Below are positions 1-54,872 of a stretch of DNA of 54,872 nucleotides, piece after piece (the first letter of the stretch is position 1; each line of letters starts with the position of its first letter). The translations under genes were made by a program, and so were the position numbers. Source of the DNA: a virus (lineage: Duplodnaviria; Caudoviricetes); IMG/VR virus record IMGVR_UViG_3300017971_000334, positions 1-54,872 of that record. One strand, given 5' to 3'. The notes under the pieces are model-generated. The model did not search any database, was not told where the DNA came from, and saw only the letters and a list, made by a program, of their open reading frames with translations.

Positions 1-53
1 ACCGCCCGTAGTAGCCAGTGGTTATCAGGTAGATTAAGGTCTGCGATTCTCAT
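1..53 (-). CDS. 5' part of second copy of the Trp-pentapeptide-repeat gene (runs off the left edge)
   Basis: ATG at 53 gives MRIADLNLPDNHWLLRA, identical to the N-terminus of 90..542; bases 1-67 repeat bases 490-556. Confidence 0.8.
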   Translation of the reverse strand, partial: MRIADLNLPDNHWLLRA

Positions 54-89
54 AATTCTGTTCCTTTCCTTTCGTGTTTGTTTCCGTCT

Positions 90-542
90 TTATCTGGGCG
101 CTATAGTTGAGCGTATGTTTCCGTTCAACCAGGTCCCGCTCTGCCAGGTTCCGGTCTTCCAGGTCCCGTCCTCCCAGATCCCGCCCTTCCAGGTCCCGCT
201 CTGCCAGGTTCCGTTCAACCAGATCCCGCTCTGCCAGGTTCCGTTCAACCAGATCCCGTTCTGCCAGGTTCCGTTCAACCAGATTCCGTTCTTCCAGGTT
301 CCGGCCTGCCAGGTTCCGTTCCGCCAGGTTCCGTTCTGCCAGGTCCCGTCCCTCCAGGTCCCGTCCCACCAGATTCCGCCCTGCCAGGTTCCGCCCTGCC
401 AGGTTCCGTCCCACCAGGTTCCGTTCTTCCAGGTCCCGGATTTCCAGACGACTTTATCGTTAATAACTTCGATATCCTCGTCCTTAACGACCGCCCGTAG
501 TAGCCAGTGGTTATCAGGTAGATTAAGGTCTGCGATTCTCAT
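90..542 (-). CDS. Trp-rich pentapeptide repeat protein (G-T/I-W-x-x)n
   Basis: 150-aa ORF with about 21 tandem G[TI]Wxx units from a 15-nt degenerate repeat; AAAGGAA RBS-like sequence upstream. Confidence 0.8.
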   Translation of the reverse strand: MRIADLNLPDNHWLLRAVVKDEDIEVINDKVVWKSGTWKNGTWWDGTWQGGTWQGGIWWDGTWRDGTWQNGTWRNGTWQAGTWKNGIWLNGTWQNGIWLNGTWQSGIWLNGTWQSGTWKGGIWEDGTWKTGTWQSGTWLNGNIRSTIAPR

Positions 543-593
543 AATTCTGTTCCTTTCGTTTTGTTTCCGTTTTCATATGGTGACAGATTCCTT

Positions 594-944
594 TCAGCCT
601 ATGTAGGCAGGGGCTGGGGGTTTGGACTGGGAGTCTAGCCATTCGTCCAGTTCGTTTGCCAAACTACGCAGGTCAGTGTCATCGACATCCAGAGGTCGCA
701 GGTCGGCAACGGCGTCCGAGACGACCTGGAGCTCCAGCAAGTCCTGGAGGTTGTCGGCGGCCCCCTTTAGCTCCTCTGCCACGTATTCGATGGGGCTGAG
801 GTCGGGCTGGAGAGCGCAAACGGCGAGGTCGTAGGCGCGGCGACACGTGATGCAGAGGGTAAGGGGCAGGCTGTTAGGCCCCGGTGGTCCGGGAACGTTG
901 GAGTATGCAGGATTAAGACAGTCCGGAGTTGAACAGTATATCAT
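594..944 (-). CDS. hypothetical protein with Cys pairs (CxxxxC...CxxC)
   Basis: 116-aa ORF, AAGGAGA RBS before ATG. Confidence 0.65.
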   Translation of the reverse strand: MIYCSTPDCLNPAYSNVPGPPGPNSLPLTLCITCRRAYDLAVCALQPDLSPIEYVAEELKGAADNLQDLLELQVVSDAVADLRPLDVDDTDLRSLANELDEWLDSQSKPPAPAYIG

Positions 945-1039
945 GGGGATCTCCTTATTTGAACGCTATCCATAGGTTATACAGGATAAACAGTAGGGCG
1001 GCAATGCAGAGCAGCCCTAGTACGTAGTTCGACAGTTCT

Positions 1040-1243
1040 TTACAGTTCACAGGGGTCTCCTTTCTTGAGTGAGTGCAGGAGGCCGAGGAGACTGGCCGCC
1101 TCTTGGATGGTTCGGCAGGTTTCGCAGCGGGGCGTCGAGTGAAAGTCGCCTTGCCGGTCGTCCTCGTGGTGGGTTTCGAGCGCCACCTTGAGGCGGGAGA
1201 CAGTCTCGATGATCCGATTGTTGAGGTCAGTTGATACGATCAT
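1040..1243 (-). CDS. hypothetical protein
   Basis: MIVSTDL... start overlaps the upstream stop (ATGA); GGAGG RBS; HxxxxCxxC motif. Confidence 0.55.
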   Translation of the reverse strand: MIVSTDLNNRIIETVSRLKVALETHHEDDRQGDFHSTPRCETCRTIQEAASLLGLLHSLKKGDPCEL

Positions 1244-1575
1244 TGTGGGCCTCCTTCCGCCTTGGCGATAGCGTCCAGTAGTATTTTCCGGGCAGCGGTC
1301 CGGTTCTCTAGCTCTGCGGCTGTACATTTAGCGGGCAGGCTGTCCAAAAACTTATTGAGGTCTTCGCACGCTTGCAGCAGGTCCGGCGCGGCGGCGATCA
1401 GGTTTGCCGTACCACGATTAACCCCACCGGAAACGGAGAAATGGTTTTTGTCTTTGAACGTGCCACCTTCAATTTCATGTTGGACCAGAAGGTAATAGTC
1501 CTGGTCCCTTAGTGGGGCGTAGCTTGGACCGGTTATGTGCCACGGTCCGGGTGTATAGTGCTTACTCTTACTCAT
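1240..1575 (-). CDS. conserved phage early protein (TPGPW...ANLIAAAPDLL family)
   Basis: Motifs TPGPW and ANLIAAAPDLLQAC are typical of a common small phage protein family; start placed at MSKSK. Confidence 0.75.
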   Translation of the reverse strand: MSKSKHYTPGPWHITGPSYAPLRDQDYYLLVQHEIEGGTFKDKNHFSVSGGVNRGTANLIAAAPDLLQACEDLNKFLDSLPAKCTAAELENRTAARKILLDAIAKAEGGPQ

Positions 1576-1646
1576 CTCCGGTTTGTTCCTTAGTAGTGGC
1601 CCGCCCCCAGGGGCGAGGCGGGCTGGCAAAAATTATCATACCATTA

Positions 1647-1850
1647 TTATGCAACGGTAAATCTCACAATTTGATACGCCAGGGCATAACAGTAATTCTG
1701 TTCGGAATACGGCAGATTTAGGTGTGGTTCCCAGCACGCTTCCCTATCGCTCCTGTAAATTCCATCATGCAAACGGAGGAATTTGGCCGGATCGGGACTT
1801 ATGATTTCATTGGCAAATCTGGCCAAGCTACGATTTTGATACGTTTTCAT
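1647..1850 (-). CDS. hypothetical protein
   Basis: 67-aa ORF preceded by the shared GAAAGGGTAAAAAAATG leader. Confidence 0.6.
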   Translation of the reverse strand: MKTYQNRSLARFANEIISPDPAKFLRLHDGIYRSDREACWEPHLNLPYSEQNYCYALAYQIVRFTVA

Positions 1851-1917
1851 TTTTTTACCCTTTCATTTTGTTTTGCCCGGCCCCCCGGCACCGAGCCGGG
1901 AGGCAAGGGCAAAAGGA

Positions 1918-2295
1918 TCAATAACCATGCCAGTCATTATCTACAAATCGTTTATAGGGACTGCGACGGGGCGGCGATACTGACTCGTAATTGATCGTTT
2001 TGAACGCCCGGTCCCCGACACGTTGGATGTCGAATTTCTGCCCCGGGGTTCCCCACCGAATAAACGCCTCTAGTTCCTCTATGGCGGAAAATCGCTGAAC
2101 CCAGTCATCGCTTTCGCGAGCGAGAGTTACCAGATTTTCCGGCGTGATGAGGCTCTCTGGGGTTCCACTCGAATAAAAGCCGCCATCCCCGCCTCCAACG
2201 AGGCGGCGGGGGATTGATTCGCCAATTTTCAAATCAGTCAAAAATTTCATTCCACGCTCCATCTCGTCGGGAGTCAGTTTTTTTGCCTTTTTCAT
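1918..2295 (-). CDS. hypothetical protein
   Basis: 125-aa ORF with the shared leader. Confidence 0.7.
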   Translation of the reverse strand: MKKAKKLTPDEMERGMKFLTDLKIGESIPRRLVGGGDGGFYSSGTPESLITPENLVTLARESDDWVQRFSAIEELEAFIRWGTPGQKFDIQRVGDRAFKTINYESVSPPRRSPYKRFVDNDWHGY

Positions 2296-2319
2296 TTTTT
2301 TACCCTTTCCGTGTTTGTA

Positions 2320-2607
2320 TCATTTAGCTTCAAACTTAGTCATGCCGTCAGTAAATACCGTCAAGCTATCACCCTTGTTTATCTCGTCCACATGAACTAG
2401 TTGGGAGTTCAGAAATCTGCGTATGTGTTTGCACTCTCTGCCGTATTTACTAGCAGGGCAATCACACTCCCAAAGCGCGATATACTCAGGATCACCGTCA
2501 CCGCTACCAGCATATCGGATATGGTACTGGTTTCCGGTTTTAGAGTGCACAGCAAAACTGTCGGCGTTTTCAGTAACACAAATAATTTTCATTTCGATAT
2601 TTTCCAT
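2320..2607 (-). CDS. SWIM-type zinc finger protein
   Basis: WECDCPA...CKH matches CxC-xn-CxH; shared leader. Confidence 0.75.
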   Translation of the reverse strand: MENIEMKIICVTENADSFAVHSKTGNQYHIRYAGSGDGDPEYIALWECDCPASKYGRECKHIRRFLNSQLVHVDEINKGDSLTVFTDGMTKFEAK

Positions 2608-2684
2608 TTTTTCGCCCTTTCTGTTTGTTTTACCCGGCCCCCCGCAACGGCGCGGGGGGCAAGGGTAAAAAAGCTCAATCCTAA

Positions 2685-3032
2685 CTAATCCGCCTGGAAG
2701 TCGATGATTACCTGGGCCAGTCTGCCATGTTCGTCGTGCGTGGCATAGATCGGGTAAACGCCGTCGCCACCAAAATGCGAGATAACGGTGGTTAGGCCGT
2801 TAGCACCGCTGGCGCACTCAGCATGGGTGACTCCGCTCGGCGATTCGATCCGTCGGAAATTAGCCAGAAATTCATGCCACGACGTACCGAAAAAACGATC
2901 AAGTCGCTCGTGGGGCTGGTCGGCGTGAGGCGATTTGTGCAGGTGATAACAGGGGTCGCCGAGCATCAACAATCCGGCGTCCACCCCGACACAACTGTAA
3001 ACCTTAGTTTCATCAAATTTGATTGTTTTCAT
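2685..3032 (-). CDS. conserved phage protein (GVDAG...DPCY...GGDGxYP, DUF4241-like)
   Basis: Motifs GVDAGLLMLGDPCY and FGGDGVYPIY; shared leader. Confidence 0.65.
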   Translation of the reverse strand: MKTIKFDETKVYSCVGVDAGLLMLGDPCYHLHKSPHADQPHERLDRFFGTSWHEFLANFRRIESPSGVTHAECASGANGLTTVISHFGGDGVYPIYATHDEHGRLAQVIIDFQAD

Positions 3033-3055
3033 TTTTTTACCCTTTCCGTAATGTT

Positions 3056-4063
3056 TTACCCGGCCCCCCGCAACGCCTCATCCGCCCAGTCCTCGCCTGC
3101 GTATTCTTGTAAAATTTCAGGTTCCACCGGTCTTTCATATTTAACTTGTTCCAAAACAGCCGAGTGGTGCATTGATTCCCAGTCTTTCAACCATCTTAGA
3201 TATTTTGCTTTAGTTTTACCGGTCGATATTTCATGTCCTTTTTTTAACCATTCGTAAAACTCTTTTTTGGTCATCTCACGTGGAGTTGCGGTTACTTTGT
3301 ACTCTTTACCCGCCGCCGTCGGCGCTTCTTTTGCCTGGGGTGCGATCTCCTTTAGTTTTTTGGTTTCCAGATCGTACAACTCCGGACTGGCGGGACTGTA
3401 CAACTCGCCCGGATCAAATTTCATAATCGCGCCGCTAGGAACCCTGACGCGAACCTTGTTTTGCCCGGTGACGGACTGAACTTCTCCCGTATAGATCAAG
3501 CGACCATCTATTTTGCTCGGTTTCTTACCCAGATAATCAACCTTCATCCCCGATTTAATTTCTATTCCGTCTTTCGTTTTACACGGTTCTGTACCCGCCG
3601 CCGTCGGCGGAGTCGCCGTGCCCGTGGGTTTTACAATAACATGAGGGACATTAGGCGGTGTTTTCCTAATAGACCATTTCCCTTTTTCCGTTTTAGACAC
3701 ATATAGAGTGATATTTGTTTTATTTGCGTTATTTTGTGCTTGTTTTCTTATGTTGTCCGGCAATATTGGTTCATTGGATATTCGCTCAAAACCTTGTTCA
3801 GTCGCCCATTTTTCTGCTTCAGTAGCCGTTCTTGCATCTGTTATACGGTGATACTCTCCTTTTTTAAGTCCCATATACCAGAAACCAAGTTTTTTGAACC
3901 AATACCCTCGATGTTCTCTCTCTAAAGGATTTTCTGCGCTAGCAATGCTATCGAAGCCATGAATATAACTAGTTTTAATTTCTTTACCCGCCGCCGTCGC
4001 TTGACGTAATAGCCTTTCTTGCTCCTTAAGCCTTTGTATTTGTTTGTTTTCTTCCGTTTCCAT
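3056..4063 (-). CDS. modular hypothetical early protein with three TAAG(K/T)E linkers
   Basis: Start at METEEN follows the shared leader; one module (IKSGMKVDY...TGEVQSV...VRV) looks SH3/KOW-like. Confidence 0.7.
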   Translation of the reverse strand: METEENKQIQRLKEQERLLRQATAAGKEIKTSYIHGFDSIASAENPLEREHRGYWFKKLGFWYMGLKKGEYHRITDARTATEAEKWATEQGFERISNEPILPDNIRKQAQNNANKTNITLYVSKTEKGKWSIRKTPPNVPHVIVKPTGTATPPTAAGTEPCKTKDGIEIKSGMKVDYLGKKPSKIDGRLIYTGEVQSVTGQNKVRVRVPSGAIMKFDPGELYSPASPELYDLETKKLKEIAPQAKEAPTAAGKEYKVTATPREMTKKEFYEWLKKGHEISTGKTKAKYLRWLKDWESMHHSAVLEQVKYERPVEPEILQEYAGEDWADEALRGAG

Positions 4064-4137
4064 TTTTTCGCCCTTTCTGTTTGTTTTACCCGGCCCCCCG
4101 CAACGGCGCGGGGGGCAAGGGTAAAAGATATTCATTA

Positions 4138-4344
4138 TTACACGCCGGAAAAGTCCTCCGCTAAATACATCTTTGCGACCTTAGCGTCGTAATCGCGACG
4201 ACCGCGACTACATGCGGCGGCGTAGGCAGCCGTTTTTTTGCCGCCATGCTGACGGCAATCTGATACAAAATCAGATAGATCATCATCAGTCAGATCATCT
4301 ATGATCCTGTAAAGTACCTCGTACTCGTGATTTGACATTTTCAT
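4138..4344 (-). CDS. hypothetical protein
   Basis: Start MKMSNHE follows the shared leader. Confidence 0.6.
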   Translation of the reverse strand: MKMSNHEYEVLYRIIDDLTDDDLSDFVSDCRQHGGKKTAAYAAACSRGRRDYDAKVAKMYLAEDFSGV

Positions 4345-4367
4345 TTTTTTACCCTTTCCGTAATGTT

Positions 4368-4772
4368 TTACCCGGCCCCCCGCAACGCCTTTTTTACACA
4401 CCCCAATTCATCGAATAAGCCCCATATGTTTAGTAGTAGTTCCTTATCTGGCCCCGTCAGAACTGCTGATGCCCCGTCGAACCAGTCAAGATACCAAAAT
4501 TCAATTCGGTAAGGCACATTTTGAGGGTCGCAGTAAAAGCGAAATTCTTCGGCTGGTCCGCCCCACGATATCTGATAGCGGAAATAGCCGCCATCCTGGT
4601 CGGAGAAGGTGCCAGCAGGAACAAAATCAAAGCATAGGCCGTATTCACTCAAGAGCCCGTACTCAGATTCCGGTTTTTCTCCACACTCGACCGCCCATAG
4701 ATCCTCTATGACCTCTAGTTCTCGCTGTAGTGATTCGCCTACAATGTCCGCACATTTTTTTTCCGTTTTCAT
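4368..4772 (-). CDS. conserved phage early protein (SWGGP motif)
   Basis: YQISWGGPAEEFRF...YLDWFDGA motif; shared leader. Confidence 0.7.
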   Translation of the reverse strand: MKTEKKCADIVGESLQRELEVIEDLWAVECGEKPESEYGLLSEYGLCFDFVPAGTFSDQDGGYFRYQISWGGPAEEFRFYCDPQNVPYRIEFWYLDWFDGASAVLTGPDKELLLNIWGLFDELGCVKKALRGAG

Positions 4773-4860
4773 CTTTTTACCCTTTCAATCGATATAAGTA
4801 ACAATAATCCTGTTAGTACAATGTTGGGAACGGGGCCGAAGCGTTCCCAAGGTTTACGGC

Positions 4861-5283
4861 TTAACCAACTATAGATACTTCGATGTTTTTATCACTATCG
4901 GCGATTAAGCCGATAGTTTGGTTAAGCCAAGATCCATACACTTGGTGCAGATAGTCCTTGATGTCGTTCCGGTTCGTCCCCGTGATACGTAAATCGAAGT
5001 CGAAAGCAAGGGAAGGTGTCACAATGACTTTGTGAGTAGTCCAGCCGTCATACATACCGTTTTCGTTCATGTGGTGGTATTCAACGTTGAATACGAGCCG
5101 GCCCGGTTTGCTATCGACTGATAGCTTGGTTCCACAGTCGATACCCGAACCGCTAGGGGCGGTATTCATAATACCTTCGAGGGTTTGGGAATGTTTCTCA
5201 TACCACAGGTTGCTTCCAGACTTATCGCAATTCTCTAGAGCGATAAGTAACGACGATAGTTGTTTGTAGACTTTTGTTTCCAT
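4861..5283 (-). CDS. conserved phage early protein (PSGSGID motif)
   Basis: PSGSGID and YHHMNENGMYDGWT motifs; GGAGGT RBS; first gene after the promoter at 5331-5359. Confidence 0.75.
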   Translation of the reverse strand: METKVYKQLSSLLIALENCDKSGSNLWYEKHSQTLEGIMNTAPSGSGIDCGTKLSVDSKPGRLVFNVEYHHMNENGMYDGWTTHKVIVTPSLAFDFDLRITGTNRNDIKDYLHQVYGSWLNQTIGLIADSDKNIEVSIVG

Positions 5284-5330
5284 GACAGATACCTCCGGTT
5301 AGAGTTATAATTCGTCAAGGTCACTATACA

Positions 5331-5359
5331 ACTATACACTATATCGGTTTATAGTGCAA
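5331..5359 (-). promoter_or_regulatory. sigma70-like early promoter with overlapping palindrome
   Basis: TTGCAC (5359-5354), 17 bp, TATAGT (5336-5331); A-tracts upstream; palindrome CACTATA-N6-TATAGTG at 5337-5356. Confidence 0.65.
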
Positions 5360-5477
5360 GTTTTATGATGATTTTTTTTCTTTTTTTCAGAAATATAAGG
5401 TACGCCTAGGGCGGGATTTACGGTTTAGGTGAGAGAGGTAGGGTGGGTAAGATGGGCAATTGTGATGTGCGTTACAA

Positions 5478-5497
5478 TGTGGATAAAATGTGGATAA
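5478..5497 (-). promoter_or_regulatory. two tandem consensus DnaA boxes
   Basis: TGTGGATAA (reverse complement TTATCCACA) at 5478-5486 and 5489-5497. Confidence 0.65.
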
Positions 5498-5568
5498 GTC
5501 TATGTTGCAAAAAGACAACGTGAGTTCGAGGCGATGTTGCGAAAAAGCAACACGAGTGTATCGCTTGG

Positions 5569-5645
5569 GTGAGACACTATGTCTCATTTAAGTGAGACAT
5601 GTCTCATTTAAGTGAGACACTATGTATCACCTACGTGAGACACTA
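5569..5645. repeat. palindromic iteron/operator-like repeats GTGAGACA(CTA)TGTCTCA
   Basis: Four GTGAGACA copies, two followed by the inverted TGTCTCA and one by TGTATCA. Confidence 0.85.
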
Positions 5646-6062
5646 ATTCCTACCGGATTAGTGGGTATTACGCGCCGATTTCCGGTTATCCTGCTGATTT
5701 ATCGCCAATTCTCCTGGATCCGCCCGGATCCGCCGGCATATCGCCGGAACCGGCCCGGAACCGTACCGACTGGTCGGTATGCCTTTGTCCCGCCGGCGTC
5801 TTATGGCTCGGTCCGCCAACCGCCGTCTGCCAACCTTAACTGGTAGGCCCAAACCGTCAACGCAAGCCAGACGCAGCGTGACGGCGGACGGCAAAACCCC
5901 CCCGGCTGCGCGCGGGAGAGGGGGGGATTGACCTCACTCATTGTAAAAACCCCCCAGATGGGCCGCCCAGTCAAGGCACTCAAACTTTTCCTGCCCGCCT
6001 TGGGAAAACGCCCCTCACGCCCCAAAAACGCCGTTTCGTACCTGTCCCCCCCACTGTAATTA

Positions 6063-6247
6063 TTGAATGCCTTAACGTCTTGGCTTGTAAGTCCTTACCC
6101 CGTAAGGAGATCAAGACTGTCAAAGGCGTTCAAAGGCGTTCAAAGGCTTTAAGGCATTCAACCAAGGCGTTCAAACTCCGACCCGTTGACCATCTTGATC
6201 TCCAGTTCCGACAAGGGTTTACGTTCCAAGGCTTTAAGGCGTTCAAA
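6063..6247. repeat. AAGGC(G/A)TTCAA direct repeats and a 13-bp inverted repeat
   Basis: CAAAGGCGTT tandem from 6121, further copies near 6151, 6164, 6236; TTGAATGCCTTAA (6063-6075) is inverted at 6149-6161. Confidence 0.7.
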
Positions 6248-6411
6248 TTGGGGGCCTCTAGGGGGAAATCTGAGCGCCTTGACAAAACTACCCCCCGTGC
6301 TGTACTTCATACGAAATAGGAGACCCGACATGTCAAGCTCGCCCTCCTGGAGCTGCTGAAGATCGTCGCCGCCCCCACCACCTACGCCTGATTGAACCCT
6401 TCCGGGGTCCT

Positions 6412-6789
6412 TCAATCGTTCCGGTGTCTCTCGTCCTCCTCGACGAGGCCCTCCATCCGCAGCCGGTGCAGTTCCCGCGCCATCATCGCCAACCGTCTCC
6501 CCAACGGATGCTCGTCGGGATTCCTCTCGGCCTCCGGGTGGCTGAAATACTCCTGTTCCTCCTCGATCAGCTCGTTCATCACCTGGTAGTATTCCTCTAC
6601 TTCCTCCAGCCGTTCCTTCCACAGCTCATCCGAGTCCCGGAACCCCAGCCAAGTCGGAACCAGCCTCGCCTGTCGTCGGGCCACGTCGAGGTGATGCTGG
6701 TGCAGGTTTCCCCCGTACCGTTCCCACCGGCGGAAGGCCGCCACGCCGACCCATATCCGGGGGTCCTTCAATGCTTCCGATGGCTTCAT
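6412..6789 (-). CDS. hypothetical protein
   Basis: 125-aa ORF with AAGGAG RBS, flanked on both sides by the 15-bp motif. Confidence 0.65.
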   Translation of the reverse strand: MKPSEALKDPRIWVGVAAFRRWERYGGNLHQHHLDVARRQARLVPTWLGFRDSDELWKERLEEVEEYYQVMNELIEEEQEYFSHPEAERNPDEHPLGRRLAMMARELHRLRMEGLVEEDERHRND

Positions 6790-6837
6790 ATCGTACTCCT
6801 TTCCTCTCGTTACTCGTTGATGAACCCTTCCGGGGTC

Positions 6838-7947
6838 CTATCCCTCGTCGGCCCGTTCGTAGGCCCCCTCGTTTTCCCGAAGCACCTCTTGGAACGACTT
6901 ACGGCGGGTGGGTGAGCCGTTGGACGCCAAGCGCCAGTACCAGGACTTTCCCTGCCGGTAGGACTGCACGTCGAGGTTTTTCTTGGCCCGCCGCAGGGTG
7001 GACTCGCTCACGTCGTCTCCCAGCTCCTCCAGCACGTCCTCGGCCTTTCGGGGTCCGTCGGCCAGCGCCCGACGGATCAGCTTTTCCGCCTGGTCGCAGG
7101 CTCCCGCCTGCGTCCCCGCCGCGCTTTCGGGGGAGATCAGGCCGTCGGCGCTCATGTAGAAGCTCTCCGGCTCGAACTGGATAATCCCGTCCTCGATGTC
7201 GAAGGCCATGCAGGGCGGTTCCGGTCCGAGGTTGAACTTGATGGGCGACAGTATCCTCCGTCCCCTTACCTCCCTGTCGAACGCCAGACCCCAGCCGCTG
7301 CGGGCCAGCGCGACAAACGCCAGCGAGCCGGTGGTCCTGTAAATCGCTCGAACCGCGTCGTTCTTGGTCAGGTGGCTGATGAGCAGTACGGCGGGCCTGC
7401 TGGGGGCCTCCCCTATCCAGTAGGACAGCGGTTCCAGCTTCGCCCTTACGTCGGCGTTCTTGTGGCTGTCCGTGGACCCCATGTAGCTGGTGATCGTGTC
7501 GATGACGATGAGTTGTAAATCGTCGATCTCCCCTATCCGTCGGGCCAGCAGGTCGATGTCCCGGTCCAGGTCGAACGTGTACCGCTTCAGGCTGCCCTTG
7601 ATGCGGCTGCCCTTGATGATCTTCACCTTCTTCTCGTCGGCTCCCACCTTCCGCATCCGGGGCTTGATGGTGTTGTTGGCTCTCTCCTCCGAGTTGAGGA
7701 TCATCACCGTGCCCTTCTCGAACCGCCCGTTCCCGTCCGGGCAGACGCCCCCCTTGGTAATCAGCGCCCCTATGGTCTGCGACAGGAAGCTCTTACCGGT
7801 GCCGGGGTCGCCGGACAGAATGGAGATCATGCCCTTGGGGATATGGTTCGGCCACAACCATTCGACTTCCTCCTCCTCTATATCGTACAGGTCCTCCTCG
7901 ATCAACTCCCACTCAGCCGGGGGTTTCCCGTTCGCCTCACTCGCCAT
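6838..7947 (-). CDS. RepA-like (AAA_25, RecA-fold) replicative helicase
   Basis: VEWLWP, Walker A GDPGTGKS, Walker B LIVIDT, LLISH, GSLAF...AR, KFNLG; C-terminal HTH-like STLRRAKKNL. Confidence 0.85.
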   Translation of the reverse strand: MASEANGKPPAEWELIEEDLYDIEEEEVEWLWPNHIPKGMISILSGDPGTGKSFLSQTIGALITKGGVCPDGNGRFEKGTVMILNSEERANNTIKPRMRKVGADEKKVKIIKGSRIKGSLKRYTFDLDRDIDLLARRIGEIDDLQLIVIDTITSYMGSTDSHKNADVRAKLEPLSYWIGEAPSRPAVLLISHLTKNDAVRAIYRTTGSLAFVALARSGWGLAFDREVRGRRILSPIKFNLGPEPPCMAFDIEDGIIQFEPESFYMSADGLISPESAAGTQAGACDQAEKLIRRALADGPRKAEDVLEELGDDVSESTLRRAKKNLDVQSYRQGKSWYWRLASNGSPTRRKSFQEVLRENEGAYERADEG

Positions 7948-7965
7948 CGGTGCCCTTTCCTGGTA

Positions 7966-8163
7966 CTAGCTATTAGAGTCGCGTGCCTCTCTGTATCCAC
8001 CCACCCACCCCTCTCGAAACCCGGCATACAGCAGAACCCGAAGGAGGGGGGACGTGTCGGGGTCGGGGGGGTGGTACACGTCTTGCAGGTTGATTACCTG
8101 GATGAATCGCTCAAACGCCTGGTAACAGGGGTCCGGCTCCAATTCTTCCGATTCGTCACTCAT
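7966..8163 (-). CDS. hypothetical protein
   Basis: 65-aa ORF with AGGAGA RBS. Confidence 0.55.
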   Translation of the reverse strand: MSDESEELEPDPCYQAFERFIQVINLQDVYHPPDPDTSPLLRVLLYAGFREGWVGGYREARDSNS

Positions 8164-8257
8164 GTCGTCTCCTGTCTAACCCTTCCGGGGTCCTTTTATC
8201 TCGTATTTCCTGCCCACACCCCCAGCAAAAACATAAAATAAAACCCGGCGATCAAGT

Positions 8258-8803
8258 TCATGGGTTTGCCTCGAAAAACGCACGGGCAAAACCTAGAGGC
8301 GTGATGCTCCTTAGTTTTGACCTCTCCGGCCCCGAAGACATCCAATGAATAGGGTTTGGACTTTCCGGTTCCACAGGAGTCGTAACCGGCCTAGTGAAAT
8401 TTCCCCACAGGCAGGTTTTTTTTGTGTACGGGTCTCCGTAATAGTATGGGTGAAAATACATCTCCGGCTTGCCTAGGTAATGCACCAGTCTGCCGACCGG
8501 ATTTTCAAGACACCACCATGCCGGATTACATCGCCATACAATTCTCATACACGCATCCACCACTGACAAACCATCCAGCAAGGCACCCTCCCCCTTTTCT
8601 TTCCACCACCGTGCCCCACTGCCAGCAAAATGAGTACATGGGGGTGCGGCTAGAATCCCGTGAACTTCGTCAGGAGGCATATACAACCTGACATCCTGCT
8701 CCGGCATCGTAATTACCCGCACGTCGTACCCGGCCTCCCAGTAGGGCCGGCTCCACGAGCCCGTTCCCCCACATAAGTCCAGTATAACCTTGTCTCGATT
8801 CAT
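8258..8803 (-). CDS. short phage DNA (cytosine-5) methyltransferase
   Basis: Motif I LDLCGGTG, catalytic AAPPC, motif VI ENPVG, C-terminal RSITPLGFA. Confidence 0.85.
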   Translation of the reverse strand: MNRDKVILDLCGGTGSWSRPYWEAGYDVRVITMPEQDVRLYMPPDEVHGILAAPPCTHFAGSGARWWKEKGEGALLDGLSVVDACMRIVWRCNPAWWCLENPVGRLVHYLGKPEMYFHPYYYGDPYTKKTCLWGNFTRPVTTPVEPESPNPIHWMSSGPERSKLRSITPLGFARAFFEANP

Positions 8804-8824
8804 ATATTCTCCGGCAGGACACGC

Positions 8825-9001
8825 TCAGCCGCCAGCGTCGGCAGGGTCGTGGTTAGAACCATAAATATCATCCAGCGTTTTCGCCCGACAATTCGGCGAG
8901 AAAAACAGCGTTTCCTTATGTCGGTTGCCGCTTTGCTTTCCCTTGCCCGCCTGGTTCGCATATCCCCCCACCGCCGACCACCGTCGGCAGGTCCATCCCC
9001 G
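8825..9001 (-). pseudogene. probable C-terminal remnant of a phage DNA methylase gene
   Basis: Frame reads GWTCRRWSAVGGYANQ...NRHKETLFFSPNC...stop, resembling the W..GGY...N..E...FSP.C tail I associate with phage DNA adenine methylases; no ATG or RBS and an upstream in-frame TGA. Confidence 0.4.
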
Positions 9002-9035
9002 CAAACGGCGGCAATTCCGCCACGGGGCCAGAACT

Positions 9036-9197
9036 CTATTTACTTGTCATGCCTGCCCGCATCGCTGCGATTGAGCCGCCGCCCAGTAGAATGTACACTT
9101 CGTTCGGCACTTCCAGCACGCCGTTGGTTTGCAGGAGCAACAGCGTGCAGGCGATGGCGACCAGGATATACGTCTTGTATCCGTTCAGAAATTTCAT
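9036..9197 (-). CDS. holin-like small membrane protein (below ORF-track cutoff)
   Basis: MKFLNGYKTYILVAIACTLLLLQTNGVLEVPNEVYILLGGGSIAAMRAGMTSK; two hydrophobic segments, GYKTY motif, AGGAGA RBS. Confidence 0.65.
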   Translation of the reverse strand: MKFLNGYKTYILVAIACTLLLLQTNGVLEVPNEVYILLGGGSIAAMRAGMTSK

Positions 9198-9211
9198 AAG
9201 GTTCTCCTGTA

Positions 9212-9760
9212 TCACGGTGCCACCAGCAGCGGCACCAACTGTACCAGCGCGTTGGCGAAATCAGCCGTAATCTGACCGGCGATACGCCACTGTTCGACTC
9301 TCGCCAATGCCTCTTCCTTCGCCATGCCCTGCAATGACTGTAGGGCGGAGACCAGCGCGGGGGTCAGCTTTTCAATCGAGACGGAGATGTTCGTCTTAAA
9401 GTCTTTCAGTACCAGCATCGGTTCGCCGTCTCCCGGTACCGGCGTGTACTGCACTTCACCAATCTCGGTATCGCCTGGGGAGAACACCTGGAAGGGAATC
9501 GTGGTGTCCCCAAACGGCACCTGCCCGGACATCAAACCGCCGCTGACCGGCGTGTGAAACCAGTTCCCCTCCGTGTCCTGGCTGGCCTGCATCATTCCCA
9601 TTCCGGGCGACGACGCCGTGAGGTTGCCCTCGCTGTCGATAAAGCTGATGGCCGTCGTGTCCGTCACCGCCTTGATCGAACTGGGGGCGAGGGTTCGCTG
9701 GTTCCAAGTTTCACAACCTGCGAGGAGCAGGCCCAACATCACTACCACTACCTTTTTCAT
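9212..9760 (-). CDS. lipoprotein (possible spanin or superinfection-exclusion protein)
   Basis: MKKVVVVMLGLLLAG-C lipobox; hydrophobic C-terminus; adjacent to holin-like gene. Confidence 0.7.
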   Translation of the reverse strand: MKKVVVVMLGLLLAGCETWNQRTLAPSSIKAVTDTTAISFIDSEGNLTASSPGMGMMQASQDTEGNWFHTPVSGGLMSGQVPFGDTTIPFQVFSPGDTEIGEVQYTPVPGDGEPMLVLKDFKTNISVSIEKLTPALVSALQSLQGMAKEEALARVEQWRIAGQITADFANALVQLVPLLVAP

Positions 9761-9894
9761 GTCACTACCTTTCCGCCGGTTGTCCGGCAAAGTACGGACC
9801 CGCCCGCGGCTGAACCTTGTCGTGCGATATGAGCCACGGGCTGACGGGTCCGTCTGTAACAATTCCTGATGTCACGACAAAGTTCCATACCGCA

Positions 9895-9923
9895 AGCCTA
9901 CCCCACGACCGCCCGTTTGTCAA
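9895..9923 (-). promoter_or_regulatory. leftward sigma70-like promoter
   Basis: TTGACA (9923-9918), 17 bp, TAGGCT (9900-9895). Confidence 0.65.
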
Positions 9924-9954
9924 GTCCGAAAAAAATAAAACCCTTCCGGGGTCC

Positions 9955-9983
9955 TTGACCGGGCGGGGAATATGTGGTATGCT
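9955..9983 (+). promoter_or_regulatory. rightward sigma70-like promoter of the virion operon
   Basis: TTGACC (9955-9960), 17 bp, extended -10 TGG-TATGCT (9978-9983); ATG at 9991 lies about at +1, so possibly leaderless. Confidence 0.7.
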
Positions 9984-9990
9984 GAAGTGT

Positions 9991-10554
9991 ATGGGTAACG
10001 AGAAAATGCCGTTTCAGAGCAACGAGGACTTCCTGCGGGGCTTGACGCGCAAGTCAGGGGCGGCGAACTCCCTCGCGTACCTGTTGCGGTTCGTGGATGC
10101 GAGCAGCCTGGGAGAGCTGTTGGAGAGGAAGGGATACGACGCCCAAGAGCACGTCGAGACGCTGGTGGACCTGATCCGTAATGCCGAGAAGGACGGGGAC
10201 CAGCTCCGGGCGCACCACGAGTTGAGCCGGGTGATCGAGTCGAGCGTACAGGCCGCCGTGCTGAAACCGTCGGTGGCCCCCCTCGATGAGCGGATGAGGG
10301 TGATTTCCGGGGAGTGCCGGGAGTTGCCGGAGGGGAAAGGAGAGGGGGCGTTGGAGGAATTTCTAAACCAGGTCGTAACCGAAACACTTGAGACAAGGAG
10401 ACCACAAGATGCCGAATCCCGAAGCCACGATGCCGTCTACGCCACCGGAGGAGAACGAGCCTCCGAGGGCACAAGCCACCGACCCCCTCATGACACCGGC
10501 TGCGCCGACGGGGGCATCAGCGCAATCAGGGACCCCGGAAGGGTCAAAGAATGA
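9991..10554 (+). CDS. putative terminase small subunit
   Basis: Helical protein, first gene of the operon upstream of TerL; assignment by position only. Confidence 0.5.
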   Translation: MGNEKMPFQSNEDFLRGLTRKSGAANSLAYLLRFVDASSLGELLERKGYDAQEHVETLVDLIRNAEKDGDQLRAHHELSRVIESSVQAAVLKPSVAPLDERMRVISGECRELPEGKGEGALEEFLNQVVTETLETRRPQDAESRSHDAVYATGGERASEGTSHRPPHDTGCADGGISAIRDPGRVKE

Positions 10555-10879
10555 ACCGACCGGTCGGTTTCGGTTTACCAAGGAAGAGGTGAACCGGATG
10601 CGGGAGTACGCCGTGCCGGAGTTCGTGAGCCGATACCTCAATGCGGCGTTCGGGTCGGGCGTTCTGCCCAATCCGCTGTCGTGGCGGAATAAGGGGGAGT
10701 CGTGTTACCTGGGGGTGTACGAGCGGGTGGTGCGCAAGTTGCGCAACCGGCAGTGGGTTCATGGCAAGGCGGCGATGGTCACCCGGCTGTTCCCCGACTA
10801 CGCGGCCACGCCGGGGACGTGCGTGGGCATACTGGCGGTGGCGGCCTGTCTGGAGATCCTCAACGGTGAAACTGTTTAA
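10409..10879 (+). CDS. hypothetical protein overlapping the previous gene
   Basis: AAGGAGA RBS before ATG 10409 (MPNPEAT); alternative start at 10598. Confidence 0.55.
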   Translation: MPNPEATMPSTPPEENEPPRAQATDPLMTPAAPTGASAQSGTPEGSKNEPTGRFRFTKEEVNRMREYAVPEFVSRYLNAAFGSGVLPNPLSWRNKGESCYLGVYERVVRKLRNRQWVHGKAAMVTRLFPDYAATPGTCVGILAVAACLEILNGETV

Positions 10880-12779
10880 TCCACTGCCGCCCGATTATGC
10901 GAGCCTGACCAATGAGGGGAAGCGGTTGGCGCGGTTGCGGGTCGTGACCGATCACTCGACGCCGGAGAAGTTTGCGGTGGCGGCGCACTTTTTCAGCGAG
11001 TGGTATCTGAGGCCGGAGGGTCATCCGGCGTTCTACAAGCGATTTCTGAGCAGTCCCCCGTTTCATCACCAGATGGCGTTCGATATGGCGAAGTACCGGC
11101 GGAACATGCTGGGCGCGCCGCGGGGCGGGGCCAAGAGCACGAAGGCGGCGATCTCTATCCCTCTTATGATGCTGTGTACGGCGACGGGGTTCGAGATTGC
11201 CCTGTGCTGGGCGACCGACCGGATGGTGGAGGCGCGGTTCGACCGGATGATGGAGCAGTTGGAGGGGAATCGGTACCTGATCGAGGATTTCGGGGAACTC
11301 AAGCCCAACAAAGGCTCCGGTGTGTGGAACCGGCACTACCTCCGGCTGCGGAACGGGGCGCGGGCCGAGGGGTTCAGCGTGGATGGCAGGAAGCGGGGAG
11401 CGAGGCCGGACCTGTTCATACTGGACGACCCGGAATATGACCCCGATACGGAGGCGATGAGCGTTAAGTTGAGGGAGCAGTTGGAGCGGCTGATGTTCCG
11501 AATTGTGCTGCCCATGCTGGACGAGGGGACGGCGATTTTCTGGGTCGGGACGATTATCGACCGGCGGAGTTTCCTGTACTATGCGTTGGAGGGGCAGGAC
11601 AAGCGGTTTGAGCGGTGGAACCGGCGGATACTGGCGGCGGGGGAGCCGACATGCGATTTGATGGAGATATTCGAGGAGAGCAACGAGAACGACGGAAAGG
11701 CGTTCCGCAGGTTGATCTGGCCCGCCAAGTGGTCGTCGCAGGCCCTGTGCGCCAAGGTGAGGGAGCTGGGGCCGAGTGCCTTCAGTGCGGAGTATCTGAA
11801 CAAGCCGGTGTCGGAGCAGGCGCGGTTGCTGTACGTGGAGCCGAGGCGGAACCGGTACCACGTTCGGGGGCAGGTGCCGGGCAGACCACTGGATGCGTGC
11901 GAGGCCGAGATACAATACTGGATGAAGGATACGGAGACGAATGAGTACGAGAAGAGATACCGAGCGTGGGGCGACTGGATCATGTCCCTGTACCGGGTAC
12001 TGTTCATTGACTACTGTTACGAACCGGGGCCCCATTCGGATTACTCGTTCGTGGCTGTGGCTGGATTTGATGAGCAGGACGTGGCGTGGGGTCTGGACTG
12101 CTGGGGTGGTAAGCTCACGGGTAATGCACTCAATAACGAGATCATCCGGCTGGGGAGTAAGTGGCAGGCTCACATCGTGTGTCCTGAAGCCGTATCCTTG
12201 CAGAAGCTACTGGTGGAGCAGACGACCCAGCAAGTGCACGAGAAAGGGGAGAGGGTGGGCTGGAAACCCAAGGACGGCGTACATCCGCCCGAATACCCGC
12301 GGAATACGCCCAAGGGTAATCGCATCGCGGATGCGCTCGAATGGAGACTGCTGCGAGGCCGAATGAAGTTTCCGGCGGATGTGACGGGGCAGGCGTGCTG
12401 GGGGACGGACAGCCAGTATGCGTTCCACATGACCGAACAGCAGTTGTCCGATTTTACGATACGGCTGGACCTGCTGCCGGTAGACGATGCGGTGGATACG
12501 TGGGCGATGATGGGGTACGTGCCGCACCTGAGGGGGGTGGCGAAGAAAGCGGAACCGAGGGCGGATTCAACGGTGGGGTGGATGCAGGAGGGGCGAATCG
12601 TGCACCCGGATACGGGGATGCCGCTGATTAGTGGGATGAACGCGAGCGAAATTCCACAGGATGTACTTGACCGATGGAGCGGATTTCAGTATAATGGGAT
12701 CCGCCTGAACCGACGGGTGCGGTCTAAGATGGAGACCCGTTTCGACGAGCGGAGACCAACAAGGAGACTGAGGCTATGA
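10866..12779 (+). CDS. terL: terminase large subunit
   Basis: Walker A APRGGAKST, RGARPDLFILDDPE Walker B, VGT coupling motif, FSAEYLNKP, nuclease acidic motifs FID, SDYS, DDAVD; GTG start at 10866 after GGAG. Confidence 0.9.
   Translation: MKLFNPLPPDYASLTNEGKRLARLRVVTDHSTPEKFAVAAHFFSEWYLRPEGHPAFYKRFLSSPPFHHQMAFDMAKYRRNMLGAPRGGAKSTKAAISIPLMMLCTATGFEIALCWATDRMVEARFDRMMEQLEGNRYLIEDFGELKPNKGSGVWNRHYLRLRNGARAEGFSVDGRKRGARPDLFILDDPEYDPDTEAMSVKLREQLERLMFRIVLPMLDEGTAIFWVGTIIDRRSFLYYALEGQDKRFERWNRRILAAGEPTCDLMEIFEESNENDGKAFRRLIWPAKWSSQALCAKVRELGPSAFSAEYLNKPVSEQARLLYVEPRRNRYHVRGQVPGRPLDACEAEIQYWMKDTETNEYEKRYRAWGDWIMSLYRVLFIDYCYEPGPHSDYSFVAVAGFDEQDVAWGLDCWGGKLTGNALNNEIIRLGSKWQAHIVCPEAVSLQKLLVEQTTQQVHEKGERVGWKPKDGVHPPEYPRNTPKGNRIADALEWRLLRGRMKFPADVTGQACWGTDSQYAFHMTEQQLSDFTIRLDLLPVDDAVDTWAMMGYVPHLRGVAKKAEPRADSTVGWMQEGRIVHPDTGMPLISGMNASEIPQDVLDRWSGFQYNGIRLNRRVRSKMETRFDERRPTRRLRL
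12667..12695 (+). promoter_or_regulatory. internal sigma70-like promoter in the 3' end of terL
   Basis: TTGACC (12667-12672), 17 bp, TATAAT (12690-12695). Confidence 0.7.
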
Positions 12780-13081
12780 ACGATGCCACGATTGTACTGA
12801 TGGTGCTGACGGGGGTGAGCTGGCTGGTCGGGTTGGGGATCATTGCTACGCTGGCCAAGGCGTTAAGGGGGACTCAACAGAAACTGACGGAGGTGGTGGG
12901 GATTCTGTCGCCCCGGAGGTCGCCCACTTTTTTTTGCCCCCCTGACAAACCGACCGGTCGGTCCGGTGGGATCGCCGAGGAGTTGCGGGAGATGGATAAG
13001 CCGAAAGAAGGGGAGCGGGAGCGGATTACGCACGGGTTGGGGATGGCGGGGATAGGAGGCAGAGATGGCGGGACGGTATGA
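12776..13081 (+). CDS. small protein with N-terminal transmembrane helix
   Basis: Hydrophobic residues 5-27; ATGA coupling to terL. Confidence 0.65.
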   Translation: MNDATIVLMVLTGVSWLVGLGIIATLAKALRGTQQKLTEVVGILSPRRSPTFFCPPDKPTGRSGGIAEELREMDKPKEGERERITHGLGMAGIGGRDGGTV

Positions 13082-15050
13082 GTTACCCAAAAAGAAGAAG
13101 GAACTGTCGGCGGTAGCGACGAACATGATCGGGGAGATGGACCTGTACCGGAACAAGGAGCGGGTCCGGTGGCTGTTGTGTATCCTGTATTTACAGGGGA
13201 ACCGGAATTTTCACACGCTGGACTGGTTGACGGGAACGGTAACAACGGAGTATCGGACCGAGTTCTACAGCGATATGGACTTCAAGTACGAGGGCCTGCT
13301 GCGAAACTTCCAGTCCGAGCTGGGACGACTCATGCAGATGGACCTGCGCCCCAGCGTTTCCCGCAGGGGAGAGGGCCTCGACGGTCTCCGGAAGGCGTCT
13401 ACGGCGCAGGTGGTTCTAGACGACCAGGTTCCACCGAAACGAGCGCAACGGCTCAAGGAACTGATCCTGCCCCTGTACCTCAAGACGGGATGCGTGGGCG
13501 TGGGGGCGTTCCGGGGAGCCAAGGACGAGGATGCGTACCTGGAGATTATTCCGCCGTGGGAGCTGGGCAGTGGCCCGGCGGACCCGGTGGAACCGGGGGA
13601 CGTAGAGGTGACGATACGAGACCGGTGGGCGACGACCGACTGGTTGAAGGCAAGGGGGCTGCTGGGAGACGTGTCCGAGAAGGCCGGAGAGCTGGACGTG
13701 GTGGACTCGCCGATGGGTGCGTCGCCGGACAAGGGAGGCGTGTTGCGGGCGGGAGCGGGCAGCGTGGGGACGAGGAACGCGGCGGCGGTGGAGGTTACAC
13801 CGACGAAGAAGTGGGTCCGGTTTGCCGAGCTGTACCAGTGGGGTCCGAGCGAGACCCTCAAGCGGCACGTGGCGATGGGGGGTCGCAAGGTACTCAGGGA
13901 TAACGACTATTCGGCGGACCGGATACCGATGCCGATACGGACGGCGCGGTACCTGCCGACGGGGGGGTTTTACGGACGGGGATTCGTGGAGCAGTTGGTC
14001 AGCCTCAACCAAGAGGCGGAGTACATGATGGACCAACTGTTTCGGAACGTGGAGAATTTCGATATGTACGGGTACCTGTGCGTGAGTACCCGGATGGGGC
14101 TGAGCGCCGAGCAGATCAAGACGGCGCGGAGGGAGGACAAGGTACTGCTGTACGAGCCGGACGTATACGATCCGGGATCGAAGCCGTTGATGCTGACGCC
14201 GCCCAGCAACAGCGGGAAAGCACCGCTGGATATTGTGCAGATGTGCCTGGGCCTGATGGAGAACCAGGCGAGCCAGTCCGACCTCTTGAAGGGCGATGCA
14301 CCCGGACGGGTGGACAATGCCAAGGCCCTGAACTTCCTGTACGAGACCAGTAATATACCGATGACCAGTCCCACCGAGTCGTTGGCGGCGGCGGTGTCGG
14401 GGGCGTATGATGCGCTGTTGTGGCTGTTGCGGGATTCGTGGCCGGAGAGGCGGCATGTGCCGATGAGCCTCAACGATGATGCGCTGGTGGGGATACAGTA
14501 CGACTCGAACCAGGGGGAGGTGGAGTTGGAGCGGCAGGCGATACCCAGTCCGCACGAGGTGGAGGTCAGCGTGGCCAGCAAGGTTCCGAGGAGTACGGCG
14601 CAGCGGAAGGCCGAGTTGCAGGAAGCCCTGATGACGCAGGTGATTACGCCGAGGGAGTATCGGTGGAAGGCACGGGTGGAGGGGCTGGATCTGCCGGTGG
14701 GGAACGAGAGGGAGTGGCAGAACTACCGGAAGGCCAAGCTGGAGAACATCGTGATGTTCGGGGATGGACAGACCAGCGGCCAATTCACGAATACGAACGA
14801 CAGGGAGGGGGCACCCTACAGCGATTACGATATGCACGATGTCCATATCGAGGTGCACCATGCGTTTATTGCGAGGCCGGAGTTTTACCTGGCCAGCGAC
14901 TCGGTGCGGATGGCGATCATTCAGCACGTGCAGATGCACGAGGACGCGATGGGGATGATGCCCAAAGGGATGCCCTACCCGGAAGAGGAAGCAATGAATA
15001 ACGCCCTGCAAATGCAGGCGATGCAGCAAGCACCCCCGATGGCGGGGTGA
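13065..15050 (+). CDS. portal protein
   Basis: 661 aa between terL and scaffold; FYGRGFVEQLVSLNQE, GDAPGRVDNAKAL and D.H..HI..H motifs and a Gln/Met-rich tail typical of podovirus-type portals. Confidence 0.8.
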   Translation: MAGRYELPKKKKELSAVATNMIGEMDLYRNKERVRWLLCILYLQGNRNFHTLDWLTGTVTTEYRTEFYSDMDFKYEGLLRNFQSELGRLMQMDLRPSVSRRGEGLDGLRKASTAQVVLDDQVPPKRAQRLKELILPLYLKTGCVGVGAFRGAKDEDAYLEIIPPWELGSGPADPVEPGDVEVTIRDRWATTDWLKARGLLGDVSEKAGELDVVDSPMGASPDKGGVLRAGAGSVGTRNAAAVEVTPTKKWVRFAELYQWGPSETLKRHVAMGGRKVLRDNDYSADRIPMPIRTARYLPTGGFYGRGFVEQLVSLNQEAEYMMDQLFRNVENFDMYGYLCVSTRMGLSAEQIKTARREDKVLLYEPDVYDPGSKPLMLTPPSNSGKAPLDIVQMCLGLMENQASQSDLLKGDAPGRVDNAKALNFLYETSNIPMTSPTESLAAAVSGAYDALLWLLRDSWPERRHVPMSLNDDALVGIQYDSNQGEVELERQAIPSPHEVEVSVASKVPRSTAQRKAELQEALMTQVITPREYRWKARVEGLDLPVGNEREWQNYRKAKLENIVMFGDGQTSGQFTNTNDREGAPYSDYDMHDVHIEVHHAFIARPEFYLASDSVRMAIIQHVQMHEDAMGMMPKGMPYPEEEAMNNALQMQAMQQAPPMAG

Positions 15051-15082
15051 TAAGCCACAACCAACGAGATAGGAGACGAATC

Positions 15083-16027
15083 ATGCCGGAAGACGAACCG
15101 AAAGACACGCCGAAAGACGAACCGAAAGACACCCCTGAAGGGACCCCGGAAGGGTTGCCGGAGGGCGTGGGGGGCCAGAAGGTCGAGGTGAAGGTCAACG
15201 GGGAGACAAAGACCTTGACGTATGACCAGTTACAGAAGCAGCTAGACGGGTACAAGAAGGAGTATGCCCACTACGGGGGGGCGGCACAGGCGATGGATGC
15301 CGCGAAGAAGATGGAGAAAGAGGCCAAAGAGAGTATGGAGAAGGCCCAACGGGGCTTGCGGATTGGAGAGTTGATCGAGAAGATACAGGGGGGCAACGCG
15401 GGGGTGGAGGATATTAACGAGTACTGCGAGACTTTTGGCCTGTCCGAGGAGCAACGAAACGAGATGTTGTACGGAACCAACGGAGATGACGGCAAGTCGA
15501 GCGGGAAGGACGATCTCATCACGGAGGACCGGCTGGACCCGTCGTTGCGGCAGAAACTGGAACGATTGGACACGATTGAGCAGAAAGAGGGGGAGGCGGA
15601 ATTTCAGGAATACGTGAAAGATTCCCTTGACAAGGTTGAGGGATATGGTAAGATAGTGAAGAGTTTGACCGACCGTGGTGTCGAAAAGAAAGACATCCAG
15701 GAGGTCAAAGACGGGCTGACCGATACGATCAGGAGTATTACGATACTCCGGATGCAGCAGGGTAAGAAGTATGGACCCGAACTGGTGCGCGGCGCCGCTG
15801 AGACGGCTGTCGAACGCATCCTGAAAATCGGCATCCAGACGCCCAAGCCGATAATTCCGGTGACTCCGGGACTCGGCGGCGGCGAGATGGCTTCGTTGAG
15901 TGCTGCGTTCCAAGAGGGATCTGAGCCCAAGCGAAAGCCCAGTGGCGACGACAACGAGGACGAGTACATAGACAACGTGAGCAAGCGGTTCTTTTACCGC
16001 TTGGGCAAGGCGATGCGTCGTTCCTAG
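15083..16027 (+). CDS. capsid scaffolding protein
   Basis: Acidic Pro-rich N-terminus, VKVNGETKTLTYDQL motif, coiled coil; between portal and capsid. Confidence 0.75.
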   Translation: MPEDEPKDTPKDEPKDTPEGTPEGLPEGVGGQKVEVKVNGETKTLTYDQLQKQLDGYKKEYAHYGGAAQAMDAAKKMEKEAKESMEKAQRGLRIGELIEKIQGGNAGVEDINEYCETFGLSEEQRNEMLYGTNGDDGKSSGKDDLITEDRLDPSLRQKLERLDTIEQKEGEAEFQEYVKDSLDKVEGYGKIVKSLTDRGVEKKDIQEVKDGLTDTIRSITILRMQQGKKYGPELVRGAAETAVERILKIGIQTPKPIIPVTPGLGGGEMASLSAAFQEGSEPKRKPSGDDNEDEYIDNVSKRFFYRLGKAMRRS

Positions 16028-16141
16028 TATAGTCTCCACTCAAGGCTCTCACCGGCGACTCCGAAACGGTAGTCAGCAGAACAAATGTTGACAGACCTGT
16101 TCGGTACGACGGACAGAGTATAACTTGAGAGGAGACGAATC

Positions 16142-17653
16142 ATGTCTGCTTCAACCATTATGGATACCCTGGACTCCATGATCCGTGAGGAATTACCCGC
16201 ACTGCTGATGGAGTCCTTGCCGGGTACCGACCCTGTTTATACCGGAATGGTGCGGACCAACCAAGATGTCACCCGTGACGGGATTGGACGGGGTTGGAAA
16301 ATCCGGCACCGTTTCGCTACCAGTGTATCCGGCTTGTACGAGGCTCGACCGGAAACGGGCGGTACACCGTACACCACTTCCACGCAGTCGCTGTTCTACA
16401 ACGCCCTGCAATCCTTCCCCAACCCCACCGAGACGCCCCACGTGGGCAACCTGGTCCGGTCGGTGACGATGAACTGTCACCACGGGAACTTCGGGGTTCC
16501 GACATACGCGCTGAAGGCCGAGTCCCTCCCGGCGTCGGTGGTGAAGGACATCATGCGGGACCTGAAGGGCCTCGCCGAAATGCGGTCCCAGTTGGAGGCC
16601 GTCAGTTTCTATTCTTCGAGCGACAAGCACATCGGTACGTTGTCGGCCAGCGGCGGTTCCTATACGGGAACGACCCACTGTACGTTCACGCCGGGATCCT
16701 CGCAGGCCCGGTGGTTCGTCAACGGGATGCTGCTGGACTTCTACGACGATGCCGACTGCTCGAACAAGATCAACGTCCTGACGGGCGGATCAACCGATGT
16801 GCGGATTGCCGTGGACGGCGTGGACTACCTGGCGGGCACCGTAACGGTGTGCTCGGTAGAGGGTACCGACATCAGCGGTACGGCGCTGTACAATACCGGG
16901 GCGCTGGATTCCCAGACTGCGTACATCTTCCCACGGGGGGCATATCAGTCCTCCGCGGTGTACCGGACCGGGCACTACGGGCTGGAGGACTGGATTAAGG
17001 AATCCGGCACGTTGTTCGGGGACGCCACGGCGTGGACCCGAACGGGCAACGACAGCACGGCGGCGTTCAGTTTGTCCAGTTACCCGCAGTTCAAGAGCCT
17101 GCTGACCACGGTGAGCGGGCCGCTGACGGAATCGGTCCTGAACAACGCGATTGGGAAGCTGTACAATGCGTATGGGATCTCGCTTGACACGATGCTGACC
17201 ACGGACGCCGTTATCCGCAAGCATCTGGAACAGCCGCACCTCGGTGCCGGTCGGATGAACTACGACCGGGACGGCAAGGCGCTGACGTTGAAAAGCGGTT
17301 GGGCCTCCGTATCACACTCCTACCAGGGACGCGAGGTGGACATCAAGATTTCCCCCTTCTGCGCCCCACAGACGTTATGGGGTCTGAAGATGAAGAACGG
17401 CAACCTGAAGCGGTACGTACCGCCCCGCAGTATGGCGATGGGCGGCATCGGCGCTCCGGGCACGGGCATCGACCTCGGCGACGAGATCGAGTTCATCGCA
17501 CCGATGGGCGGAACCAGCGGCATCTTTAAGGCCGTGCACGACAGCAACGGACGGACGACCGCGATGGTCGAAGCACCGTTCCAGCAGTATAGTCAGGTAC
17601 TGCCGGTGGACGTGCGGGGCCTGAAGCTGAGCAGCCTGACGGAAGCCAGTTAA
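16142..17653 (+). CDS. major capsid protein
   Basis: 503 aa directly after the scaffold, GAGGAG RBS; GLEDWI and YPQFKS...GPLTE segments resemble HK97-fold capsids. Confidence 0.75.
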   Translation: MSASTIMDTLDSMIREELPALLMESLPGTDPVYTGMVRTNQDVTRDGIGRGWKIRHRFATSVSGLYEARPETGGTPYTTSTQSLFYNALQSFPNPTETPHVGNLVRSVTMNCHHGNFGVPTYALKAESLPASVVKDIMRDLKGLAEMRSQLEAVSFYSSSDKHIGTLSASGGSYTGTTHCTFTPGSSQARWFVNGMLLDFYDDADCSNKINVLTGGSTDVRIAVDGVDYLAGTVTVCSVEGTDISGTALYNTGALDSQTAYIFPRGAYQSSAVYRTGHYGLEDWIKESGTLFGDATAWTRTGNDSTAAFSLSSYPQFKSLLTTVSGPLTESVLNNAIGKLYNAYGISLDTMLTTDAVIRKHLEQPHLGAGRMNYDRDGKALTLKSGWASVSHSYQGREVDIKISPFCAPQTLWGLKMKNGNLKRYVPPRSMAMGGIGAPGTGIDLGDEIEFIAPMGGTSGIFKAVHDSNGRTTAMVEAPFQQYSQVLPVDVRGLKLSSLTEAS

Positions 17654-17713
17654 CGAACGGGGGCCTCGGCGGGTTTTAACCCTTCCGGGGTCCTAGATAG
17701 GAGATAGAGTATC

Positions 17714-18637
17714 ATGGCGAACAATCACGAAAATCAACTGTTGCAGGTACTCAGCCGAATTGGAATCCAGGAGGTGAACTTCCTGGCGGGCAACATCTTC
17801 TTCGTGGATTCAGGGGCGACCAACGCCTCTGACGCGAACGATGGGCACGGGAAGAGCTGGGATCAGCCGTTTTCGTCGATTGACTATGCCGTAGGCATGT
17901 GTACGGCGAACAACGGAGACCTGATTCTGGTGGCTCCCAACCACGCCGAGACGGTCAGTTCGGCCAGCGCGCTGGACGTGGACGTGGCGGGCGTGACGAT
18001 CAAAGGCATCGGAGAGGGGGACGAGAGGCCGTTGATTACGGTTGGGGCGACCGGTGTGGCCGGGGCGGACGTCGATCTGGCGGCGGCCAACTGCGTGCTG
18101 GACAACCTGCGGTTTACCATATCGGCGGTGGACGTGACCCATATCATTGATGTGGACGCGGACGGGTGCACGATCCGAAACTGCGAGATCAACATGAACG
18201 TCACGAGTTACGAGGCCGTTTCAGGGATTTCGCTGGCATCGGCGAATGTTGCCGACAAGACCACGATTGAGAACTGTACGATTCTGGCGACTGTGGCGGC
18301 GGGATCGAACGAGGGAATCGAGATCGAAGATGCACAGGACCGGGTACTGATTAAGGGGTGTACGATTATCGGGCACTTCAACGAGTCGTGTATCTGGAGC
18401 GATGCGGTGAACACGAACATCGTGATTCAGGACTGTTTCCTGAAGAACGACGAGTCGGGTGACTTCTGCATCGAACTGTCGGCTGCCTCGACCGGGTTCC
18501 TGATTCGGAACTATTACCACGGGGACACGGATGCTAATCTGGTCGACCCCGGTTCGTGCTTCTCGTATGAGTGTTACGGCGCGGATACGGTGGACACCAG
18601 CGGCTTCCTGTTACCGGCAGCGGGTTCGGCCACTTAA
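17714..18637 (+). CDS. right-handed beta-helix (pectin-lyase-like) virion protein, one module
   Basis: FFVDS...GKSWDQPFSSIDYA...ANNGDLILVAPNHAE...GVTIKGIG followed by (I/V)xNCxI coils. Confidence 0.8.
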   Translation: MANNHENQLLQVLSRIGIQEVNFLAGNIFFVDSGATNASDANDGHGKSWDQPFSSIDYAVGMCTANNGDLILVAPNHAETVSSASALDVDVAGVTIKGIGEGDERPLITVGATGVAGADVDLAAANCVLDNLRFTISAVDVTHIIDVDADGCTIRNCEINMNVTSYEAVSGISLASANVADKTTIENCTILATVAAGSNEGIEIEDAQDRVLIKGCTIIGHFNESCIWSDAVNTNIVIQDCFLKNDESGDFCIELSAASTGFLIRNYYHGDTDANLVDPGSCFSYECYGADTVDTSGFLLPAAGSAT

Positions 18638-18654
18638 TGTGAAGGAGATATACG

Positions 18655-21303
18655 ATGACTATTAGAAACTCAGCGGCTCTTTTGGCGACCCTGGAGGGGT
18701 ATGGGTTGCAGGAGGGCGACTATTTGACGCAAGGGAGTATCTTCTTCCTTGACTCCGGGCATGGGTCGGCGGCGGATTCAGTGTCGAACGGTACTTCGTG
18801 GGATACCCCCTTTGCCACGTTGGACTTTGCGCTGGGACAATGCACGGCGAGCGCCGGAGACGTGATTTACGTGGCGTCCCGGCACACGGAGACGATTGCG
18901 ACGGCGACGGCGCTGGCGGTCGACGTGGCGGGCGTGGCGATTATCGGACTGGGTTCCGGGAACCTGAGACCGACGTTTAGTATCGGGGCGACCGGCGTAA
19001 CCGGTTGCATCTTCAACATCGACGCGGCGAACGTGTTGGTGCGGAACCTGATTCTGAAGCCGGTGGCGGTGGACACCACGCTGTTGATGGACATTGACGG
19101 TGCCGGGGTGACGGTGGACAACTGTTACTTTGAGATGGACATTGGGTCCTACGAGGCGTGTACGGCCATCGACGTGGCGACGGATGACTGCGTGATTAAG
19201 GACTGCGTGTTCACCTGTACGGGCGACGGCGGTGCCCGCGCGATTGCCATTTCCTCCACGGTGGACAACCTGAGGATTGAGGGTTGCCACGTTGAGGGGG
19301 ACTGGGACAACGCCGGTATCTGGTCGGACCAGGTATTCACCAATGCGTTGATTATCAACAACTTCGTTTCTAACGTGGCCACGGGGCAGCACGCCATTGA
19401 GTTTTCGGCTGCGGGCACCGGAATACTGGCGAACAACCGACTGTATTCGGACACGCCGGGCATCGTTCTGGACCCCGGCTCGATGAAGTGTGCCGGCAAC
19501 CTTGCGGTGGACGCGATCAACCGGGGTGGAGTTCCCGTTCCGGCGGTAACGGACACGGCTGGTAGTGGCAGCGGCACGGACGTAGGCGGCCTCGGCACCT
19601 CTCCGGGTAACGAGTGGTACGTGGATTCGGGTCAGGGCGGTAATGCGACCGGCATAAGCTGGGAGGATGCCGTGGCCACACTGGATGCGGCGGTCAACCT
19701 CGCCACGGCGAACAACGGTGACGTGATTTACGTTGCACCGGGCCACGCGGAGAACCTGACCGCAGCGGAGTCGCTGGATATTGACAAGGCGGGCCTGACC
19801 ATCATCGGTGTCGGGACGGGGGCGGACATTCCGACCCTGAGCCTGACGACAGCGGGTACGGCCACCGTGAAGATCGACGCGGCCAGTTGTACGCTGAAGA
19901 ACCTCAAGATTCTCAGTAACTACACCGGCGGTATCGCTGAGGGTATCAACATCACCGGGAACGGGGATGACTGTACCATCGAGGACTGCTGGTTTGCGGA
20001 GACGTCGAGCACCAAGGAGATGCTGATTGCGATCTCGGCGGCGGCGGACGCCGACCGGCTGACGATTCGGAACAACAAGTTCATCGGGATTTCCGGTGGG
20101 TCGGATACCAACGCGATTGTGTTCGAGGGCGCGACCGACGAGTCTATCGTGGAAGGCAACTACTTCTGGGGCGACTGGAGCGACTACGTGATCGACGGCG
20201 CGACGGCTGCCGGAACGATGTTGCTGATTAAGGACAACGTGATCCACAACGTCGATACCGGCGCCGGGCTGACGATTGGCCTGCATGGGTCCTCAACGGG
20301 TACCGTGCTGGGCAACCGGTGTTACGGGGCCAAGGCGGGTATCGGCATCGTGGCGCTGGGAACGGCGCAGATGGACAATGTTGTGGTGAACGCCGTGAAC
20401 CGGGCCAGCCGGGTTGACAAGACGCTCGATACGTATGGCGAGACGGCGATCTCCGGGAAGAAGTACTACGTGGACTCGGCGACCGGCAGCGATGCGGCGG
20501 GAGCCGGATACACGTGGGAACTGCCTTGTGCGTCCATTGACTACGCGATCAGCAACCGGGCGACCGCCAACAACGGAGATATTATCTACGTGGCGGCGGG
20601 TCACGCGGAGGACCTGGCCGAGGCGCAGATTGATCTGGACGTGGCGGGCACCTCGATTATCGGTCTGGGCAGCGGCCCGGATCGACCGAGGATCGACTTC
20701 AACCACGCGAACTCCTCGTTCGACATTGGAGCGAACGGGTGTACGCTGAAGAACCTGACGTTCCGACCATCGGTGACGGTGGTGGCAATTGGCGTGGACA
20801 TCGAGGCGGGCGTAACGCATACGACCATCGAGAATTGCGAGTTTATGGACGGCGAGGCAGGTGACGGCACGGACGAGTTCGTGATCGGGATTGACCTGAA
20901 GGCCGGTTGCAACTACACCACCATCCGCAACAACAAGTTCACCACCCACGCTTCCTGCGACGGGTGTACCTGTGCCATTAAGCTGAGCGGTGCCTCGACG
21001 CATCCGTTGATAGAGGGTAACGATATACGGGGCCAATACAGCACCGCGTGTATCAACGGTATCACTACGTTGAGCACGGATATTCTCATTAAGGGAAATA
21101 TCCTCCAGCCGAAGGATACGGAGCCCGGTATCGAGCTTCTGACGGGCACGACGGGTATCATCTGCGACAACTACATCGCAACGAACCTAGCCACCAAGGC
21201 GGCGGCGATTGTCTGTGACGCGGCGTACCTGTTCGAGAACTACTATTGCGAGGCTGTGACGGAGACAGGCGGTCTTATTGGGACCGCATCGGTGGACGAT
21301 TAA
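18655..21303 (+). CDS. beta-helix virion protein with three tandem modules
   Basis: Three repeats of (F/Y)(L/V)DS...(S/T)W...GD(V/I)IYVA..H.E...IIG.G, each about 290 aa and paralogous to 17714..18637. Confidence 0.8.
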   Translation: MTIRNSAALLATLEGYGLQEGDYLTQGSIFFLDSGHGSAADSVSNGTSWDTPFATLDFALGQCTASAGDVIYVASRHTETIATATALAVDVAGVAIIGLGSGNLRPTFSIGATGVTGCIFNIDAANVLVRNLILKPVAVDTTLLMDIDGAGVTVDNCYFEMDIGSYEACTAIDVATDDCVIKDCVFTCTGDGGARAIAISSTVDNLRIEGCHVEGDWDNAGIWSDQVFTNALIINNFVSNVATGQHAIEFSAAGTGILANNRLYSDTPGIVLDPGSMKCAGNLAVDAINRGGVPVPAVTDTAGSGSGTDVGGLGTSPGNEWYVDSGQGGNATGISWEDAVATLDAAVNLATANNGDVIYVAPGHAENLTAAESLDIDKAGLTIIGVGTGADIPTLSLTTAGTATVKIDAASCTLKNLKILSNYTGGIAEGINITGNGDDCTIEDCWFAETSSTKEMLIAISAAADADRLTIRNNKFIGISGGSDTNAIVFEGATDESIVEGNYFWGDWSDYVIDGATAAGTMLLIKDNVIHNVDTGAGLTIGLHGSSTGTVLGNRCYGAKAGIGIVALGTAQMDNVVVNAVNRASRVDKTLDTYGETAISGKKYYVDSATGSDAAGAGYTWELPCASIDYAISNRATANNGDIIYVAAGHAEDLAEAQIDLDVAGTSIIGLGSGPDRPRIDFNHANSSFDIGANGCTLKNLTFRPSVTVVAIGVDIEAGVTHTTIENCEFMDGEAGDGTDEFVIGIDLKAGCNYTTIRNNKFTTHASCDGCTCAIKLSGASTHPLIEGNDIRGQYSTACINGITTLSTDILIKGNILQPKDTEPGIELLTGTTGIICDNYIATNLATKAAAIVCDAAYLFENYYCEAVTETGGLIGTASVDD

Positions 21304-21325
21304 CTTTGACATAGGGAGACGCGGT

Positions 21326-21709
21326 ATGTTGATGACGTGGAATCCCCGTTGGCATCGAGTAACCAATCACTCCGATACGGAGTTATCTCGTTGGGTAAGC
21401 AGAGAGTTCCCGGATGTCCGGGGACTCTTTGTCTATTTTCATCAGGATGCGGGCAACTGGGTGATTGCCCGGTGGCACAACCGGACGGCGGGCGAATTTT
21501 ACGATGTGTTCGTGGTGGGTCCGTCGCTGGGCGGATTCACGCGGTACAACGCGCTGGAAGTCCGCAAGCGGTTGCGGCAGCCCTACGAGAGCCGACAGAT
21601 GGCCGAGCGGATACGGGATGAGAGTTATCGGGAGAAGCGGCGGATGACGGACGAGTCGATGACCGACGCGGAACGGCGGAGGAAACGGAAGATACAGGTG
21701 ATGACATGA
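21326..21709 (+). CDS. hypothetical protein
   Basis: GGGAG RBS before ATG 21326; coupled to next gene. Confidence 0.65.
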   Translation: MLMTWNPRWHRVTNHSDTELSRWVSREFPDVRGLFVYFHQDAGNWVIARWHNRTAGEFYDVFVVGPSLGGFTRYNALEVRKRLRQPYESRQMAERIRDESYREKRRMTDESMTDAERRRKRKIQVMT

Positions 21710-22071
21710 GCGACTATCACGTGTTGCAGACGACGGATGCGCTGCACGAGATTACGGCGGTGCTCCACGTGCCGGTGCCGGATGAGAATAACGCGGCGGG
21801 GGTGAACTACCGGACGGCGGTGAAGCAGTACGCGCCGAAAACGGAAAGCGAGGTGCCGTGGTTGGAGGCGGAGGACCCGACCGAGTACGCGGCCATCCTG
21901 AACGGAGAGATCGTGGAACGCCGGTTGACGATACCGGTGACGGCGACCCTGACACTGGGACAGAAGCGGGACGTGATGGATGCCCGCTATACGACGTTTG
22001 CGGCGACGGTAGAGGATCAGATACGGAATCAGTTGAACTACTGGGGGATGGATAGGGACGTGCCGGAATGA
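21706..22071 (+). CDS. hypothetical protein
   Basis: 121 aa, ATGA overlaps on both sides. Confidence 0.7.
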   Translation: MSDYHVLQTTDALHEITAVLHVPVPDENNAAGVNYRTAVKQYAPKTESEVPWLEAEDPTEYAAILNGEIVERRLTIPVTATLTLGQKRDVMDARYTTFAATVEDQIRNQLNYWGMDRDVPE

Positions 22072-22769
22072 GTAAAGCCACCGTACAGATAGGGATGCCG
22101 ACGTATGACGCGGCGGAGAAGGATTACCTCAAGGGACTGCTGGAGATGATTACCTACGACCTGAGCCACGACAGGCATATTCAGGGGATTATCCCGGTCG
22201 AGGGACATCCGGTAGCGAAGGTTCGCAACGAGATTGTCGTCAGGTTCCTCCAGCAGACGACCTCGGATTACCTGTTGTGGATCGACGTGGACGAGCTGGT
22301 GCCCAAGTTTTCCGTGGAGCGACTGGTGTCGATGGGGGCGCCGGTGGCGGCGGGGTGGTACTACGGGCTGCTGGACAAAGGGATTTTTCCCATCTTGCAG
22401 TACGAGTTGGGCGACGTGAACGGGTGGGTGGAGGACATGGCCGACAGGATACGGAGCAGGAAGCCGTTTGACGTGGCGTTGGCGGCGGCGGGGTTCACCA
22501 TGATCCACCGGGACGTGTTCGAGAAGCTGGAGTTCCCGTGGTACGACTACGGAACGGGGTGCTTCGGCGGGACGGAGGATTCCTTCTTCACCCACCGGAT
22601 ACACGAGGAGGGGTACCGGTACCGGGTGGACCCGGTACTGTACGCGGAACACTTCAAGAAGATTCCCGTAGGGGAGTTTTCCCGCCAGTTGCTGGGATCG
22701 AACGGTATGAAGGAACGGGTGCAGGCGGAGATGGAGTCGATACGGGAGGTCTGGAATGACTACGTATAA
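22068..22769 (+). CDS. GT-A fold glycosyltransferase
   Basis: IGMPTY, VAKVRNEIV, YLLWIDVD (DxD), GFTMIHRDVFEKL, TEDSFF...H. Confidence 0.85.
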   Translation: MSKATVQIGMPTYDAAEKDYLKGLLEMITYDLSHDRHIQGIIPVEGHPVAKVRNEIVVRFLQQTTSDYLLWIDVDELVPKFSVERLVSMGAPVAAGWYYGLLDKGIFPILQYELGDVNGWVEDMADRIRSRKPFDVALAAAGFTMIHRDVFEKLEFPWYDYGTGCFGGTEDSFFTHRIHEEGYRYRVDPVLYAEHFKKIPVGEFSRQLLGSNGMKERVQAEMESIREVWNDYV

Positions 22770-23127
22770 AAAGAATTGGGGCTCGGAGAGTACGGGGACG
22801 GCGACGGTGGGGACAACTGAGTCGACCATACTGGACATCGACCTGACGACGAGCGGGTTGGAGGGGGTGGAGGTCACGTTGCAGGTGGTTGGCAGCGGGG
22901 ACACGGACGACCTGGACGCAAGTTTCTACAAAAGTCGCGACGGCACCAACGACGACGACATAACGTTTTACGAGTTTTCATTCCCGACACCGGATACGGA
23001 GTCGGACCAGAAAACGTTTACGTTTCTGAATACGGCCCACATCCTGGTGGGGACGAAATCGAGCGGGTCGACCAATACGTTTACGGTGACGTATTCGTGG
23101 AAGGGGTGGAACTGGACGGATGCCTAA
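22756..23127 (+). CDS. hypothetical beta-rich structural protein
   Basis: 123 aa, Thr/Ser/Asp-rich, within virion operon. Confidence 0.6.
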   Translation: MTTYKKNWGSESTGTATVGTTESTILDIDLTTSGLEGVEVTLQVVGSGDTDDLDASFYKSRDGTNDDDITFYEFSFPTPDTESDQKTFTFLNTAHILVGTKSSGSTNTFTVTYSWKGWNWTDA

Positions 23128-23130
23128 CAG

Positions 23131-24456
23131 ATGACCGAGATTTACCACAGCGAGAAGCCGCCTCCAGGGGCGCAGATCAACCTGACGCACCCACTGGCCG
23201 AAGATCTCGTCGGTGCGTGGCTGCTCAACGAGGGCGCGGGGCCTTCGGCCCATGACGCAAGCGGAAACGGGAACGACGGTACGGTATCCGGAGCGACGTG
23301 GGAGTCCGGTCATCTTTCCTTCGACGGGACGAACGATTTCGTCAGCCTCATCCCAGCGGGCACTGTCTTACCGGCAACGGGGTCGATCACGATCCGGGTA
23401 AGGATCAACACTTACGACGATAACGATACGCTGTTGCAGGATGAAGATAGCGGGTATCTGGATTGGGATATTAACTCGTCAGCATTACGAATACGCTTTT
23501 ATGATACCGACTTTGACGATGGCACGTTTACGGGTGTTATCTCCGATTCCGCCTGGCATACGATCACCGTCGCTTGGTCTACTGCCGGGATATGGTGCTA
23601 CGTTGACGGAAAATTATTCGGCAGCGACGCGGACTTTACCGGCCTGACGGCATCCGCCGACGGTCTAATTTTGGGTGCCGACCGGTCGGAGGGATTCAAT
23701 CTCGCCTGCGACGTCGAGTATGTCTATCTCTATAATCGCTGTCTTACCTCCGGCCAGGCCGCCCAGCTCGCCGCCGATCCCCACTGCTTCATGGACTGGT
23801 CCGGCCAGGGCCTCCGCTTCTGGGCCGCCGCGGCCACGACCACGACCACGACCACTACGACGACTACGACCAGCACCACATCGACAACCTCCAGCACCAC
23901 GAGTACCACAAGTTCGACAACCTCCACGACGACCACTACGACATCCACGACGACCAGTACGACCTCGACGACATCCAGCACCACGTCCACGACATCCACG
24001 ACGACCACGACATCCACGACGACCAGTACCACATCGTCCACGACATCCACCACATCGAGTACTACAAGTACTACAAGTACTACTTCGTCCACCACCAGTA
24101 CGACCAGCAGCACTACATCCACCACGTCCTCAACCACTTCGACGACGAGTTCCACGACGACATCGACAACCAGCACTACAACGACTACGACCAGCACCAC
24201 GTCGTCGACAACCAGTACGACCAGCACCACGTCGTCCACCACATCGACGACGAGTACGACGAGCAGTACGACTTCGACGACGAGCACCACGAGCACCACG
24301 AGTACGACTTCGACGACGAGTACGACGAGCAGCACCAGTTCTACGACATCGACAACCAGTAGTACGACGACGGCGGAGGAGAGGGCGCGGCGGAAAATAA
24401 ATGCGACCTTGGCACACGGCAGTTCTCTGATACGAACAGGGAGGTTAGCAGCGTAA
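23131..24456 (+). CDS. LamG/ConA-like domain protein with 179-residue pure Thr/Ser tract
   Basis: LVGAWLLNEGAG...DASGNGNDGT, FDGTNDFV, WHTITVAW, YVDGK, YLYNRCLT; T/S-only codons 23836-24372. Confidence 0.85.
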   Translation: MTEIYHSEKPPPGAQINLTHPLAEDLVGAWLLNEGAGPSAHDASGNGNDGTVSGATWESGHLSFDGTNDFVSLIPAGTVLPATGSITIRVRINTYDDNDTLLQDEDSGYLDWDINSSALRIRFYDTDFDDGTFTGVISDSAWHTITVAWSTAGIWCYVDGKLFGSDADFTGLTASADGLILGADRSEGFNLACDVEYVYLYNRCLTSGQAAQLAADPHCFMDWSGQGLRFWAAAATTTTTTTTTTTTSTTSTTSSTTSTTSSTTSTTTTTTSTTTSTTSTTSSTTSTTSTTTTTSTTTSTTSSTTSTTSSTTSTTSTTSSTTSTTSSTTSTTSSTTSTTSSTTTSTTSTTTTTTSTTSSTTSTTSTTSSTTSTTSTTSSTTSTTSTTSTTSTTSTTSTTSSTSSTTSTTSSTTTAEERARRKINATLAHGSSLIRTGRLAA

Positions 24457-25997
24457 TGTATCTCGGCGACATACAAGAAGATGAATCCGTAACCTTCTGG
24501 TGGTCCTCGAACGACTCCAACGGAGCGAGCCAGAACCCCTCCGGGTACGGAAGCTATAAGGTGGACAGGGACGACGGGACCGATTGCACGGGAAGCAGCG
24601 TGTCCAGCTCGAACGCGGACCCCGACGTGGGCATCCACCGGGTTACGATTGACACATCGGACAGCGCCAACTTCGCCACCGGGCACGACTACACGGTGTG
24701 GATTGACGGTGCCACCATCGACTCGCAGACGGTCAACGCGGCACTGGCCACGTTCAGCATCGAAAACCGGTTGCACGACATAGCGGAGGCGGGGGGGTAC
24801 AGTGCGGGGATCACGGTACGGACGACGGGCAGTTCGGCGATTCAGGGAGCGAGGGTGTGGCTGTCCTCCAGCGCCACCGGGTCGCCGGTCACGCAGGGAT
24901 ACCTGACTACGGACGCAGCGGGACTGGTCACGTTCTGGGTGCCCAACGGTACGTATTACATCTTCGCGGCGGGGGCCGGATACGATTACACCAATGACGA
25001 GTCGATCACGATCAACAACGCGAACAACACCAAGACGGTCGATTACGGAACGCTGGTGGGCACGGGCGGCTCGGACGCCGGAACGGAGACGACGGACTCG
25101 ACGATCTCTAAACTACTCGCCCGCATCCGGCTGCTGGTCGACGAACCAACGGCGAACAAGAAGTATTCCGATTCGCACCTGCTCCGGTTGTCGGAGGAGG
25201 CGTTTGCCCAGATACTACAGGAACTCAACCGAAACGAATCCACGCAGCTCGTCGCCGACTACAGTTTCAGTTACGTGGACGGTACGGACCGGTACATCCT
25301 GCCCCCGACGGTGGGCACGGTTATCAGCATCGGCGAGGTGACGACGGAGGGGTACAAGGACTTCTTCGGTACGGGAAGCCGGAACAGCACGCTGGGGATC
25401 GGGTGCAAGATCGAAGGGAACACGATCAACTTCCAGCCGGACTTCCTGTCGGGCGACGAGACGGTACACGTATATTACCTGCCCGACGGCGCGGCCCACC
25501 TGTTCAGCGCCTTCGCCACGACGGTCGACAACGACGTTCCGAGCGTGACCGCACCCGCATCCCCGACGGAGGGCACGATTGACGCAAGGCCCAACGCCTA
25601 CCTCGGCTACATCCTGCGGGTCCTGCCCACGTCGCCCAACAGTATCGAGCAGCAACGGATTATCACGGCCCAGTCGGGCAGCACGTACAAGACCTACACG
25701 GTGTCCCCGGCATGGAGCACGAACATACTGGCAACGGGCAGCGGGGCGAAGTTCGAGGTGCTGCCGAGCTGGTATCCTCACCTGTGGACGGTGGCCGCCC
25801 TGAAAGTTGCGTTGCGGATTGCCGGCATCGAGGGCAACACCCGCCGACACCAGACGCTGATGTTGGAGTACCGGGACGCCCGCCGGTCCCTCGACGTGAG
25901 CGCGTTCAACCGGGACTTCATGCACGGCCCGACCCGTTCGCGGGACGCCTACCATAGCCGTCGGCGGGGTTGGCCGTATGGGAGGTGCATCTACTAA
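24456..25997 (+). CDS. virion structural protein (Ig-like N-terminal part, adaptor-like C-terminal part)
   Basis: 513 aa; IQGARVWL...TTDAAGLVTF..PNGTYYI Ig-like strands; LLARIRLLVDEP resembles head-tail adaptor starts. Confidence 0.6.
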   Translation: MYLGDIQEDESVTFWWSSNDSNGASQNPSGYGSYKVDRDDGTDCTGSSVSSSNADPDVGIHRVTIDTSDSANFATGHDYTVWIDGATIDSQTVNAALATFSIENRLHDIAEAGGYSAGITVRTTGSSAIQGARVWLSSSATGSPVTQGYLTTDAAGLVTFWVPNGTYYIFAAGAGYDYTNDESITINNANNTKTVDYGTLVGTGGSDAGTETTDSTISKLLARIRLLVDEPTANKKYSDSHLLRLSEEAFAQILQELNRNESTQLVADYSFSYVDGTDRYILPPTVGTVISIGEVTTEGYKDFFGTGSRNSTLGIGCKIEGNTINFQPDFLSGDETVHVYYLPDGAAHLFSAFATTVDNDVPSVTAPASPTEGTIDARPNAYLGYILRVLPTSPNSIEQQRIITAQSGSTYKTYTVSPAWSTNILATGSGAKFEVLPSWYPHLWTVAALKVALRIAGIEGNTRRHQTLMLEYRDARRSLDVSAFNRDFMHGPTRSRDAYHSRRRGWPYGRCIY

Positions 25998-26530
25998 TGC
26001 GTATCTATCCCCCCGACAGCACCCGTTGGAGCCTGCGGCTCCCCGAAACCCTCTCGTTCGTCGAGACCGACCCGTTGAACCCTTCCGGGGTCCTAGACAA
26101 CGACGACCCCATGCGTCCGGTGACGCCGATGGGGTCCGAGGAAGTCCGGCAACCGGAGGAGGACCTGCGGCAACCCTACTACAGCTTGGGTGAGACGCGG
26201 ATGACGACGGGCATCATGCCCAGCCAGAACACGCCGGGCACGACGGGCCGCATCGCAGTCGCCGTCATGGACAAGGGTGTGGTGTCGAGCAACGTGGGGG
26301 ACAGCGACACGACGGTATCGTTTACGCTGCCGAATCGGGGCGGGACGGAGACGGCGACATTGCTGTTCCCGTATGATAGTGATGCGGCGGACCTGTACGC
26401 GGCGTCAGACTGTCTGCCGCAGTACGAGGAAAACGACGAGATATTTGTGTTTCAGGTGGAGGACGGGACGTGGTACGCACCGGGGCCGTTTATCCCGGTG
26501 GAGAAGATCAAGGAAATCTTCGCGTGCTAG
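25997..26530 (+). CDS. hypothetical structural protein
   Basis: TAATG coupling with upstream gene; stop TAG runs into the 15-bp motif. Confidence 0.65.
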   Translation: MRIYPPDSTRWSLRLPETLSFVETDPLNPSGVLDNDDPMRPVTPMGSEEVRQPEEDLRQPYYSLGETRMTTGIMPSQNTPGTTGRIAVAVMDKGVVSSNVGDSDTTVSFTLPNRGGTETATLLFPYDSDAADLYAASDCLPQYEENDEIFVFQVEDGTWYAPGPFIPVEKIKEIFAC

Positions 26531-26553
26531 GACCCCGGAAGGGTTGAGAACGC

Positions 26554-27510
26554 ATGGGAACCGTAACGGAGCTATTTGGCTATGATACGGACGACGACGC
26601 CATCGAGAACTGCACCCAAGTGTCAGTGGGACCGGGATGCGTCTACGAGGCGGGAGAGCTGGAAGCGTGCTACAACGATCCCGCCGAAACGGACGGGACG
26701 GTCAACCCCGGTTGGTTGGAGGTCTACGTTCCGGACTGTGCCGACTGGTACAAGGTCTGCTACGACAGCGAGGCCGACTCCCTCAGCGCCGAGATCCCCG
26801 ACGACTGTTGCACCACGACTACGACCACTACAACTACGACCACTACAACTACGACCACCAGTACGACGAGCAGTACGACGAGCAGTACGACCAGCACGAC
26901 CAGCTCCACAACATCTACAACCTCGAGCACGACGACTTCCACCACCAGTACCACGACCACGACCAGCACGACTTCGACGACCAGCACAACCAGCACGACT
27001 TCGACGACCAGCACGACCAGCACCACGAGTACTACAAGTACTACAAGCACTACGAGTACGACTTCGACGACCAGCACTACGAGTACGACGACTACGAGCA
27101 CGACTTCGAGTTCGAGCACGACCAGCACGACCAGTTCGACGAGTAGTACGACTACCGAGGGGTATGGGGATTGCACGGACTGTTGCGATGCACTCGAAGA
27201 GGCTTACCCCTCCGGGTTCTCCGTCAAGTTTGTCGGAGATGATGACTGCGAGGTGGAGGGCACGGCGACAAGAAATGCAGGTACCTGTCAATGGCAGTAT
27301 GATACGGGGACCGGTACCTCCATCACGATTACATTTTGTGGTGCCGGGGATACAATTTCGGCAGGAGTGGTGGACATCTGTCAGGGCGGAACGGACTGCG
27401 TGGACTGCACCGGGTCGTGGTCGCCCTATGATTACTGCTACTTCCCGAATACGGATGGGCTTCACGCCGATGGTCCGGGTAACACGGGAACATTCTACTG
27501 GGGGTATTAG
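26554..27510 (+). CDS. mucin-like protein: Cys-rich / 115-residue Thr-Ser tract / Cys-rich
   Basis: T/S-only codons 26812-27156 flanked by acidic Cys-rich segments. Confidence 0.8.
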   Translation: MGTVTELFGYDTDDDAIENCTQVSVGPGCVYEAGELEACYNDPAETDGTVNPGWLEVYVPDCADWYKVCYDSEADSLSAEIPDDCCTTTTTTTTTTTTTTTTSTTSSTTSSTTSTTSSTTSTTSSTTTSTTSTTTTTSTTSTTSTTSTTSTTSTTSTTSTTSTTSTTSTTSTTSTTSTTTTSTTSSSSTTSTTSSTSSTTTEGYGDCTDCCDALEEAYPSGFSVKFVGDDDCEVEGTATRNAGTCQWQYDTGTGTSITITFCGAGDTISAGVVDICQGGTDCVDCTGSWSPYDYCYFPNTDGLHADGPGNTGTFYWGY

Positions 27511-27519
27511 GAGAGTCGC

Positions 27520-28719
27520 ATGAGTGAATTGCCGAGCAAGCCACAGATGGTCAAGAATTTCGCCGGGGCCGTAACACGGCGGGTGGAACAGGCCGCCAAG
27601 GGGGAGAAGGTACGGGCGTCGAGAGAGGAGAGGGACATCCGGTGGCGGGAGGGGTGCCTGAAGTGTTCGGAGCTGGTAAACGGTACGAGGTGTAAGTTGT
27701 GCGGGTGCCACATGGAGAAGAAGGTGAACTGGGCCTCTGAACGGTGCCGGGCCGGGAAGTGGATGGAGCACCATCCGGGCAAGGTGACGGTGATTATCCC
27801 CTATGTCGAGGGGGAGAAGTATCTGGACCGGACGGTGGAACAGATACAGAAAGCGGCGACGGGTTCGGTGGAGATGAGGCCGATGCGCGATACGGGGATT
27901 GGTAAGCGGGCGACCGTGAATCAGGTGGCGGGGGATTGTGACGGGGAGTTCCTCATGGTACTGGACGCCCACGTCAAGATGTCGCCGGGATGGGACGAGT
28001 ATATGAAGCGGGCGTGCGGGCCGCTGGATTTGGTAGTGAACCGGCTGGATGCGTTGGACGAAGAGAAGTGGATGGGCAAGGGGCACGATTACGGGTCGGT
28101 GTACCTGAATCGGAACTTGGTGGAGAAGTGGTGGCACCCGCACCGGAAGGAGCAGGAGGCGGAACCGACGATGGGGATGACGGGCTGCGGGTGGATGATA
28201 CGCAAGAGCCGGTACTGGCAGTTGGGGGGGATGAACGAGGAGCTGGGCAAGTGGGGGGCCGAAGGGCCGGAGATGACCCTGAAGGTGTGGTTGTCCGGGG
28301 GGAGCTGTTACGTGCATCGGGACGTGATCTGTTACCACCTGTTCCGGGACAACCCGCCGCACGATACGACGGGGGCGCAGGTGGACGAGGCGTATCGGAA
28401 GCTGCGGAATATTTTTTACAATAATCAGGGGCCGAGACAGATACACCCGGTTTCGTGGCTTGTCGGGAAGTTCTGGCCGGTCCCCTCTTGGCAGGAAGGG
28501 ACCCTGGGACCGTGCGTGGAGGAGAACCGAGACACAGAGACCCACGAAACAGTGGAACAGCGGGTACTGTACCACGGCGGACCCGGAGTCCTTAACATAG
28601 ACGACGACCCGACGCAGCCGAATCGGGCGATAGTGGACTGGCGGGAAGAGGCGCGGTTGGAAGAGGTGCAGGTGTTCCGGGATACGGACCCCCAGATACT
28701 GCATCAGGTGGGAGCGTAA
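27520..28719 (+). CDS. polypeptide GalNAc-transferase-like GT-A enzyme with N-terminal Cys-rich domain
   Basis: VTVIIPY, GKRATVN, FLMVLDAH (DxH)...PGW, YWQLGGMNEELGKWGAEGPEMTLKVWLSGG...CYHLFR; N-terminal CxxC...CxxCGC...C...KW domain. Confidence 0.85.
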   Translation: MSELPSKPQMVKNFAGAVTRRVEQAAKGEKVRASREERDIRWREGCLKCSELVNGTRCKLCGCHMEKKVNWASERCRAGKWMEHHPGKVTVIIPYVEGEKYLDRTVEQIQKAATGSVEMRPMRDTGIGKRATVNQVAGDCDGEFLMVLDAHVKMSPGWDEYMKRACGPLDLVVNRLDALDEEKWMGKGHDYGSVYLNRNLVEKWWHPHRKEQEAEPTMGMTGCGWMIRKSRYWQLGGMNEELGKWGAEGPEMTLKVWLSGGSCYVHRDVICYHLFRDNPPHDTTGAQVDEAYRKLRNIFYNNQGPRQIHPVSWLVGKFWPVPSWQEGTLGPCVEENRDTETHETVEQRVLYHGGPGVLNIDDDPTQPNRAIVDWREEARLEEVQVFRDTDPQILHQVGA

Positions 28720-28720
28720 T

Positions 28721-29140
28721 ATGCAGGTCGAGGTAGGATGCGGTGGGATACCGGCGGCGGGGTATGACGTCTATACGGACGTGTACACGCCGGACGTGGA
28801 GATACCGGGAAAGTTTGTGTTATGTGCGATGGAGAACATGCCGTTCGGGGACAAGGAGTTCGAGTACAGTCGGTGTCACCATGTAATCGAGCACACCTCG
28901 AATCCCGACCGTGCCCTTGCCGAGCTTGTACGCATTTCACGCAAGGGTACCCTCTGGTTCCCCACGCCTCAAGCGGAACTCTTATTCGGAAGAGCGGACC
29001 ACCGGTGGTTTGTTTTTGTGGAGGGCCCGAAACTTGTAATCGTTGCCCGGAGGTTCTCGCCGTATCAAGTGAAGGCGGCGGTGAAGAAGGACGTCCGGTT
29101 TGACTGGGAAGGAAACATACAATGGCAAGTGATCTCGTAG
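28721..29140 (+). CDS. class I SAM-dependent methyltransferase (type 11-like)
   Basis: EVGCGG, MPFGDKEFE, HHVIEH, ALAELVRI, P. Confidence 0.8.
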   Translation: MQVEVGCGGIPAAGYDVYTDVYTPDVEIPGKFVLCAMENMPFGDKEFEYSRCHHVIEHTSNPDRALAELVRISRKGTLWFPTPQAELLFGRADHRWFVFVEGPKLVIVARRFSPYQVKAAVKKDVRFDWEGNIQWQVIS

Positions 29141-30303
29141 ACATAGTGATTTCGTCGTGGGCTCCTTGTCTGGAGAGGCTGGAGCTGCTACAGGCTACGC
29201 TCCATTCGTTGCGGGGTGCTACGCTGGTTCCCCACCGTATTATTGTGGCGGACAACGGCCCTGTAGAGCAGACGGAGTACATCAAGACTCAATGTGTGGA
29301 CGTTCACTTAGTTTGTCCCACGAATATCGGGTTGGGTTTAGCGAGAAACTTAGGAGCTTCCGTGTCTCGTAGTGAGTACATTGTGTTCTCGGATAATGAC
29401 ATAGAGTACCGGAGGGGATGGTTGCAAGATTCCCTCCAGTCGATGACCGACTGTAAGGGGTCCGATGTCGTAGTATCCCCCCTGCGGCCCTATCATCTCT
29501 GTGCGGGGGAATATATAGAGGGGGAGATAAACGGACATACTCTCCTTAACCGATGCGGTACGGGATGCTTGCTGTTTCGTAGGAGCGATTTTGAGAAAAT
29601 CGGATTGTGGGATGCCTCGTCAAACCCTGGAGGCGAGTATGCACAGAAGATGGAAAGAGCGGGGTTCCGGTACTCGTGGAGAAAGACCACTGAAAGTCTA
29701 GCGGTGCACCGAGGCACTAGAGTGGAGAGGGGGAAGGATGCTCCTCGTATGGGATCGAGAGAGTTTTGGGATAAGAGATGGAGGGTGTCTGTAGACAAAT
29801 ACCTGAGCAAGAGGGAGCCGCTGTTTCGGCACTTGAGGAATAAGTTGAGAGGTAGAACGGCTGACCTGGGGTGTGGGCTGACGAGTGCCTACAGGGATGG
29901 AGAAAATGTGGTGGGAGTCGATATAAGCGGGGTGGCAATACAGGCGATGAGACATCTCTCGCCCGCCGGTATGTGGAGAGTAGGAGACGCTAGAGACACG
30001 GGGCTTCCCTGCCGTAGTTTCGACACTGTGGTATTGAGTCATATCCTGGAACACTACGAGGAGTTCGGGGGCCTGCTTCGGGAAGCGAAACGGATAGGGA
30101 AGGAGGGTTGTCGGGTTGTGATAAGTGTGCCCAAAAGCATGAAGGACCCGGATCATGTCTATCCTACCTGGAACAAAAAAACGATACAGGAAAGAATTGG
30201 ACCGGAACTGGATAATTTGACGTATGAGTTGGTGGAGGGGCGTTGGTGGATTATACAAGGAGAGAATCCTGGTGGACGTGAGCGTAATCATTCCGTGTTG
30301 TAA
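29122..30303 (+). CDS. GT2-type glycosyltransferase fused to SAM methyltransferase
   Basis: IIVADNG, NIGLGLARNLG, YIVFSDND; C-half ADLGCG, GVDIS, FDTVVLSHILEH, ISVP. Confidence 0.85.
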   Translation: MASDLVDIVISSWAPCLERLELLQATLHSLRGATLVPHRIIVADNGPVEQTEYIKTQCVDVHLVCPTNIGLGLARNLGASVSRSEYIVFSDNDIEYRRGWLQDSLQSMTDCKGSDVVVSPLRPYHLCAGEYIEGEINGHTLLNRCGTGCLLFRRSDFEKIGLWDASSNPGGEYAQKMERAGFRYSWRKTTESLAVHRGTRVERGKDAPRMGSREFWDKRWRVSVDKYLSKREPLFRHLRNKLRGRTADLGCGLTSAYRDGENVVGVDISGVAIQAMRHLSPAGMWRVGDARDTGLPCRSFDTVVLSHILEHYEEFGGLLREAKRIGKEGCRVVISVPKSMKDPDHVYPTWNKKTIQERIGPELDNLTYELVEGRWWIIQGENPGGRERNHSVL

Positions 30304-31177
30304 CGAGTACCCGCAGGTTCTGTTCACAGTACAGAGCGTGGTCGAGGAGCTGGAGCATACGGGCTACGAATACGAGATACTGGTGGTCAGCAACCGGTCC
30401 ACCGACAAGACGAACGAGTACTTCACGGGCCTCAAGTCGTCCCTGACGCGGAACGGGAGGCTTCGATTCTTCGCCTACGAGGACCGTTTGAGTCACTGGC
30501 AGGCGAAGAATCTGGGCGTCTCCGAAGCCAGCGGGCGTCACCTGTTTTTCCTCGACGCTCACTGTATCCTGGGGAGGGATACGATGAAGCATCTGATCGA
30601 ATTTGCCGACGGGTTCGAGGGACGACTGGGTGGCGTCCACTGTTTGATTCGGTACATGCTGGACCCCCACCTGCTGGAGTATGCCGTGAAGGACCGGTTG
30701 CAGTACCGGTTCTGCTCGGCGAACGGGCACACGGAGCCTTACGAGGTGCCGGTGATGAGCACCTGCGGGATGCTGGTACCCCGGTCCACGTTCGATGAGG
30801 TGGGGGCATGGAGTCCGGAGTTGGGAATCTACGGGGGAGGGGAAGCGTACATTAACTGGAAGATGACGACCTGCGGGTATGAACAGTGGAACCATCCGCA
30901 GGCCATCTGCTGGCACTATGCGGACAAACGGGGTTACAGTTGGAACTACAACGATTTCGTTCGTAACTCCTTCATCGCCGCCTACGTGGTGGCGGGGGAG
31001 GACGAGCTGGAACAGGAAGCCCGGAACCGGTTGGACTACAAGAAGGACAGGCCGGAGGTGATACTGCCGATGAGGGATGACGTGATGGAGAAGTGCAAAT
31101 CCGACCGGGACTTCGTAGCGTCCAGACAGGTGACTACCCTCGATGCCGTCCTCAAACAATGGGAGAGCCGAAAGTGA
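30272..31177 (+). CDS. second DxH-type (ppGalNAc-T-like) glycosyltransferase
   Basis: VSVIIPCCNE, YEILVV, AKNLGVSEASGRHLFFLDAHC, FDEVGAWSPELGIYGGGE...CG...CWH; GTG start after AAGGAG. Confidence 0.85.
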   Translation: MDVSVIIPCCNEYPQVLFTVQSVVEELEHTGYEYEILVVSNRSTDKTNEYFTGLKSSLTRNGRLRFFAYEDRLSHWQAKNLGVSEASGRHLFFLDAHCILGRDTMKHLIEFADGFEGRLGGVHCLIRYMLDPHLLEYAVKDRLQYRFCSANGHTEPYEVPVMSTCGMLVPRSTFDEVGAWSPELGIYGGGEAYINWKMTTCGYEQWNHPQAICWHYADKRGYSWNYNDFVRNSFIAAYVVAGEDELEQEARNRLDYKKDRPEVILPMRDDVMEKCKSDRDFVASRQVTTLDAVLKQWESRK

Positions 31178-31401
31178 CAGATGGACAGTTTGACCCAAGA
31201 CGATGTGAATGGCGCAGGCAGGAGATCAAAGGCGTGCAAGGTGAAATCAGGCAGATCAACGAGACGCTAAGAGGGAACGGACACGAGGGCCTCCTGAGCC
31301 GGATGGCCCGTATCGAAACGATCAACCGGGTGTTGCTGGGACTATCCTCAGCCATTCTGGTTGCCGTGATCGTGACCCTGATTAAGGTGGGAACGACATA
31401 A
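31174..31401 (+). CDS. small coiled-coil protein with C-terminal TM helix (holin/XhlA-like)
   Basis: LRGNGHEGLLSRMARIE followed by a hydrophobic C-terminus; GTGA coupling. Confidence 0.55.
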   Translation: MTDGQFDPRRCEWRRQEIKGVQGEIRQINETLRGNGHEGLLSRMARIETINRVLLGLSSAILVAVIVTLIKVGTT

Positions 31402-33617
31402 TGGCGGAAAAGGCGGATTACGACCTGGAATACCCTCTCGCAGGGGTGTTCATGGATGCGAGCCGCTCTCCCGACAACCTGCCGCAGGGCTTCTGTAGCC
31501 GAATGGTGGGCGTCGACGGGCGGTTTCCGGGCACGGTGCGCAAGTATCCCGGCCACGTCCTCATCAACACCAACTCCCACCTAACCAACGCCAATGCGTT
31601 CCGCTACGTGGCCAGCTACGACGTGGACGAGGAGGAGGTCACCCGTGGACTCCTGTGTCGGTCGGGCAGTGACATGTACTACTACTACTACATCCCCTCA
31701 TGCAGCGCCCGAAAGTCTGAGAGCATTACGGGACCGAGTGGGTACTCCGTCAACAGCGCCAACATCGACGTGGCCGTCAAGGGTGAGTTTATCTACATCT
31801 ATACGCAGGGGCAGCAACCCTTCGTCATGTACGACGTGGCCGGTTCCGGTTGGCGGTATGACTTCGTGGGGGCCTACACCGACGGCGGGGTGGCCCTCGC
31901 CACCGACGTGGCGGCGGCCCCAGCAATACGAGATGACCATGCGACGACGGGAGGGTACCTGCACCACCGGGGGCGGTACAAGGTGATGGTGAAGTTCTAC
32001 CATTCGGGCCGCAAGGTATACAGCGGCAGGAGTAAGGAGTACGAGTTCACCCTGGACAAGGATACGCTGGAAACGCACCTGCACGGCATCAACATCTATG
32101 ACTACCCCGATGGGGATAGCGACGACCACCTCGACGAGGACTTCGACTACGTGGAGGTGTACCGGACCCAGAACCTGCGGAACCCGTTGTCGGACGGGTA
32201 CAACGGAGCGGTGTACTACCGGGAGCAGTTGATCGAGAGGACGGAACAGGGGACCATATCCACGGTGCAGGTGGGGACGCTGGATGATTACTCGCTGGTG
32301 TTGCAGAAACAGTACGATCCGTGGATGGACCCCGTGGAGGAGGCGCCCGACAGCGCGGCGGCCTGCTACTACGAGGGCAGCGTGTTCGCCGCACGAGATC
32401 CCGATGAGGACGCGGGTCTGGGGCTGGTGTGGACGAATCCGAGGGTGGAGGGCACCGAGGAGTTCGGCAGTGAGTTCGACTACGAGGCGGCTCCGATGGA
32501 TGGGGTGGTCAAGCGGATCATCAAGGTCGGCAACTATGCGTTTGCGGTGGCAGGCAGCGTTATCTACTCGATTACGAAGGTGGGTGTGGACGTGAACATC
32601 AGCCGCTGGGTGGAGGACAAGGCGGTCGTCAACGCCCGTTGCGTGGCGAAGATCGACCGGAACCTCGCCGTGCTGACGGAGCAGGGCCTGTACTTCATCT
32701 CGGCGGGCGGCAACTGCACGATGGTCGGAGCGCTGGACCGGATACTGCGGGACGAGTGGGCCGGGCAATTGACCAACTGCGAGATGGCCTACGACGAGGC
32801 GATGGGATGCCTGTACATCCTGAACCCGGACGTGCATGAGGCCATCTGCTTCTGGGAGAACACCCGCAGCGTCAGCATCCTGGAGGGCGTCGGTGCGAGC
32901 CACATCACCTACGGCCCGGACATCACCGGCGACACGGACACGATACGAAGCTACTGGTACCACGACAACGGAGAGGTGACGACGCCCGACTACGACCGGG
33001 GCGACATCGGAGGCTCACCGTCGCACGGCATGTTGGGCGACGCTACCGACATCGCTACGGTGGGAGAAGGAGGCGACGAGGATACGGTAGCGGCGTCGAT
33101 GGACGCCGGGGACATGGTGTACGTGATGAGCGGCACCAATGCCGGGAAGTGGGGTTACAGCAACGGGACCACGATGTCCAGCGGCAGTCCGCTGGGAGGC
33201 GCCCCGACGCTGGTAGCGGGGGACACGTACCTGAAGAACCCGGTGAAGGTGGCCCTGCGGCTGTGGCCGGTGAACCCGCCGGTAGGCACGTACTCGCCCC
33301 GGTTCGCCCGGAAGGTCATCAAGAGCATCGCCCTTAAAATGACGGGGCTGACCGGCTTCGGACGGAGTTACGCGGACTCGTCCACGGACGTGAAGCTGGG
33401 CGTGTATCGGAACCAGCGGGGTAGGTCGGACGACTCGCTGGAGGGATATAGTACGACATCGGTGTCGAACAACCCGTCTGAGTGTGTGGAGGACCTGAAT
33501 CTGGACGGGGTGACACTGGAGCCGTACATCGAGCAGGTGTCCAGCGGGACGGACTTTGAGTTGACAGGAGTGCTCATAGTCGGTACAATAACGGTGAGCA
33601 AGACTATCACCACGTAA
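31401..33617 (+). CDS. putative tail nozzle / DNA-stabilisation protein
   Basis: 738-aa beta-rich protein just before helical internal proteins, the usual podovirus position; early G...D..P..LP pattern. Confidence 0.55.
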   Translation: MAEKADYDLEYPLAGVFMDASRSPDNLPQGFCSRMVGVDGRFPGTVRKYPGHVLINTNSHLTNANAFRYVASYDVDEEEVTRGLLCRSGSDMYYYYYIPSCSARKSESITGPSGYSVNSANIDVAVKGEFIYIYTQGQQPFVMYDVAGSGWRYDFVGAYTDGGVALATDVAAAPAIRDDHATTGGYLHHRGRYKVMVKFYHSGRKVYSGRSKEYEFTLDKDTLETHLHGINIYDYPDGDSDDHLDEDFDYVEVYRTQNLRNPLSDGYNGAVYYREQLIERTEQGTISTVQVGTLDDYSLVLQKQYDPWMDPVEEAPDSAAACYYEGSVFAARDPDEDAGLGLVWTNPRVEGTEEFGSEFDYEAAPMDGVVKRIIKVGNYAFAVAGSVIYSITKVGVDVNISRWVEDKAVVNARCVAKIDRNLAVLTEQGLYFISAGGNCTMVGALDRILRDEWAGQLTNCEMAYDEAMGCLYILNPDVHEAICFWENTRSVSILEGVGASHITYGPDITGDTDTIRSYWYHDNGEVTTPDYDRGDIGGSPSHGMLGDATDIATVGEGGDEDTVAASMDAGDMVYVMSGTNAGKWGYSNGTTMSSGSPLGGAPTLVAGDTYLKNPVKVALRLWPVNPPVGTYSPRFARKVIKSIALKMTGLTGFGRSYADSSTDVKLGVYRNQRGRSDDSLEGYSTTSVSNNPSECVEDLNLDGVTLEPYIEQVSSGTDFELTGVLIVGTITVSKTITT

Positions 33618-33636
33618 AGCCACATGGGAGAATGAC

Positions 33637-35688
33637 ATGCAGATAAGCAACAGACCCCCAATCGTACCACCGGCTCCCCCGGAGACACGGTACCTGATGC
33701 AAGGGGGCCTGGAGATGGGGCAAACCGAAGAGCGCCGACGATTACTGCGCAGACAGAAGGCGTTCCAGCAACGTCCCACTATCTGGACCCCGGAAGGATT
33801 GCCTCCCGGCCTACTGCCCCCCAGACCGTTCACCCCCACGGCCCCCACGCCCAAACAGTTTCTGATGGGCGGCGGTGCGGAACCGGACCCGTTAGCACGG
33901 GCGAGTGGGATGCCCGTGGCCGCTCCGTCTCCTACGGAGGGCGGCGGTCCGACCGATGAGGTGCGGGCTCCCGTGCAGGTCCCGGTGCAGCAAGCCTCCC
34001 AACGTCCGCCGGCGGCCTACACGCCCGTGAATCCACTTGCTCCCCGCAAGCCCCGAACACCCAACCCTTCCGGGGTCCTGGGAACGGGAGGAGAATTGTG
34101 GCGGAAGAAGGGTCCGTTGCGGATGATGGCGAAGGGGGGTACGTTGAAGAAGGGGGAGCAGGCGATTGTTGGGGAGAAGGGACCGGAACAGATTACCTCG
34201 ACGGAGCGGGGGACACAGGTGAAGCCGTTGGGGAACATCGGAAACATCAGCCGGGGTACGCAGACAAGTACATTTAGCGTGAGCGGTGGGCCGGGTGGAA
34301 CGAGGACGCTCAGGACCACCACGCCCACCACCCGAATGAACATGGGGTCGCCGGAGGAATGGCGGAAACGGATGGAGCGGGATATAGGGGAGCAGGAGCG
34401 GCTGATTACCGAGCGGCAGAGGTTGGAGCAGGAGGCGAAGGACTTGCAGATGAGGGGGATTGCCGGACTGGAGCAAGGTCGGGGCGAAGCGGCGACGCTG
34501 GCGGGGGGACGGGCCGGGTCGATTGCTCAGGCGGGGGCGATGGGCGCGGCGGAGCTGGCGGGTGCCAAGGGGGCGGTGGCCGCGATGCCCGGAAAGGTGC
34601 AGGGTGCGGTTGAGGAGAGGGAGAAACGGGTTGCCGGAAAGGGAGAGGAGCTGGTGGCGCGGGCGCAGGAGGGGACGCAGCGGATTCTGGGCGAGGTGCG
34701 TCAGCGGGGGGATGCAACGGTTGACGATGCGAAACAGATGATGGAAGCGGCGGTGGCCGAGACGAAGGGGATGCGGGACGTGGCGCTGAGTGAGTTTGCC
34801 GATATGTCGGCGGAAGCGATGAGCGTGGGGGCACGGGCGATCAACGAATCCTACGAGGCGCAGAAGGCGGACCTCGTGGCACGGTACAATGGTGATCCGC
34901 CCCCGCACCTGCTGGCTCGGCTGGACAGCAGCCGGGCTATGCAGGTGTCGGACTTGGGGATGAAGTACGAGATAGCGTACAACGATAAGATGGCGGACCT
35001 GCGAGCCGGGTACGACAGCGTGGCGGCACAGCAACGAACGGTGCTGGAGCAGGCGACGATGGATGCACAGCAGCAGTCCGACGCGCTGGTGGCGCAGGTG
35101 GGCGTGGCCGGGGAGCAGTTGGTGAACAACGCCGGTGTTGTGGCTCTGGGGGAAGAAGGCAAGATTACGCAGGCGGGGATGCAGTACATTTCGTGGGCGG
35201 AGCAGAACGCGGCGAACATGGCGACTGAGGTGGCACAGGCGAGTGTGCAGTTTTTCCAGCAACAGGAGCAGTTGGGGATGGTGAATGAGGCGAACCTGTC
35301 CCGAATGAACTTGGCGTATGACCAGCTACGGATGGCGGGACTGGGCGACTTGGCCGACTTTACGGCGAACCAGACGTTGGCGTATGTACCACATGCTCCA
35401 TACTATGCCCAGATGATGCAGTACATGGCGCAACGGGCGTTGTGGGAACGGGAGATGAAGGAGCAGCAGCGGGGAATACAGATCAACGCGGGGCTGGCCG
35501 AGGGCGCGTATGAGGGAGGACGGAGACCACAGGGACCGGCGGCATCACCGGTGGTTGGGCAGCCGAGGGGGTATCCGGGAACGGGCGGCGGGCGAGAGGC
35601 CACGTCGAGACCGGCTCCGACGGGAGCACCGGCGGCTCCGACGCAAGGGTATCCGGTACCGAGTCCGTTGAGACGAATCGAGGCGTAA
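33637..35688 (+). CDS. putative internal virion (ejection) protein
   Basis: Pro-rich N-terminus, MAKGG...IVGEKGPE motif, long Ala/Gln-rich helical region. Confidence 0.6.
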   Translation: MQISNRPPIVPPAPPETRYLMQGGLEMGQTEERRRLLRRQKAFQQRPTIWTPEGLPPGLLPPRPFTPTAPTPKQFLMGGGAEPDPLARASGMPVAAPSPTEGGGPTDEVRAPVQVPVQQASQRPPAAYTPVNPLAPRKPRTPNPSGVLGTGGELWRKKGPLRMMAKGGTLKKGEQAIVGEKGPEQITSTERGTQVKPLGNIGNISRGTQTSTFSVSGGPGGTRTLRTTTPTTRMNMGSPEEWRKRMERDIGEQERLITERQRLEQEAKDLQMRGIAGLEQGRGEAATLAGGRAGSIAQAGAMGAAELAGAKGAVAAMPGKVQGAVEEREKRVAGKGEELVARAQEGTQRILGEVRQRGDATVDDAKQMMEAAVAETKGMRDVALSEFADMSAEAMSVGARAINESYEAQKADLVARYNGDPPPHLLARLDSSRAMQVSDLGMKYEIAYNDKMADLRAGYDSVAAQQRTVLEQATMDAQQQSDALVAQVGVAGEQLVNNAGVVALGEEGKITQAGMQYISWAEQNAANMATEVAQASVQFFQQQEQLGMVNEANLSRMNLAYDQLRMAGLGDLADFTANQTLAYVPHAPYYAQMMQYMAQRALWEREMKEQQRGIQINAGLAEGAYEGGRRPQGPAASPVVGQPRGYPGTGGGREATSRPAPTGAPAAPTQGYPVPSPLRRIEA

Positions 35689-35698
35689 GGAGATAGAC

Positions 35699-37177
35699 AT
35701 GGCTAGATTACCGGCGTTTTCGACGGCGATGCCCCTAACGGGGGATCCGAATATACTGGGTCCGTTACAACTGATGCAGAACCGCAACCTGGCCGAGGAG
35801 GGGTGGGCCGTGCAGGAGGGGATGCAGGAGTCGGAGCAGGACTGGCGGGAACGGATGACGTTAAGAAACATGGATTTCCAACGAGGACTGGCCGACGAGC
35901 AAGCGGCGCTTCAGCGGGAGCAGGCACAACTGAATCGGGACATGGAGCTGGAGATGTTCGGGGAGCGGATGGCCTTGGAGGAACGCTCGGTGGAGTCGCA
36001 GGAGGGGTTGGTGGGGGCGCAGACGGATGCGCTCAAGTCGAGATTGCAGTTTCAGGAGGACGTGTTGCGTCCTTACTACCAAGACCAGTTGAGGATTGCC
36101 AGAGGGCAGGCGAGGCACCAACGGCTGACGGACCTGCTCGGATACAAAATTATGTTGGGGGACTTCCTGCATCAGAAGCGGAAGATGTACGGTAAGGGGG
36201 GACGACCGGGACTGGCAGGCGGAGCGGCAGCCAGCGGTGCCGGGGAAGCGGCTCCGGAAGCGCAACCGGACAGTGTAGACTTGGAGGAAAAGATGGCGGG
36301 GTCGTTAGAGGAAACGAGTAAGTCGCTGGGCCACGATATGATGTCGTCGTCGGCTCGATACAAGCAGTTCATGGCGGAACTGTCCACGGAACGGGCGCGG
36401 ATGGAGCAGGCGCTGGCGGGCGAGGAGAACTTGCTGGAACGGATTGACCTGATGCTGGAGGCGGCAAGGGTCCCCAAGTTCGCCGCTAGCGACCCGTCAG
36501 ATATAATTTGGGGGCAGGGGAACCCCGAAGAGTGGGCGAGGATGGTGGATGAGGACATGGCAAACAGGACCCCGGAAGGGTTTGTCAAGAGCCTACAACG
36601 GGTGAGCCTGTCGATCAAGGCGCTGGAGAGATACATCAAGGTCAAGGAGGAGAAGTTTGCCGAGAGAGAAAAGAAACGGGCCGAGAAGGTAGCGATTCGT
36701 AAGGAAGAGGGATTACCGATTTGGAAATTTATGCGTCCTAGAGGGGGCAGTAGAGAATTGAATGAGTTGAAACAGAAGCTACGGGACCTGCGGTGGACGC
36801 AGGCGAAGTTTCTGTCGGAACCGACAAAAGCGTTGAGTGATACGTCGGCGGCAAACGTGGTGGTTGGGAGGCAGTTGGCGTTGGGGGAGTCAATGGACCA
36901 AGTGAAGTATGTGATAGACCACTGGTTTCGGAAACGTGCCGGGGACCAGGGAACGTTGAGTTGGGAGGAAACTGCTGGATTGGTGCAGGGGGACATGATA
37001 AGGATTATGAGGGAGAGGGGGGGAGAGGTGGCTCGTCAGTTGGAATATGAGTTGAGGCAGAAGGAGATAGAGGCAGGAATTGAGGACGACATGAAAAGAC
37101 TGTCGGATTTCGTGACTAGGGAGATCGGGCTGATTGAGGACGACGCGGGGTTGGCTGAGGAAGGAATGAACATATAG
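35699..37177 (+). CDS. putative internal virion protein
   Basis: 492-aa coiled-coil-rich ORF, AAGGAG RBS. Confidence 0.6.
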   Translation: MARLPAFSTAMPLTGDPNILGPLQLMQNRNLAEEGWAVQEGMQESEQDWRERMTLRNMDFQRGLADEQAALQREQAQLNRDMELEMFGERMALEERSVESQEGLVGAQTDALKSRLQFQEDVLRPYYQDQLRIARGQARHQRLTDLLGYKIMLGDFLHQKRKMYGKGGRPGLAGGAAASGAGEAAPEAQPDSVDLEEKMAGSLEETSKSLGHDMMSSSARYKQFMAELSTERARMEQALAGEENLLERIDLMLEAARVPKFAASDPSDIIWGQGNPEEWARMVDEDMANRTPEGFVKSLQRVSLSIKALERYIKVKEEKFAEREKKRAEKVAIRKEEGLPIWKFMRPRGGSRELNELKQKLRDLRWTQAKFLSEPTKALSDTSAANVVVGRQLALGESMDQVKYVIDHWFRKRAGDQGTLSWEETAGLVQGDMIRIMRERGGEVARQLEYELRQKEIEAGIEDDMKRLSDFVTREIGLIEDDAGLAEEGMNI

Positions 37178-37187
37178 GAGATATGAC

Positions 37188-37619
37188 ATGGGATTCCCAA
37201 TAAAGGAAATATTGAGTTGGGGGCTTGCCGCTCTGATGGCGGGGTCGGTGGGTAAGGACATCTACTATATGATAAAGGGGATGCCCGACAGCGATGCGAA
37301 AACGGCGCTGGAGGAGCAACTTCGGATGACAGGGCAACAAAAGGCCACGCAACGGGAAGCAGCGAAAGAGATGCTGACGTGGCTGGAACAGAATAACGAG
37401 GAAGCCCGTCGGGTAGCGAAAGAGGACCAGCAGTTTCTGGCGAATCAGGAAAAGTTACGGCAACAGCATGAGATGTCGATGCTGAACCGCCAGATTGCGG
37501 GACAGGCCGCCCTCTCGGAAGCGGAGCCGTATGAGCTGGCTCCCCAGCAGTTAGAGGCGGGCCACTTGGCTACGGCTCCTCAGTTCGACCCAAACATACC
37601 GATAACGGCTTTACTGTGA
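37188..37619 (+). CDS. putative internal virion protein with hydrophobic N-terminus
   Basis: 143 aa, AGGAG RBS, Gln-rich helix. Confidence 0.6.
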   Translation: MGFPIKEILSWGLAALMAGSVGKDIYYMIKGMPDSDAKTALEEQLRMTGQQKATQREAAKEMLTWLEQNNEEARRVAKEDQQFLANQEKLRQQHEMSMLNRQIAGQAALSEAEPYELAPQQLEAGHLATAPQFDPNIPITALL

Positions 37620-37627
37620 GGTGACAG

Positions 37628-38443
37628 ATGGCTAAATTCAGACGAGGACGATACAAAGAACCAGACTTAGGCAAGTTGGGGATTCCAGCGCCGCCCGAAA
37701 AACCGCCTACCTATTCGGGCAAGGCAACCCCGATTCAGAGCCTGATGTATGGGAGGTCGTATACCCCCTTGAAGGGAGTGCCTACGACCCCGGTAGGAAA
37801 ATCTCCACCGGAGAGTGCCGTCGCGTCCATGTATGAGAGGGCGGCGGGCTTCCAGGAAGGATCTGTAGGGCAGAGAGTCACTCGGAGAGGAGGGTCGCTG
37901 GCGAAGCGGGCAACGGTGGGAGAAATTTTCCTGGAGGCGGCACCAAAAGCGGAGCCGGGGACGCTGACGGGTATCGGATTGGGACGGATACGACCAAAGG
38001 GCACCGGGTCCTATATGAGCTATTTGGACCCCAAGAAGGCAGCGGAGAGGATGCTTCCCATCATAGAGAAAAATCCAAATCTGTACCCCTCTTACGTTAA
38101 GGAGGGAGCGAAGGCACTGGCGGAGGGAAAGTGGCCGAAGAACCTGGACAAGATCAAGAAGTGGGCTTTCCGGGGCGGGAAGTTTCGAGGGGGGCCGAAG
38201 TTTGGGGGAACCATCGCAGTGTGGTTCGTCCTGCCGTTTGTCATGGAAAAGATATTTGGGCTGCTGGGCGTCGACCCTGGAAAGGACGATATGAAGAAGC
38301 TGATGCTGAAGCTACAGCAGGCCCAGATGCCGTCGGCGGAGGACATGGTGACGCAGAGTAAGATACAGTTGCTGGCCGGAGCGATGCAGTCGGGACAGCC
38401 GGTGCAGATACCGGCGGCGCAACAGATGATGGGGGCAATGTAA
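37628..38443 (+). CDS. basic protein with C-terminal hydrophobic segment
   Basis: 271 aa, GAGGT RBS. Confidence 0.6.
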   Translation: MAKFRRGRYKEPDLGKLGIPAPPEKPPTYSGKATPIQSLMYGRSYTPLKGVPTTPVGKSPPESAVASMYERAAGFQEGSVGQRVTRRGGSLAKRATVGEIFLEAAPKAEPGTLTGIGLGRIRPKGTGSYMSYLDPKKAAERMLPIIEKNPNLYPSYVKEGAKALAEGKWPKNLDKIKKWAFRGGKFRGGPKFGGTIAVWFVLPFVMEKIFGLLGVDPGKDDMKKLMLKLQQAQMPSAEDMVTQSKIQLLAGAMQSGQPVQIPAAQQMMGAM

Positions 38444-38542
38444 CGGGAGCCGGTAATGGTACCGGGAGAGCAGTGGGGGTCCGCCGGAGGGGGAGGTGGT
38501 CAGGCGGACCTGTTGAGGATGCTGCAAGGGGGAGGGTAATGG

Positions 38543-41500
38543 ATGACCACCCTGCCCGTACTACGGAATCCCAGGTTTACGCCCGAAGCGACGTATAACA
38601 CGTTCTCGTTTCCGATCAACTTCTACGACCGACCGGAACTGGTGATCTCCAACATTCTGCGGGGGAACTACCCGGCGAGCATCAGGGCCATCTGGCAACC
38701 GGACGAACTGAGTCCCGAAGAGCGGAAGAAACTGTCGCAGGTGTACGGGGAGAAGGACTCGTTTACGGCTTCCCTGATTAACCTGGCCACGAATCCGTTG
38801 GTGATCTTCGGAGCGATACTGGCGGCCCGCTACCCGATAGGAAAGGCGGGGTCGCTGTTCAAGGTGGCGGACCGGGCGAAGGGGGTGGCAAGCGACCTGG
38901 GGCCGTGGACGAAGCACATCGGGAACTTCTTTCGGATCTTCGGCAAGCACCCCAAACTGACGGACAAGACGCTGAAGGCGACCAACGAGATACGGTGGTT
39001 CAACCAGAAGTCGCTGGAGGACGGCTTGGGCAAGGTGTGGGACCGGTTCATCAAACGGGCCGGGACAGGGCCGACGGAGATGGAGCAGGTGCTGGTGAGT
39101 CACCTGATACGGGGCAGCCACGTAGCCGACGGCGCGGTGGCCAAGCGGGTGTTCCCGATGATCGAGAAGTTTGGCGGGCCGAAGCTGGCCGGGCGAACGT
39201 TGCTAAAGACGGATGCGGCATCGTTGTCGCGGGCGGGCATCAGCCGAGGGCGGTTTGCGGCACTGGAAGAGGCGGCGGAAGGGACGGCGAAACTGTACCA
39301 GGACATGTTCAAGCCCTTTGTCGACACGAAAACGGGTAAGTTAAGGGGAGAGCTGGTCAAGCACCTCGAAGCCAAGGGATGGTATACGGGCGGGATGTAC
39401 CACGCGACCAGCCCGATGAGTACGGCGGTGCCCCATCGGATACCGGGTACGGCGGCGGGCGGAGCACGGGAGTGGTATGCGCCGGAGCAGGCGGTGGGGG
39501 CGCGGTCGCTGGCGAACCTGTCCGACGAACAGATGCAGAAGATGCTGCTGGAAGGCAACCCGATGGTGGCCCCGATGTCGGGGCACTTCGTGGCACGGCG
39601 GGGACTGGCCCTGCCGGAAGCGGAGGGAATGGACCTGCTGCGAAAGGCGGGGTTGCTGGACGATACGGTGGACCGGGGGATAATGTACCTGACCGAAACG
39701 TATTCGCACCGGTTCCAGCAGAAGGCACTAGGGATTCTGCAAGGGGACCCCGGAAGGGTCAAGAACGGGTTGCAGGAGCTAATGACGAAGGAGTTCCGTA
39801 TCGCCGGGGACGCGGCGGAGTCGATAGCGGCGGACGCGGCGAGGGGCGTGGTGGAGATGGGACCACAGGCGGCGTGGGAGCAGTTCAAGATACGCACGAA
39901 GCTGGTCGGCGAGCTACCGTACTACCGGACCCGGTGGATAGATGAGTTCGTCCGCTACACGCACAGTGTGTCGCCCGTGCGGGCGTGGAATACGGTGCTG
40001 AAGGGGGAGAAGGACACCCTGTATCGGCAGGTGATAGACCTGTCGAGCGAGGCGCGGATGGACGGCCCCCGAAGGATGATCTTCCGGCAGGACTACCTGC
40101 CCATGTTGACGGGCCAGAAGACGCTCAAGCAGATGCGGCGGCAGATGGGATTCAATGACATCAAGTTGCGGTACTGGGAGACGTTGCAGACTCCCCATGT
40201 GAAGGAGATGTTCGCTAAGGTGCCGGGGGGGAATAAGGTGCACGGGTGGCTGACGAAACAGTTGGGGCAGACGGAGGGGGCGTTGAGTCCGGCGGGTATC
40301 AACTCGAAGATCACGGCATGGTTCTACTACAGTACGCTGGGGTTCAACCCGGCCCCGGCGTTGAAGAACCTGATGCAACCGATCATCACGACGACGAACG
40401 TGGTGGGACCAGGCGAGACGTGGCGAGCAATGGGAGCACTGTTGCCGAAGTTCAAGCAGTACAACAAGGTGTTCAAGGCCGAGCGGAAGATGGGGCGGGA
40501 GATCGTGAGGGCTCACGAGAACGCCATCAAGTCCGTGTGGCCCAAGTACGTCGAGGCGGGACTGGACACCAGTCCCATGTACGCGGACATGCTGAACCTG
40601 GAGAAGCAGTTTAGCTCCGGCGTGAAGAAGCTGGTGGACAAGGGCAAGGCGTCCAGCATGGCTCTCTTCACCGGAACGGAAACGTTCAACCGGCTTCTGA
40701 CGTGGGAGGCCGGGCTGGGCAAGGCGATGCGGGACGGACTGGTCGGCAAGGAGATGTACAAGTTCGCCGGTCGGTTGGTGCGGGAGACACAGTTTCCCGG
40801 TGGGATACTGGGCATGAGTCGGGCGACACTGGGACTACCCAGCCCGCTGCGGCAGTTCACCCACTTCCCCCTACGGTTCGCCGACTTCCTGGTGGGCAGC
40901 ACGCAATATGGGGGGGAACGAGGATTGAACTGGGGAACGATAGGGAGGACGATGTTGACGAGCAGCGTGGCGTATGCGGCGGGGAAAGAGTTGCTCAACG
41001 TGGACCTGTCGAACGCGCTGGCGTTCGGGGCGCTGCCCCAGCCTCCGTATGAGGATGCGCCGTTTTACCCACTGCCGTTCGTACCGCCCGCGCTGAGCCT
41101 GGCGGGGCAGGGGCTCAAGATGGCGCTGACGGGAGATACGAGCCGGGCGACGGGGATGCTGGCCGGAGCGGTACCGGCGGGCTTGATGATGAACCGGTTT
41201 AGGAAGTATGTCGGACCGAAGCACGCCGATTACAGTCAGGTGCAGACAACGGGGCTGGTGTCGGTGTTCGACAACGAGGGGAAGATGATCGGTCGGTACA
41301 AGCCGATGGAGCTATACCTGCGAACGATAGGGGTGCCGACGATGGACCAGAGCATCGAGCGGGACGTGACGGATTACCTCATAAAGCAACGGGATGTCAT
41401 CAGCCAGTACCGACGAGAGTGGCTGGACGCGCTGGCGGCCAACGACATGACGCGGGCCAACGAGGTGCAGCAGATGTTCCAGAACAAGTACCCGCAGTTG

Positions 41501-41671
41501 GGTCCGTTGCGGATCAAGAAGTCCGACATCCGGGCCGTCCGACAGAGGCAGGAGATGACAAGGGTGGAGAGGATACTGCAACAGTTCCCCAAGGAGTACC
41601 AGAGTATGTACATGGGGATGATGTCGTATCCGGCTACCGATCTGACGATGCAGATGATGGGTCAGTACTAG
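38543..41671 (+). CDS. large internal virion / DNA-ejection protein
   Basis: 1042 aa, last gene of the operon; LGFNPAPALKNLMQ, ETFNR, ETQF, LRQFTHFP motifs typical of large podovirus internal proteins. Confidence 0.65.
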   Translation: MTTLPVLRNPRFTPEATYNTFSFPINFYDRPELVISNILRGNYPASIRAIWQPDELSPEERKKLSQVYGEKDSFTASLINLATNPLVIFGAILAARYPIGKAGSLFKVADRAKGVASDLGPWTKHIGNFFRIFGKHPKLTDKTLKATNEIRWFNQKSLEDGLGKVWDRFIKRAGTGPTEMEQVLVSHLIRGSHVADGAVAKRVFPMIEKFGGPKLAGRTLLKTDAASLSRAGISRGRFAALEEAAEGTAKLYQDMFKPFVDTKTGKLRGELVKHLEAKGWYTGGMYHATSPMSTAVPHRIPGTAAGGAREWYAPEQAVGARSLANLSDEQMQKMLLEGNPMVAPMSGHFVARRGLALPEAEGMDLLRKAGLLDDTVDRGIMYLTETYSHRFQQKALGILQGDPGRVKNGLQELMTKEFRIAGDAAESIAADAARGVVEMGPQAAWEQFKIRTKLVGELPYYRTRWIDEFVRYTHSVSPVRAWNTVLKGEKDTLYRQVIDLSSEARMDGPRRMIFRQDYLPMLTGQKTLKQMRRQMGFNDIKLRYWETLQTPHVKEMFAKVPGGNKVHGWLTKQLGQTEGALSPAGINSKITAWFYYSTLGFNPAPALKNLMQPIITTTNVVGPGETWRAMGALLPKFKQYNKVFKAERKMGREIVRAHENAIKSVWPKYVEAGLDTSPMYADMLNLEKQFSSGVKKLVDKGKASSMALFTGTETFNRLLTWEAGLGKAMRDGLVGKEMYKFAGRLVRETQFPGGILGMSRATLGLPSPLRQFTHFPLRFADFLVGSTQYGGERGLNWGTIGRTMLTSSVAYAAGKELLNVDLSNALAFGALPQPPYEDAPFYPLPFVPPALSLAGQGLKMALTGDTSRATGMLAGAVPAGLMMNRFRKYVGPKHADYSQVQTTGLVSVFDNEGKMIGRYKPMELYLRTIGVPTMDQSIERDVTDYLIKQRDVISQYRREWLDALAANDMTRANEVQQMFQNKYPQLGPLRIKKSDIRAVRQRQEMTRVERILQQFPKEYQSMYMGMMSYPATDLTMQMMGQY

Positions 41672-41851
41672 GACCCCGGAAGGGTCGGATAAGGGGTTCA
41701 TAGAGGAGGGGGAAGTCGAGTCCGGAGCCGTTCGTTTATTTCCATTGTCGAATCTTCCATGCCGCTCTCCTACCCTTCCGGGGTCCTGGTATAGGTTTGG
41801 GGGAGGCTCCGTTGGGCTGACAGTTCACTAATAGTGGTAGTGCTGGCGTCG

Positions 41852-41880
41852 AGTTTGCACCATCCTATCATTTTTGTCAA
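41852..41880 (-). promoter_or_regulatory. possible leftward promoter in the convergence gap
   Basis: TTGACA (41880-41875), 17 bp, CAAACT (41857-41852). Confidence 0.35.
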
Positions 41881-41957
41881 TGTCCGACACCGTGTCGGAC
41901 AACCCATCGTTCAATGGATATGTTACCGGAGCCTCCCCCTAGTGACTTATCCTTTGG

Positions 41958-42398
41958 TTACTCGGTTTTCTTTCCGTCGTCGTGGTCGGAAATCTGTTGG
42001 TGGGATACCCACAGGCCAACGACTCCGGATTCCCGGATGAACACCCACGGTTCGTCGCGGGCGTCGGGGCCGGTGGGCAACATGATTTCGATGCCGTCCA
42101 TCGGAGACATGACGATGAGGTCGCCGGGGTCGAGCAGTTTGCATTCGGAACCGGCGGCGATGACCTTTCCGACGGAGGGGCGATGCGCTTGCACGTATTC
42201 CTGGGTGAGTTGGATGCCGCCGGAGGTTTCGCTGGCCGTCATCATCCGCTTGACGAGAAGGTAATCGGGCAGGGGCACGGGCACGTAGCCGGTCAGGGGG
42301 ATGGGTTGCGAGGGTACGGCGGACCGGCGTTTGCGGTCACGGGCACGGGCCTTCTCCATCTTGATGAGGTCGCTGGGTCTGGGTGCGTTGTTGGTCAT
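41958..42398 (-). CDS. groES: GroES/Cpn10-like co-chaperonin
   Basis: PLPDYLLVKR, ETSGGIQL mobile loop, GKVIAAG, PGDLIV, FIRESGVVG. Confidence 0.75.
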   Translation of the reverse strand: MTNNAPRPSDLIKMEKARARDRKRRSAVPSQPIPLTGYVPVPLPDYLLVKRMMTASETSGGIQLTQEYVQAHRPSVGKVIAAGSECKLLDPGDLIVMSPMDGIEIMLPTGPDARDEPWVFIRESGVVGLWVSHQQISDHDDGKKTE

Positions 42399-43039
42399 GC
42401 GTGGTCTCCTTCCTTAGACCCTTCCGGGGTCCTTTTGTCGCACTCGTGGAGGGCGTCGGCGGTGGGGATGAAACAGGCGAGGAAGTTATAGTGGCCGGGC
42501 CTGACGGAGCGCCCGGAGCCCTTGGTTTTCTTCATATAGGACGGATTGATGGCCCAGAGTTTCGAGTGGGTGCCGATGGGCCGGTCGGGGTCCAGCCAGA
42601 GGGTGGCGAATACGGAGGGGAGATGGCACTTGACCAGCTCGTAGCCGCAGAGTCCGAGCCATTGGCTGCGGGGCACGGTAAAGTAGAGGGAACGGTTGCC
42701 GATGCGGTGCGAGCGGGTGCGCCACTGTATCCAGGGGACTTGCAGGCGCATGGTGATGATGTCCTCGATGTCGCGGGGGTGGACGAGGGTGATGACGAGG
42801 AAGTCACGCCAGAAGCCGTAGAACCGGTGCCGGTTTCGGTGCGTGGTTGAGAGCCACGTGGTGTCGGCGATGCTGCGGGTGGGAAACACCTTCATGGATT
42901 GAGGGTGGTCGATGTTCTTGAGGCTCCGGTTGGCGAGGCAGTTGAGCATGTCGGGGAAGGTGACGATGGGCTCCCTCACGTAGAGGGATAACCCATCGTG
43001 GACCTTGGCAATCAGGTTGTCTATCGTCTGGTTGGCCAT
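42395..43039 (-). CDS. hypothetical protein
   Basis: GGGAG RBS before MANQT; ATGA coupling to groES-like gene. Confidence 0.6.
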   Translation of the reverse strand: MANQTIDNLIAKVHDGLSLYVREPIVTFPDMLNCLANRSLKNIDHPQSMKVFPTRSIADTTWLSTTHRNRHRFYGFWRDFLVITLVHPRDIEDIITMRLQVPWIQWRTRSHRIGNRSLYFTVPRSQWLGLCGYELVKCHLPSVFATLWLDPDRPIGTHSKLWAINPSYMKKTKGSGRSVRPGHYNFLACFIPTADALHECDKRTPEGSKEGDHA

Positions 43040-43050
43040 GGCGCACTCCC

Positions 43051-43494
43051 CTATGCCACTTCTTCTTCGGGACACTTTTCGAGGGCGTCGATGTTGGTGT
43101 AGTTGCCTGACTTGGTGGCCCGGATAATGAGCGTGGCCCCGACGAGGGACTCGGCCTCGTCGTCCAATTGCTGGAGGGAGGGCGGTGGGTCGGCCCCGTC
43201 GTGGACGATGCGGTAGGTTTTCTTGAACCGACCGAGGCTCACGCCGTTGCTGGAGCGGTAGTCTATCGGGAACTCCTTGCTCTGAAGGTCGCCCTCGTTG
43301 ATGATGACAGCGGTGTACTCCCAGATCAGGACCTGGGAGCCTCCTTTGCCCTCACGGATGTCCCGGTTGAGTCCCTTGAGCGTGACCACGTAGTCGTCGG
43401 GCTCCGGCATCCAGGGGGCGCTGGACTCACGGGCGTCAACGTAGGTCTGTTCTTGTGCCGCGATGAGAGCGGCAAACTGTGCTTTGTCAGCCAT
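43051..43494 (-). CDS. putative ssDNA-binding protein (DUF669-like)
   Basis: PEPDDYVVTL...LIWEY...LVGATLII...NYTNI pattern; follows the AAA ATPase. Confidence 0.55.
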   Translation of the reverse strand: MADKAQFAALIAAQEQTYVDARESSAPWMPEPDDYVVTLKGLNRDIREGKGGSQVLIWEYTAVIINEGDLQSKEFPIDYRSSNGVSLGRFKKTYRIVHDGADPPPSLQQLDDEAESLVGATLIIRATKSGNYTNIDALEKCPEEEVA

Positions 43495-43532
43495 TGTGTC
43501 TCTCCTTATCGTTATAGGTTGACAGTGTGCCG

Positions 43533-44507
43533 CTACGGTGCGGCGATTCGTTTTCGTTCGTTTTCGACCGCCCGTTCGTAGGCGGCGGCGAAGTCCCCGT
43601 AGCCGTTGTCCTTGGAGAGGGGGATTTCATCTTCCATTGTGACTCGGCGTTTGGTGCTCTTGACCCGCACGCTGGCGACCTCGGCGACCCACGTTTCGAT
43701 GGACTTGTAGGTAACTTGGGCGGGCTTGGCCACCTTTTTCCCGGCTACGGTGACGACGGAGGGGGGCGACTCGATGGTGGCGCGGGTGTACTTGTGGTCC
43801 ATGTTGATGATGAAGTCGGCCTCCCTACAAACGATGCGGGCACCGCCGGGCGGCATCGAGATGCGGATGTCGGTGTAGTCGGAGCCGTCGGCCTTGGTGA
43901 TTGTTTTCTCGTTGAGGTGTGAGACGCACATCCAGCCGTAACCGATGGCGGAGAGTTCGTTGAGGATATTTTTGAGTTCGGTGTAGAGCATGTCCCAGCC
44001 CTTGCCGCCCTTCTTGCTGGTGCCGTAGTCGGTGATGTCGTCCCACCGCAAGGGGTAGATCAGGTCGCCGTTCTTGTCCTTGGGGTTGATCTTCTCGACG
44101 AGCCCTTGATTGAGGATGTCGAGGAGGTGGTCCACCGTGTCAAAGGTGATGCTGTCGAAGGGGCGGTTGGGTTTGGCGGCGTCGGCGACGATGAGGTCCC
44201 AGACCTTCGAGAAGGACTGGTAGTTGGGGACCTTCTCCCGGTCGATGCGGTGGCTGCGGGGGTTGGGTACGAAGCGGGCCGAGTCCTCGAAGGACAGGAC
44301 GAGGTTGCGGGGCCGGGACTGGACGAAGGTGGACTTGCCCGACCCGTGGTCGCCGACAAGGTAGAAGCGGAGCTTGTTGGCCGGTCGGGGATCGAAGCCG
44401 ATGGTGGCCCCCAGTGCCCGCCAGTCGGCGGGTAAGGGTGGCGGTGATTTCGTCGGGTCCGTCTGCACGAATCCCGCTACCTGTTCCTTAGCTTCCGTTG
44501 GCGTCAT
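43533..44507 (-). CDS. AAA_24 / Sak4-like ATPase (recombination)
   Basis: YLVGDHGSGKST Walker A, LSFE, ITFDTVD, GKGW, VSH, ADFI. Confidence 0.8.
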   Translation of the reverse strand: MTPTEAKEQVAGFVQTDPTKSPPPLPADWRALGATIGFDPRPANKLRFYLVGDHGSGKSTFVQSRPRNLVLSFEDSARFVPNPRSHRIDREKVPNYQSFSKVWDLIVADAAKPNRPFDSITFDTVDHLLDILNQGLVEKINPKDKNGDLIYPLRWDDITDYGTSKKGGKGWDMLYTELKNILNELSAIGYGWMCVSHLNEKTITKADGSDYTDIRISMPPGGARIVCREADFIINMDHKYTRATIESPPSVVTVAGKKVAKPAQVTYKSIETWVAEVASVRVKSTKRRVTMEDEIPLSKDNGYGDFAAAYERAVENERKRIAAP

Positions 44508-45612
44508 TGGTATCTCCTTTCGGTTCGGTGGACCCTTCCGGGGTCCTGTATTCGGTTTCGATGACGGAGGGCCATGCGTTGGGGGAGCAGGCACATAGGT
44601 TGCAGTAGTCGCAAGGTCTCCCGTAGGGGTCGGTGCAGGAACGGTGGCGGCGGGGGAACACGAGGTCGAAGTCCTCGGTGAGCGGGTCGGGGCAGGTGGC
44701 GGCGCGGGCTACGTGGAGGATGGCGTATTGGACATCGAGGGGGGGACGTTCGTTGGGGTTGGGGGGGTAGTAGCGGGTGAGCTGGGCGACGGGGCGGATT
44801 TCGTTCTCGGTGTACCACTCCTGACAGCGTTTGACGTAGATGTCCCAGCGAGGGGCTCCGTGGTAGGTTTTCTTGTCGTACCATTGCCCCTTGTTGGGCC
44901 CGGATTTCTTCTGGACGCGGACGACGGTGAAGTCGCGGTCCTTCCCGCAGAACTTGATCGAGGGGGCCTGGACGCAGTTGAGTTGCAGTCCCTTGACGCG
45001 GCTGCCGTAGTCGTTGTCGGCAAGCCAGCGGTTGGCGAGCAGGCGGTATATCCAGTGGGCGTAGCCGTAGGGGTAGCCTGCGATGGCGACGGCGGGGTCG
45101 AAGGAGGTGGTCTTGTAGTCGAGGACGTAGATGCCGGAGTCGTAGGAGATGAGCAGGTCGAGGATGCCCTTGAGAGGTATACAACCGGCGTCGGCCTCGA
45201 TGGAGAGTTCCCGCCCGATAACCTTGGCGGTGTCGGGGAGGGGGTAGGATTCCCATACGATGTCGGCCATGACGCGAGCCATGTCGTAGGCGATGCGGTC
45301 ATCGTCGAGGTCCTTGGCGAGTCGTCCGTCGAGGTCGCCGGTCTTGTCGATCTGCCGGGCGATGTCCTTCTGGTTCTGTCGGTGTGTGGCCTCCACTTCC
45401 TGGACCCCGGAAGGGTCTCGTTGCATGAACAGGTGGAAGTAGGAGCCTCGGCTGCGGGAGAGGCTGACCCGTTCGTAGTGGGGTCGGAGCCGGAGCCGCT
45501 TCGAGAAGAGGAAGCGGCGCGGGCAGGTGAAGTAGGTGTCGCAGGCCGTGGGGCTGACGCGGGCGGGGTACACGGTCAGCCGTTCGGCGAGCTTTTGCAT
45601 TACGTCAGCCAT
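44488..45612 (-). CDS. PD-(D/E)XK exonuclease (RecB/Cas4-like, Cys cluster)
   Basis: SPT...CPRRF, GSYFH, GILDLL, VLDYKT, C-terminal C...C.YC..C. Confidence 0.85.
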   Translation of the reverse strand: MADVMQKLAERLTVYPARVSPTACDTYFTCPRRFLFSKRLRLRPHYERVSLSRSRGSYFHLFMQRDPSGVQEVEATHRQNQKDIARQIDKTGDLDGRLAKDLDDDRIAYDMARVMADIVWESYPLPDTAKVIGRELSIEADAGCIPLKGILDLLISYDSGIYVLDYKTTSFDPAVAIAGYPYGYAHWIYRLLANRWLADNDYGSRVKGLQLNCVQAPSIKFCGKDRDFTVVRVQKKSGPNKGQWYDKKTYHGAPRWDIYVKRCQEWYTENEIRPVAQLTRYYPPNPNERPPLDVQYAILHVARAATCPDPLTEDFDLVFPRRHRSCTDPYGRPCDYCNLCACSPNAWPSVIETEYRTPEGSTEPKGDTNDANGS

Positions 45613-45732
45613 GTCAGGTTCCTTGTTATCTCGTTGGTTCGTGTCCTTTAATGGAGGGGGGAGCAGCGCAGGGGCCTCCATCCGTTGCCGCTTCCCCTCA
45701 ACCATGCTCAAAAAGAAGGAAAAGCTATGTCA

Positions 45733-45761
45733 ATTGTAACACAGGTTTTGCGTAAAGTCAA
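45733..45761 (-). promoter_or_regulatory. sigma70-like promoter for the recombination genes
   Basis: TTGACT (45761-45756), 17 bp, extended -10 TGT-TACAAT (45738-45733). Confidence 0.7.
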
Positions 45762-45806
45762 CTATCCGGGCAAAAGTTTTTTTAAAACCCCGTGAGATTC
45801 AGCCCC

Positions 45807-46871
45807 CTATCGGTCCGCCGAGTCGGTGTAGCCGTAGAAGGTGACTTGGGTGTCGGCATTGGACATGACGGTCAGGGGTGCGTTGCGTCCGATCTTGATC
45901 GGGTGGGGAAAGGCCAGCATCTGCCCGGCAAGGTTCTCGGAGTGGACGCTGGGCAGGAGTTCGTGCGGGGGCGTCGCGCCGGAACTGTTGTTGTGGTAGT
46001 CTTGGAAGGGCGGCCCACCGCCGTTGGCCCACATCGTCGACGCTTCGAGGGTGCCGTCGTTGGCGCCCACCATGTCGACCGTGGTCGTGTTGGCACCACC
46101 GGAAATGTTACCCTCATCCATGTTCAGGGCGAACTGGAGGTTGGTTTCCGAGCCGGTGAACTTGGTGCCGACCAGCATCCCGTTATGTTTCGAGCAGTGG
46201 TTCCCGATGAGGGTGGCGTAGGAGCCGGACAGATCGGTGGCCACGTAGAGACCGAACTGGGCGAGGCCGACGGTCTTGGTCGCCGAGGTGCCCTTGCCGA
46301 GGTAGAGGTCGTTGGTGCCACCCACCAGCCCCCCGGTGCTGATACCGGATACGTCGTCGGTGGTGTTGTTTTCCACGCCGTCGATATACAGGATGAGGCC
46401 GTCGGTTTCGGCGTCCGCTTGGAAGTACAGGCCGCAGTGGTGCCATTGACCGTTGTTTACGGCGTGAGTACTGGTTACGCTGACGGCGGTTCCCGAATCG
46501 CCCACGGTGGCCTTGAGCTTCCCGTTGGCGTCGATCTCGAAGGTGTAGCCGTCCTTAGAGTCGACTTTCTGGATGAAGTCGGTAATGGAGACCTGGCTGG
46601 AGGCGATCTTGAACCAGAACAGGAACACGGCGTCCTTGCCGTTGGCTACTTGCACCCCGGTGGCGTTGGAAACGGTGATGAAGTCGGTGGCGGAACCGGC
46701 ATTGGACAGGATGTACTGTCGGCGGGGGAACGAGATGATAACGTTGTCGGCGCAGGAGTAGCCCACCACGTAGTGGCTGGATGCGAGGCCGGGGGACGTG
46801 AGTACGTCGAAACGGCCTGCGCCGCCGGTGTCGAGGGTGATGGGCCAGCGTTCGGATTGTACGGTATTCAT
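45807..46871 (-). CDS. LamG/ConA-like domain protein
   Basis: FWFK, VNNGQWHHC, LILYIDG, DLYLG, LNMDEG...VGANDGTL; start MNTVQ after GAAAGG. Confidence 0.75.
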   Translation of the reverse strand: MNTVQSERWPITLDTGGAGRFDVLTSPGLASSHYVVGYSCADNVIISFPRRQYILSNAGSATDFITVSNATGVQVANGKDAVFLFWFKIASSQVSITDFIQKVDSKDGYTFEIDANGKLKATVGDSGTAVSVTSTHAVNNGQWHHCGLYFQADAETDGLILYIDGVENNTTDDVSGISTGGLVGGTNDLYLGKGTSATKTVGLAQFGLYVATDLSGSYATLIGNHCSKHNGMLVGTKFTGSETNLQFALNMDEGNISGGANTTTVDMVGANDGTLEASTMWANGGGPPFQDYHNNSSGATPPHELLPSVHSENLAGQMLAFPHPIKIGRNAPLTVMSNADTQVTFYGYTDSADR

Positions 46872-46920
46872 GGCATTGCCTTTCTGCGTCGCCCATAGGG
46901 GGTTTTTCGACGCGCCTGTA

Positions 46921-46977
46921 ATAAAAAGGAAGGGTGGGGCCAAACCGCGCGGGCTTGCAGCCCCACTTAACCCTTCC
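46921..46977 (-). terminator. possible intrinsic terminator built partly from the 15-bp motif
   Basis: Minus strand GGAAGGG-TTAAG-TGGGGC...GCCCCA-CCCTTCC followed by TTTTTAT. Confidence 0.45.
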
Positions 46978-47122
46978 GGGGTCCTCGTTTTCGTTTCTTA
47001 CGTCCGGCGTTGGCGTGGCTGAGGGCGATGGCGACCGCCTGTTTGTGCGGTTTGCCGTGCGCCTGTTCGGTGCGGATGTTTTCACTGATTACTTTTTGGC
47101 TTTTCCCTTTACGCAGGGGCAT
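46967..47122 (-). CDS. small basic conserved phage protein (below ORF-track cutoff)
   Basis: MPLRKGKSQKVISENIRTEQAHGKPHKQAVAIALSHANAGRKKRKRGPRKG; QAVAIAL family; AAGGAG RBS. Confidence 0.75.
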   Translation of the reverse strand: MPLRKGKSQKVISENIRTEQAHGKPHKQAVAIALSHANAGRKKRKRGPRKG

Positions 47123-47747
47123 GTTTGGACTCCTTGGGCAGCATTCGGTATTCGTCCTCCAAGTGGGGGGCGGGGGGTATGCCGCGTTCCGATTCTGGAA
47201 CCCTTTCGGGGTCCGTCAGGGAGTTGAGTCGTTGGTAGGTCAGGTGCAGCAGGACGTAGCTGGTCAGGTGTTGAGCGACGACGGTGCCGAGGCGGGTGCG
47301 GTGCTTGGCGTTGGAGCCCCACGGAAGCCACAGGAGGTTAAGTTTCATGCGGGCGACGGTGTACTGCATCCAAGAGAGCAGGATGTCGGGGTTGCCCGGC
47401 AGTGGCGGAGTCGGGTTGAAGAATGAGGCCGGTGTCGCTTCGAGGAGTATGGTCGGGTGGGCGCAGGACCGGGTGAGGCGCACGAAGGCGCGTCCGGCGC
47501 GGTGGCGGTCGGTGCCGAGAAGGTTAGAGTAGAGTTCCTGGACGGTGGCCTTGCGCTCAACGATGCAGAGGTTGGTGTATTCTGCTATCCGATAGTCACC
47601 GGTGGGGAGGGTAGCCTTGCGGGTCGTGAGCCCGATGACGCGGGTGGTTAGGTCGAATGGATCCCGAACGGTGATGGTGGCTGGGAAGGAGAGCGGGTGC
47701 TGTTCGCGGGTGTCGATCTCGACTGTCAGCTTTGACGGTAGTTGCAC
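47109..47747 (-). CDS. ERCC4/XPF-family nuclease
   Basis: IDTREQ, LPTGDY, IVERK, LLE. Confidence 0.85.
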   Translation of the reverse strand: MQLPSKLTVEIDTREQHPLSFPATITVRDPFDLTTRVIGLTTRKATLPTGDYRIAEYTNLCIVERKATVQELYSNLLGTDRHRAGRAFVRLTRSCAHPTILLEATPASFFNPTPPLPGNPDILLSWMQYTVARMKLNLLWLPWGSNAKHRTRLGTVVAQHLTSYVLLHLTYQRLNSLTDPERVPESERGIPPAPHLEDEYRMLPKESKHAPA

Positions 47748-49693
47748 AGTTCCGATACCTCGTATCTGAGTGTTACCCTACGTGGCTGCTCAAATATACC
47801 AAAAAGGGATGGGCTTGTCAAGTGGTCGGGAAGAATTTTTTTGACGGTGGACAGCTCGGAAGCGGGGCAGTCGAGGTCGATGGAGTCATAGGTTTGGGAG
47901 CACATCCGGGTACGGAGGCCGAGAGAGCGGAGAGAGAGGAGGAGGGTGTACTGGCAGTGCTGGGTGATCTGGGCGGCGAGGCACTGCACGGGGAAGTTGC
48001 AGATTTCCGTGACGCAGGCGAGGGCGGCCTTGCCGGGGGGAAAGGTGCGAGACCAACCGGTGGGCAGGGAGAGGTAGCCGTCGCGGGAGGCGGAGTCGAT
48101 GAGTTCCGACTGCCACTGGCGGAAGCGGGGGTAGCGGGCGTTGAAGGCATGGATGATTTCCTTGCAGGCGGCGGGGGTGAACTCTCGGTCGAGCAGGCGC
48201 AACAGTTCGTAGTCGCGGGCCCTGCCCGCATCGGTCAGGAGGGTGGAGCGGAACTTGTCGGGACCGCCGAGGTAGAGGACGAGAAAGTTGAGCGTTTTCC
48301 CGGCGGCGCGGTAGATTTTGGTGAAGTCGGCGGGGGTGGGGGACGAGAGTTGGAGGGTGTCGATAATGAGCTGGCCGGTGACGGCGTGGCGGTCGACGCG
48401 GGCGTCCCATTCGTCGAGCATAGTCGGGTCTTGGGAGAGGAAGGCGGCGCAGGCGATTTCGAGTTGCTCGAAGTCGGCGGACAGGCGGGTGCCGGTGAGG
48501 TAGCGGGAGCGGTGGCAGGCTTTGATTTCCGGGGGGAAAGTTTGCAGGCCGGGCTTCGTAGCGGTGATGCGGCCTTGGATGGTGCCCTTGGAGTCGGTGG
48601 AGGACTTGCCGTAGCCGGAGGGAACGAGGTGCCACGAAGGGTAGCACATCGTGGGGGTGGTGAGGCCCTTGGTGCGGGAGGTGAGCAGGGGCTTGTAGTA
48701 GGAGGAGCGAATCTTGGCGAGGTCGGTGTGTTCGTAGATGAGTTCTACGCGGAGGCGGTCGGGGCTGTCGGCGGGCAGGTCGGCGAGCAGTATCTGGAGG
48801 TTGTTCTTGTTGATGCAGATGTCGTGGCGTTCCTTGGTGCGTTCGGTGCGGGGGTCGGAGAGCAGGTTGTGGGCGAGGAAGCACTCGTTGATGAACAGTC
48901 GCTTGGAGGTATCGGAACCCTTGCCCTGAAGGGTGATGTGGTGGGAGTCTGCGGTTTCTACAAGGGTGTTGATCCGCTCCAGATGGGTGTCTGCCGCCCT
49001 TTCGAGGGCGTAGCGGGACATACATACCCCCGACTCCCGCATTTCGAGCCCTACGCGGATTAGGGCGTGGCGATGGTCGGAGCAGGTGGCCGAAAGTTTG
49101 GGGGAAGAGGGGCCGTACTTTTGACGGATGCGGTCGAGGATGAGATCGTAGAGCTGGAGGGTGCGGACGGCATCGGCGGCGTTGTAGTGATGGAGATGGG
49201 AGTCCCACGGTCCGGTGGCGTTGCCCTTCGAGCCGGTGACTTTTTCGGTGGTGTAGGAACCGGGGCCGAAGAGGGTGGTGAGCGGTTTGAGGGCCTTTTC
49301 CGGTCGTTGCTCGAAGTCGAGGAAGTTTACCAACATCAGGTCGTCGTAGCGGAGAGGGCCGCCGACGCGGGTCAGGTAGGAGATGTAGGGGTCCACGTGG
49401 CGGAGCACACAGAGATCGAACACGAGGTTCTGGCCGAGGATGACGGCACCGTGGTCGTGGGCGAGCTTGAGCCACCGGCGCAGGTTGCGGCGGTGAGCGT
49501 GGTCGGAGTAGATAAAGACGGCGGAGTCGTAGCCGGTGGGCGTGCGCCAGCCGAGGGCGACGGAGACGACCGTGTTGTCGGGGGTGAACCCGTCCACAAC
49601 TTCCATTTGTACGGGATGGAAGGTGGTTTGCGTTTGCTCGAAGAGGATGCCGCGAGTTTCGATGTCCAGCGAGAGGATGTCGGGGAAGTTCAT
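47726..49693 (-). CDS. family A DNA polymerase with 3'-5' exonuclease
   Basis: ExoI LDIET, ExoII QNLVFD, ExoIII YNAAD; GRIT, motif A ADFEQLE, motif B R..GKTLNFLVLY, NFPVQ, motif C TYDSI. Confidence 0.92.
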   Translation of the reverse strand: MNFPDILSLDIETRGILFEQTQTTFHPVQMEVVDGFTPDNTVVSVALGWRTPTGYDSAVFIYSDHAHRRNLRRWLKLAHDHGAVILGQNLVFDLCVLRHVDPYISYLTRVGGPLRYDDLMLVNFLDFEQRPEKALKPLTTLFGPGSYTTEKVTGSKGNATGPWDSHLHHYNAADAVRTLQLYDLILDRIRQKYGPSSPKLSATCSDHRHALIRVGLEMRESGVCMSRYALERAADTHLERINTLVETADSHHITLQGKGSDTSKRLFINECFLAHNLLSDPRTERTKERHDICINKNNLQILLADLPADSPDRLRVELIYEHTDLAKIRSSYYKPLLTSRTKGLTTPTMCYPSWHLVPSGYGKSSTDSKGTIQGRITATKPGLQTFPPEIKACHRSRYLTGTRLSADFEQLEIACAAFLSQDPTMLDEWDARVDRHAVTGQLIIDTLQLSSPTPADFTKIYRAAGKTLNFLVLYLGGPDKFRSTLLTDAGRARDYELLRLLDREFTPAACKEIIHAFNARYPRFRQWQSELIDSASRDGYLSLPTGWSRTFPPGKAALACVTEICNFPVQCLAAQITQHCQYTLLLSLRSLGLRTRMCSQTYDSIDLDCPASELSTVKKILPDHLTSPSLFGIFEQPRRVTLRYEVSELCNYRQS

Positions 49694-49750
49694 TTTATGC
49701 CCTGACTGTGATACGGGTGGCTTTCACTTCGATTTCGGTTAGGTTGTTTC

Positions 49751-50452
49751 TCATGGTAAAATCCTTTCGGGGTTCGGGTTGAGGGTATAGTGGATGTTGT
49801 CGGGGAGAGCCCTTTCGGGGTCCCCAGCGAGGTGGCGGGCGAGGAGGTCCCAGTGGAGCTCGGTCGCCTCGACCCACTGGGGGTTTCGGCCCGTGAAGAG
49901 GGCAGCGGGGTGGTAGGTGCAGAAGCAGTAGGGATTGACGGTGGTGGTGAGGTCGGGGAGTTCGGGGTGGAGGGAGCAGAAGCGGTGGCCTTGGCAGTGG
50001 AAGGCCGCCGAGAGCTTGCGGTTGAAAATGGCGTAGGAGGCGGACGCGCCGTTGGCGAAGAGGACGACGTGGGGGTAGGCGGTGCAGAGGATGTCGATGT
50101 CGGCGAGGAGCCACCGGCGACGGCAGTAGCGGACCTGGGACACGGTGGGCTTTTTTCCGAGCGGGGGACGACAGCGGCAGGCGTTGGCGAGGTAGATGTC
50201 GGCGTGGTCGGCGAGGTGGGTCTGGACAAGGAAGGACGAGAGCAGTTCGCCGGTGCGTCCGATCCACGAGGTGCCGGAGCGGTCCTCCTGGGAGCCGGGC
50301 GCTTCGCCGACGATAAGGACGCAGCGCGGCATCCGTTCCCTGTTTGGCGAAAACAGACGGGTCGGGATGCCTACGCTGCGGTTCCCGGAGGTATGCCGCA
50401 GGGCGCACTTGTCGTGGTCACACCCGGTACTGTCGATAAACGAGAGAATCAT
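49751..50452 (-). CDS. family 4 uracil-DNA glycosylase-like protein
   Basis: CDHDKCAL, IVGEAPG, WIGRTG, NACRCRPP, C, TYHPAA. Confidence 0.85.
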   Translation of the reverse strand: MILSFIDSTGCDHDKCALRHTSGNRSVGIPTRLFSPNRERMPRCVLIVGEAPGSQEDRSGTSWIGRTGELLSSFLVQTHLADHADIYLANACRCRPPLGKKPTVSQVRYCRRRWLLADIDILCTAYPHVVLFANGASASYAIFNRKLSAAFHCQGHRFCSLHPELPDLTTTVNPYCFCTYHPAALFTGRNPQWVEATELHWDLLARHLAGDPERALPDNIHYTLNPNPERILP

Positions 50453-50889
50453 TTCTTCGTCCGCCGCATTGCCACCTGCATGGAGCCGATCACACCGGAC
50501 AGTTCCTTGAGGATGTGGTACTTTTCCGTGAAGGCTTGCATGTCCCGATAGGCTTCCTTGAGGAGCTGGTCCCGAAGGATGGAGGATGCCATCACGTCGT
50601 TGATGGTGCGGTAGCCGCCACCGGAACGGTTGCGGTCCGAGCCTACGCTGACGTAGGTGCGGGTGGGCATGTCCTCCCGGACGGTGACGAATACTCGAAT
50701 GAGGCGGCGGGCCTCTTCCAATCGGTACTCGTGGGCGGCTTTGGCGTCGTCCCATGTAAAGTATTGGTGGAGTGGGGACTTTTCCTTCTCGGCGGCCTTC
50801 ACTACCGAGGCAGGGCGCAGTACGCCCCGACCCCGCTTACGGATTTTCTCTAGTTCCTGGTACACTTCGTCTTTCTTTTTCATATTCAT
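50449..50889 (-). CDS. conserved phage protein downstream of the RAMP/array locus
   Basis: LRPASVVKAA...SPLHQYFTWDDAKAAHEYRLEEARRLIR; GGAG RBS. Confidence 0.75.
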   Translation of the reverse strand: MNMKKKDEVYQELEKIRKRGRGVLRPASVVKAAEKEKSPLHQYFTWDDAKAAHEYRLEEARRLIRVFVTVREDMPTRTYVSVGSDRNRSGGGYRTINDVMASSILRDQLLKEAYRDMQAFTEKYHILKELSGVIGSMQVAMRRTKK

Positions 50890-50944
50890 AGCTATCTCCT
50901 ATTGTCGTAAATAGTACGGTACGGGTTGGGTTCCTTCATTCGTT

Positions 50945-51069
50945 GTCGTGTCTGTCTTGTCGTGTCCTGTCCGGTCTAGTCTAGTCAGGTCGTGTCGTGT
51001 CTGTCTTGTCGGGTCGGGTCTCGTCTGGTCTAGTCGCGTCTTGTCAAGTCTGTCGAGTTACGTCTAGTC
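50945..51069 (-). ncRNA. (GAC-NN)n pentamer array, candidate guide RNA
   Basis: 26 phased triplets (25 GAC, 1 AAC) separated by variable dinucleotides, with a single-A spacer every tenth unit; begins inside the TGA stop of the RAMP-like gene; non-coding. The repeat is certain, the RNA role is inferred. Confidence 0.7.
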
Positions 51070-51703
51070 ACTTTAGTTTGAAGGTTCCCAAACCCATACC
51101 GTTTGCTTTTCGGGAATCGTGACGGCCCTCACCGATGCCGACCTGTATCCCCACGCGGAGGAACAGGTTGGTGATGTCGGCGAGGGTAAACATATTGGCG
51201 TCGTATTGGATCTTCACATGGGCTTCCCACCCGGCATCCCACTGGGGTAAGGGATGGATGTCCATCACGCCGGATTCGAGACGGCAAGGGACATCGACCC
51301 GCCGGGGTGTACCCCTAGTGATGCGAACGAGGGGGGTTCCATCGGTTTCGTCGTGTCCGTCAGCGATGCAGAACAGGGAGAGCTTGGCCCGCGTCATAGT
51401 GAACTCTACAAGGCGGCAGGCGCTGATGAGGGCGTTCCGAAACGCACTGGCAGGGATGCCTTTCCACCCCTTCGGAGAGGAATGGATGCACCCTCTGTAC
51501 ATCTCGTCGAAGTTTTTGGGAGGTTTGGCCTTTCGTTTTCCCCGTTGAGCGGAGCCCGCCTCCTGCGCCTCGATCATCGTGATACGTGCTTTGTGGGAAA
51601 ATTTGTTTTGGCGGTAGGGGGCGGTACCAACGATGTGGAACTCGGCGATGGGAAGGTTGGGGGGTGAAATAGCGACTTTTTCTTTTTTCGTGACTTTTGC
51701 CAT
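51068..51703 (-). CDS. stand-alone RAMP (Cas7/Csm3-like) protein
   Basis: FHIVGTAPY first strand, GIPASAFRNAL (compare IPGSSLKG..R of Cas7-group RAMPs), C-terminal Gly-rich loop VGIGEGR...GMGLGTF; AGGAGA RBS. Confidence 0.75.
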   Translation of the reverse strand: MAKVTKKEKVAISPPNLPIAEFHIVGTAPYRQNKFSHKARITMIEAQEAGSAQRGKRKAKPPKNFDEMYRGCIHSSPKGWKGIPASAFRNALISACRLVEFTMTRAKLSLFCIADGHDETDGTPLVRITRGTPRRVDVPCRLESGVMDIHPLPQWDAGWEAHVKIQYDANMFTLADITNLFLRVGIQVGIGEGRHDSRKANGMGLGTFKLK

Positions 51704-51820
51704 TAGGTTTCTCCTAAGTTAAGTAAGGTCCAAAGGACCCCGGAAGGATTATAAATTCTCAGGTTCACGACCCGCTTGGTCCATTTTTTCAATTTTATCC
51801 TTTATATAATCCGCCACTTA

Positions 51821-52159
51821 TCACCTCGTTGCCCCCGCGTAATCGTTTAGGTTTATTTCGCTGCACCATATTCGCCGAAATACCAGGTGATACCGGGGAT
51901 ACGAGTTCGGCTCGTTTTCCGGGTCCGCGAACGAGCAGCCCCATCCGTAGTCGATGTGGTCCGTCGTCAATACCAAATCGTAGCTGCGGATAAAGATCCG
52001 CTCGTTCGGATCGGGGCTAGGGTCTTTCCACACGACGCCCTGCACCCGCCGCGGCGTCATCTCCAGCCAGTTCTCCAACACGTACCGTTCCCGCTCCCCC
52101 GCCCCCCCGCCGGCGGCAATGACACCCGCAATAATCAGGATAAAATAGTACCTTTTCAT
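51821..52159 (-). CDS. hypothetical protein with signal peptide / TM helix
   Basis: MKRYYFILIIAGVIAAG N-terminus. Confidence 0.6.
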   Translation of the reverse strand: MKRYYFILIIAGVIAAGGGAGERERYVLENWLEMTPRRVQGVVWKDPSPDPNERIFIRSYDLVLTTDHIDYGWGCSFADPENEPNSYPRYHLVFRRIWCSEINLNDYAGATR

Positions 52160-52959
52160 GTTTTCTCGTCTTTAAACTTATCTGTTGCGCTCTTCAGCAC
52201 CTTACCGATCTTCTCCATCAATAAATTCACTTCGCCCATTTTTGTCAGCAGATACCTTTCCCCGCTTGTCATTCGGATACGCCCGGTCCCCATACCCATC
52301 CCCGCGGGTTCAGTGACCGCGCCTTTACTACTCTGCGAAGCGGCGCTTCCGACCTTCTTCCCCCGGATAGGCCGGGCGTAACAATAGTACGATCCTGCGG
52401 AGTGGTATGGGAAACCATCCCCCGGCGAGATCCCGCGAAAGCTATCTTTTACCCATGTTTCCCCATCATCGGAAAACTCCGCCTCTTCGTCCCATACGAA
52501 CGCGGGGCCGAGGATTTGGTTTGAGTTTATCGGGTATCGTTTATGGCCCGGAAATCGAACCATATAATGATAATTGGAATCGAGGGGGCCGTCGATAACG
52601 ACGACCCGATCCGTACCCCGCAAGGCATCTTCCATTATAGTGGTAAATCCCCCCAGTACATTCTCTTGCTCCATCAGCTTCTTGGGTTTAACGATCACCC
52701 GATCCCCAATCTGATATTCCGGCTTATAATAATTCATTATGCAGCTCCTTTCTTCTATTTGTACTCCTCCGCTAGACTCATTTATTTCTAACCAAGTAAG
52801 GTACGCCCCAGAAGGTGCCGATAAAGAAGAGTTTTGCACTTTATCACGAGAAATCATTAACTCAGGTGAGATCGAAACGACACTCGCCGCGCTCCCCAGC
52901 GCATTGCTAATCTTTTCCACCCGATCCCCAACCTGATATTCCGGCTTATAATAATTCAT
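52156..52959 (-). CDS. hypothetical protein with duplicated MNYYKPEYQxGDRV N-terminus
   Basis: Two in-frame starts (52959 and 52737), each with an RBS; KOW-like GDRV motif. Confidence 0.65.
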   Translation of the reverse strand: MNYYKPEYQVGDRVEKISNALGSAASVVSISPELMISRDKVQNSSLSAPSGAYLTWLEINESSGGVQIEERSCIMNYYKPEYQIGDRVIVKPKKLMEQENVLGGFTTIMEDALRGTDRVVVIDGPLDSNYHYMVRFPGHKRYPINSNQILGPAFVWDEEAEFSDDGETWVKDSFRGISPGDGFPYHSAGSYYCYARPIRGKKVGSAASQSSKGAVTEPAGMGMGTGRIRMTSGERYLLTKMGEVNLLMEKIGKVLKSATDKFKDEKT

Positions 52960-53153
52960 TTGGTATCACCTCCTTTCGGTGCGTCGGGCAGAGGGCACCA
53001 GTCGGGGATGTCGGTCAGGCAGACGCCCCGATGGCCCTCGGTGAGACGACAATAGAAGTCAGGGTACTGTTGGGGTTGCTGTCCGATGGACGGCTCGCCC
53101 AAGTAGGGGCAGTGGTAGCAGCGGGTTATGGTGAGGGTTACGGTTTTGGACAT
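52956..53153 (-). CDS. small Cys-rich protein (CxxCP...C...IPDWCPL)
   Basis: Common small phage motif; AGGAGA RBS. Confidence 0.65.
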   Translation of the reverse strand: MSKTVTLTITRCYHCPYLGEPSIGQQPQQYPDFYCRLTEGHRGVCLTDIPDWCPLPDAPKGGDTK

Positions 53154-53189
53154 TAGAGTTCTCCTTCAGGTAAGGTACAGGGGTATCTC

Positions 53190-53780
53190 CTAATCCCACC
53201 GTTGGAAAGAGGGGGAAAGTTGCTGGTTTTGTTTCGTAATAGCGTCCGGGTTGGAGTTGAGAATGGCCTTGGCCAGTTCGAGGATGGTGCCGGAACAGAC
53301 TTCGTAGCCGCGTTTCTGGTAGTTGAAGGCGCGGCGGATGCTGTCGAGTTCGTAGCCGGTCTGGATTTGGTGGACGGAGAGCCGCTTGGTGAGTACGGAC
53401 CAGACGGCCTGCACGGTGGAGTAGATTATCTCGCCGTCGTATCCGAACTGACAGATGGTATAGTCGAACTTGTCGAGGGTGGTCAGGATGTCGTCGGAGA
53501 ACACTTTGATGAGTTGGATGGGCGCGTCTCGGAACCGGTAGGTGTCGGCTCGGTCGTGCTTCCACGAGAGATGGGAGTCCTCGATTCGGTTCAGACGTCG
53601 GAAGTTGTCGAGAGAGGGTTGGTTTTTGGCGAAGACGTCGATGTCCTTGGTCTTTTCGTCGCCGGTGAACCAGGAGCGGATGCAGCCGCCACAAAGCCAT
53701 ACGGATTTGTCGTCGGGGAGTTCGACCGGGGGTTGTTCACCGGACATAATGTCGAGGGGTAGTTCGATAGGTACAATCAT
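53190..53780 (-). CDS. nucleotidyltransferase (CCA/poly(A) polymerase head-like)
   Basis: LCGGCIR, KDIDVF (DxD), IQLI, FDYTICQ, R...YQKRGY. Confidence 0.75.
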   Translation of the reverse strand: MIVPIELPLDIMSGEQPPVELPDDKSVWLCGGCIRSWFTGDEKTKDIDVFAKNQPSLDNFRRLNRIEDSHLSWKHDRADTYRFRDAPIQLIKVFSDDILTTLDKFDYTICQFGYDGEIIYSTVQAVWSVLTKRLSVHQIQTGYELDSIRRAFNYQKRGYEVCSGTILELAKAILNSNPDAITKQNQQLSPSFQRWD

Positions 53781-54046
53781 GGGGTTTGCCCTTTCTGCCG
53801 CAGGCAGGCGGCGTGGATGGAGGGTCGAAAGAGGGTTGAGAGGGGGTCGTCGGGGCCGGACCAGGAGTCGTAGATGGCTTGGAGTACGGGGGTGGGGATG
53901 CGGTAGATGTGGGTGGGGCGCACGTGGGTTCCGGGCAACCTGGGGAGGTAGTGCCGGATGCAACAAGTCTTGGAGTTCGCGGAGATGCACTCGCAGAGGT
54001 GCGACCTGGTTCCATACGTGTAGCCGAGTAGGTGGCGGGGTGTCAT
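53777..54046 (-). CDS. hypothetical protein
   Basis: 89 aa, ATGA coupling downstream, AAAGGAA upstream. Confidence 0.5.
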   Translation of the reverse strand: MTPRHLLGYTYGTRSHLCECISANSKTCCIRHYLPRLPGTHVRPTHIYRIPTPVLQAIYDSWSGPDDPLSTLFRPSIHAACLRQKGQTP

Positions 54047-54058
54047 GGCAGGTTCCTT

Positions 54059-54157
54059 TCATAATGCGGTGGTTAGGGTTTCACAGCCCCTTAGGGCGAA
54101 CAGGGCGACGAACAGGCAGAAGCCCCAGATGGCGATGTGGACGGGGATGTCTTTCAT
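54059..54157 (-). CDS. 32-aa hydrophobic peptide
   Basis: MKDIPVHIAIWGFCLFVALFALRGCETLTTAL; ATGA overlap with upstream gene. Confidence 0.45.
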   Translation of the reverse strand: MKDIPVHIAIWGFCLFVALFALRGCETLTTAL

Positions 54158-54372
54158 AGGTCATCGCTTTCTCCAGACCCTTCCGGGGTCCGGTATGGTG
54201 GGTCCAGGGAGTCGGCACCCACAAGTTCGATGGTTGGGTCGTACCCCTGCGGGGTGACGGAGCCGGGGCAGACCGGGTGCATGGGACACCAGGGCCACCT
54301 AGCGTTGTCGTCGTAGTAGTCGGGGTCCCATTGCAGGCCGCAACCGGAGCAGAAGTAGATTTCCGGCGTCAT
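54154..54372 (-). CDS. small zinc-ribbon-like protein
   Basis: CSGC...CP..PVC; coupled to neighbours. Confidence 0.55.
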   Translation of the reverse strand: MTPEIYFCSGCGLQWDPDYYDDNARWPWCPMHPVCPGSVTPQGYDPTIELVGADSLDPPYRTPEGSGESDDL

Positions 54373-54680
54373 GACAGGTTCCCTTCTGGGAGGATGCCGT
54401 CACGGTCGAGGCGGGCGAGCGTGGATTCGGTGTCGAGGGCGCGGGGGGTGCAGGCGCGGATGAGCTGGGCCTCGCGCAAGATGTCCTCGAAAAGGGTGGT
54501 GATGAACTTGATGTCGGATTCGGTCGGGGGGCAGCCCGTCTCGTCGGTGAGGTAATGGGCCAGCCAGTTCGTGTAGGTCGAGGTGAGGTGCGTCGTCGTG
54601 GGGGGCAGGTGGATGGACCGGACCTGAGCGGCGGTAAAAAGCCCGCTAACGGAAATGTTGGGTTTTACATTATTATTCAT
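54369..54680 (-). CDS. hypothetical protein
   Basis: 103 aa with AAAGGA RBS. Confidence 0.6.
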   Translation of the reverse strand: MNNNVKPNISVSGLFTAAQVRSIHLPPTTTHLTSTYTNWLAHYLTDETGCPPTESDIKFITTLFEDILREAQLIRACTPRALDTESTLARLDRDGILPEGNLS

Positions 54681-54751
54681 CGTTTTGTCCTTTCGTGGCT
54701 TGATCGTCGTTTCGGTTTACGCACATGCAAGAATTTGTGTCTCCTCCCGCT

Positions 54752-54872
54752 TTATCTGGGCGCTATAGTTGAGCGTATGTTTCCGGTCCTCCAGATTCCG
54801 CTCTGCCAAACTCCGTCCCACCAGGTTCCGTTCTGCCAGGTTCCGGTCTTCCAGGTTCCGCCCCTCCAGGTC
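54752..54872 (-). CDS. 3' part of second copy of the Trp-pentapeptide-repeat gene (enters from the right edge)
   Basis: Translates TWRGGTWKTGTWQNGTWWDGVWQSGIWRTGNIRSTIAPR-stop; same C-terminus as 90..542 but different repeat units. Confidence 0.8.
   Translation of the reverse strand, partial: TWRGGTWKTGTWQNGTWWDGVWQSGIWRTGNIRSTIAPR

Follow-up and report, generated by a model that had tools for sequence, protein, structure and literature searches.

We found that GGACCCCGGAAGGGT, a word of 15 bases, occurs as 19 exact copies (7 on the + strand and 12 on the - strand) in the complete 54.9-kb record of an uncultured marine phage; this stretch, at its full length of 54,872 nucleotides, is referred to as the window. 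The first copy lies at 6396-6410 and the last at 54177-54191, and the mean number of exact copies expected by chance was 0.00 in 100 dinucleotide shuffles of the window. The excess is accompanied by constraint at the level of DNA, and distant relatives show the same trait with words of their own. We lean towards the view that the word is a phage-private recognition word on duplex DNA and a docking site for a putative DNA-reading factor; a genome-wide recognition site, as proposed in an earlier sequence-only reading of this DNA, remains the best reading.

When up to two mismatches were allowed, 23 copies were found compared with 0.33 expected, the four near copies (1-2 mismatches) being at 33785, 47200, 49809 and 51735. 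The sequence-only reading had counted 19 exact copies and five variants; the exact count was reproduced, whereas four variants were found at 1-2 mismatches and the fifth is probably that at 7042, with three mismatches. A cloud of partial matches around the window word is absent (23 copies with at most two mismatches; 9-mer core count, 22). The flanks of the copies are variable, except for a frequent A preceding and a T or C following; counting the leading A, the word is often 16 bases long. Logan contigs from four runs of four independent studies of seawater and sediment span positions 36000-54872 with nine exact and three variant copies, and none of the listed differences between these contigs and the window falls inside a copy. 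Since the copies recur in contigs of independent runs, they are not artefacts, a possibility that had been raised. The first 6.3 kb contain no copy, as had been remarked, but with 2.5-3.0 expected there the probability of finding none is 0.05-0.08, and the gap is weak evidence.

The constraint acts on nucleic acid and not on protein, as the sequence-only reading had held. The word is used in several frames and on both strands; GPRKG, DPGRV and TPEG are indeed the peptides of its three sense frames, and PSGV comes from the antisense strand. In the codon-preserving shuffle that had been suggested (100 rounds of synonymous codons, with non-coding DNA kept unchanged), all 11 codon-overlapping exact copies were lost and never regenerated, and the 8 (rarely 9) copies that stayed were the untouched non-coding ones. 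Copies also fall at poorly conserved residues: of 134 copies within core-family genes, 74 belong to the quartile of lowest conservation in their own protein (Wilcoxon p=7e-7), and copies in alignable proteins, TerL examples included, substitute residues without indels. In particular, the exact antisense copy at 45402-45416 (+) lies in a variable loop of the PD-(D/E)XK gene with no indel relative to homologues, the sense GAAA variant at 47200-47214 (-; one mismatch) lies where the ERCC4 gene carries a C-terminal extension absent from homologues, and the exact sense copy at 39745-39759 (+), internal to a 1042-aa core gene, occupies a gapped, variable part of the family alignment.

Gene positions and orientations in the window were taken from a manual gene map. 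Thirteen of the 19 exact copies are at gene boundaries (p=1e-7). Non-coding DNA makes up 7.6% of the genome and contains eight of the 19 (p=4e-5); a further five fall within a gene's final 20 codons, so that the earlier description of the motif as written into coding sequences was overstated. Among these exact copies, the non-coding sense copy at 6396-6410 (-) starts 1 nt past the stop of 6412-6789, and the sense copy at 6824-6838 (-) shares its first G with the final position of the TAG stop of 6838-7947, with the next start 34 nt on. The non-coding sense copy at 8179-8193 (-) has the start of 7966-8163 15 nt on, and a non-coding antisense copy at 17679-17693 (-) lies between 16142-17653 and 17714-18637. 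The sense copy at 26530-26544 (+) closes the TAG stop of 25997-26530 with its first G, the ATG of 26554-27510 following 9 nt on; the sense copy at 41671-41685 (+) likewise completes a TAG stop with its first G, that of 38543-41671. The latter is the left half of a convergent pair whose right half is the non-coding copy at 41772-41786 (-), with 86 bp between them, at the meeting point of two gene arms; relative G009 shows the same convergent arrangement past its homologous gene.

Exact sense copies near gene ends are found at 10530-10544 (+; codons 184-189 of 192, in the disordered tail of 9979-10554, next start 44 nt on), 42418-42432 (-; codons 215-220 of 227 of 42395-43075, ATG of 41958-42398 19 nt on), 44532-44546 (-; codons 389-394 of 408 of the PD-(D/E)XK nuclease gene, ATG of the AAA_24 gene 24 nt on), 46970-46984 (-; last five codons of 46967-47122) and 54177-54191 (-; codons 61-66 of 73 of 54154-54372, upstream of a Gad2-like gene). 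Further exact sense copies are at 15141-15155 (+; codons 20-25 of 15083-16027, perhaps 5' of the true start) and 36567-36581 (+; internal to 35699-37177), and exact antisense copies are inside 25997-26530 (26079-26093, -; codons 28-33) and 33637-35688 (34064-34078, -). The latter gene also contains the sense variant with a GGAT end at 33785-33799 (+; one mismatch). A sense variant with two mismatches is close to the 3' end of a UDG-family gene (49809-49823, -), and an antisense GGAT-end variant with one mismatch is non-coding (51735-51749, +). Altogether, the exact copies comprise 14 sense, 4 antisense and one, that at 9940, flanked by divergent promoter-like sites; counting the four variants as well gives 17, 5 and 1, close to the 18, 5 and 1 given before. 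Because orientation follows transcription even along the 42-54 kb arm, whose + strand GC skew does not flip with the genes, a transcription-linked role may exist in the window genome.

We compared the window with related phages in a lineage set of 12 whole genomes (TerL 25-53% identical), with relatives' genes mapped by our own crude ORF caller. The trait was recovered, while the word differs from genome to genome: 10 of the 12 genomes carry their own word of 9-15 bases in about 20-60 copies (core copies 21, 28, 57, 29, 24, 57, 52, 31, 38 and 27), and two carry none. All words are G-rich on one strand, at a density of about one per 1-2.5 kb. The closest word, GGAGCCCGGAGTGA in G001, has 10 of 14 positions in common with the window word when compared by eye, and word similarity tracks TerL identity weakly (rho 0.26; matched by 287 of 5000 permutations). 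In the nine relatives, neither direction is preferred (176 sense, 167 antisense), even in G005-G007, where nearly all genes are on one strand, and the same holds for copies upstream of starts (31 sense vs 24 antisense, p=0.42). Spacing is that of random placement in all 10 genomes (CV 0.75-1.07 vs about 0.95 for random). The relatives' copies are mostly intragenic, with 84 of 343 intergenic vs 9-14% non-coding DNA. Orphan genes are modestly depleted in copies (0.48 vs 0.68 per kb, p=0.02), a trend reversed in three genomes, the window among them. Among the matches listed from viral, genome and metagenome collections, the window word appeared only as single chance copies, one double match being a longer repeat; the suggested check of candidate hosts was likewise negative, with no host-like genome with many copies among the matches listed.

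Since distant relatives keep different words, the words probably serve for docking rather than as promoters or RNA hairpins. Each would be a high-affinity site for one sequence-specific factor that co-evolves with it. Selection on the DNA itself would concern mainly copy number, not position or direction, and copies would therefore build up wherever 15 fixed bases are tolerated: first in the narrow intervals that separate a stop from the following ribosome site, then at gene termini that can be spared and in protein loops that vary. In the window, the bias towards sense and the position at boundaries would be side effects of this tolerance, as an antisense word would set CCUUCC, which resembles an anti-Shine-Dalgarno sequence, beside ribosome sites. 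We infer that a protein reads the word and that it is phage-encoded. As to what docking achieves, we tentatively raise an address function rather than a transcriptional one, in which the word would concentrate a DNA-handling machine on the phage chromosome and not on host DNA, acting by number; packaging recognition, the recombination/nuclease module or replication would be candidate machines.

Scans of the window with Pfam (68 ORFs) and PHROG (20 ORFs) revealed no HTH, repressor, ParB or similar protein, in line with the earlier statement that no cognate regulator is evident, and no integrase, parABS or lysogeny gene was found in the scanned ORFs. The same scans contained no RAMP or Cas family, contrary to the RAMP complex that had been proposed. 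BLAST clustering and iterated HMM search yielded no gene family that is in the 10 word-bearing genomes and missing from the two wordless ones. A small conserved gene at 9979-10554 (+) lies just 5' of the terminase large subunit gene and is flanked by copies 9940 and 10530. Its family is present in 8 of the 12 genomes; it has no Pfam or PHROG match and a low-confidence AF2 model (pLDDT 54), and we regard it as a candidate small terminase or DNA-recognition subunit.

A stoperator-like network, in which a repressor would bind the asymmetric word at the 9940 operator and at gene junctions and impose a polar block on transcription, is unlikely but has specific points in its favour. The site is asymmetric and 15 bp long, with about 23 dispersed copies, most of the exact ones being co-oriented with transcription (14 of 18) and at gene boundaries (13 of 19), and the exact copy at 9940-9954 (-) lies between divergent sigma-70-like promoter sites, adjoining the -35-like TTGACC (9955-9960) of the rightward site; on the - strand it is followed by a T-run and then TTGACA. 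The two-arm architecture, PolA and a Cas4-family nuclease resemble Cluster A phages as portrayed in the available part of PMC6550527. Cluster A mycobacteriophage stoperators (L5 gp71-type) are described, in the available parts of PMC6550527 and PMC9283540, as mostly in one orientation relative to transcription. The window bias is modest (14 of 18 assignable copies, two-sided p=0.03) and is lost on allowing for the 10 genomes tested (about 0.3), none of the nine relatives shows polarity, and their copies are mostly intragenic, which speaks against the oriented, stoperator-type action suggested earlier, as does the lack of a repressor in the scanned ORFs. The stoperator and boxB parallels are weak.

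Known Chi sites are 5-8 nt long, owned by the host and abundant in host genomes. A Chi-like word that has a processive nuclease or a recombination complex as its reader (the phage PD-(D/E)XK and AAA_24 proteins, or the host's) and protects or activates phage ends would be consistent with the G-richness of the words, and the window orientation would fit entry from ends near 41.7 kb. Genes for the nuclease and AAA_24 occur in all 10 word-bearing genomes, and G003 has neither the replication/recombination module nor a word; G004, however, has the module and no word. The density recalls lambdoid phages with 20-32 sites, but the Chi-rich phages in the available portion of PMC12315714 are strongly polar (20:3 and 32:0), unlike the relatives here. 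With a window word of 15 nt and no many-copy genome among the matches listed, we consider such a role quite improbable.

Multiplication of the word as a reader-less by-product, through mutational or repair drive or as a micro-insertion footprint, seems a poor prospect. Intermediates are few, the copies being exact in an all-or-none manner; their placement is random and the phage has a DNA methyltransferase, all of which would suit it. That enzyme is common to one relative only, residues are replaced without indels, no consistent flanking duplication or inverted repeat was seen when the flanks were inspected by eye, and the 15-mer is unreachable from chance near-matches, given the 0.33 expected within two mismatches.

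That the word acts in RNA, as a small C(GNRA)G hairpin for boxB-type antitermination, RNA processing or translation, is highly unlikely. The window word can indeed fold as CCC-GGAA-GGG with a GGAA loop (-4.3 kcal/mol), as had been noted, and seven start codons have a sense-oriented copy 9-44 nt upstream of them. It is the only hairpin-capable word among the 10, the words of the nine relatives being unfolded (0 to -0.8 kcal/mol) and strand-neutral; 4 of 19 exact copies are antisense, the stem-breaking change of GGGT to GGAT occurs twice uncompensated, and Rfam gave no match. GAAA variants do occur, but their supposed preservation of a GNRA loop is uninformative because the changed base is the free N. 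Although 15-base promoters are known in marine T7-like phages and several sense copies lie 9-44 nt 5' of starts, a promoter recognised by an RNA polymerase or sigma factor that the phage encodes can practically be set aside, with no RNA polymerase family in window proteins of at least 600 aa (Pfam), no D-x-D-G-D motif in the called proteins, antisense and intragenic copies, and strand-neutral relatives.

Among known systems, the C1 operators of P1, a temperate phage whose repressor is known, are dispersed, asymmetric sites of monomer type located at promoters; the word resembles them as an asymmetric site scattered across a phage genome, whereas the promoter location and known repressor are features of P1. 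As in the lambdoid phages LLS and MD8, there is one G-rich word at about one per 2 kb (20-32 copies in those phages), and in the available text of PMC12315714 that word undergoes active accumulation and is rare in modules acquired recently; Chi is there the host's 8-mer, oriented to one genome end, and the word here has 15 bases, is phage-private and is unoriented in relatives. The stoperators of Cluster A, as far as the available parts of the reports describe them, are asymmetric 13-15 bp sites in tens of copies per roughly 50-kb genome, in genome-specific versions that differ between relatives, as here, and in the window alone the copies are likewise mostly at gene junctions and co-oriented with transcription. 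Stoperators belong to temperate phages with a recognisable repressor, whereas no repressor or lysogeny gene was found here, and the relatives are strand-neutral with copies mainly within genes. The DNA uptake sequences of Neisseriaceae and Pasteurellaceae are features of bacterial chromosomes, number in the hundreds to thousands and have the competence machinery as reader (available parts of PMC2817400 and PMC3630211); the window word is private to one phage, with no many-copy cellular genome among the matches listed, and a phage has no uptake step. In the same accounts, as here, uptake sequences occur far above chance and in either orientation, lie within genes at poorly conserved amino acids, are rarer in genes without homologues and form dialects among relatives.

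The 15-bp word GGACCCCGGAAGGGT was found in 19 exact copies in the window, a complete virus record of 54,872 bp, with 7 on the plus strand and 12 on the minus strand, and its mean count in 100 shuffles was 0.00. When up to two mismatches were allowed, 23 copies were present (the 19 exact copies and 4 with one or two mismatches) versus 0.33 expected. The sequence-only reading was confirmed in its observation of a real motif in excess, whereas its interpretation was supported only in part: a genome-wide recognition site is the best reading, and the stoperator and boxB hairpin parallels were not supported. Six more sites carried three mismatches, and two of these had a GAAA change in common. The 9-mer cores of the word numbered 22, and thus there was no cloud of partial copies. 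The word is asymmetric and non-palindromic, its copies are dispersed over the window, and their flanks were unrelated, except that an A often preceded the word and a T or C often followed it. The absence of copies from the first 6.3 kb, which had been noted earlier, was verified but was not significant on its own. In the codon-preserving comparison proposed as a check, 100 shuffles of synonymous codons destroyed all 11 copies that overlap codons and never regained one. An adapter or assembly artefact was ruled out, because four runs, each from a different study, gave contigs that spanned 36000-54872 and carried the copies unchanged; the three substitutions seen outside the terminal repeat zone all missed the copies. 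The copies are thus real DNA, although these contigs were nearly clonal over this region and show reproducibility only. The runs listed for the window word included seawater and sediment samples, and no RNA run was among them.

Placement was counted on a manual gene map, according to which 92.4% of the window was coding. Eight of the 19 exact copies were non-coding or overlapped only a stop codon, five lay in the last 20 codons of a gene, one lay at codons 20-25 and five were deep inside genes (2 sense, 3 antisense), and the enrichment of exact copies was evident both in non-coding DNA (p=4e-5) and at gene boundaries (p=1e-7). Seven copies were located 9-44 nt ahead of a start codon, and a distinct Shine-Dalgarno sequence followed most of them. 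The G of the TAG stop of three genes was the first base of the word. The copy at 9940 was positioned between two sigma-70-like sites and abutted a -35-like TTGACC, while the copies at 41671 and 41772 faced each other where the gene arms converge. We also observed that the 15-base word of G009, one of the relatives, occurred in convergent pairs 35-45 bp apart (L258 12850-12915 and 14573-14646; L257-L259), and one such pair was directly 3' of the homologue of the 1042-aa gene, which is the same place as the window pair. Within proteins, a copy in the nuclease fell in a variable loop without an indel, and a copy in the ERCC4 protein fell within a C-terminal extension.

Terminase homologues defined a family of phage contigs of approximately 45-57 kb. 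A k-mer survey of these contigs revealed many with a repeated word of their own, and 11 whole records were then taken, giving 12 genomes with the window. A private word was found in 10 of the 12, with 21-57 copies of the core word per genome: GGACCCCGGAAGGGT in the window, GGAGCCCGGAGTGA in G001 (25 exact 13-mers), GAGGTGTGGGGG in G002 (50 exact copies), TCTGCGGGGCA in G005, TCTGCAGGGGCT in G006, CTGCGGAGG in G007, TCTGTCGGGG in G008, TGACGGGGGACGGGG in G009, GACGGGTCGGGG in G011 and GCTGTGGGAGGGGGG in G012. All words were G-rich on one strand, and the G001 word was identical to that of the window at 10 of 14 positions. When 6- to 11-mers were tested together with their one-mismatch neighbourhoods, no word was detected in G003 or G004. 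G003 (L251-L253) was without the polymerase, UDG, ERCC4, AAA_24 and nuclease by tblastn as well as without a word, and in G004 the replication/recombination module was present and the word absent. For a synonymous-site test, no close TerL or PolA kin was found in IMG/VR or among cultured phages; the best protein match was 45% identical, and locus pairs were either approximately 100% identical or unalignable.

Among the alternatives was oriented action of the stoperator kind, to which the sequence-only reading had drawn a parallel. In the window, 14 of 18 copies were sense and 4 antisense (p=0.03), and this bias tracked transcription rather than GC skew, which was positive on the plus strand from 10 to 54 kb. 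However, the bias was modest and was lost upon correction for ten genomes (approximately 0.3), and the nine relatives, whose gene-based counts depend on a self-trained and crude ORF caller, had 176 sense versus 167 antisense copies. In particular, nearly all genes of G005, G006 and G007 were on one strand, and the copies were about equally frequent on both strands. Within 50 nt upstream of starts in the ten genomes, 31 copies were sense and 24 antisense (p=0.42). A single orientation would be required of a promoter, of an mRNA element and of a polar roadblock; the lineage shows none, which disfavours these readings. We infer that the sense bias of the window is a tolerance effect, as an antisense word would put CCUUCC beside ribosome sites.

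A word that belongs to the host, as Chi and uptake sequences do, was unsupported. In exact-match scans for the window word, the viral collection gave no more than single copies, and only chance single copies appeared among the matches listed from the genome and metagenome collections; the one locus with two copies proved to be a longer repeat. The window proteins gave no match to the genome loci holding the word.

The hairpin reading was likewise unsupported. The window word can fold, as had been claimed, with -4.3 kcal/mol, but the words of the nine relatives did not (0 to -0.8). The GAAA variants, which had been taken as preserving a GNRA loop, change a free position of the loop, and the GGAT variant, which occurred twice, breaks the stem without compensation. 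A boxB/nut-type hairpin was therefore judged very unlikely from the lack of compensatory change, the existence of antisense copies and the unfolded words of the relatives. Additionally, Rfam contained no meaningful match for the word. A T7-type phage promoter was also judged very unlikely, since neither an RNA polymerase family nor its catalytic motif was found and the exact copies included 4 antisense and 5 deep intragenic ones.

In the nine relatives, 84 of 343 copies were intergenic, compared with 9-14% non-coding DNA, and hence most of their copies lie inside genes. Among the copies within core-family genes, 74 of 134 fell in the least conserved quartile of the protein (p=7e-7). Copy density was 0.48 per kb in orphan genes and 0.68 per kb in core genes (p=0.02), a difference that was not present in every genome. 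In two relatives, the terminase accommodates a copy within its conserved LTxEGQ stretch through codon choice and in different registers, which indicates that copies arise by substitution and not by insertion alone. An origin by insertion was rejected, as alignable copies showed no indel and no flanking duplications were seen by eye in the window flanks. The spacing of copies fitted random placement in all ten genomes, and regularly spaced sites as for Okazaki-type priming were dismissed on this ground.

Cultured phages matched the window at a protein identity of only approximately 25%. The genome was arranged in three arms. The leftward arm (1-9.8 kb) contained small ORFs, an AAA_25/KaiC-type ATPase and a DNA methyltransferase (8258-8803, minus strand; 181 aa; PHROG 757, 2e-48), which was missed by Pfam and had a homologue only in G011. 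This arm also included a word-free block of lower GC at 1837-4789 with a junction repeat of its own, in which a 31-nt unit occurs 8 times and a 70-nt unit 5 times. Read on the coding minus strand, these units place a G/C hairpin and then ...ACGGAAAGGGTAAAAAAATGAAAA, a ribosome site and start, before successive small genes, and the block resembles an array of cassettes with a separate origin. The rightward arm (approximately 10-41.7 kb) encoded a Mu-type large terminase (PHROG 38), portal- and capsid-sized core genes, glycosyltransferases, methyltransferases and the conserved 1042-aa protein. A joint scan of 28 ORFs, mostly from this structural arm, yielded three glycosyltransferases of family 2 and two SAM methyltransferases, probably located at 26554-31177 (plus strand), and these genes may form a virion glycosylation cluster. 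The second leftward arm (42-54.7 kb) comprised Cpn10-like, AAA_24, PD-(D/E)XK, ERCC4, family-A polymerase, UDG-family and Gad2-like genes. The phage-encoded Cpn10 (GroES-like) co-chaperonin (41958-42398, minus strand; Pfam 2e-7) was common to five relatives, and the 290-aa Gad2 (anti-Gabija)-like protein (53190-54062, minus strand; Atlas score 0.95, 30 of 30 matches in the Gad2 family; PHROG nucleotidyltransferase, 7e-12) was common only to G001. Over 10000-54000, the plus-strand GC skew stayed positive across the gene-strand switch at 41.7 kb while the AT skew flipped, and the cumulative skew minimum was near 8-10 kb; replication starting from an origin close to the divergent promoters may explain the GC skew. 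ORFs with proline-rich, extensin-like tandem repeats ran off both record ends (54555-54872 and 1-606, plus strand). In other samples the ends had 60- and 75-base joints that go back, indicating that the repeat number varies there, and the record may close on itself. No tRNA, integrase, repressor, RNA polymerase or RAMP family was found in the window, and the RAMP complex mentioned in the sequence-only reading was thus not recovered. Pfam (68 ORFs) and PHROG (20 ORFs) likewise revealed no HTH, repressor, integrase or ParB, although a novel repressor might be encoded by one of the orphan ORFs. The lineage is apparently lytic.

A search for a factor that recognises the word, by tblastn, BLAST clustering and iterated HMMs, revealed no gene family shared by all ten genomes with a word and missing from both G003 and G004; zinc-finger patterns were also tried. 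Because no family tracks the presence of the word, its reader would be either a host factor or a phage protein, the latter a core protein or a fast-evolving orphan. The small conserved gene at 9979-10554, just upstream of the terminase and flanked by two copies, is a candidate for a recognition subunit, although nothing ties it to the word, and the AF2 model of its family was of low confidence (pLDDT 54). An Atlas search of 9212-9790 was uninformative, and the profile of the 1042-aa core protein matched nothing meaningful in the PDB.

On balance, we lean slightly towards a private duplex-DNA docking word that is kept for its copy number, and as its mechanism we tentatively prefer an address function for a DNA-handling machine. 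Ten of 12 genomes of a marine lineage without a cultured relative have their own word in 20-60 copies, strand-neutral and within genes at a cost to proteins, and such copies point to a DNA-level self-recognition system. A more speculative extension, drawn by analogy and in our estimation rather improbable, is that viruses have an equivalent of uptake- or Chi-type self-recognition, in which each phage would tag its own chromosome with a private word read by its own machine, e.g., a packaging recognition subunit or a recombination nuclease. Copies would multiply as word-richer genomes outcompete others for the machine in co-infected cells, and divergence of the word into dialects would separate lineages from each other and from parasites of the same machinery. 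If general, the finding would bear on the discrimination of phage from host DNA, on recombination barriers between phages, on the recoding of phage genomes and on the prediction of phage kinship from word dialects.

To our knowledge, dispersed private words in phages are known mainly as repressor sites of temperate actinophages, and the stoperator, Chi and uptake-sequence papers found in the openly accessible literature described no strand-neutral private words in a phage lineage. We assign the word to none of these three systems. Chi is the host's own sequence of 5-8 nt. The window word has 15 nt, no genome with many copies was present among the matches listed, and the relatives are without polarity. 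Chi-rich phages carry the host's 8-mer with strong polarity (PMC12315714), and they resemble this lineage in the density and G-richness of the words. Cluster A stoperators are similar to the window word in being asymmetric sites of approximately 13-15 bp with tens of dispersed copies and genome-specific versions; they are predominantly in one orientation relative to transcription and belong to a repressor of temperate phages (PMC6550527), in contrast to the strand-neutral words of the relatives and to the window ORFs scanned, in which no repressor, integrase or ParB family was found. Uptake sequences (DUS/USS) belong to cellular chromosomes (PMC2817400, PMC3630211), whereas no cellular genome with abundant window word was seen among the matches listed, only single chance copies. 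With respect to dialects that follow phylogeny, as in the DUS/USS type, word similarity was only weakly related to terminase identity here (rho 0.26; 287 of 5000 permutations reached this value). Uptake sequences are similar to the words of this lineage in their neutral orientation, their placement at poorly conserved residues, their scarcity in genes without homologues and their dialects.

What the first reader, a model, noticed from the sequence alone, without database searches (positions are those of the whole stretch)
50945..51069. The array has a strict 49-nt super-period defining two complete nine-dinucleotide units
Seen, on the sense (minus) strand: GAC-TA GAC-GT AAC-TC | GAC-A | TT AA GC TA CA GA CC CC AA | GAC-A | AC AC CT TA TA CG AG AC AA | GAC-A | AC AA, with each dinucleotide preceded by GAC. 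The 4-nt units lie at 50950, 50999 and 51048, exactly 49 nt apart, and both full units end in AAGACAGAC. Slippage-born microsatellites homogenise their units, whereas here only the NN positions vary. Inference: GACAGAC is a processing or phase boundary, and each 49-mer is one guide carrying about 16-18 informative bases.
Basis: partly seen in the sequence, partly recalled or inferred. Interest (0 to 1): 0.85.

Follow-up and report, generated by a model that had tools for sequence, protein, structure and literature searches.

The report
Phage VIPR guide-RNA array, GAC type
The repeat is the guide-RNA array of a phage VIPR system, a recently described CRISPR-like way for viruses to silence rival DNA, so it is a real and functional feature of a kind already in print.

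Summary
On the minus strand, 51069 to 50943 carries 25 GAC and one AAC in 5-nt steps.

It is the vrRNA array of a VIPR system (bioRxiv 10.64898/2026.04.26.720920).
- The upstream 211-aa gene folds as a Cas7-like RAMP and matches SUSP1 Vipr (hhalign 96%).
- 43 of 45 homologous viral loci also carry the downstream 146-aa partner gene.
- 40 of 45 carry a 5-nt array of 9 or more units beside the gene.
- In close relatives, whole cassettes between 4-nt steps are swapped.

49 is simply ten units, the commonest length; relatives mostly have 39 to 69 nt between steps.

The GAC scaffold replaces the canonical GGY. GAC/NN arrays of ten repeats are already noted in print (10.64898/2026.10.21.760802).

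Not shown here: transcription, processing and the target. One guide matches a bacterial membrane-protein gene beside an integrase, but hit numbers are near chance.

Verdict: a new member of a known kind.

The parts
51068..51703 (-). vipr gene, 211 aa, a Cas7-like RAMP protein. Its TGA stop (51070-51068) overlaps the first GAC of the array.
   Evidence: AlphaFold model pLDDT 88.9. The Foldseek PDB matches listed are nearly all Cas7-like RAMP subunits of type III Csm/Cmr and type VII complexes, best E 5.6e-6, prob 1.00. Family profile against PDB 36pp 'SUSP1 Vipr protein' gives E 8.7e-7. hhalign against SUSP1 YP_009199429.1 gives 96.2%, E 2.6e-9 over the C-terminal 59 columns.
50943..51069 (-). 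Whole vrRNA array: 26 pentamer units with scaffold GAC (one AAC) and variable NN.
51051..51069 (-). Short 5' part, GAC-TA GAC-GT AAC-TC GAC-A, ending in the first 4-nt step.
   Evidence: In relatives the arrays usually open directly with a 4-nt step.
51002..51050 (-). Guide B, 49 nt: nine GAC-NN (TT AA GC TA CA GA CC CC AA) plus the closing GAC-A.
   Evidence: The boundary reading rests and on the fig. S18 legend.
50953..51001 (-). Guide C, 49 nt: nine GAC-NN (AC AC CT TA TA CG AG AC AA) plus the closing GAC-A.
50943..50952 (-). Two trailing units (GAC-AC GAC-AA) after the last 4-nt step.
50890..50942 (-). Non-repeat spacer carrying the ribosome-binding site (AGGAG) of the next gene. There is no structured tail.
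   Evidence: The fold of 50890-51075 is no more stable than shuffles, z +1.05.
50449..50889 (-). Accessory (vap-like) gene, 146 aa, phrog_15946.
   Evidence: Found on the same strand as vipr in 43 of 45 loci fetched by Vipr homology. Model pLDDT 93.1. No significant PDB fold match. No likeness to SUSP1 vap1.

Best explanation
The locus 50449-51703 (minus strand) is a VIPR system of a phage: vipr, then a vrRNA array, then an accessory gene.

Shown here: the gene family, the architecture of the array, and its turnover in relatives.

Taken from the published SUSP1 work: one Vipr protomer binds each pentamer. The protein sequesters the fixed trinucleotide and presents the two variable bases. These pair with one strand of double-stranded DNA while every third target base is skipped, and the bound filament blocks transcription of a rival mobile element.

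Inferred for this window:
- The array is transcribed with the operon on the minus strand.
- Each stretch between two 4-nt steps (GAC-A-GAC) is one guide of ten units. The window therefore encodes two complete guides, each with 18 informative bases.
- The scaffold is GAC instead of GGY.
For: (1) Vipr identity. The glycine-rich loop G189-x-G191-E-G-R194 aligns with SUSP1 G174-V-G-D177-W178-R179. Those are the residues the structure paper names as scaffold contacts (section 5 of 10.64898/2026.04.26.720927).

(2) Conserved module. Of 45 viral loci found by protein homology alone, 43 also carry the 146-aa partner. 40 carry a 5-nt chain of 9 or more units and 43 a chain of 7 or more. The fixed triplet differs by lineage: GGC, GAC/GTC, AGC, GGA, GTT, CGC.

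(3) Boundaries. On the vipr strand the single letter of the 4-nt step is A in 140 of 157 steps of GGC loci, 16 of 22 of GTC loci and 3 of 3 here. L145/L146 (vipr DNA 98.5% identical) and L126/L127 (93%) share some cassettes between such steps and differ wholly in others.

(4) No self-target. The best match is 13 of 18, as for shuffled guides. The paper reports the same for its systems.

(5) The array RNA is unstructured.

(6) GAC/NN arrays 'repeated 10 times' beside Vipr-like folds are reported in 10.64898/2026.10.21.760802 (passage read).

(7) Named phages carry the same gene pair and stepped arrays: Cyanophage Cy-LDV1 (53% identity) and Gordonia phage Pipp.
Against: - There is no RNA evidence for this phage, so the strand, the ends and the processing are not observed.
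- Sequence likeness to SUSP1 Vipr is confined to the C-terminal quarter. The rest rests on a predicted fold.
- The accessory gene is unrelated to SUSP1 vap1 (hhalign prob 0.1).
- There is no 3' tail like that of type II vrRNAs.
- Exact 1-nt-skip patterns of both guides found nothing in viral contigs.
- The 14 metagenome hits and 7 genome hits are in the range I would roughly expect by chance for 18 fixed bases (my estimate, not calibrated). None of the guide C hits has the skipped base at the codon wobble position.
- In several related loci GAC lies on the strand opposite to vipr. I read these as GTC scaffolds, but that is an inference.
Confidence: 0.88

Rival explanations
1. It is a VIPR array, but the 4-nt steps are not guide ends. 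The whole 26-unit tract would be one long vrRNA, with the steps acting only as register shifts inside a filament.
For: No RNA ends were seen for this phage (one search listed no RNA run). The two junctions share an 18-nt string, which could be a duplication scar.
Against: Published vrRNAs have 9-16 repeats. Relatives exchange cassettes exactly at the steps. The fig. S18 legend describes vrRNAs that abut with a 1-nt overlap. Non-canonical arrays are said to repeat 10 times.
Confidence: 0.08
2. It is a DNA-level element of the replication module: an origin or iteron tract bound by the 146-aa protein, or a run of primase recognition sites. On the + strand the array reads NNGTC, which is the T7 primase site as I recall it.
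For: The array lies among replication genes: PolA, a UDG-like gene and an ERCC4 nuclease. In relatives the array orientation relative to the genes varies.
Against: The constant partner is a Cas7-like RAMP, an RNA-binding fold, and not a primase or initiator. The fixed triplet changes between close relatives while the module stays. Hypervariable cassettes make no sense for iterons.
Confidence: 0.03
3. It is a slippage microsatellite with no function.
For: It is a short-period tandem repeat in an intergenic gap.
Against: The triplet is kept in 25 of 26 units while the NN are of 13 kinds. The same design recurs beside homologous genes in 40 of 45 loci.
Confidence: 0.01

Closest known systems
VIPR type II of Escherichia phage SUSP1 (NC_028808.2; vipr YP_009199429.1, vap1 YP_009199428.1)
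   Same: Both have the gene order vipr then a 146-aa accessory gene on one strand, with pentamer arrays in the flanking gaps. The G-loop and the strand before it are homologous. Both are carried by a phage.
   Different: SUSP1 uses a GGT/GGC scaffold, and each vrRNA is a separate unit with a structured tail of about 40 nt. Here the scaffold is GAC, the guides abut through 4-nt steps without tails, and the accessory protein is unrelated.
Non-canonical VIPR arrays (GAC/NN, CAC/NN and others) in 10.64898/2026.10.21.760802
   Same: A fixed GAC with variable NN, ten repeats, and a Vipr-like fold next door (passage read).
   Different: That paper gives cluster-level statistics only. I could not see its figure S10 or its data, so I cannot tell whether this phage or its clade is among them.
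Staggered vrRNA arrays (fig. S18 of 10.64898/2026.04.26.720920)
   Same: [quoted passage not shown]
   Different: I read only the legend. The VIPR type and the scaffold of the example are not known to me.
Class 1 CRISPR backbone (Cas7/Csm3/Cmr4 on crRNA)
   Same: The same protein fold. One protomer binds each repeat of the guide, and a thumb breaks the pairing periodically.
   Different: There is no CRISPR repeat-spacer array and no other cas gene among the proteins I scanned. The period is 5 nt with 2 paired bases, not 6 nt with 5.
TRAP bound to the trp leader (recalled, not tested)
   Same: Triplets spaced by 2 nt are read by an oligomer, one subunit per triplet.
   Different: In TRAP the triplets are what is recognised and the spacers carry no information. 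Here the spacers are the information. No TRAP-like protein is present.

Membership tests
VIPR system | A Vipr protein: a minimal RAMP with an RRM core, a glycine-rich loop and a thumb | tested here: met
   Model pLDDT 88.9 with a beta-alpha-beta core, long beta-hairpins (124-141, 147-167) and a C-terminal glycine-rich loop 189-207. Cas7-family matches. Matches to SUSP1 Vipr.
VIPR system | Tandem pentamers of a fixed trinucleotide and a hypervariable dinucleotide next to vipr | tested here: met
   The same is seen beside homologues in 40 of 45 loci. NN cassettes differ between close relatives.
VIPR system | Canonical scaffold GGY (YNNGG), or the listed variants NNNGG, YNNNG, NNNNG | tested here: not met
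   The scaffold is GAC (C-NN-GA), which fits none of the four forms named in the methods. 'gac' occurs 0 times in that main text. GAC/NN is named as a non-canonical VIPR motif in a later preprint.
VIPR system | An adjacent accessory (vap) gene | tested here: met
   The 146-aa gene co-occurs on the same strand in 43 of 45 loci. I cannot say which of vap1-6 it is, if any; it is not vap1. The supplements are closed.
VIPR system | The vrRNA is expressed and bound by Vipr | not testable with these tools
   No RNA run holds the stretch.
VIPR system | The NN match a target in a rival mobile element under the 1-nt skip rule | tested here: inconclusive
   Viral contigs gave 0 hits. Guide B hit 8 homologous metagenome genes in wobble phase, one beside an integrase. 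The total number of hits is near my rough chance estimate. The guide C hits are out of phase.
VIPR type II (SUSP1 clade) | Separate vrRNAs, each with a conserved pseudoknot tail, and vap1 | tested here: not met
   There is no tail between guides. The accessory gene is unrelated to vap1.
CRISPR-Cas | A repeat-spacer array with repeats of 20 nt or more, and cas genes | tested here: not met
   Tandem Repeats Finder shows no such array in the contig. The neighbours are replication genes.

The most novel reading that the evidence does not exclude
The GAC scaffold may be a natural change of scaffold specificity. The two Viprs whose arrays read GAC on the vipr strand are the window and L087, which are not sisters in the tree. 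Both have lost the arginine that aligns with SUSP1 R138, the thumb residue that holds the second G of GGY. The window has L152 and L087 has Q. 39 of the other 40 aligned Viprs keep R, and the one exception (L131, S) also has a non-GG scaffold.

Such a private scaffold would keep this phage's guides from being used, or its protein from being redirected, by rival GGY-type elements. In addition, guide B may silence a membrane-protein gene carried on an integrase-borne island of marine bacteria.
Probability: 0.25. Interest if true: 0.6.

Novelty: new member of a known kind. Interest (0 to 1): 0.35.

Why it matters
VIPR was described only in 2026, and nearly all experiments concern one coliphage clade with GGY scaffolds and tailed vrRNAs. 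This environmental phage is a compact, complete example of the tail-less, abutting-guide architecture with a GAC scaffold.

The family collected here shows the scaffold triplet changing repeatedly among Viprs that are 45-60% identical. That is a ready-made natural experiment on how the protein reads its scaffold. It could also yield orthogonal protein-RNA pairs for programmable DNA binding.

It does not change the picture of what such arrays are.

Tried and rejected
**Early ideas, from memory**
- A TRAP-like ring protein reading RNA triplets, and a run of T7-type primase sites (NNGTC on the + strand). I dropped both once the neighbour proved to be a RAMP.

**Family and homology searches**
- Pfam and PHROGs gave no name for either gene. 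The only matches were weak hits or families of unknown function (phrog_4652, phrog_15946).
- A single-protein scan of viral contigs found no relative.
- Two wide alignments were too diverse to seed a scan. A closer alignment worked.

**Target searches with exact 9-NN, 1-nt-skip patterns**
- Viral contigs: 0 hits for each guide.
- Metagenome contigs: 14 hits for guide B.
- Genome contigs: 7 hits for guide C, none in wobble phase.
- Guide C reaches only 11-12 of 18 on the guide B loci, and guide B only 11-13 of 18 on the guide C loci.
- Own genome, gaps 0-3: nothing above shuffled guides except 15 of 18 for guide B at gap 0, reached by 3 of 100 shuffles.

**The candidate target protein**
- It has no Pfam or PADLOC family and only a weak phrog_21267 match.
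- It has no match in the phage or plasmid collections.
- Its atlas neighbours are unnamed bacterial proteins.

**Other checks**
- No RNA holder is listed.
- Contigs of three other runs carry the array unchanged, so they say nothing about variation.
- A 30-nt piece of guide B has no exact match in viral contigs.
- The fold of the 146-aa protein has no significant PDB match: best E 1.1, with only faint winged-helix and forkhead rows.
- No Rfam family reached its gathering score, so no hammerhead was found (the one match, E 0.51, is chance level). No promoter-like or terminator-like site lies on the minus strand.
- Earlier findings of this scan: none.
- A search among relatives of the host was not possible for a virus record.

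Full report
**The observation**

The window is the whole 54,872-bp contig of a virus record. On the minus strand, from 51069 down to 50943, there are 25 GAC and one AAC in 5-nt steps. Three 4-nt steps interrupt them: GACA at 51054-51051, 51005-51002 and 50956-50953. They are 49 nt apart.

Both full units end in AAGACAGAC.

- A four-unit GACNN pattern matches 14 times, all inside the array, against 0.03 expected.
- No other such array exists in the contig.
- The triplet is kept in 25 of 26 units, while the 22 dinucleotides parsed are of 13 kinds.
- The two 49-mers agree at 7 of 18 NN letters (my count), so they are not a fresh duplication. Their junctions do share the 18-nt string GACAAGACAGACACGACA.

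**Setting**

The array fills most of a 178-nt gap between two minus-strand genes. The upstream gene encodes 211 aa (51068-51703), and its TGA stop overlaps the first GAC. The downstream gene encodes 146 aa (50449-50889). A UDG-like gene, a family A DNA polymerase and an ERCC4 nuclease follow. Pfam named neither flanking gene. PHROGs gave only families of unknown function.

**Relatives**

Of these loci, 58 carry arrays with diverse NN; one search counted 59 including the window. The rest are plain microsatellites.

Clustering the neighbouring ORFs gave two partner sets:
- the window's 211-aa and 146-aa families;
- a family of about 170 aa in 23 loci, always on the GAC strand.

A profile of the 211-aa family also hits an ORF in 28 of the 119 pattern loci, including 11 of the 23 loci of the second set.

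Searching by protein homology alone gave 45 further viral loci.
- 43 of the 45 also have the 146-aa partner on the same strand.
- 43 have a 5-nt chain of at least 7 units, and 40 have one of at least 9.
- As a background, the same loose detector finds four chains of 9-10 units elsewhere in the 55-kb window, all in low-complexity stretches.

The fixed triplet differs between loci: GGC in most, then GAC/GTC, AGC, GGA, GTT and CGC.

**Identification**

A profile of the 211-aa family matches one PDB sequence, 36pp 'SUSP1 Vipr protein', at E 6.1e-5 with 9 sequences and 8.7e-7 with 42.

This led to four 2026 preprints:
- From 10.64898/2026.04.26.720920 I read the abstract, results, discussion, part of the methods and the figure legends.
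- From 10.64898/2026.04.26.720927 I read the outline and sections 5 and 6.
- From 10.64898/2026.10.15.759431 I read the outline, the introduction, one methods section and passages.
- From 10.64898/2026.10.21.760802 I read passages only.

They describe VIPR systems as follows. A minimal RAMP protein (Vipr) and an accessory gene (vap) are encoded beside vrRNAs made of 9-16 pentamers. In each pentamer a fixed GGY alternates with a hypervariable NN. One protomer binds each repeat and buries the GGY. The NN pair with double-stranded DNA while every third target base is skipped. The bound filament silences rival phages and satellites.

**Tests of membership done here**

- The AlphaFold model of the 211-aa protein is confident (pLDDT 88.9).
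- Its Foldseek matches in the PDB are nearly all Cas7-like RAMP subunits of type III Csm/Cmr and type VII complexes, with best E 5.6e-6 and TM about 0.5.
- I fetched the SUSP1 record. hhalign of the family against its Vipr gives 96.2% probability, E 2.6e-9, over the C-terminal 59 columns.
- The SUSP1 locus has the same order, vipr followed by a 146-aa gene. That vap1 is unrelated to the window's 146-aa family (probability 0.1).
- The SUSP1 vrRNAs are separate GGT/GGC tracts, each with a hairpin tail.
- The window's accessory protein models well (pLDDT 93.1) but has no significant PDB match.

So the window is a VIPR system but not of type II. I cannot assign its type because the supplements are closed.

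**The 4-nt steps**

The legend of fig. S18 of the first preprint describes 'staggered' arrays whose vrRNAs come from positions overlapping by 1 nt, the end of one marking the start of the next. Such an overlap gives a 4-nt step.

- In 36 loci including the window, read on the vipr strand, the single letter of the step is A in 140 of 157 steps of GGC loci, 16 of 22 of GTC loci and 3 of 3 here.
- The 96 intervals between successive steps are mostly 39 to 69 nt. 49 is the commonest (19), followed by 54 (15) and 59 (13). That every interval is 5k-1 follows from the method and is not a finding.
- Close relatives are the real test. L145 and L146 have vipr DNA 98.5% identical, and L126 and L127 93%. 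Each pair shares some cassettes between steps and differs completely in others.

This supports the step as a guide boundary.

Cyanophage Cy-LDV1 (Vipr 53% identical) and Gordonia phage Pipp show the same stepped GGC arrays next to the same gene pair.

**Strand and scaffold**

In the window GAC lies on the gene strand. In several relatives GAC lies on the opposite strand. Read on the vipr strand, those arrays are GTC or GTT, and their steps are then mostly GTC-A-GTC, like GGC-A-GGC. I therefore take the vipr strand as the RNA strand throughout; this is an inference.

- The array RNA is no more structured than shuffles (z +1.05).
- No promoter-like or terminator-like site separates it from the genes on the minus strand.
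- No Rfam family reached its gathering score; the one match (E 0.51) is chance level.

On a tree of 42 Viprs the GAC/GTC label needs 5 changes, at least 2 of them forced by well-supported branches. The window's nearest relatives use GGC (L120, 60% identity).

The alignment to SUSP1 places its R138, the thumb contact of the second G, opposite window position 152. The window has L there and L087, the other GAC-sense locus, has Q. 39 of the other 40 have R. The exception, L131 (S), has a T/G-G-C scaffold. This is suggestive co-variation from very few lineages.

GAC/NN arrays 'repeated 10 times' beside Vipr-like folds are already reported in the fourth preprint.

**Targets**

Following the published rule, I searched the nine NN of each guide joined by single wildcards.

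- Viral contigs gave no exact match for either guide.
- The contig itself has no match above shuffled guides at a 1-nt gap: 13 of 18, reached by about 90% of shuffles.
- Guide C gave 7 hits in genome contigs. In none does the skipped base fall on the wobble position of the covering long ORF.
- Guide B gave 14 hits in metagenome contigs.
- Eight of those lie in one family of membrane proteins of about 255 aa, at the peptide FGGSWYAFK. The skipped bases fall on the wobble positions and vary between the eight.
- In L179 that gene lies two genes after a tyrosine integrase that abuts housekeeping genes.
- The protein has no known family and no match in the phage or plasmid collections.
- Guide C does not match these loci: 11-12 of 18.

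The number of independent hits is in the range I would roughly expect by chance for 18 fixed bases in collections of this size. I could not run a shuffled control. The match is a candidate target only.

**Occurrence**

Eight DNA runs from sediment and seawater metagenomes, in six studies, hold the stretch; two of the runs may be its source. No RNA run is listed. Contigs of three other runs carry the array without a single difference.

**Verdict**

The feature belongs to a kind published in 2026, including its GAC variant. It is a new member of a known kind.

Noticed in passing
L004, L012, L017, L024 and 19 further viral loci: A second kind of GACNN locus. Several arrays of 10-24 units lie on both sides of a gene of about 170 aa that is always on the GAC strand and ends in a TLKLF-like motif. 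11 of the 23 loci also hold a distant Vipr hit. In L004 the arrays are separated by a constant 35-nt linker.
   Followed up: partly
window 51003-51050, runs X5 and X7: Other low-depth contigs in the same samples carry a stretch like guide B (2-8 differences) between quite different flanks. One contig repeats part of it with 12 other letters between the copies. This may mean that guide cassettes are shared or shuffled among elements.
   Followed up: no
window position 152 of the 211-aa protein (DNA 51248-51250); alignment A5: The arginine aligned with SUSP1 R138 is L here, Q in L087 and S in L131. These are the three loci whose scaffold departs from GG at the first or second base on the vipr strand. 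Position 192, aligned with SUSP1 D177, is A in both AGC loci, but also in three others.
   Followed up: partly
L179 3702-7792: The candidate target of guide B sits in an integrase-borne island: a tyrosine integrase, a 200-aa ORF, the membrane protein, a 155-aa ORF and a DUF4238 protein. The island lies next to chorismate-binding and aminotransferase genes.
   Followed up: partly
window 119-438 and 54781-54871: Related 15-nt and 60-nt tandem repeats stand at both ends of the contig. This suggests that the record is circular or terminally redundant, with one repeat tract spanning the ends.
   Followed up: no
window 23834-24347 and 26818-27145: Long Thr/Ser-rich tracts are encoded by 9-nt-period repeats in two + strand genes, one of them with a lectin-like N-terminal part. 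They are probably linkers of fibre or adhesin proteins.
   Followed up: no
window 5569-5645: There are 3.5 copies of a 23-nt repeat, each containing the inverted repeat GTGAGAC..GTCTCAT, in an intergenic stretch. It could be an operator or an origin.
   Followed up: no
L131 4764-4828: A Vipr locus whose array has T or G at the first scaffold base (TGC/GGC). It is an example of a scaffold degenerate at one position.
   Followed up: no
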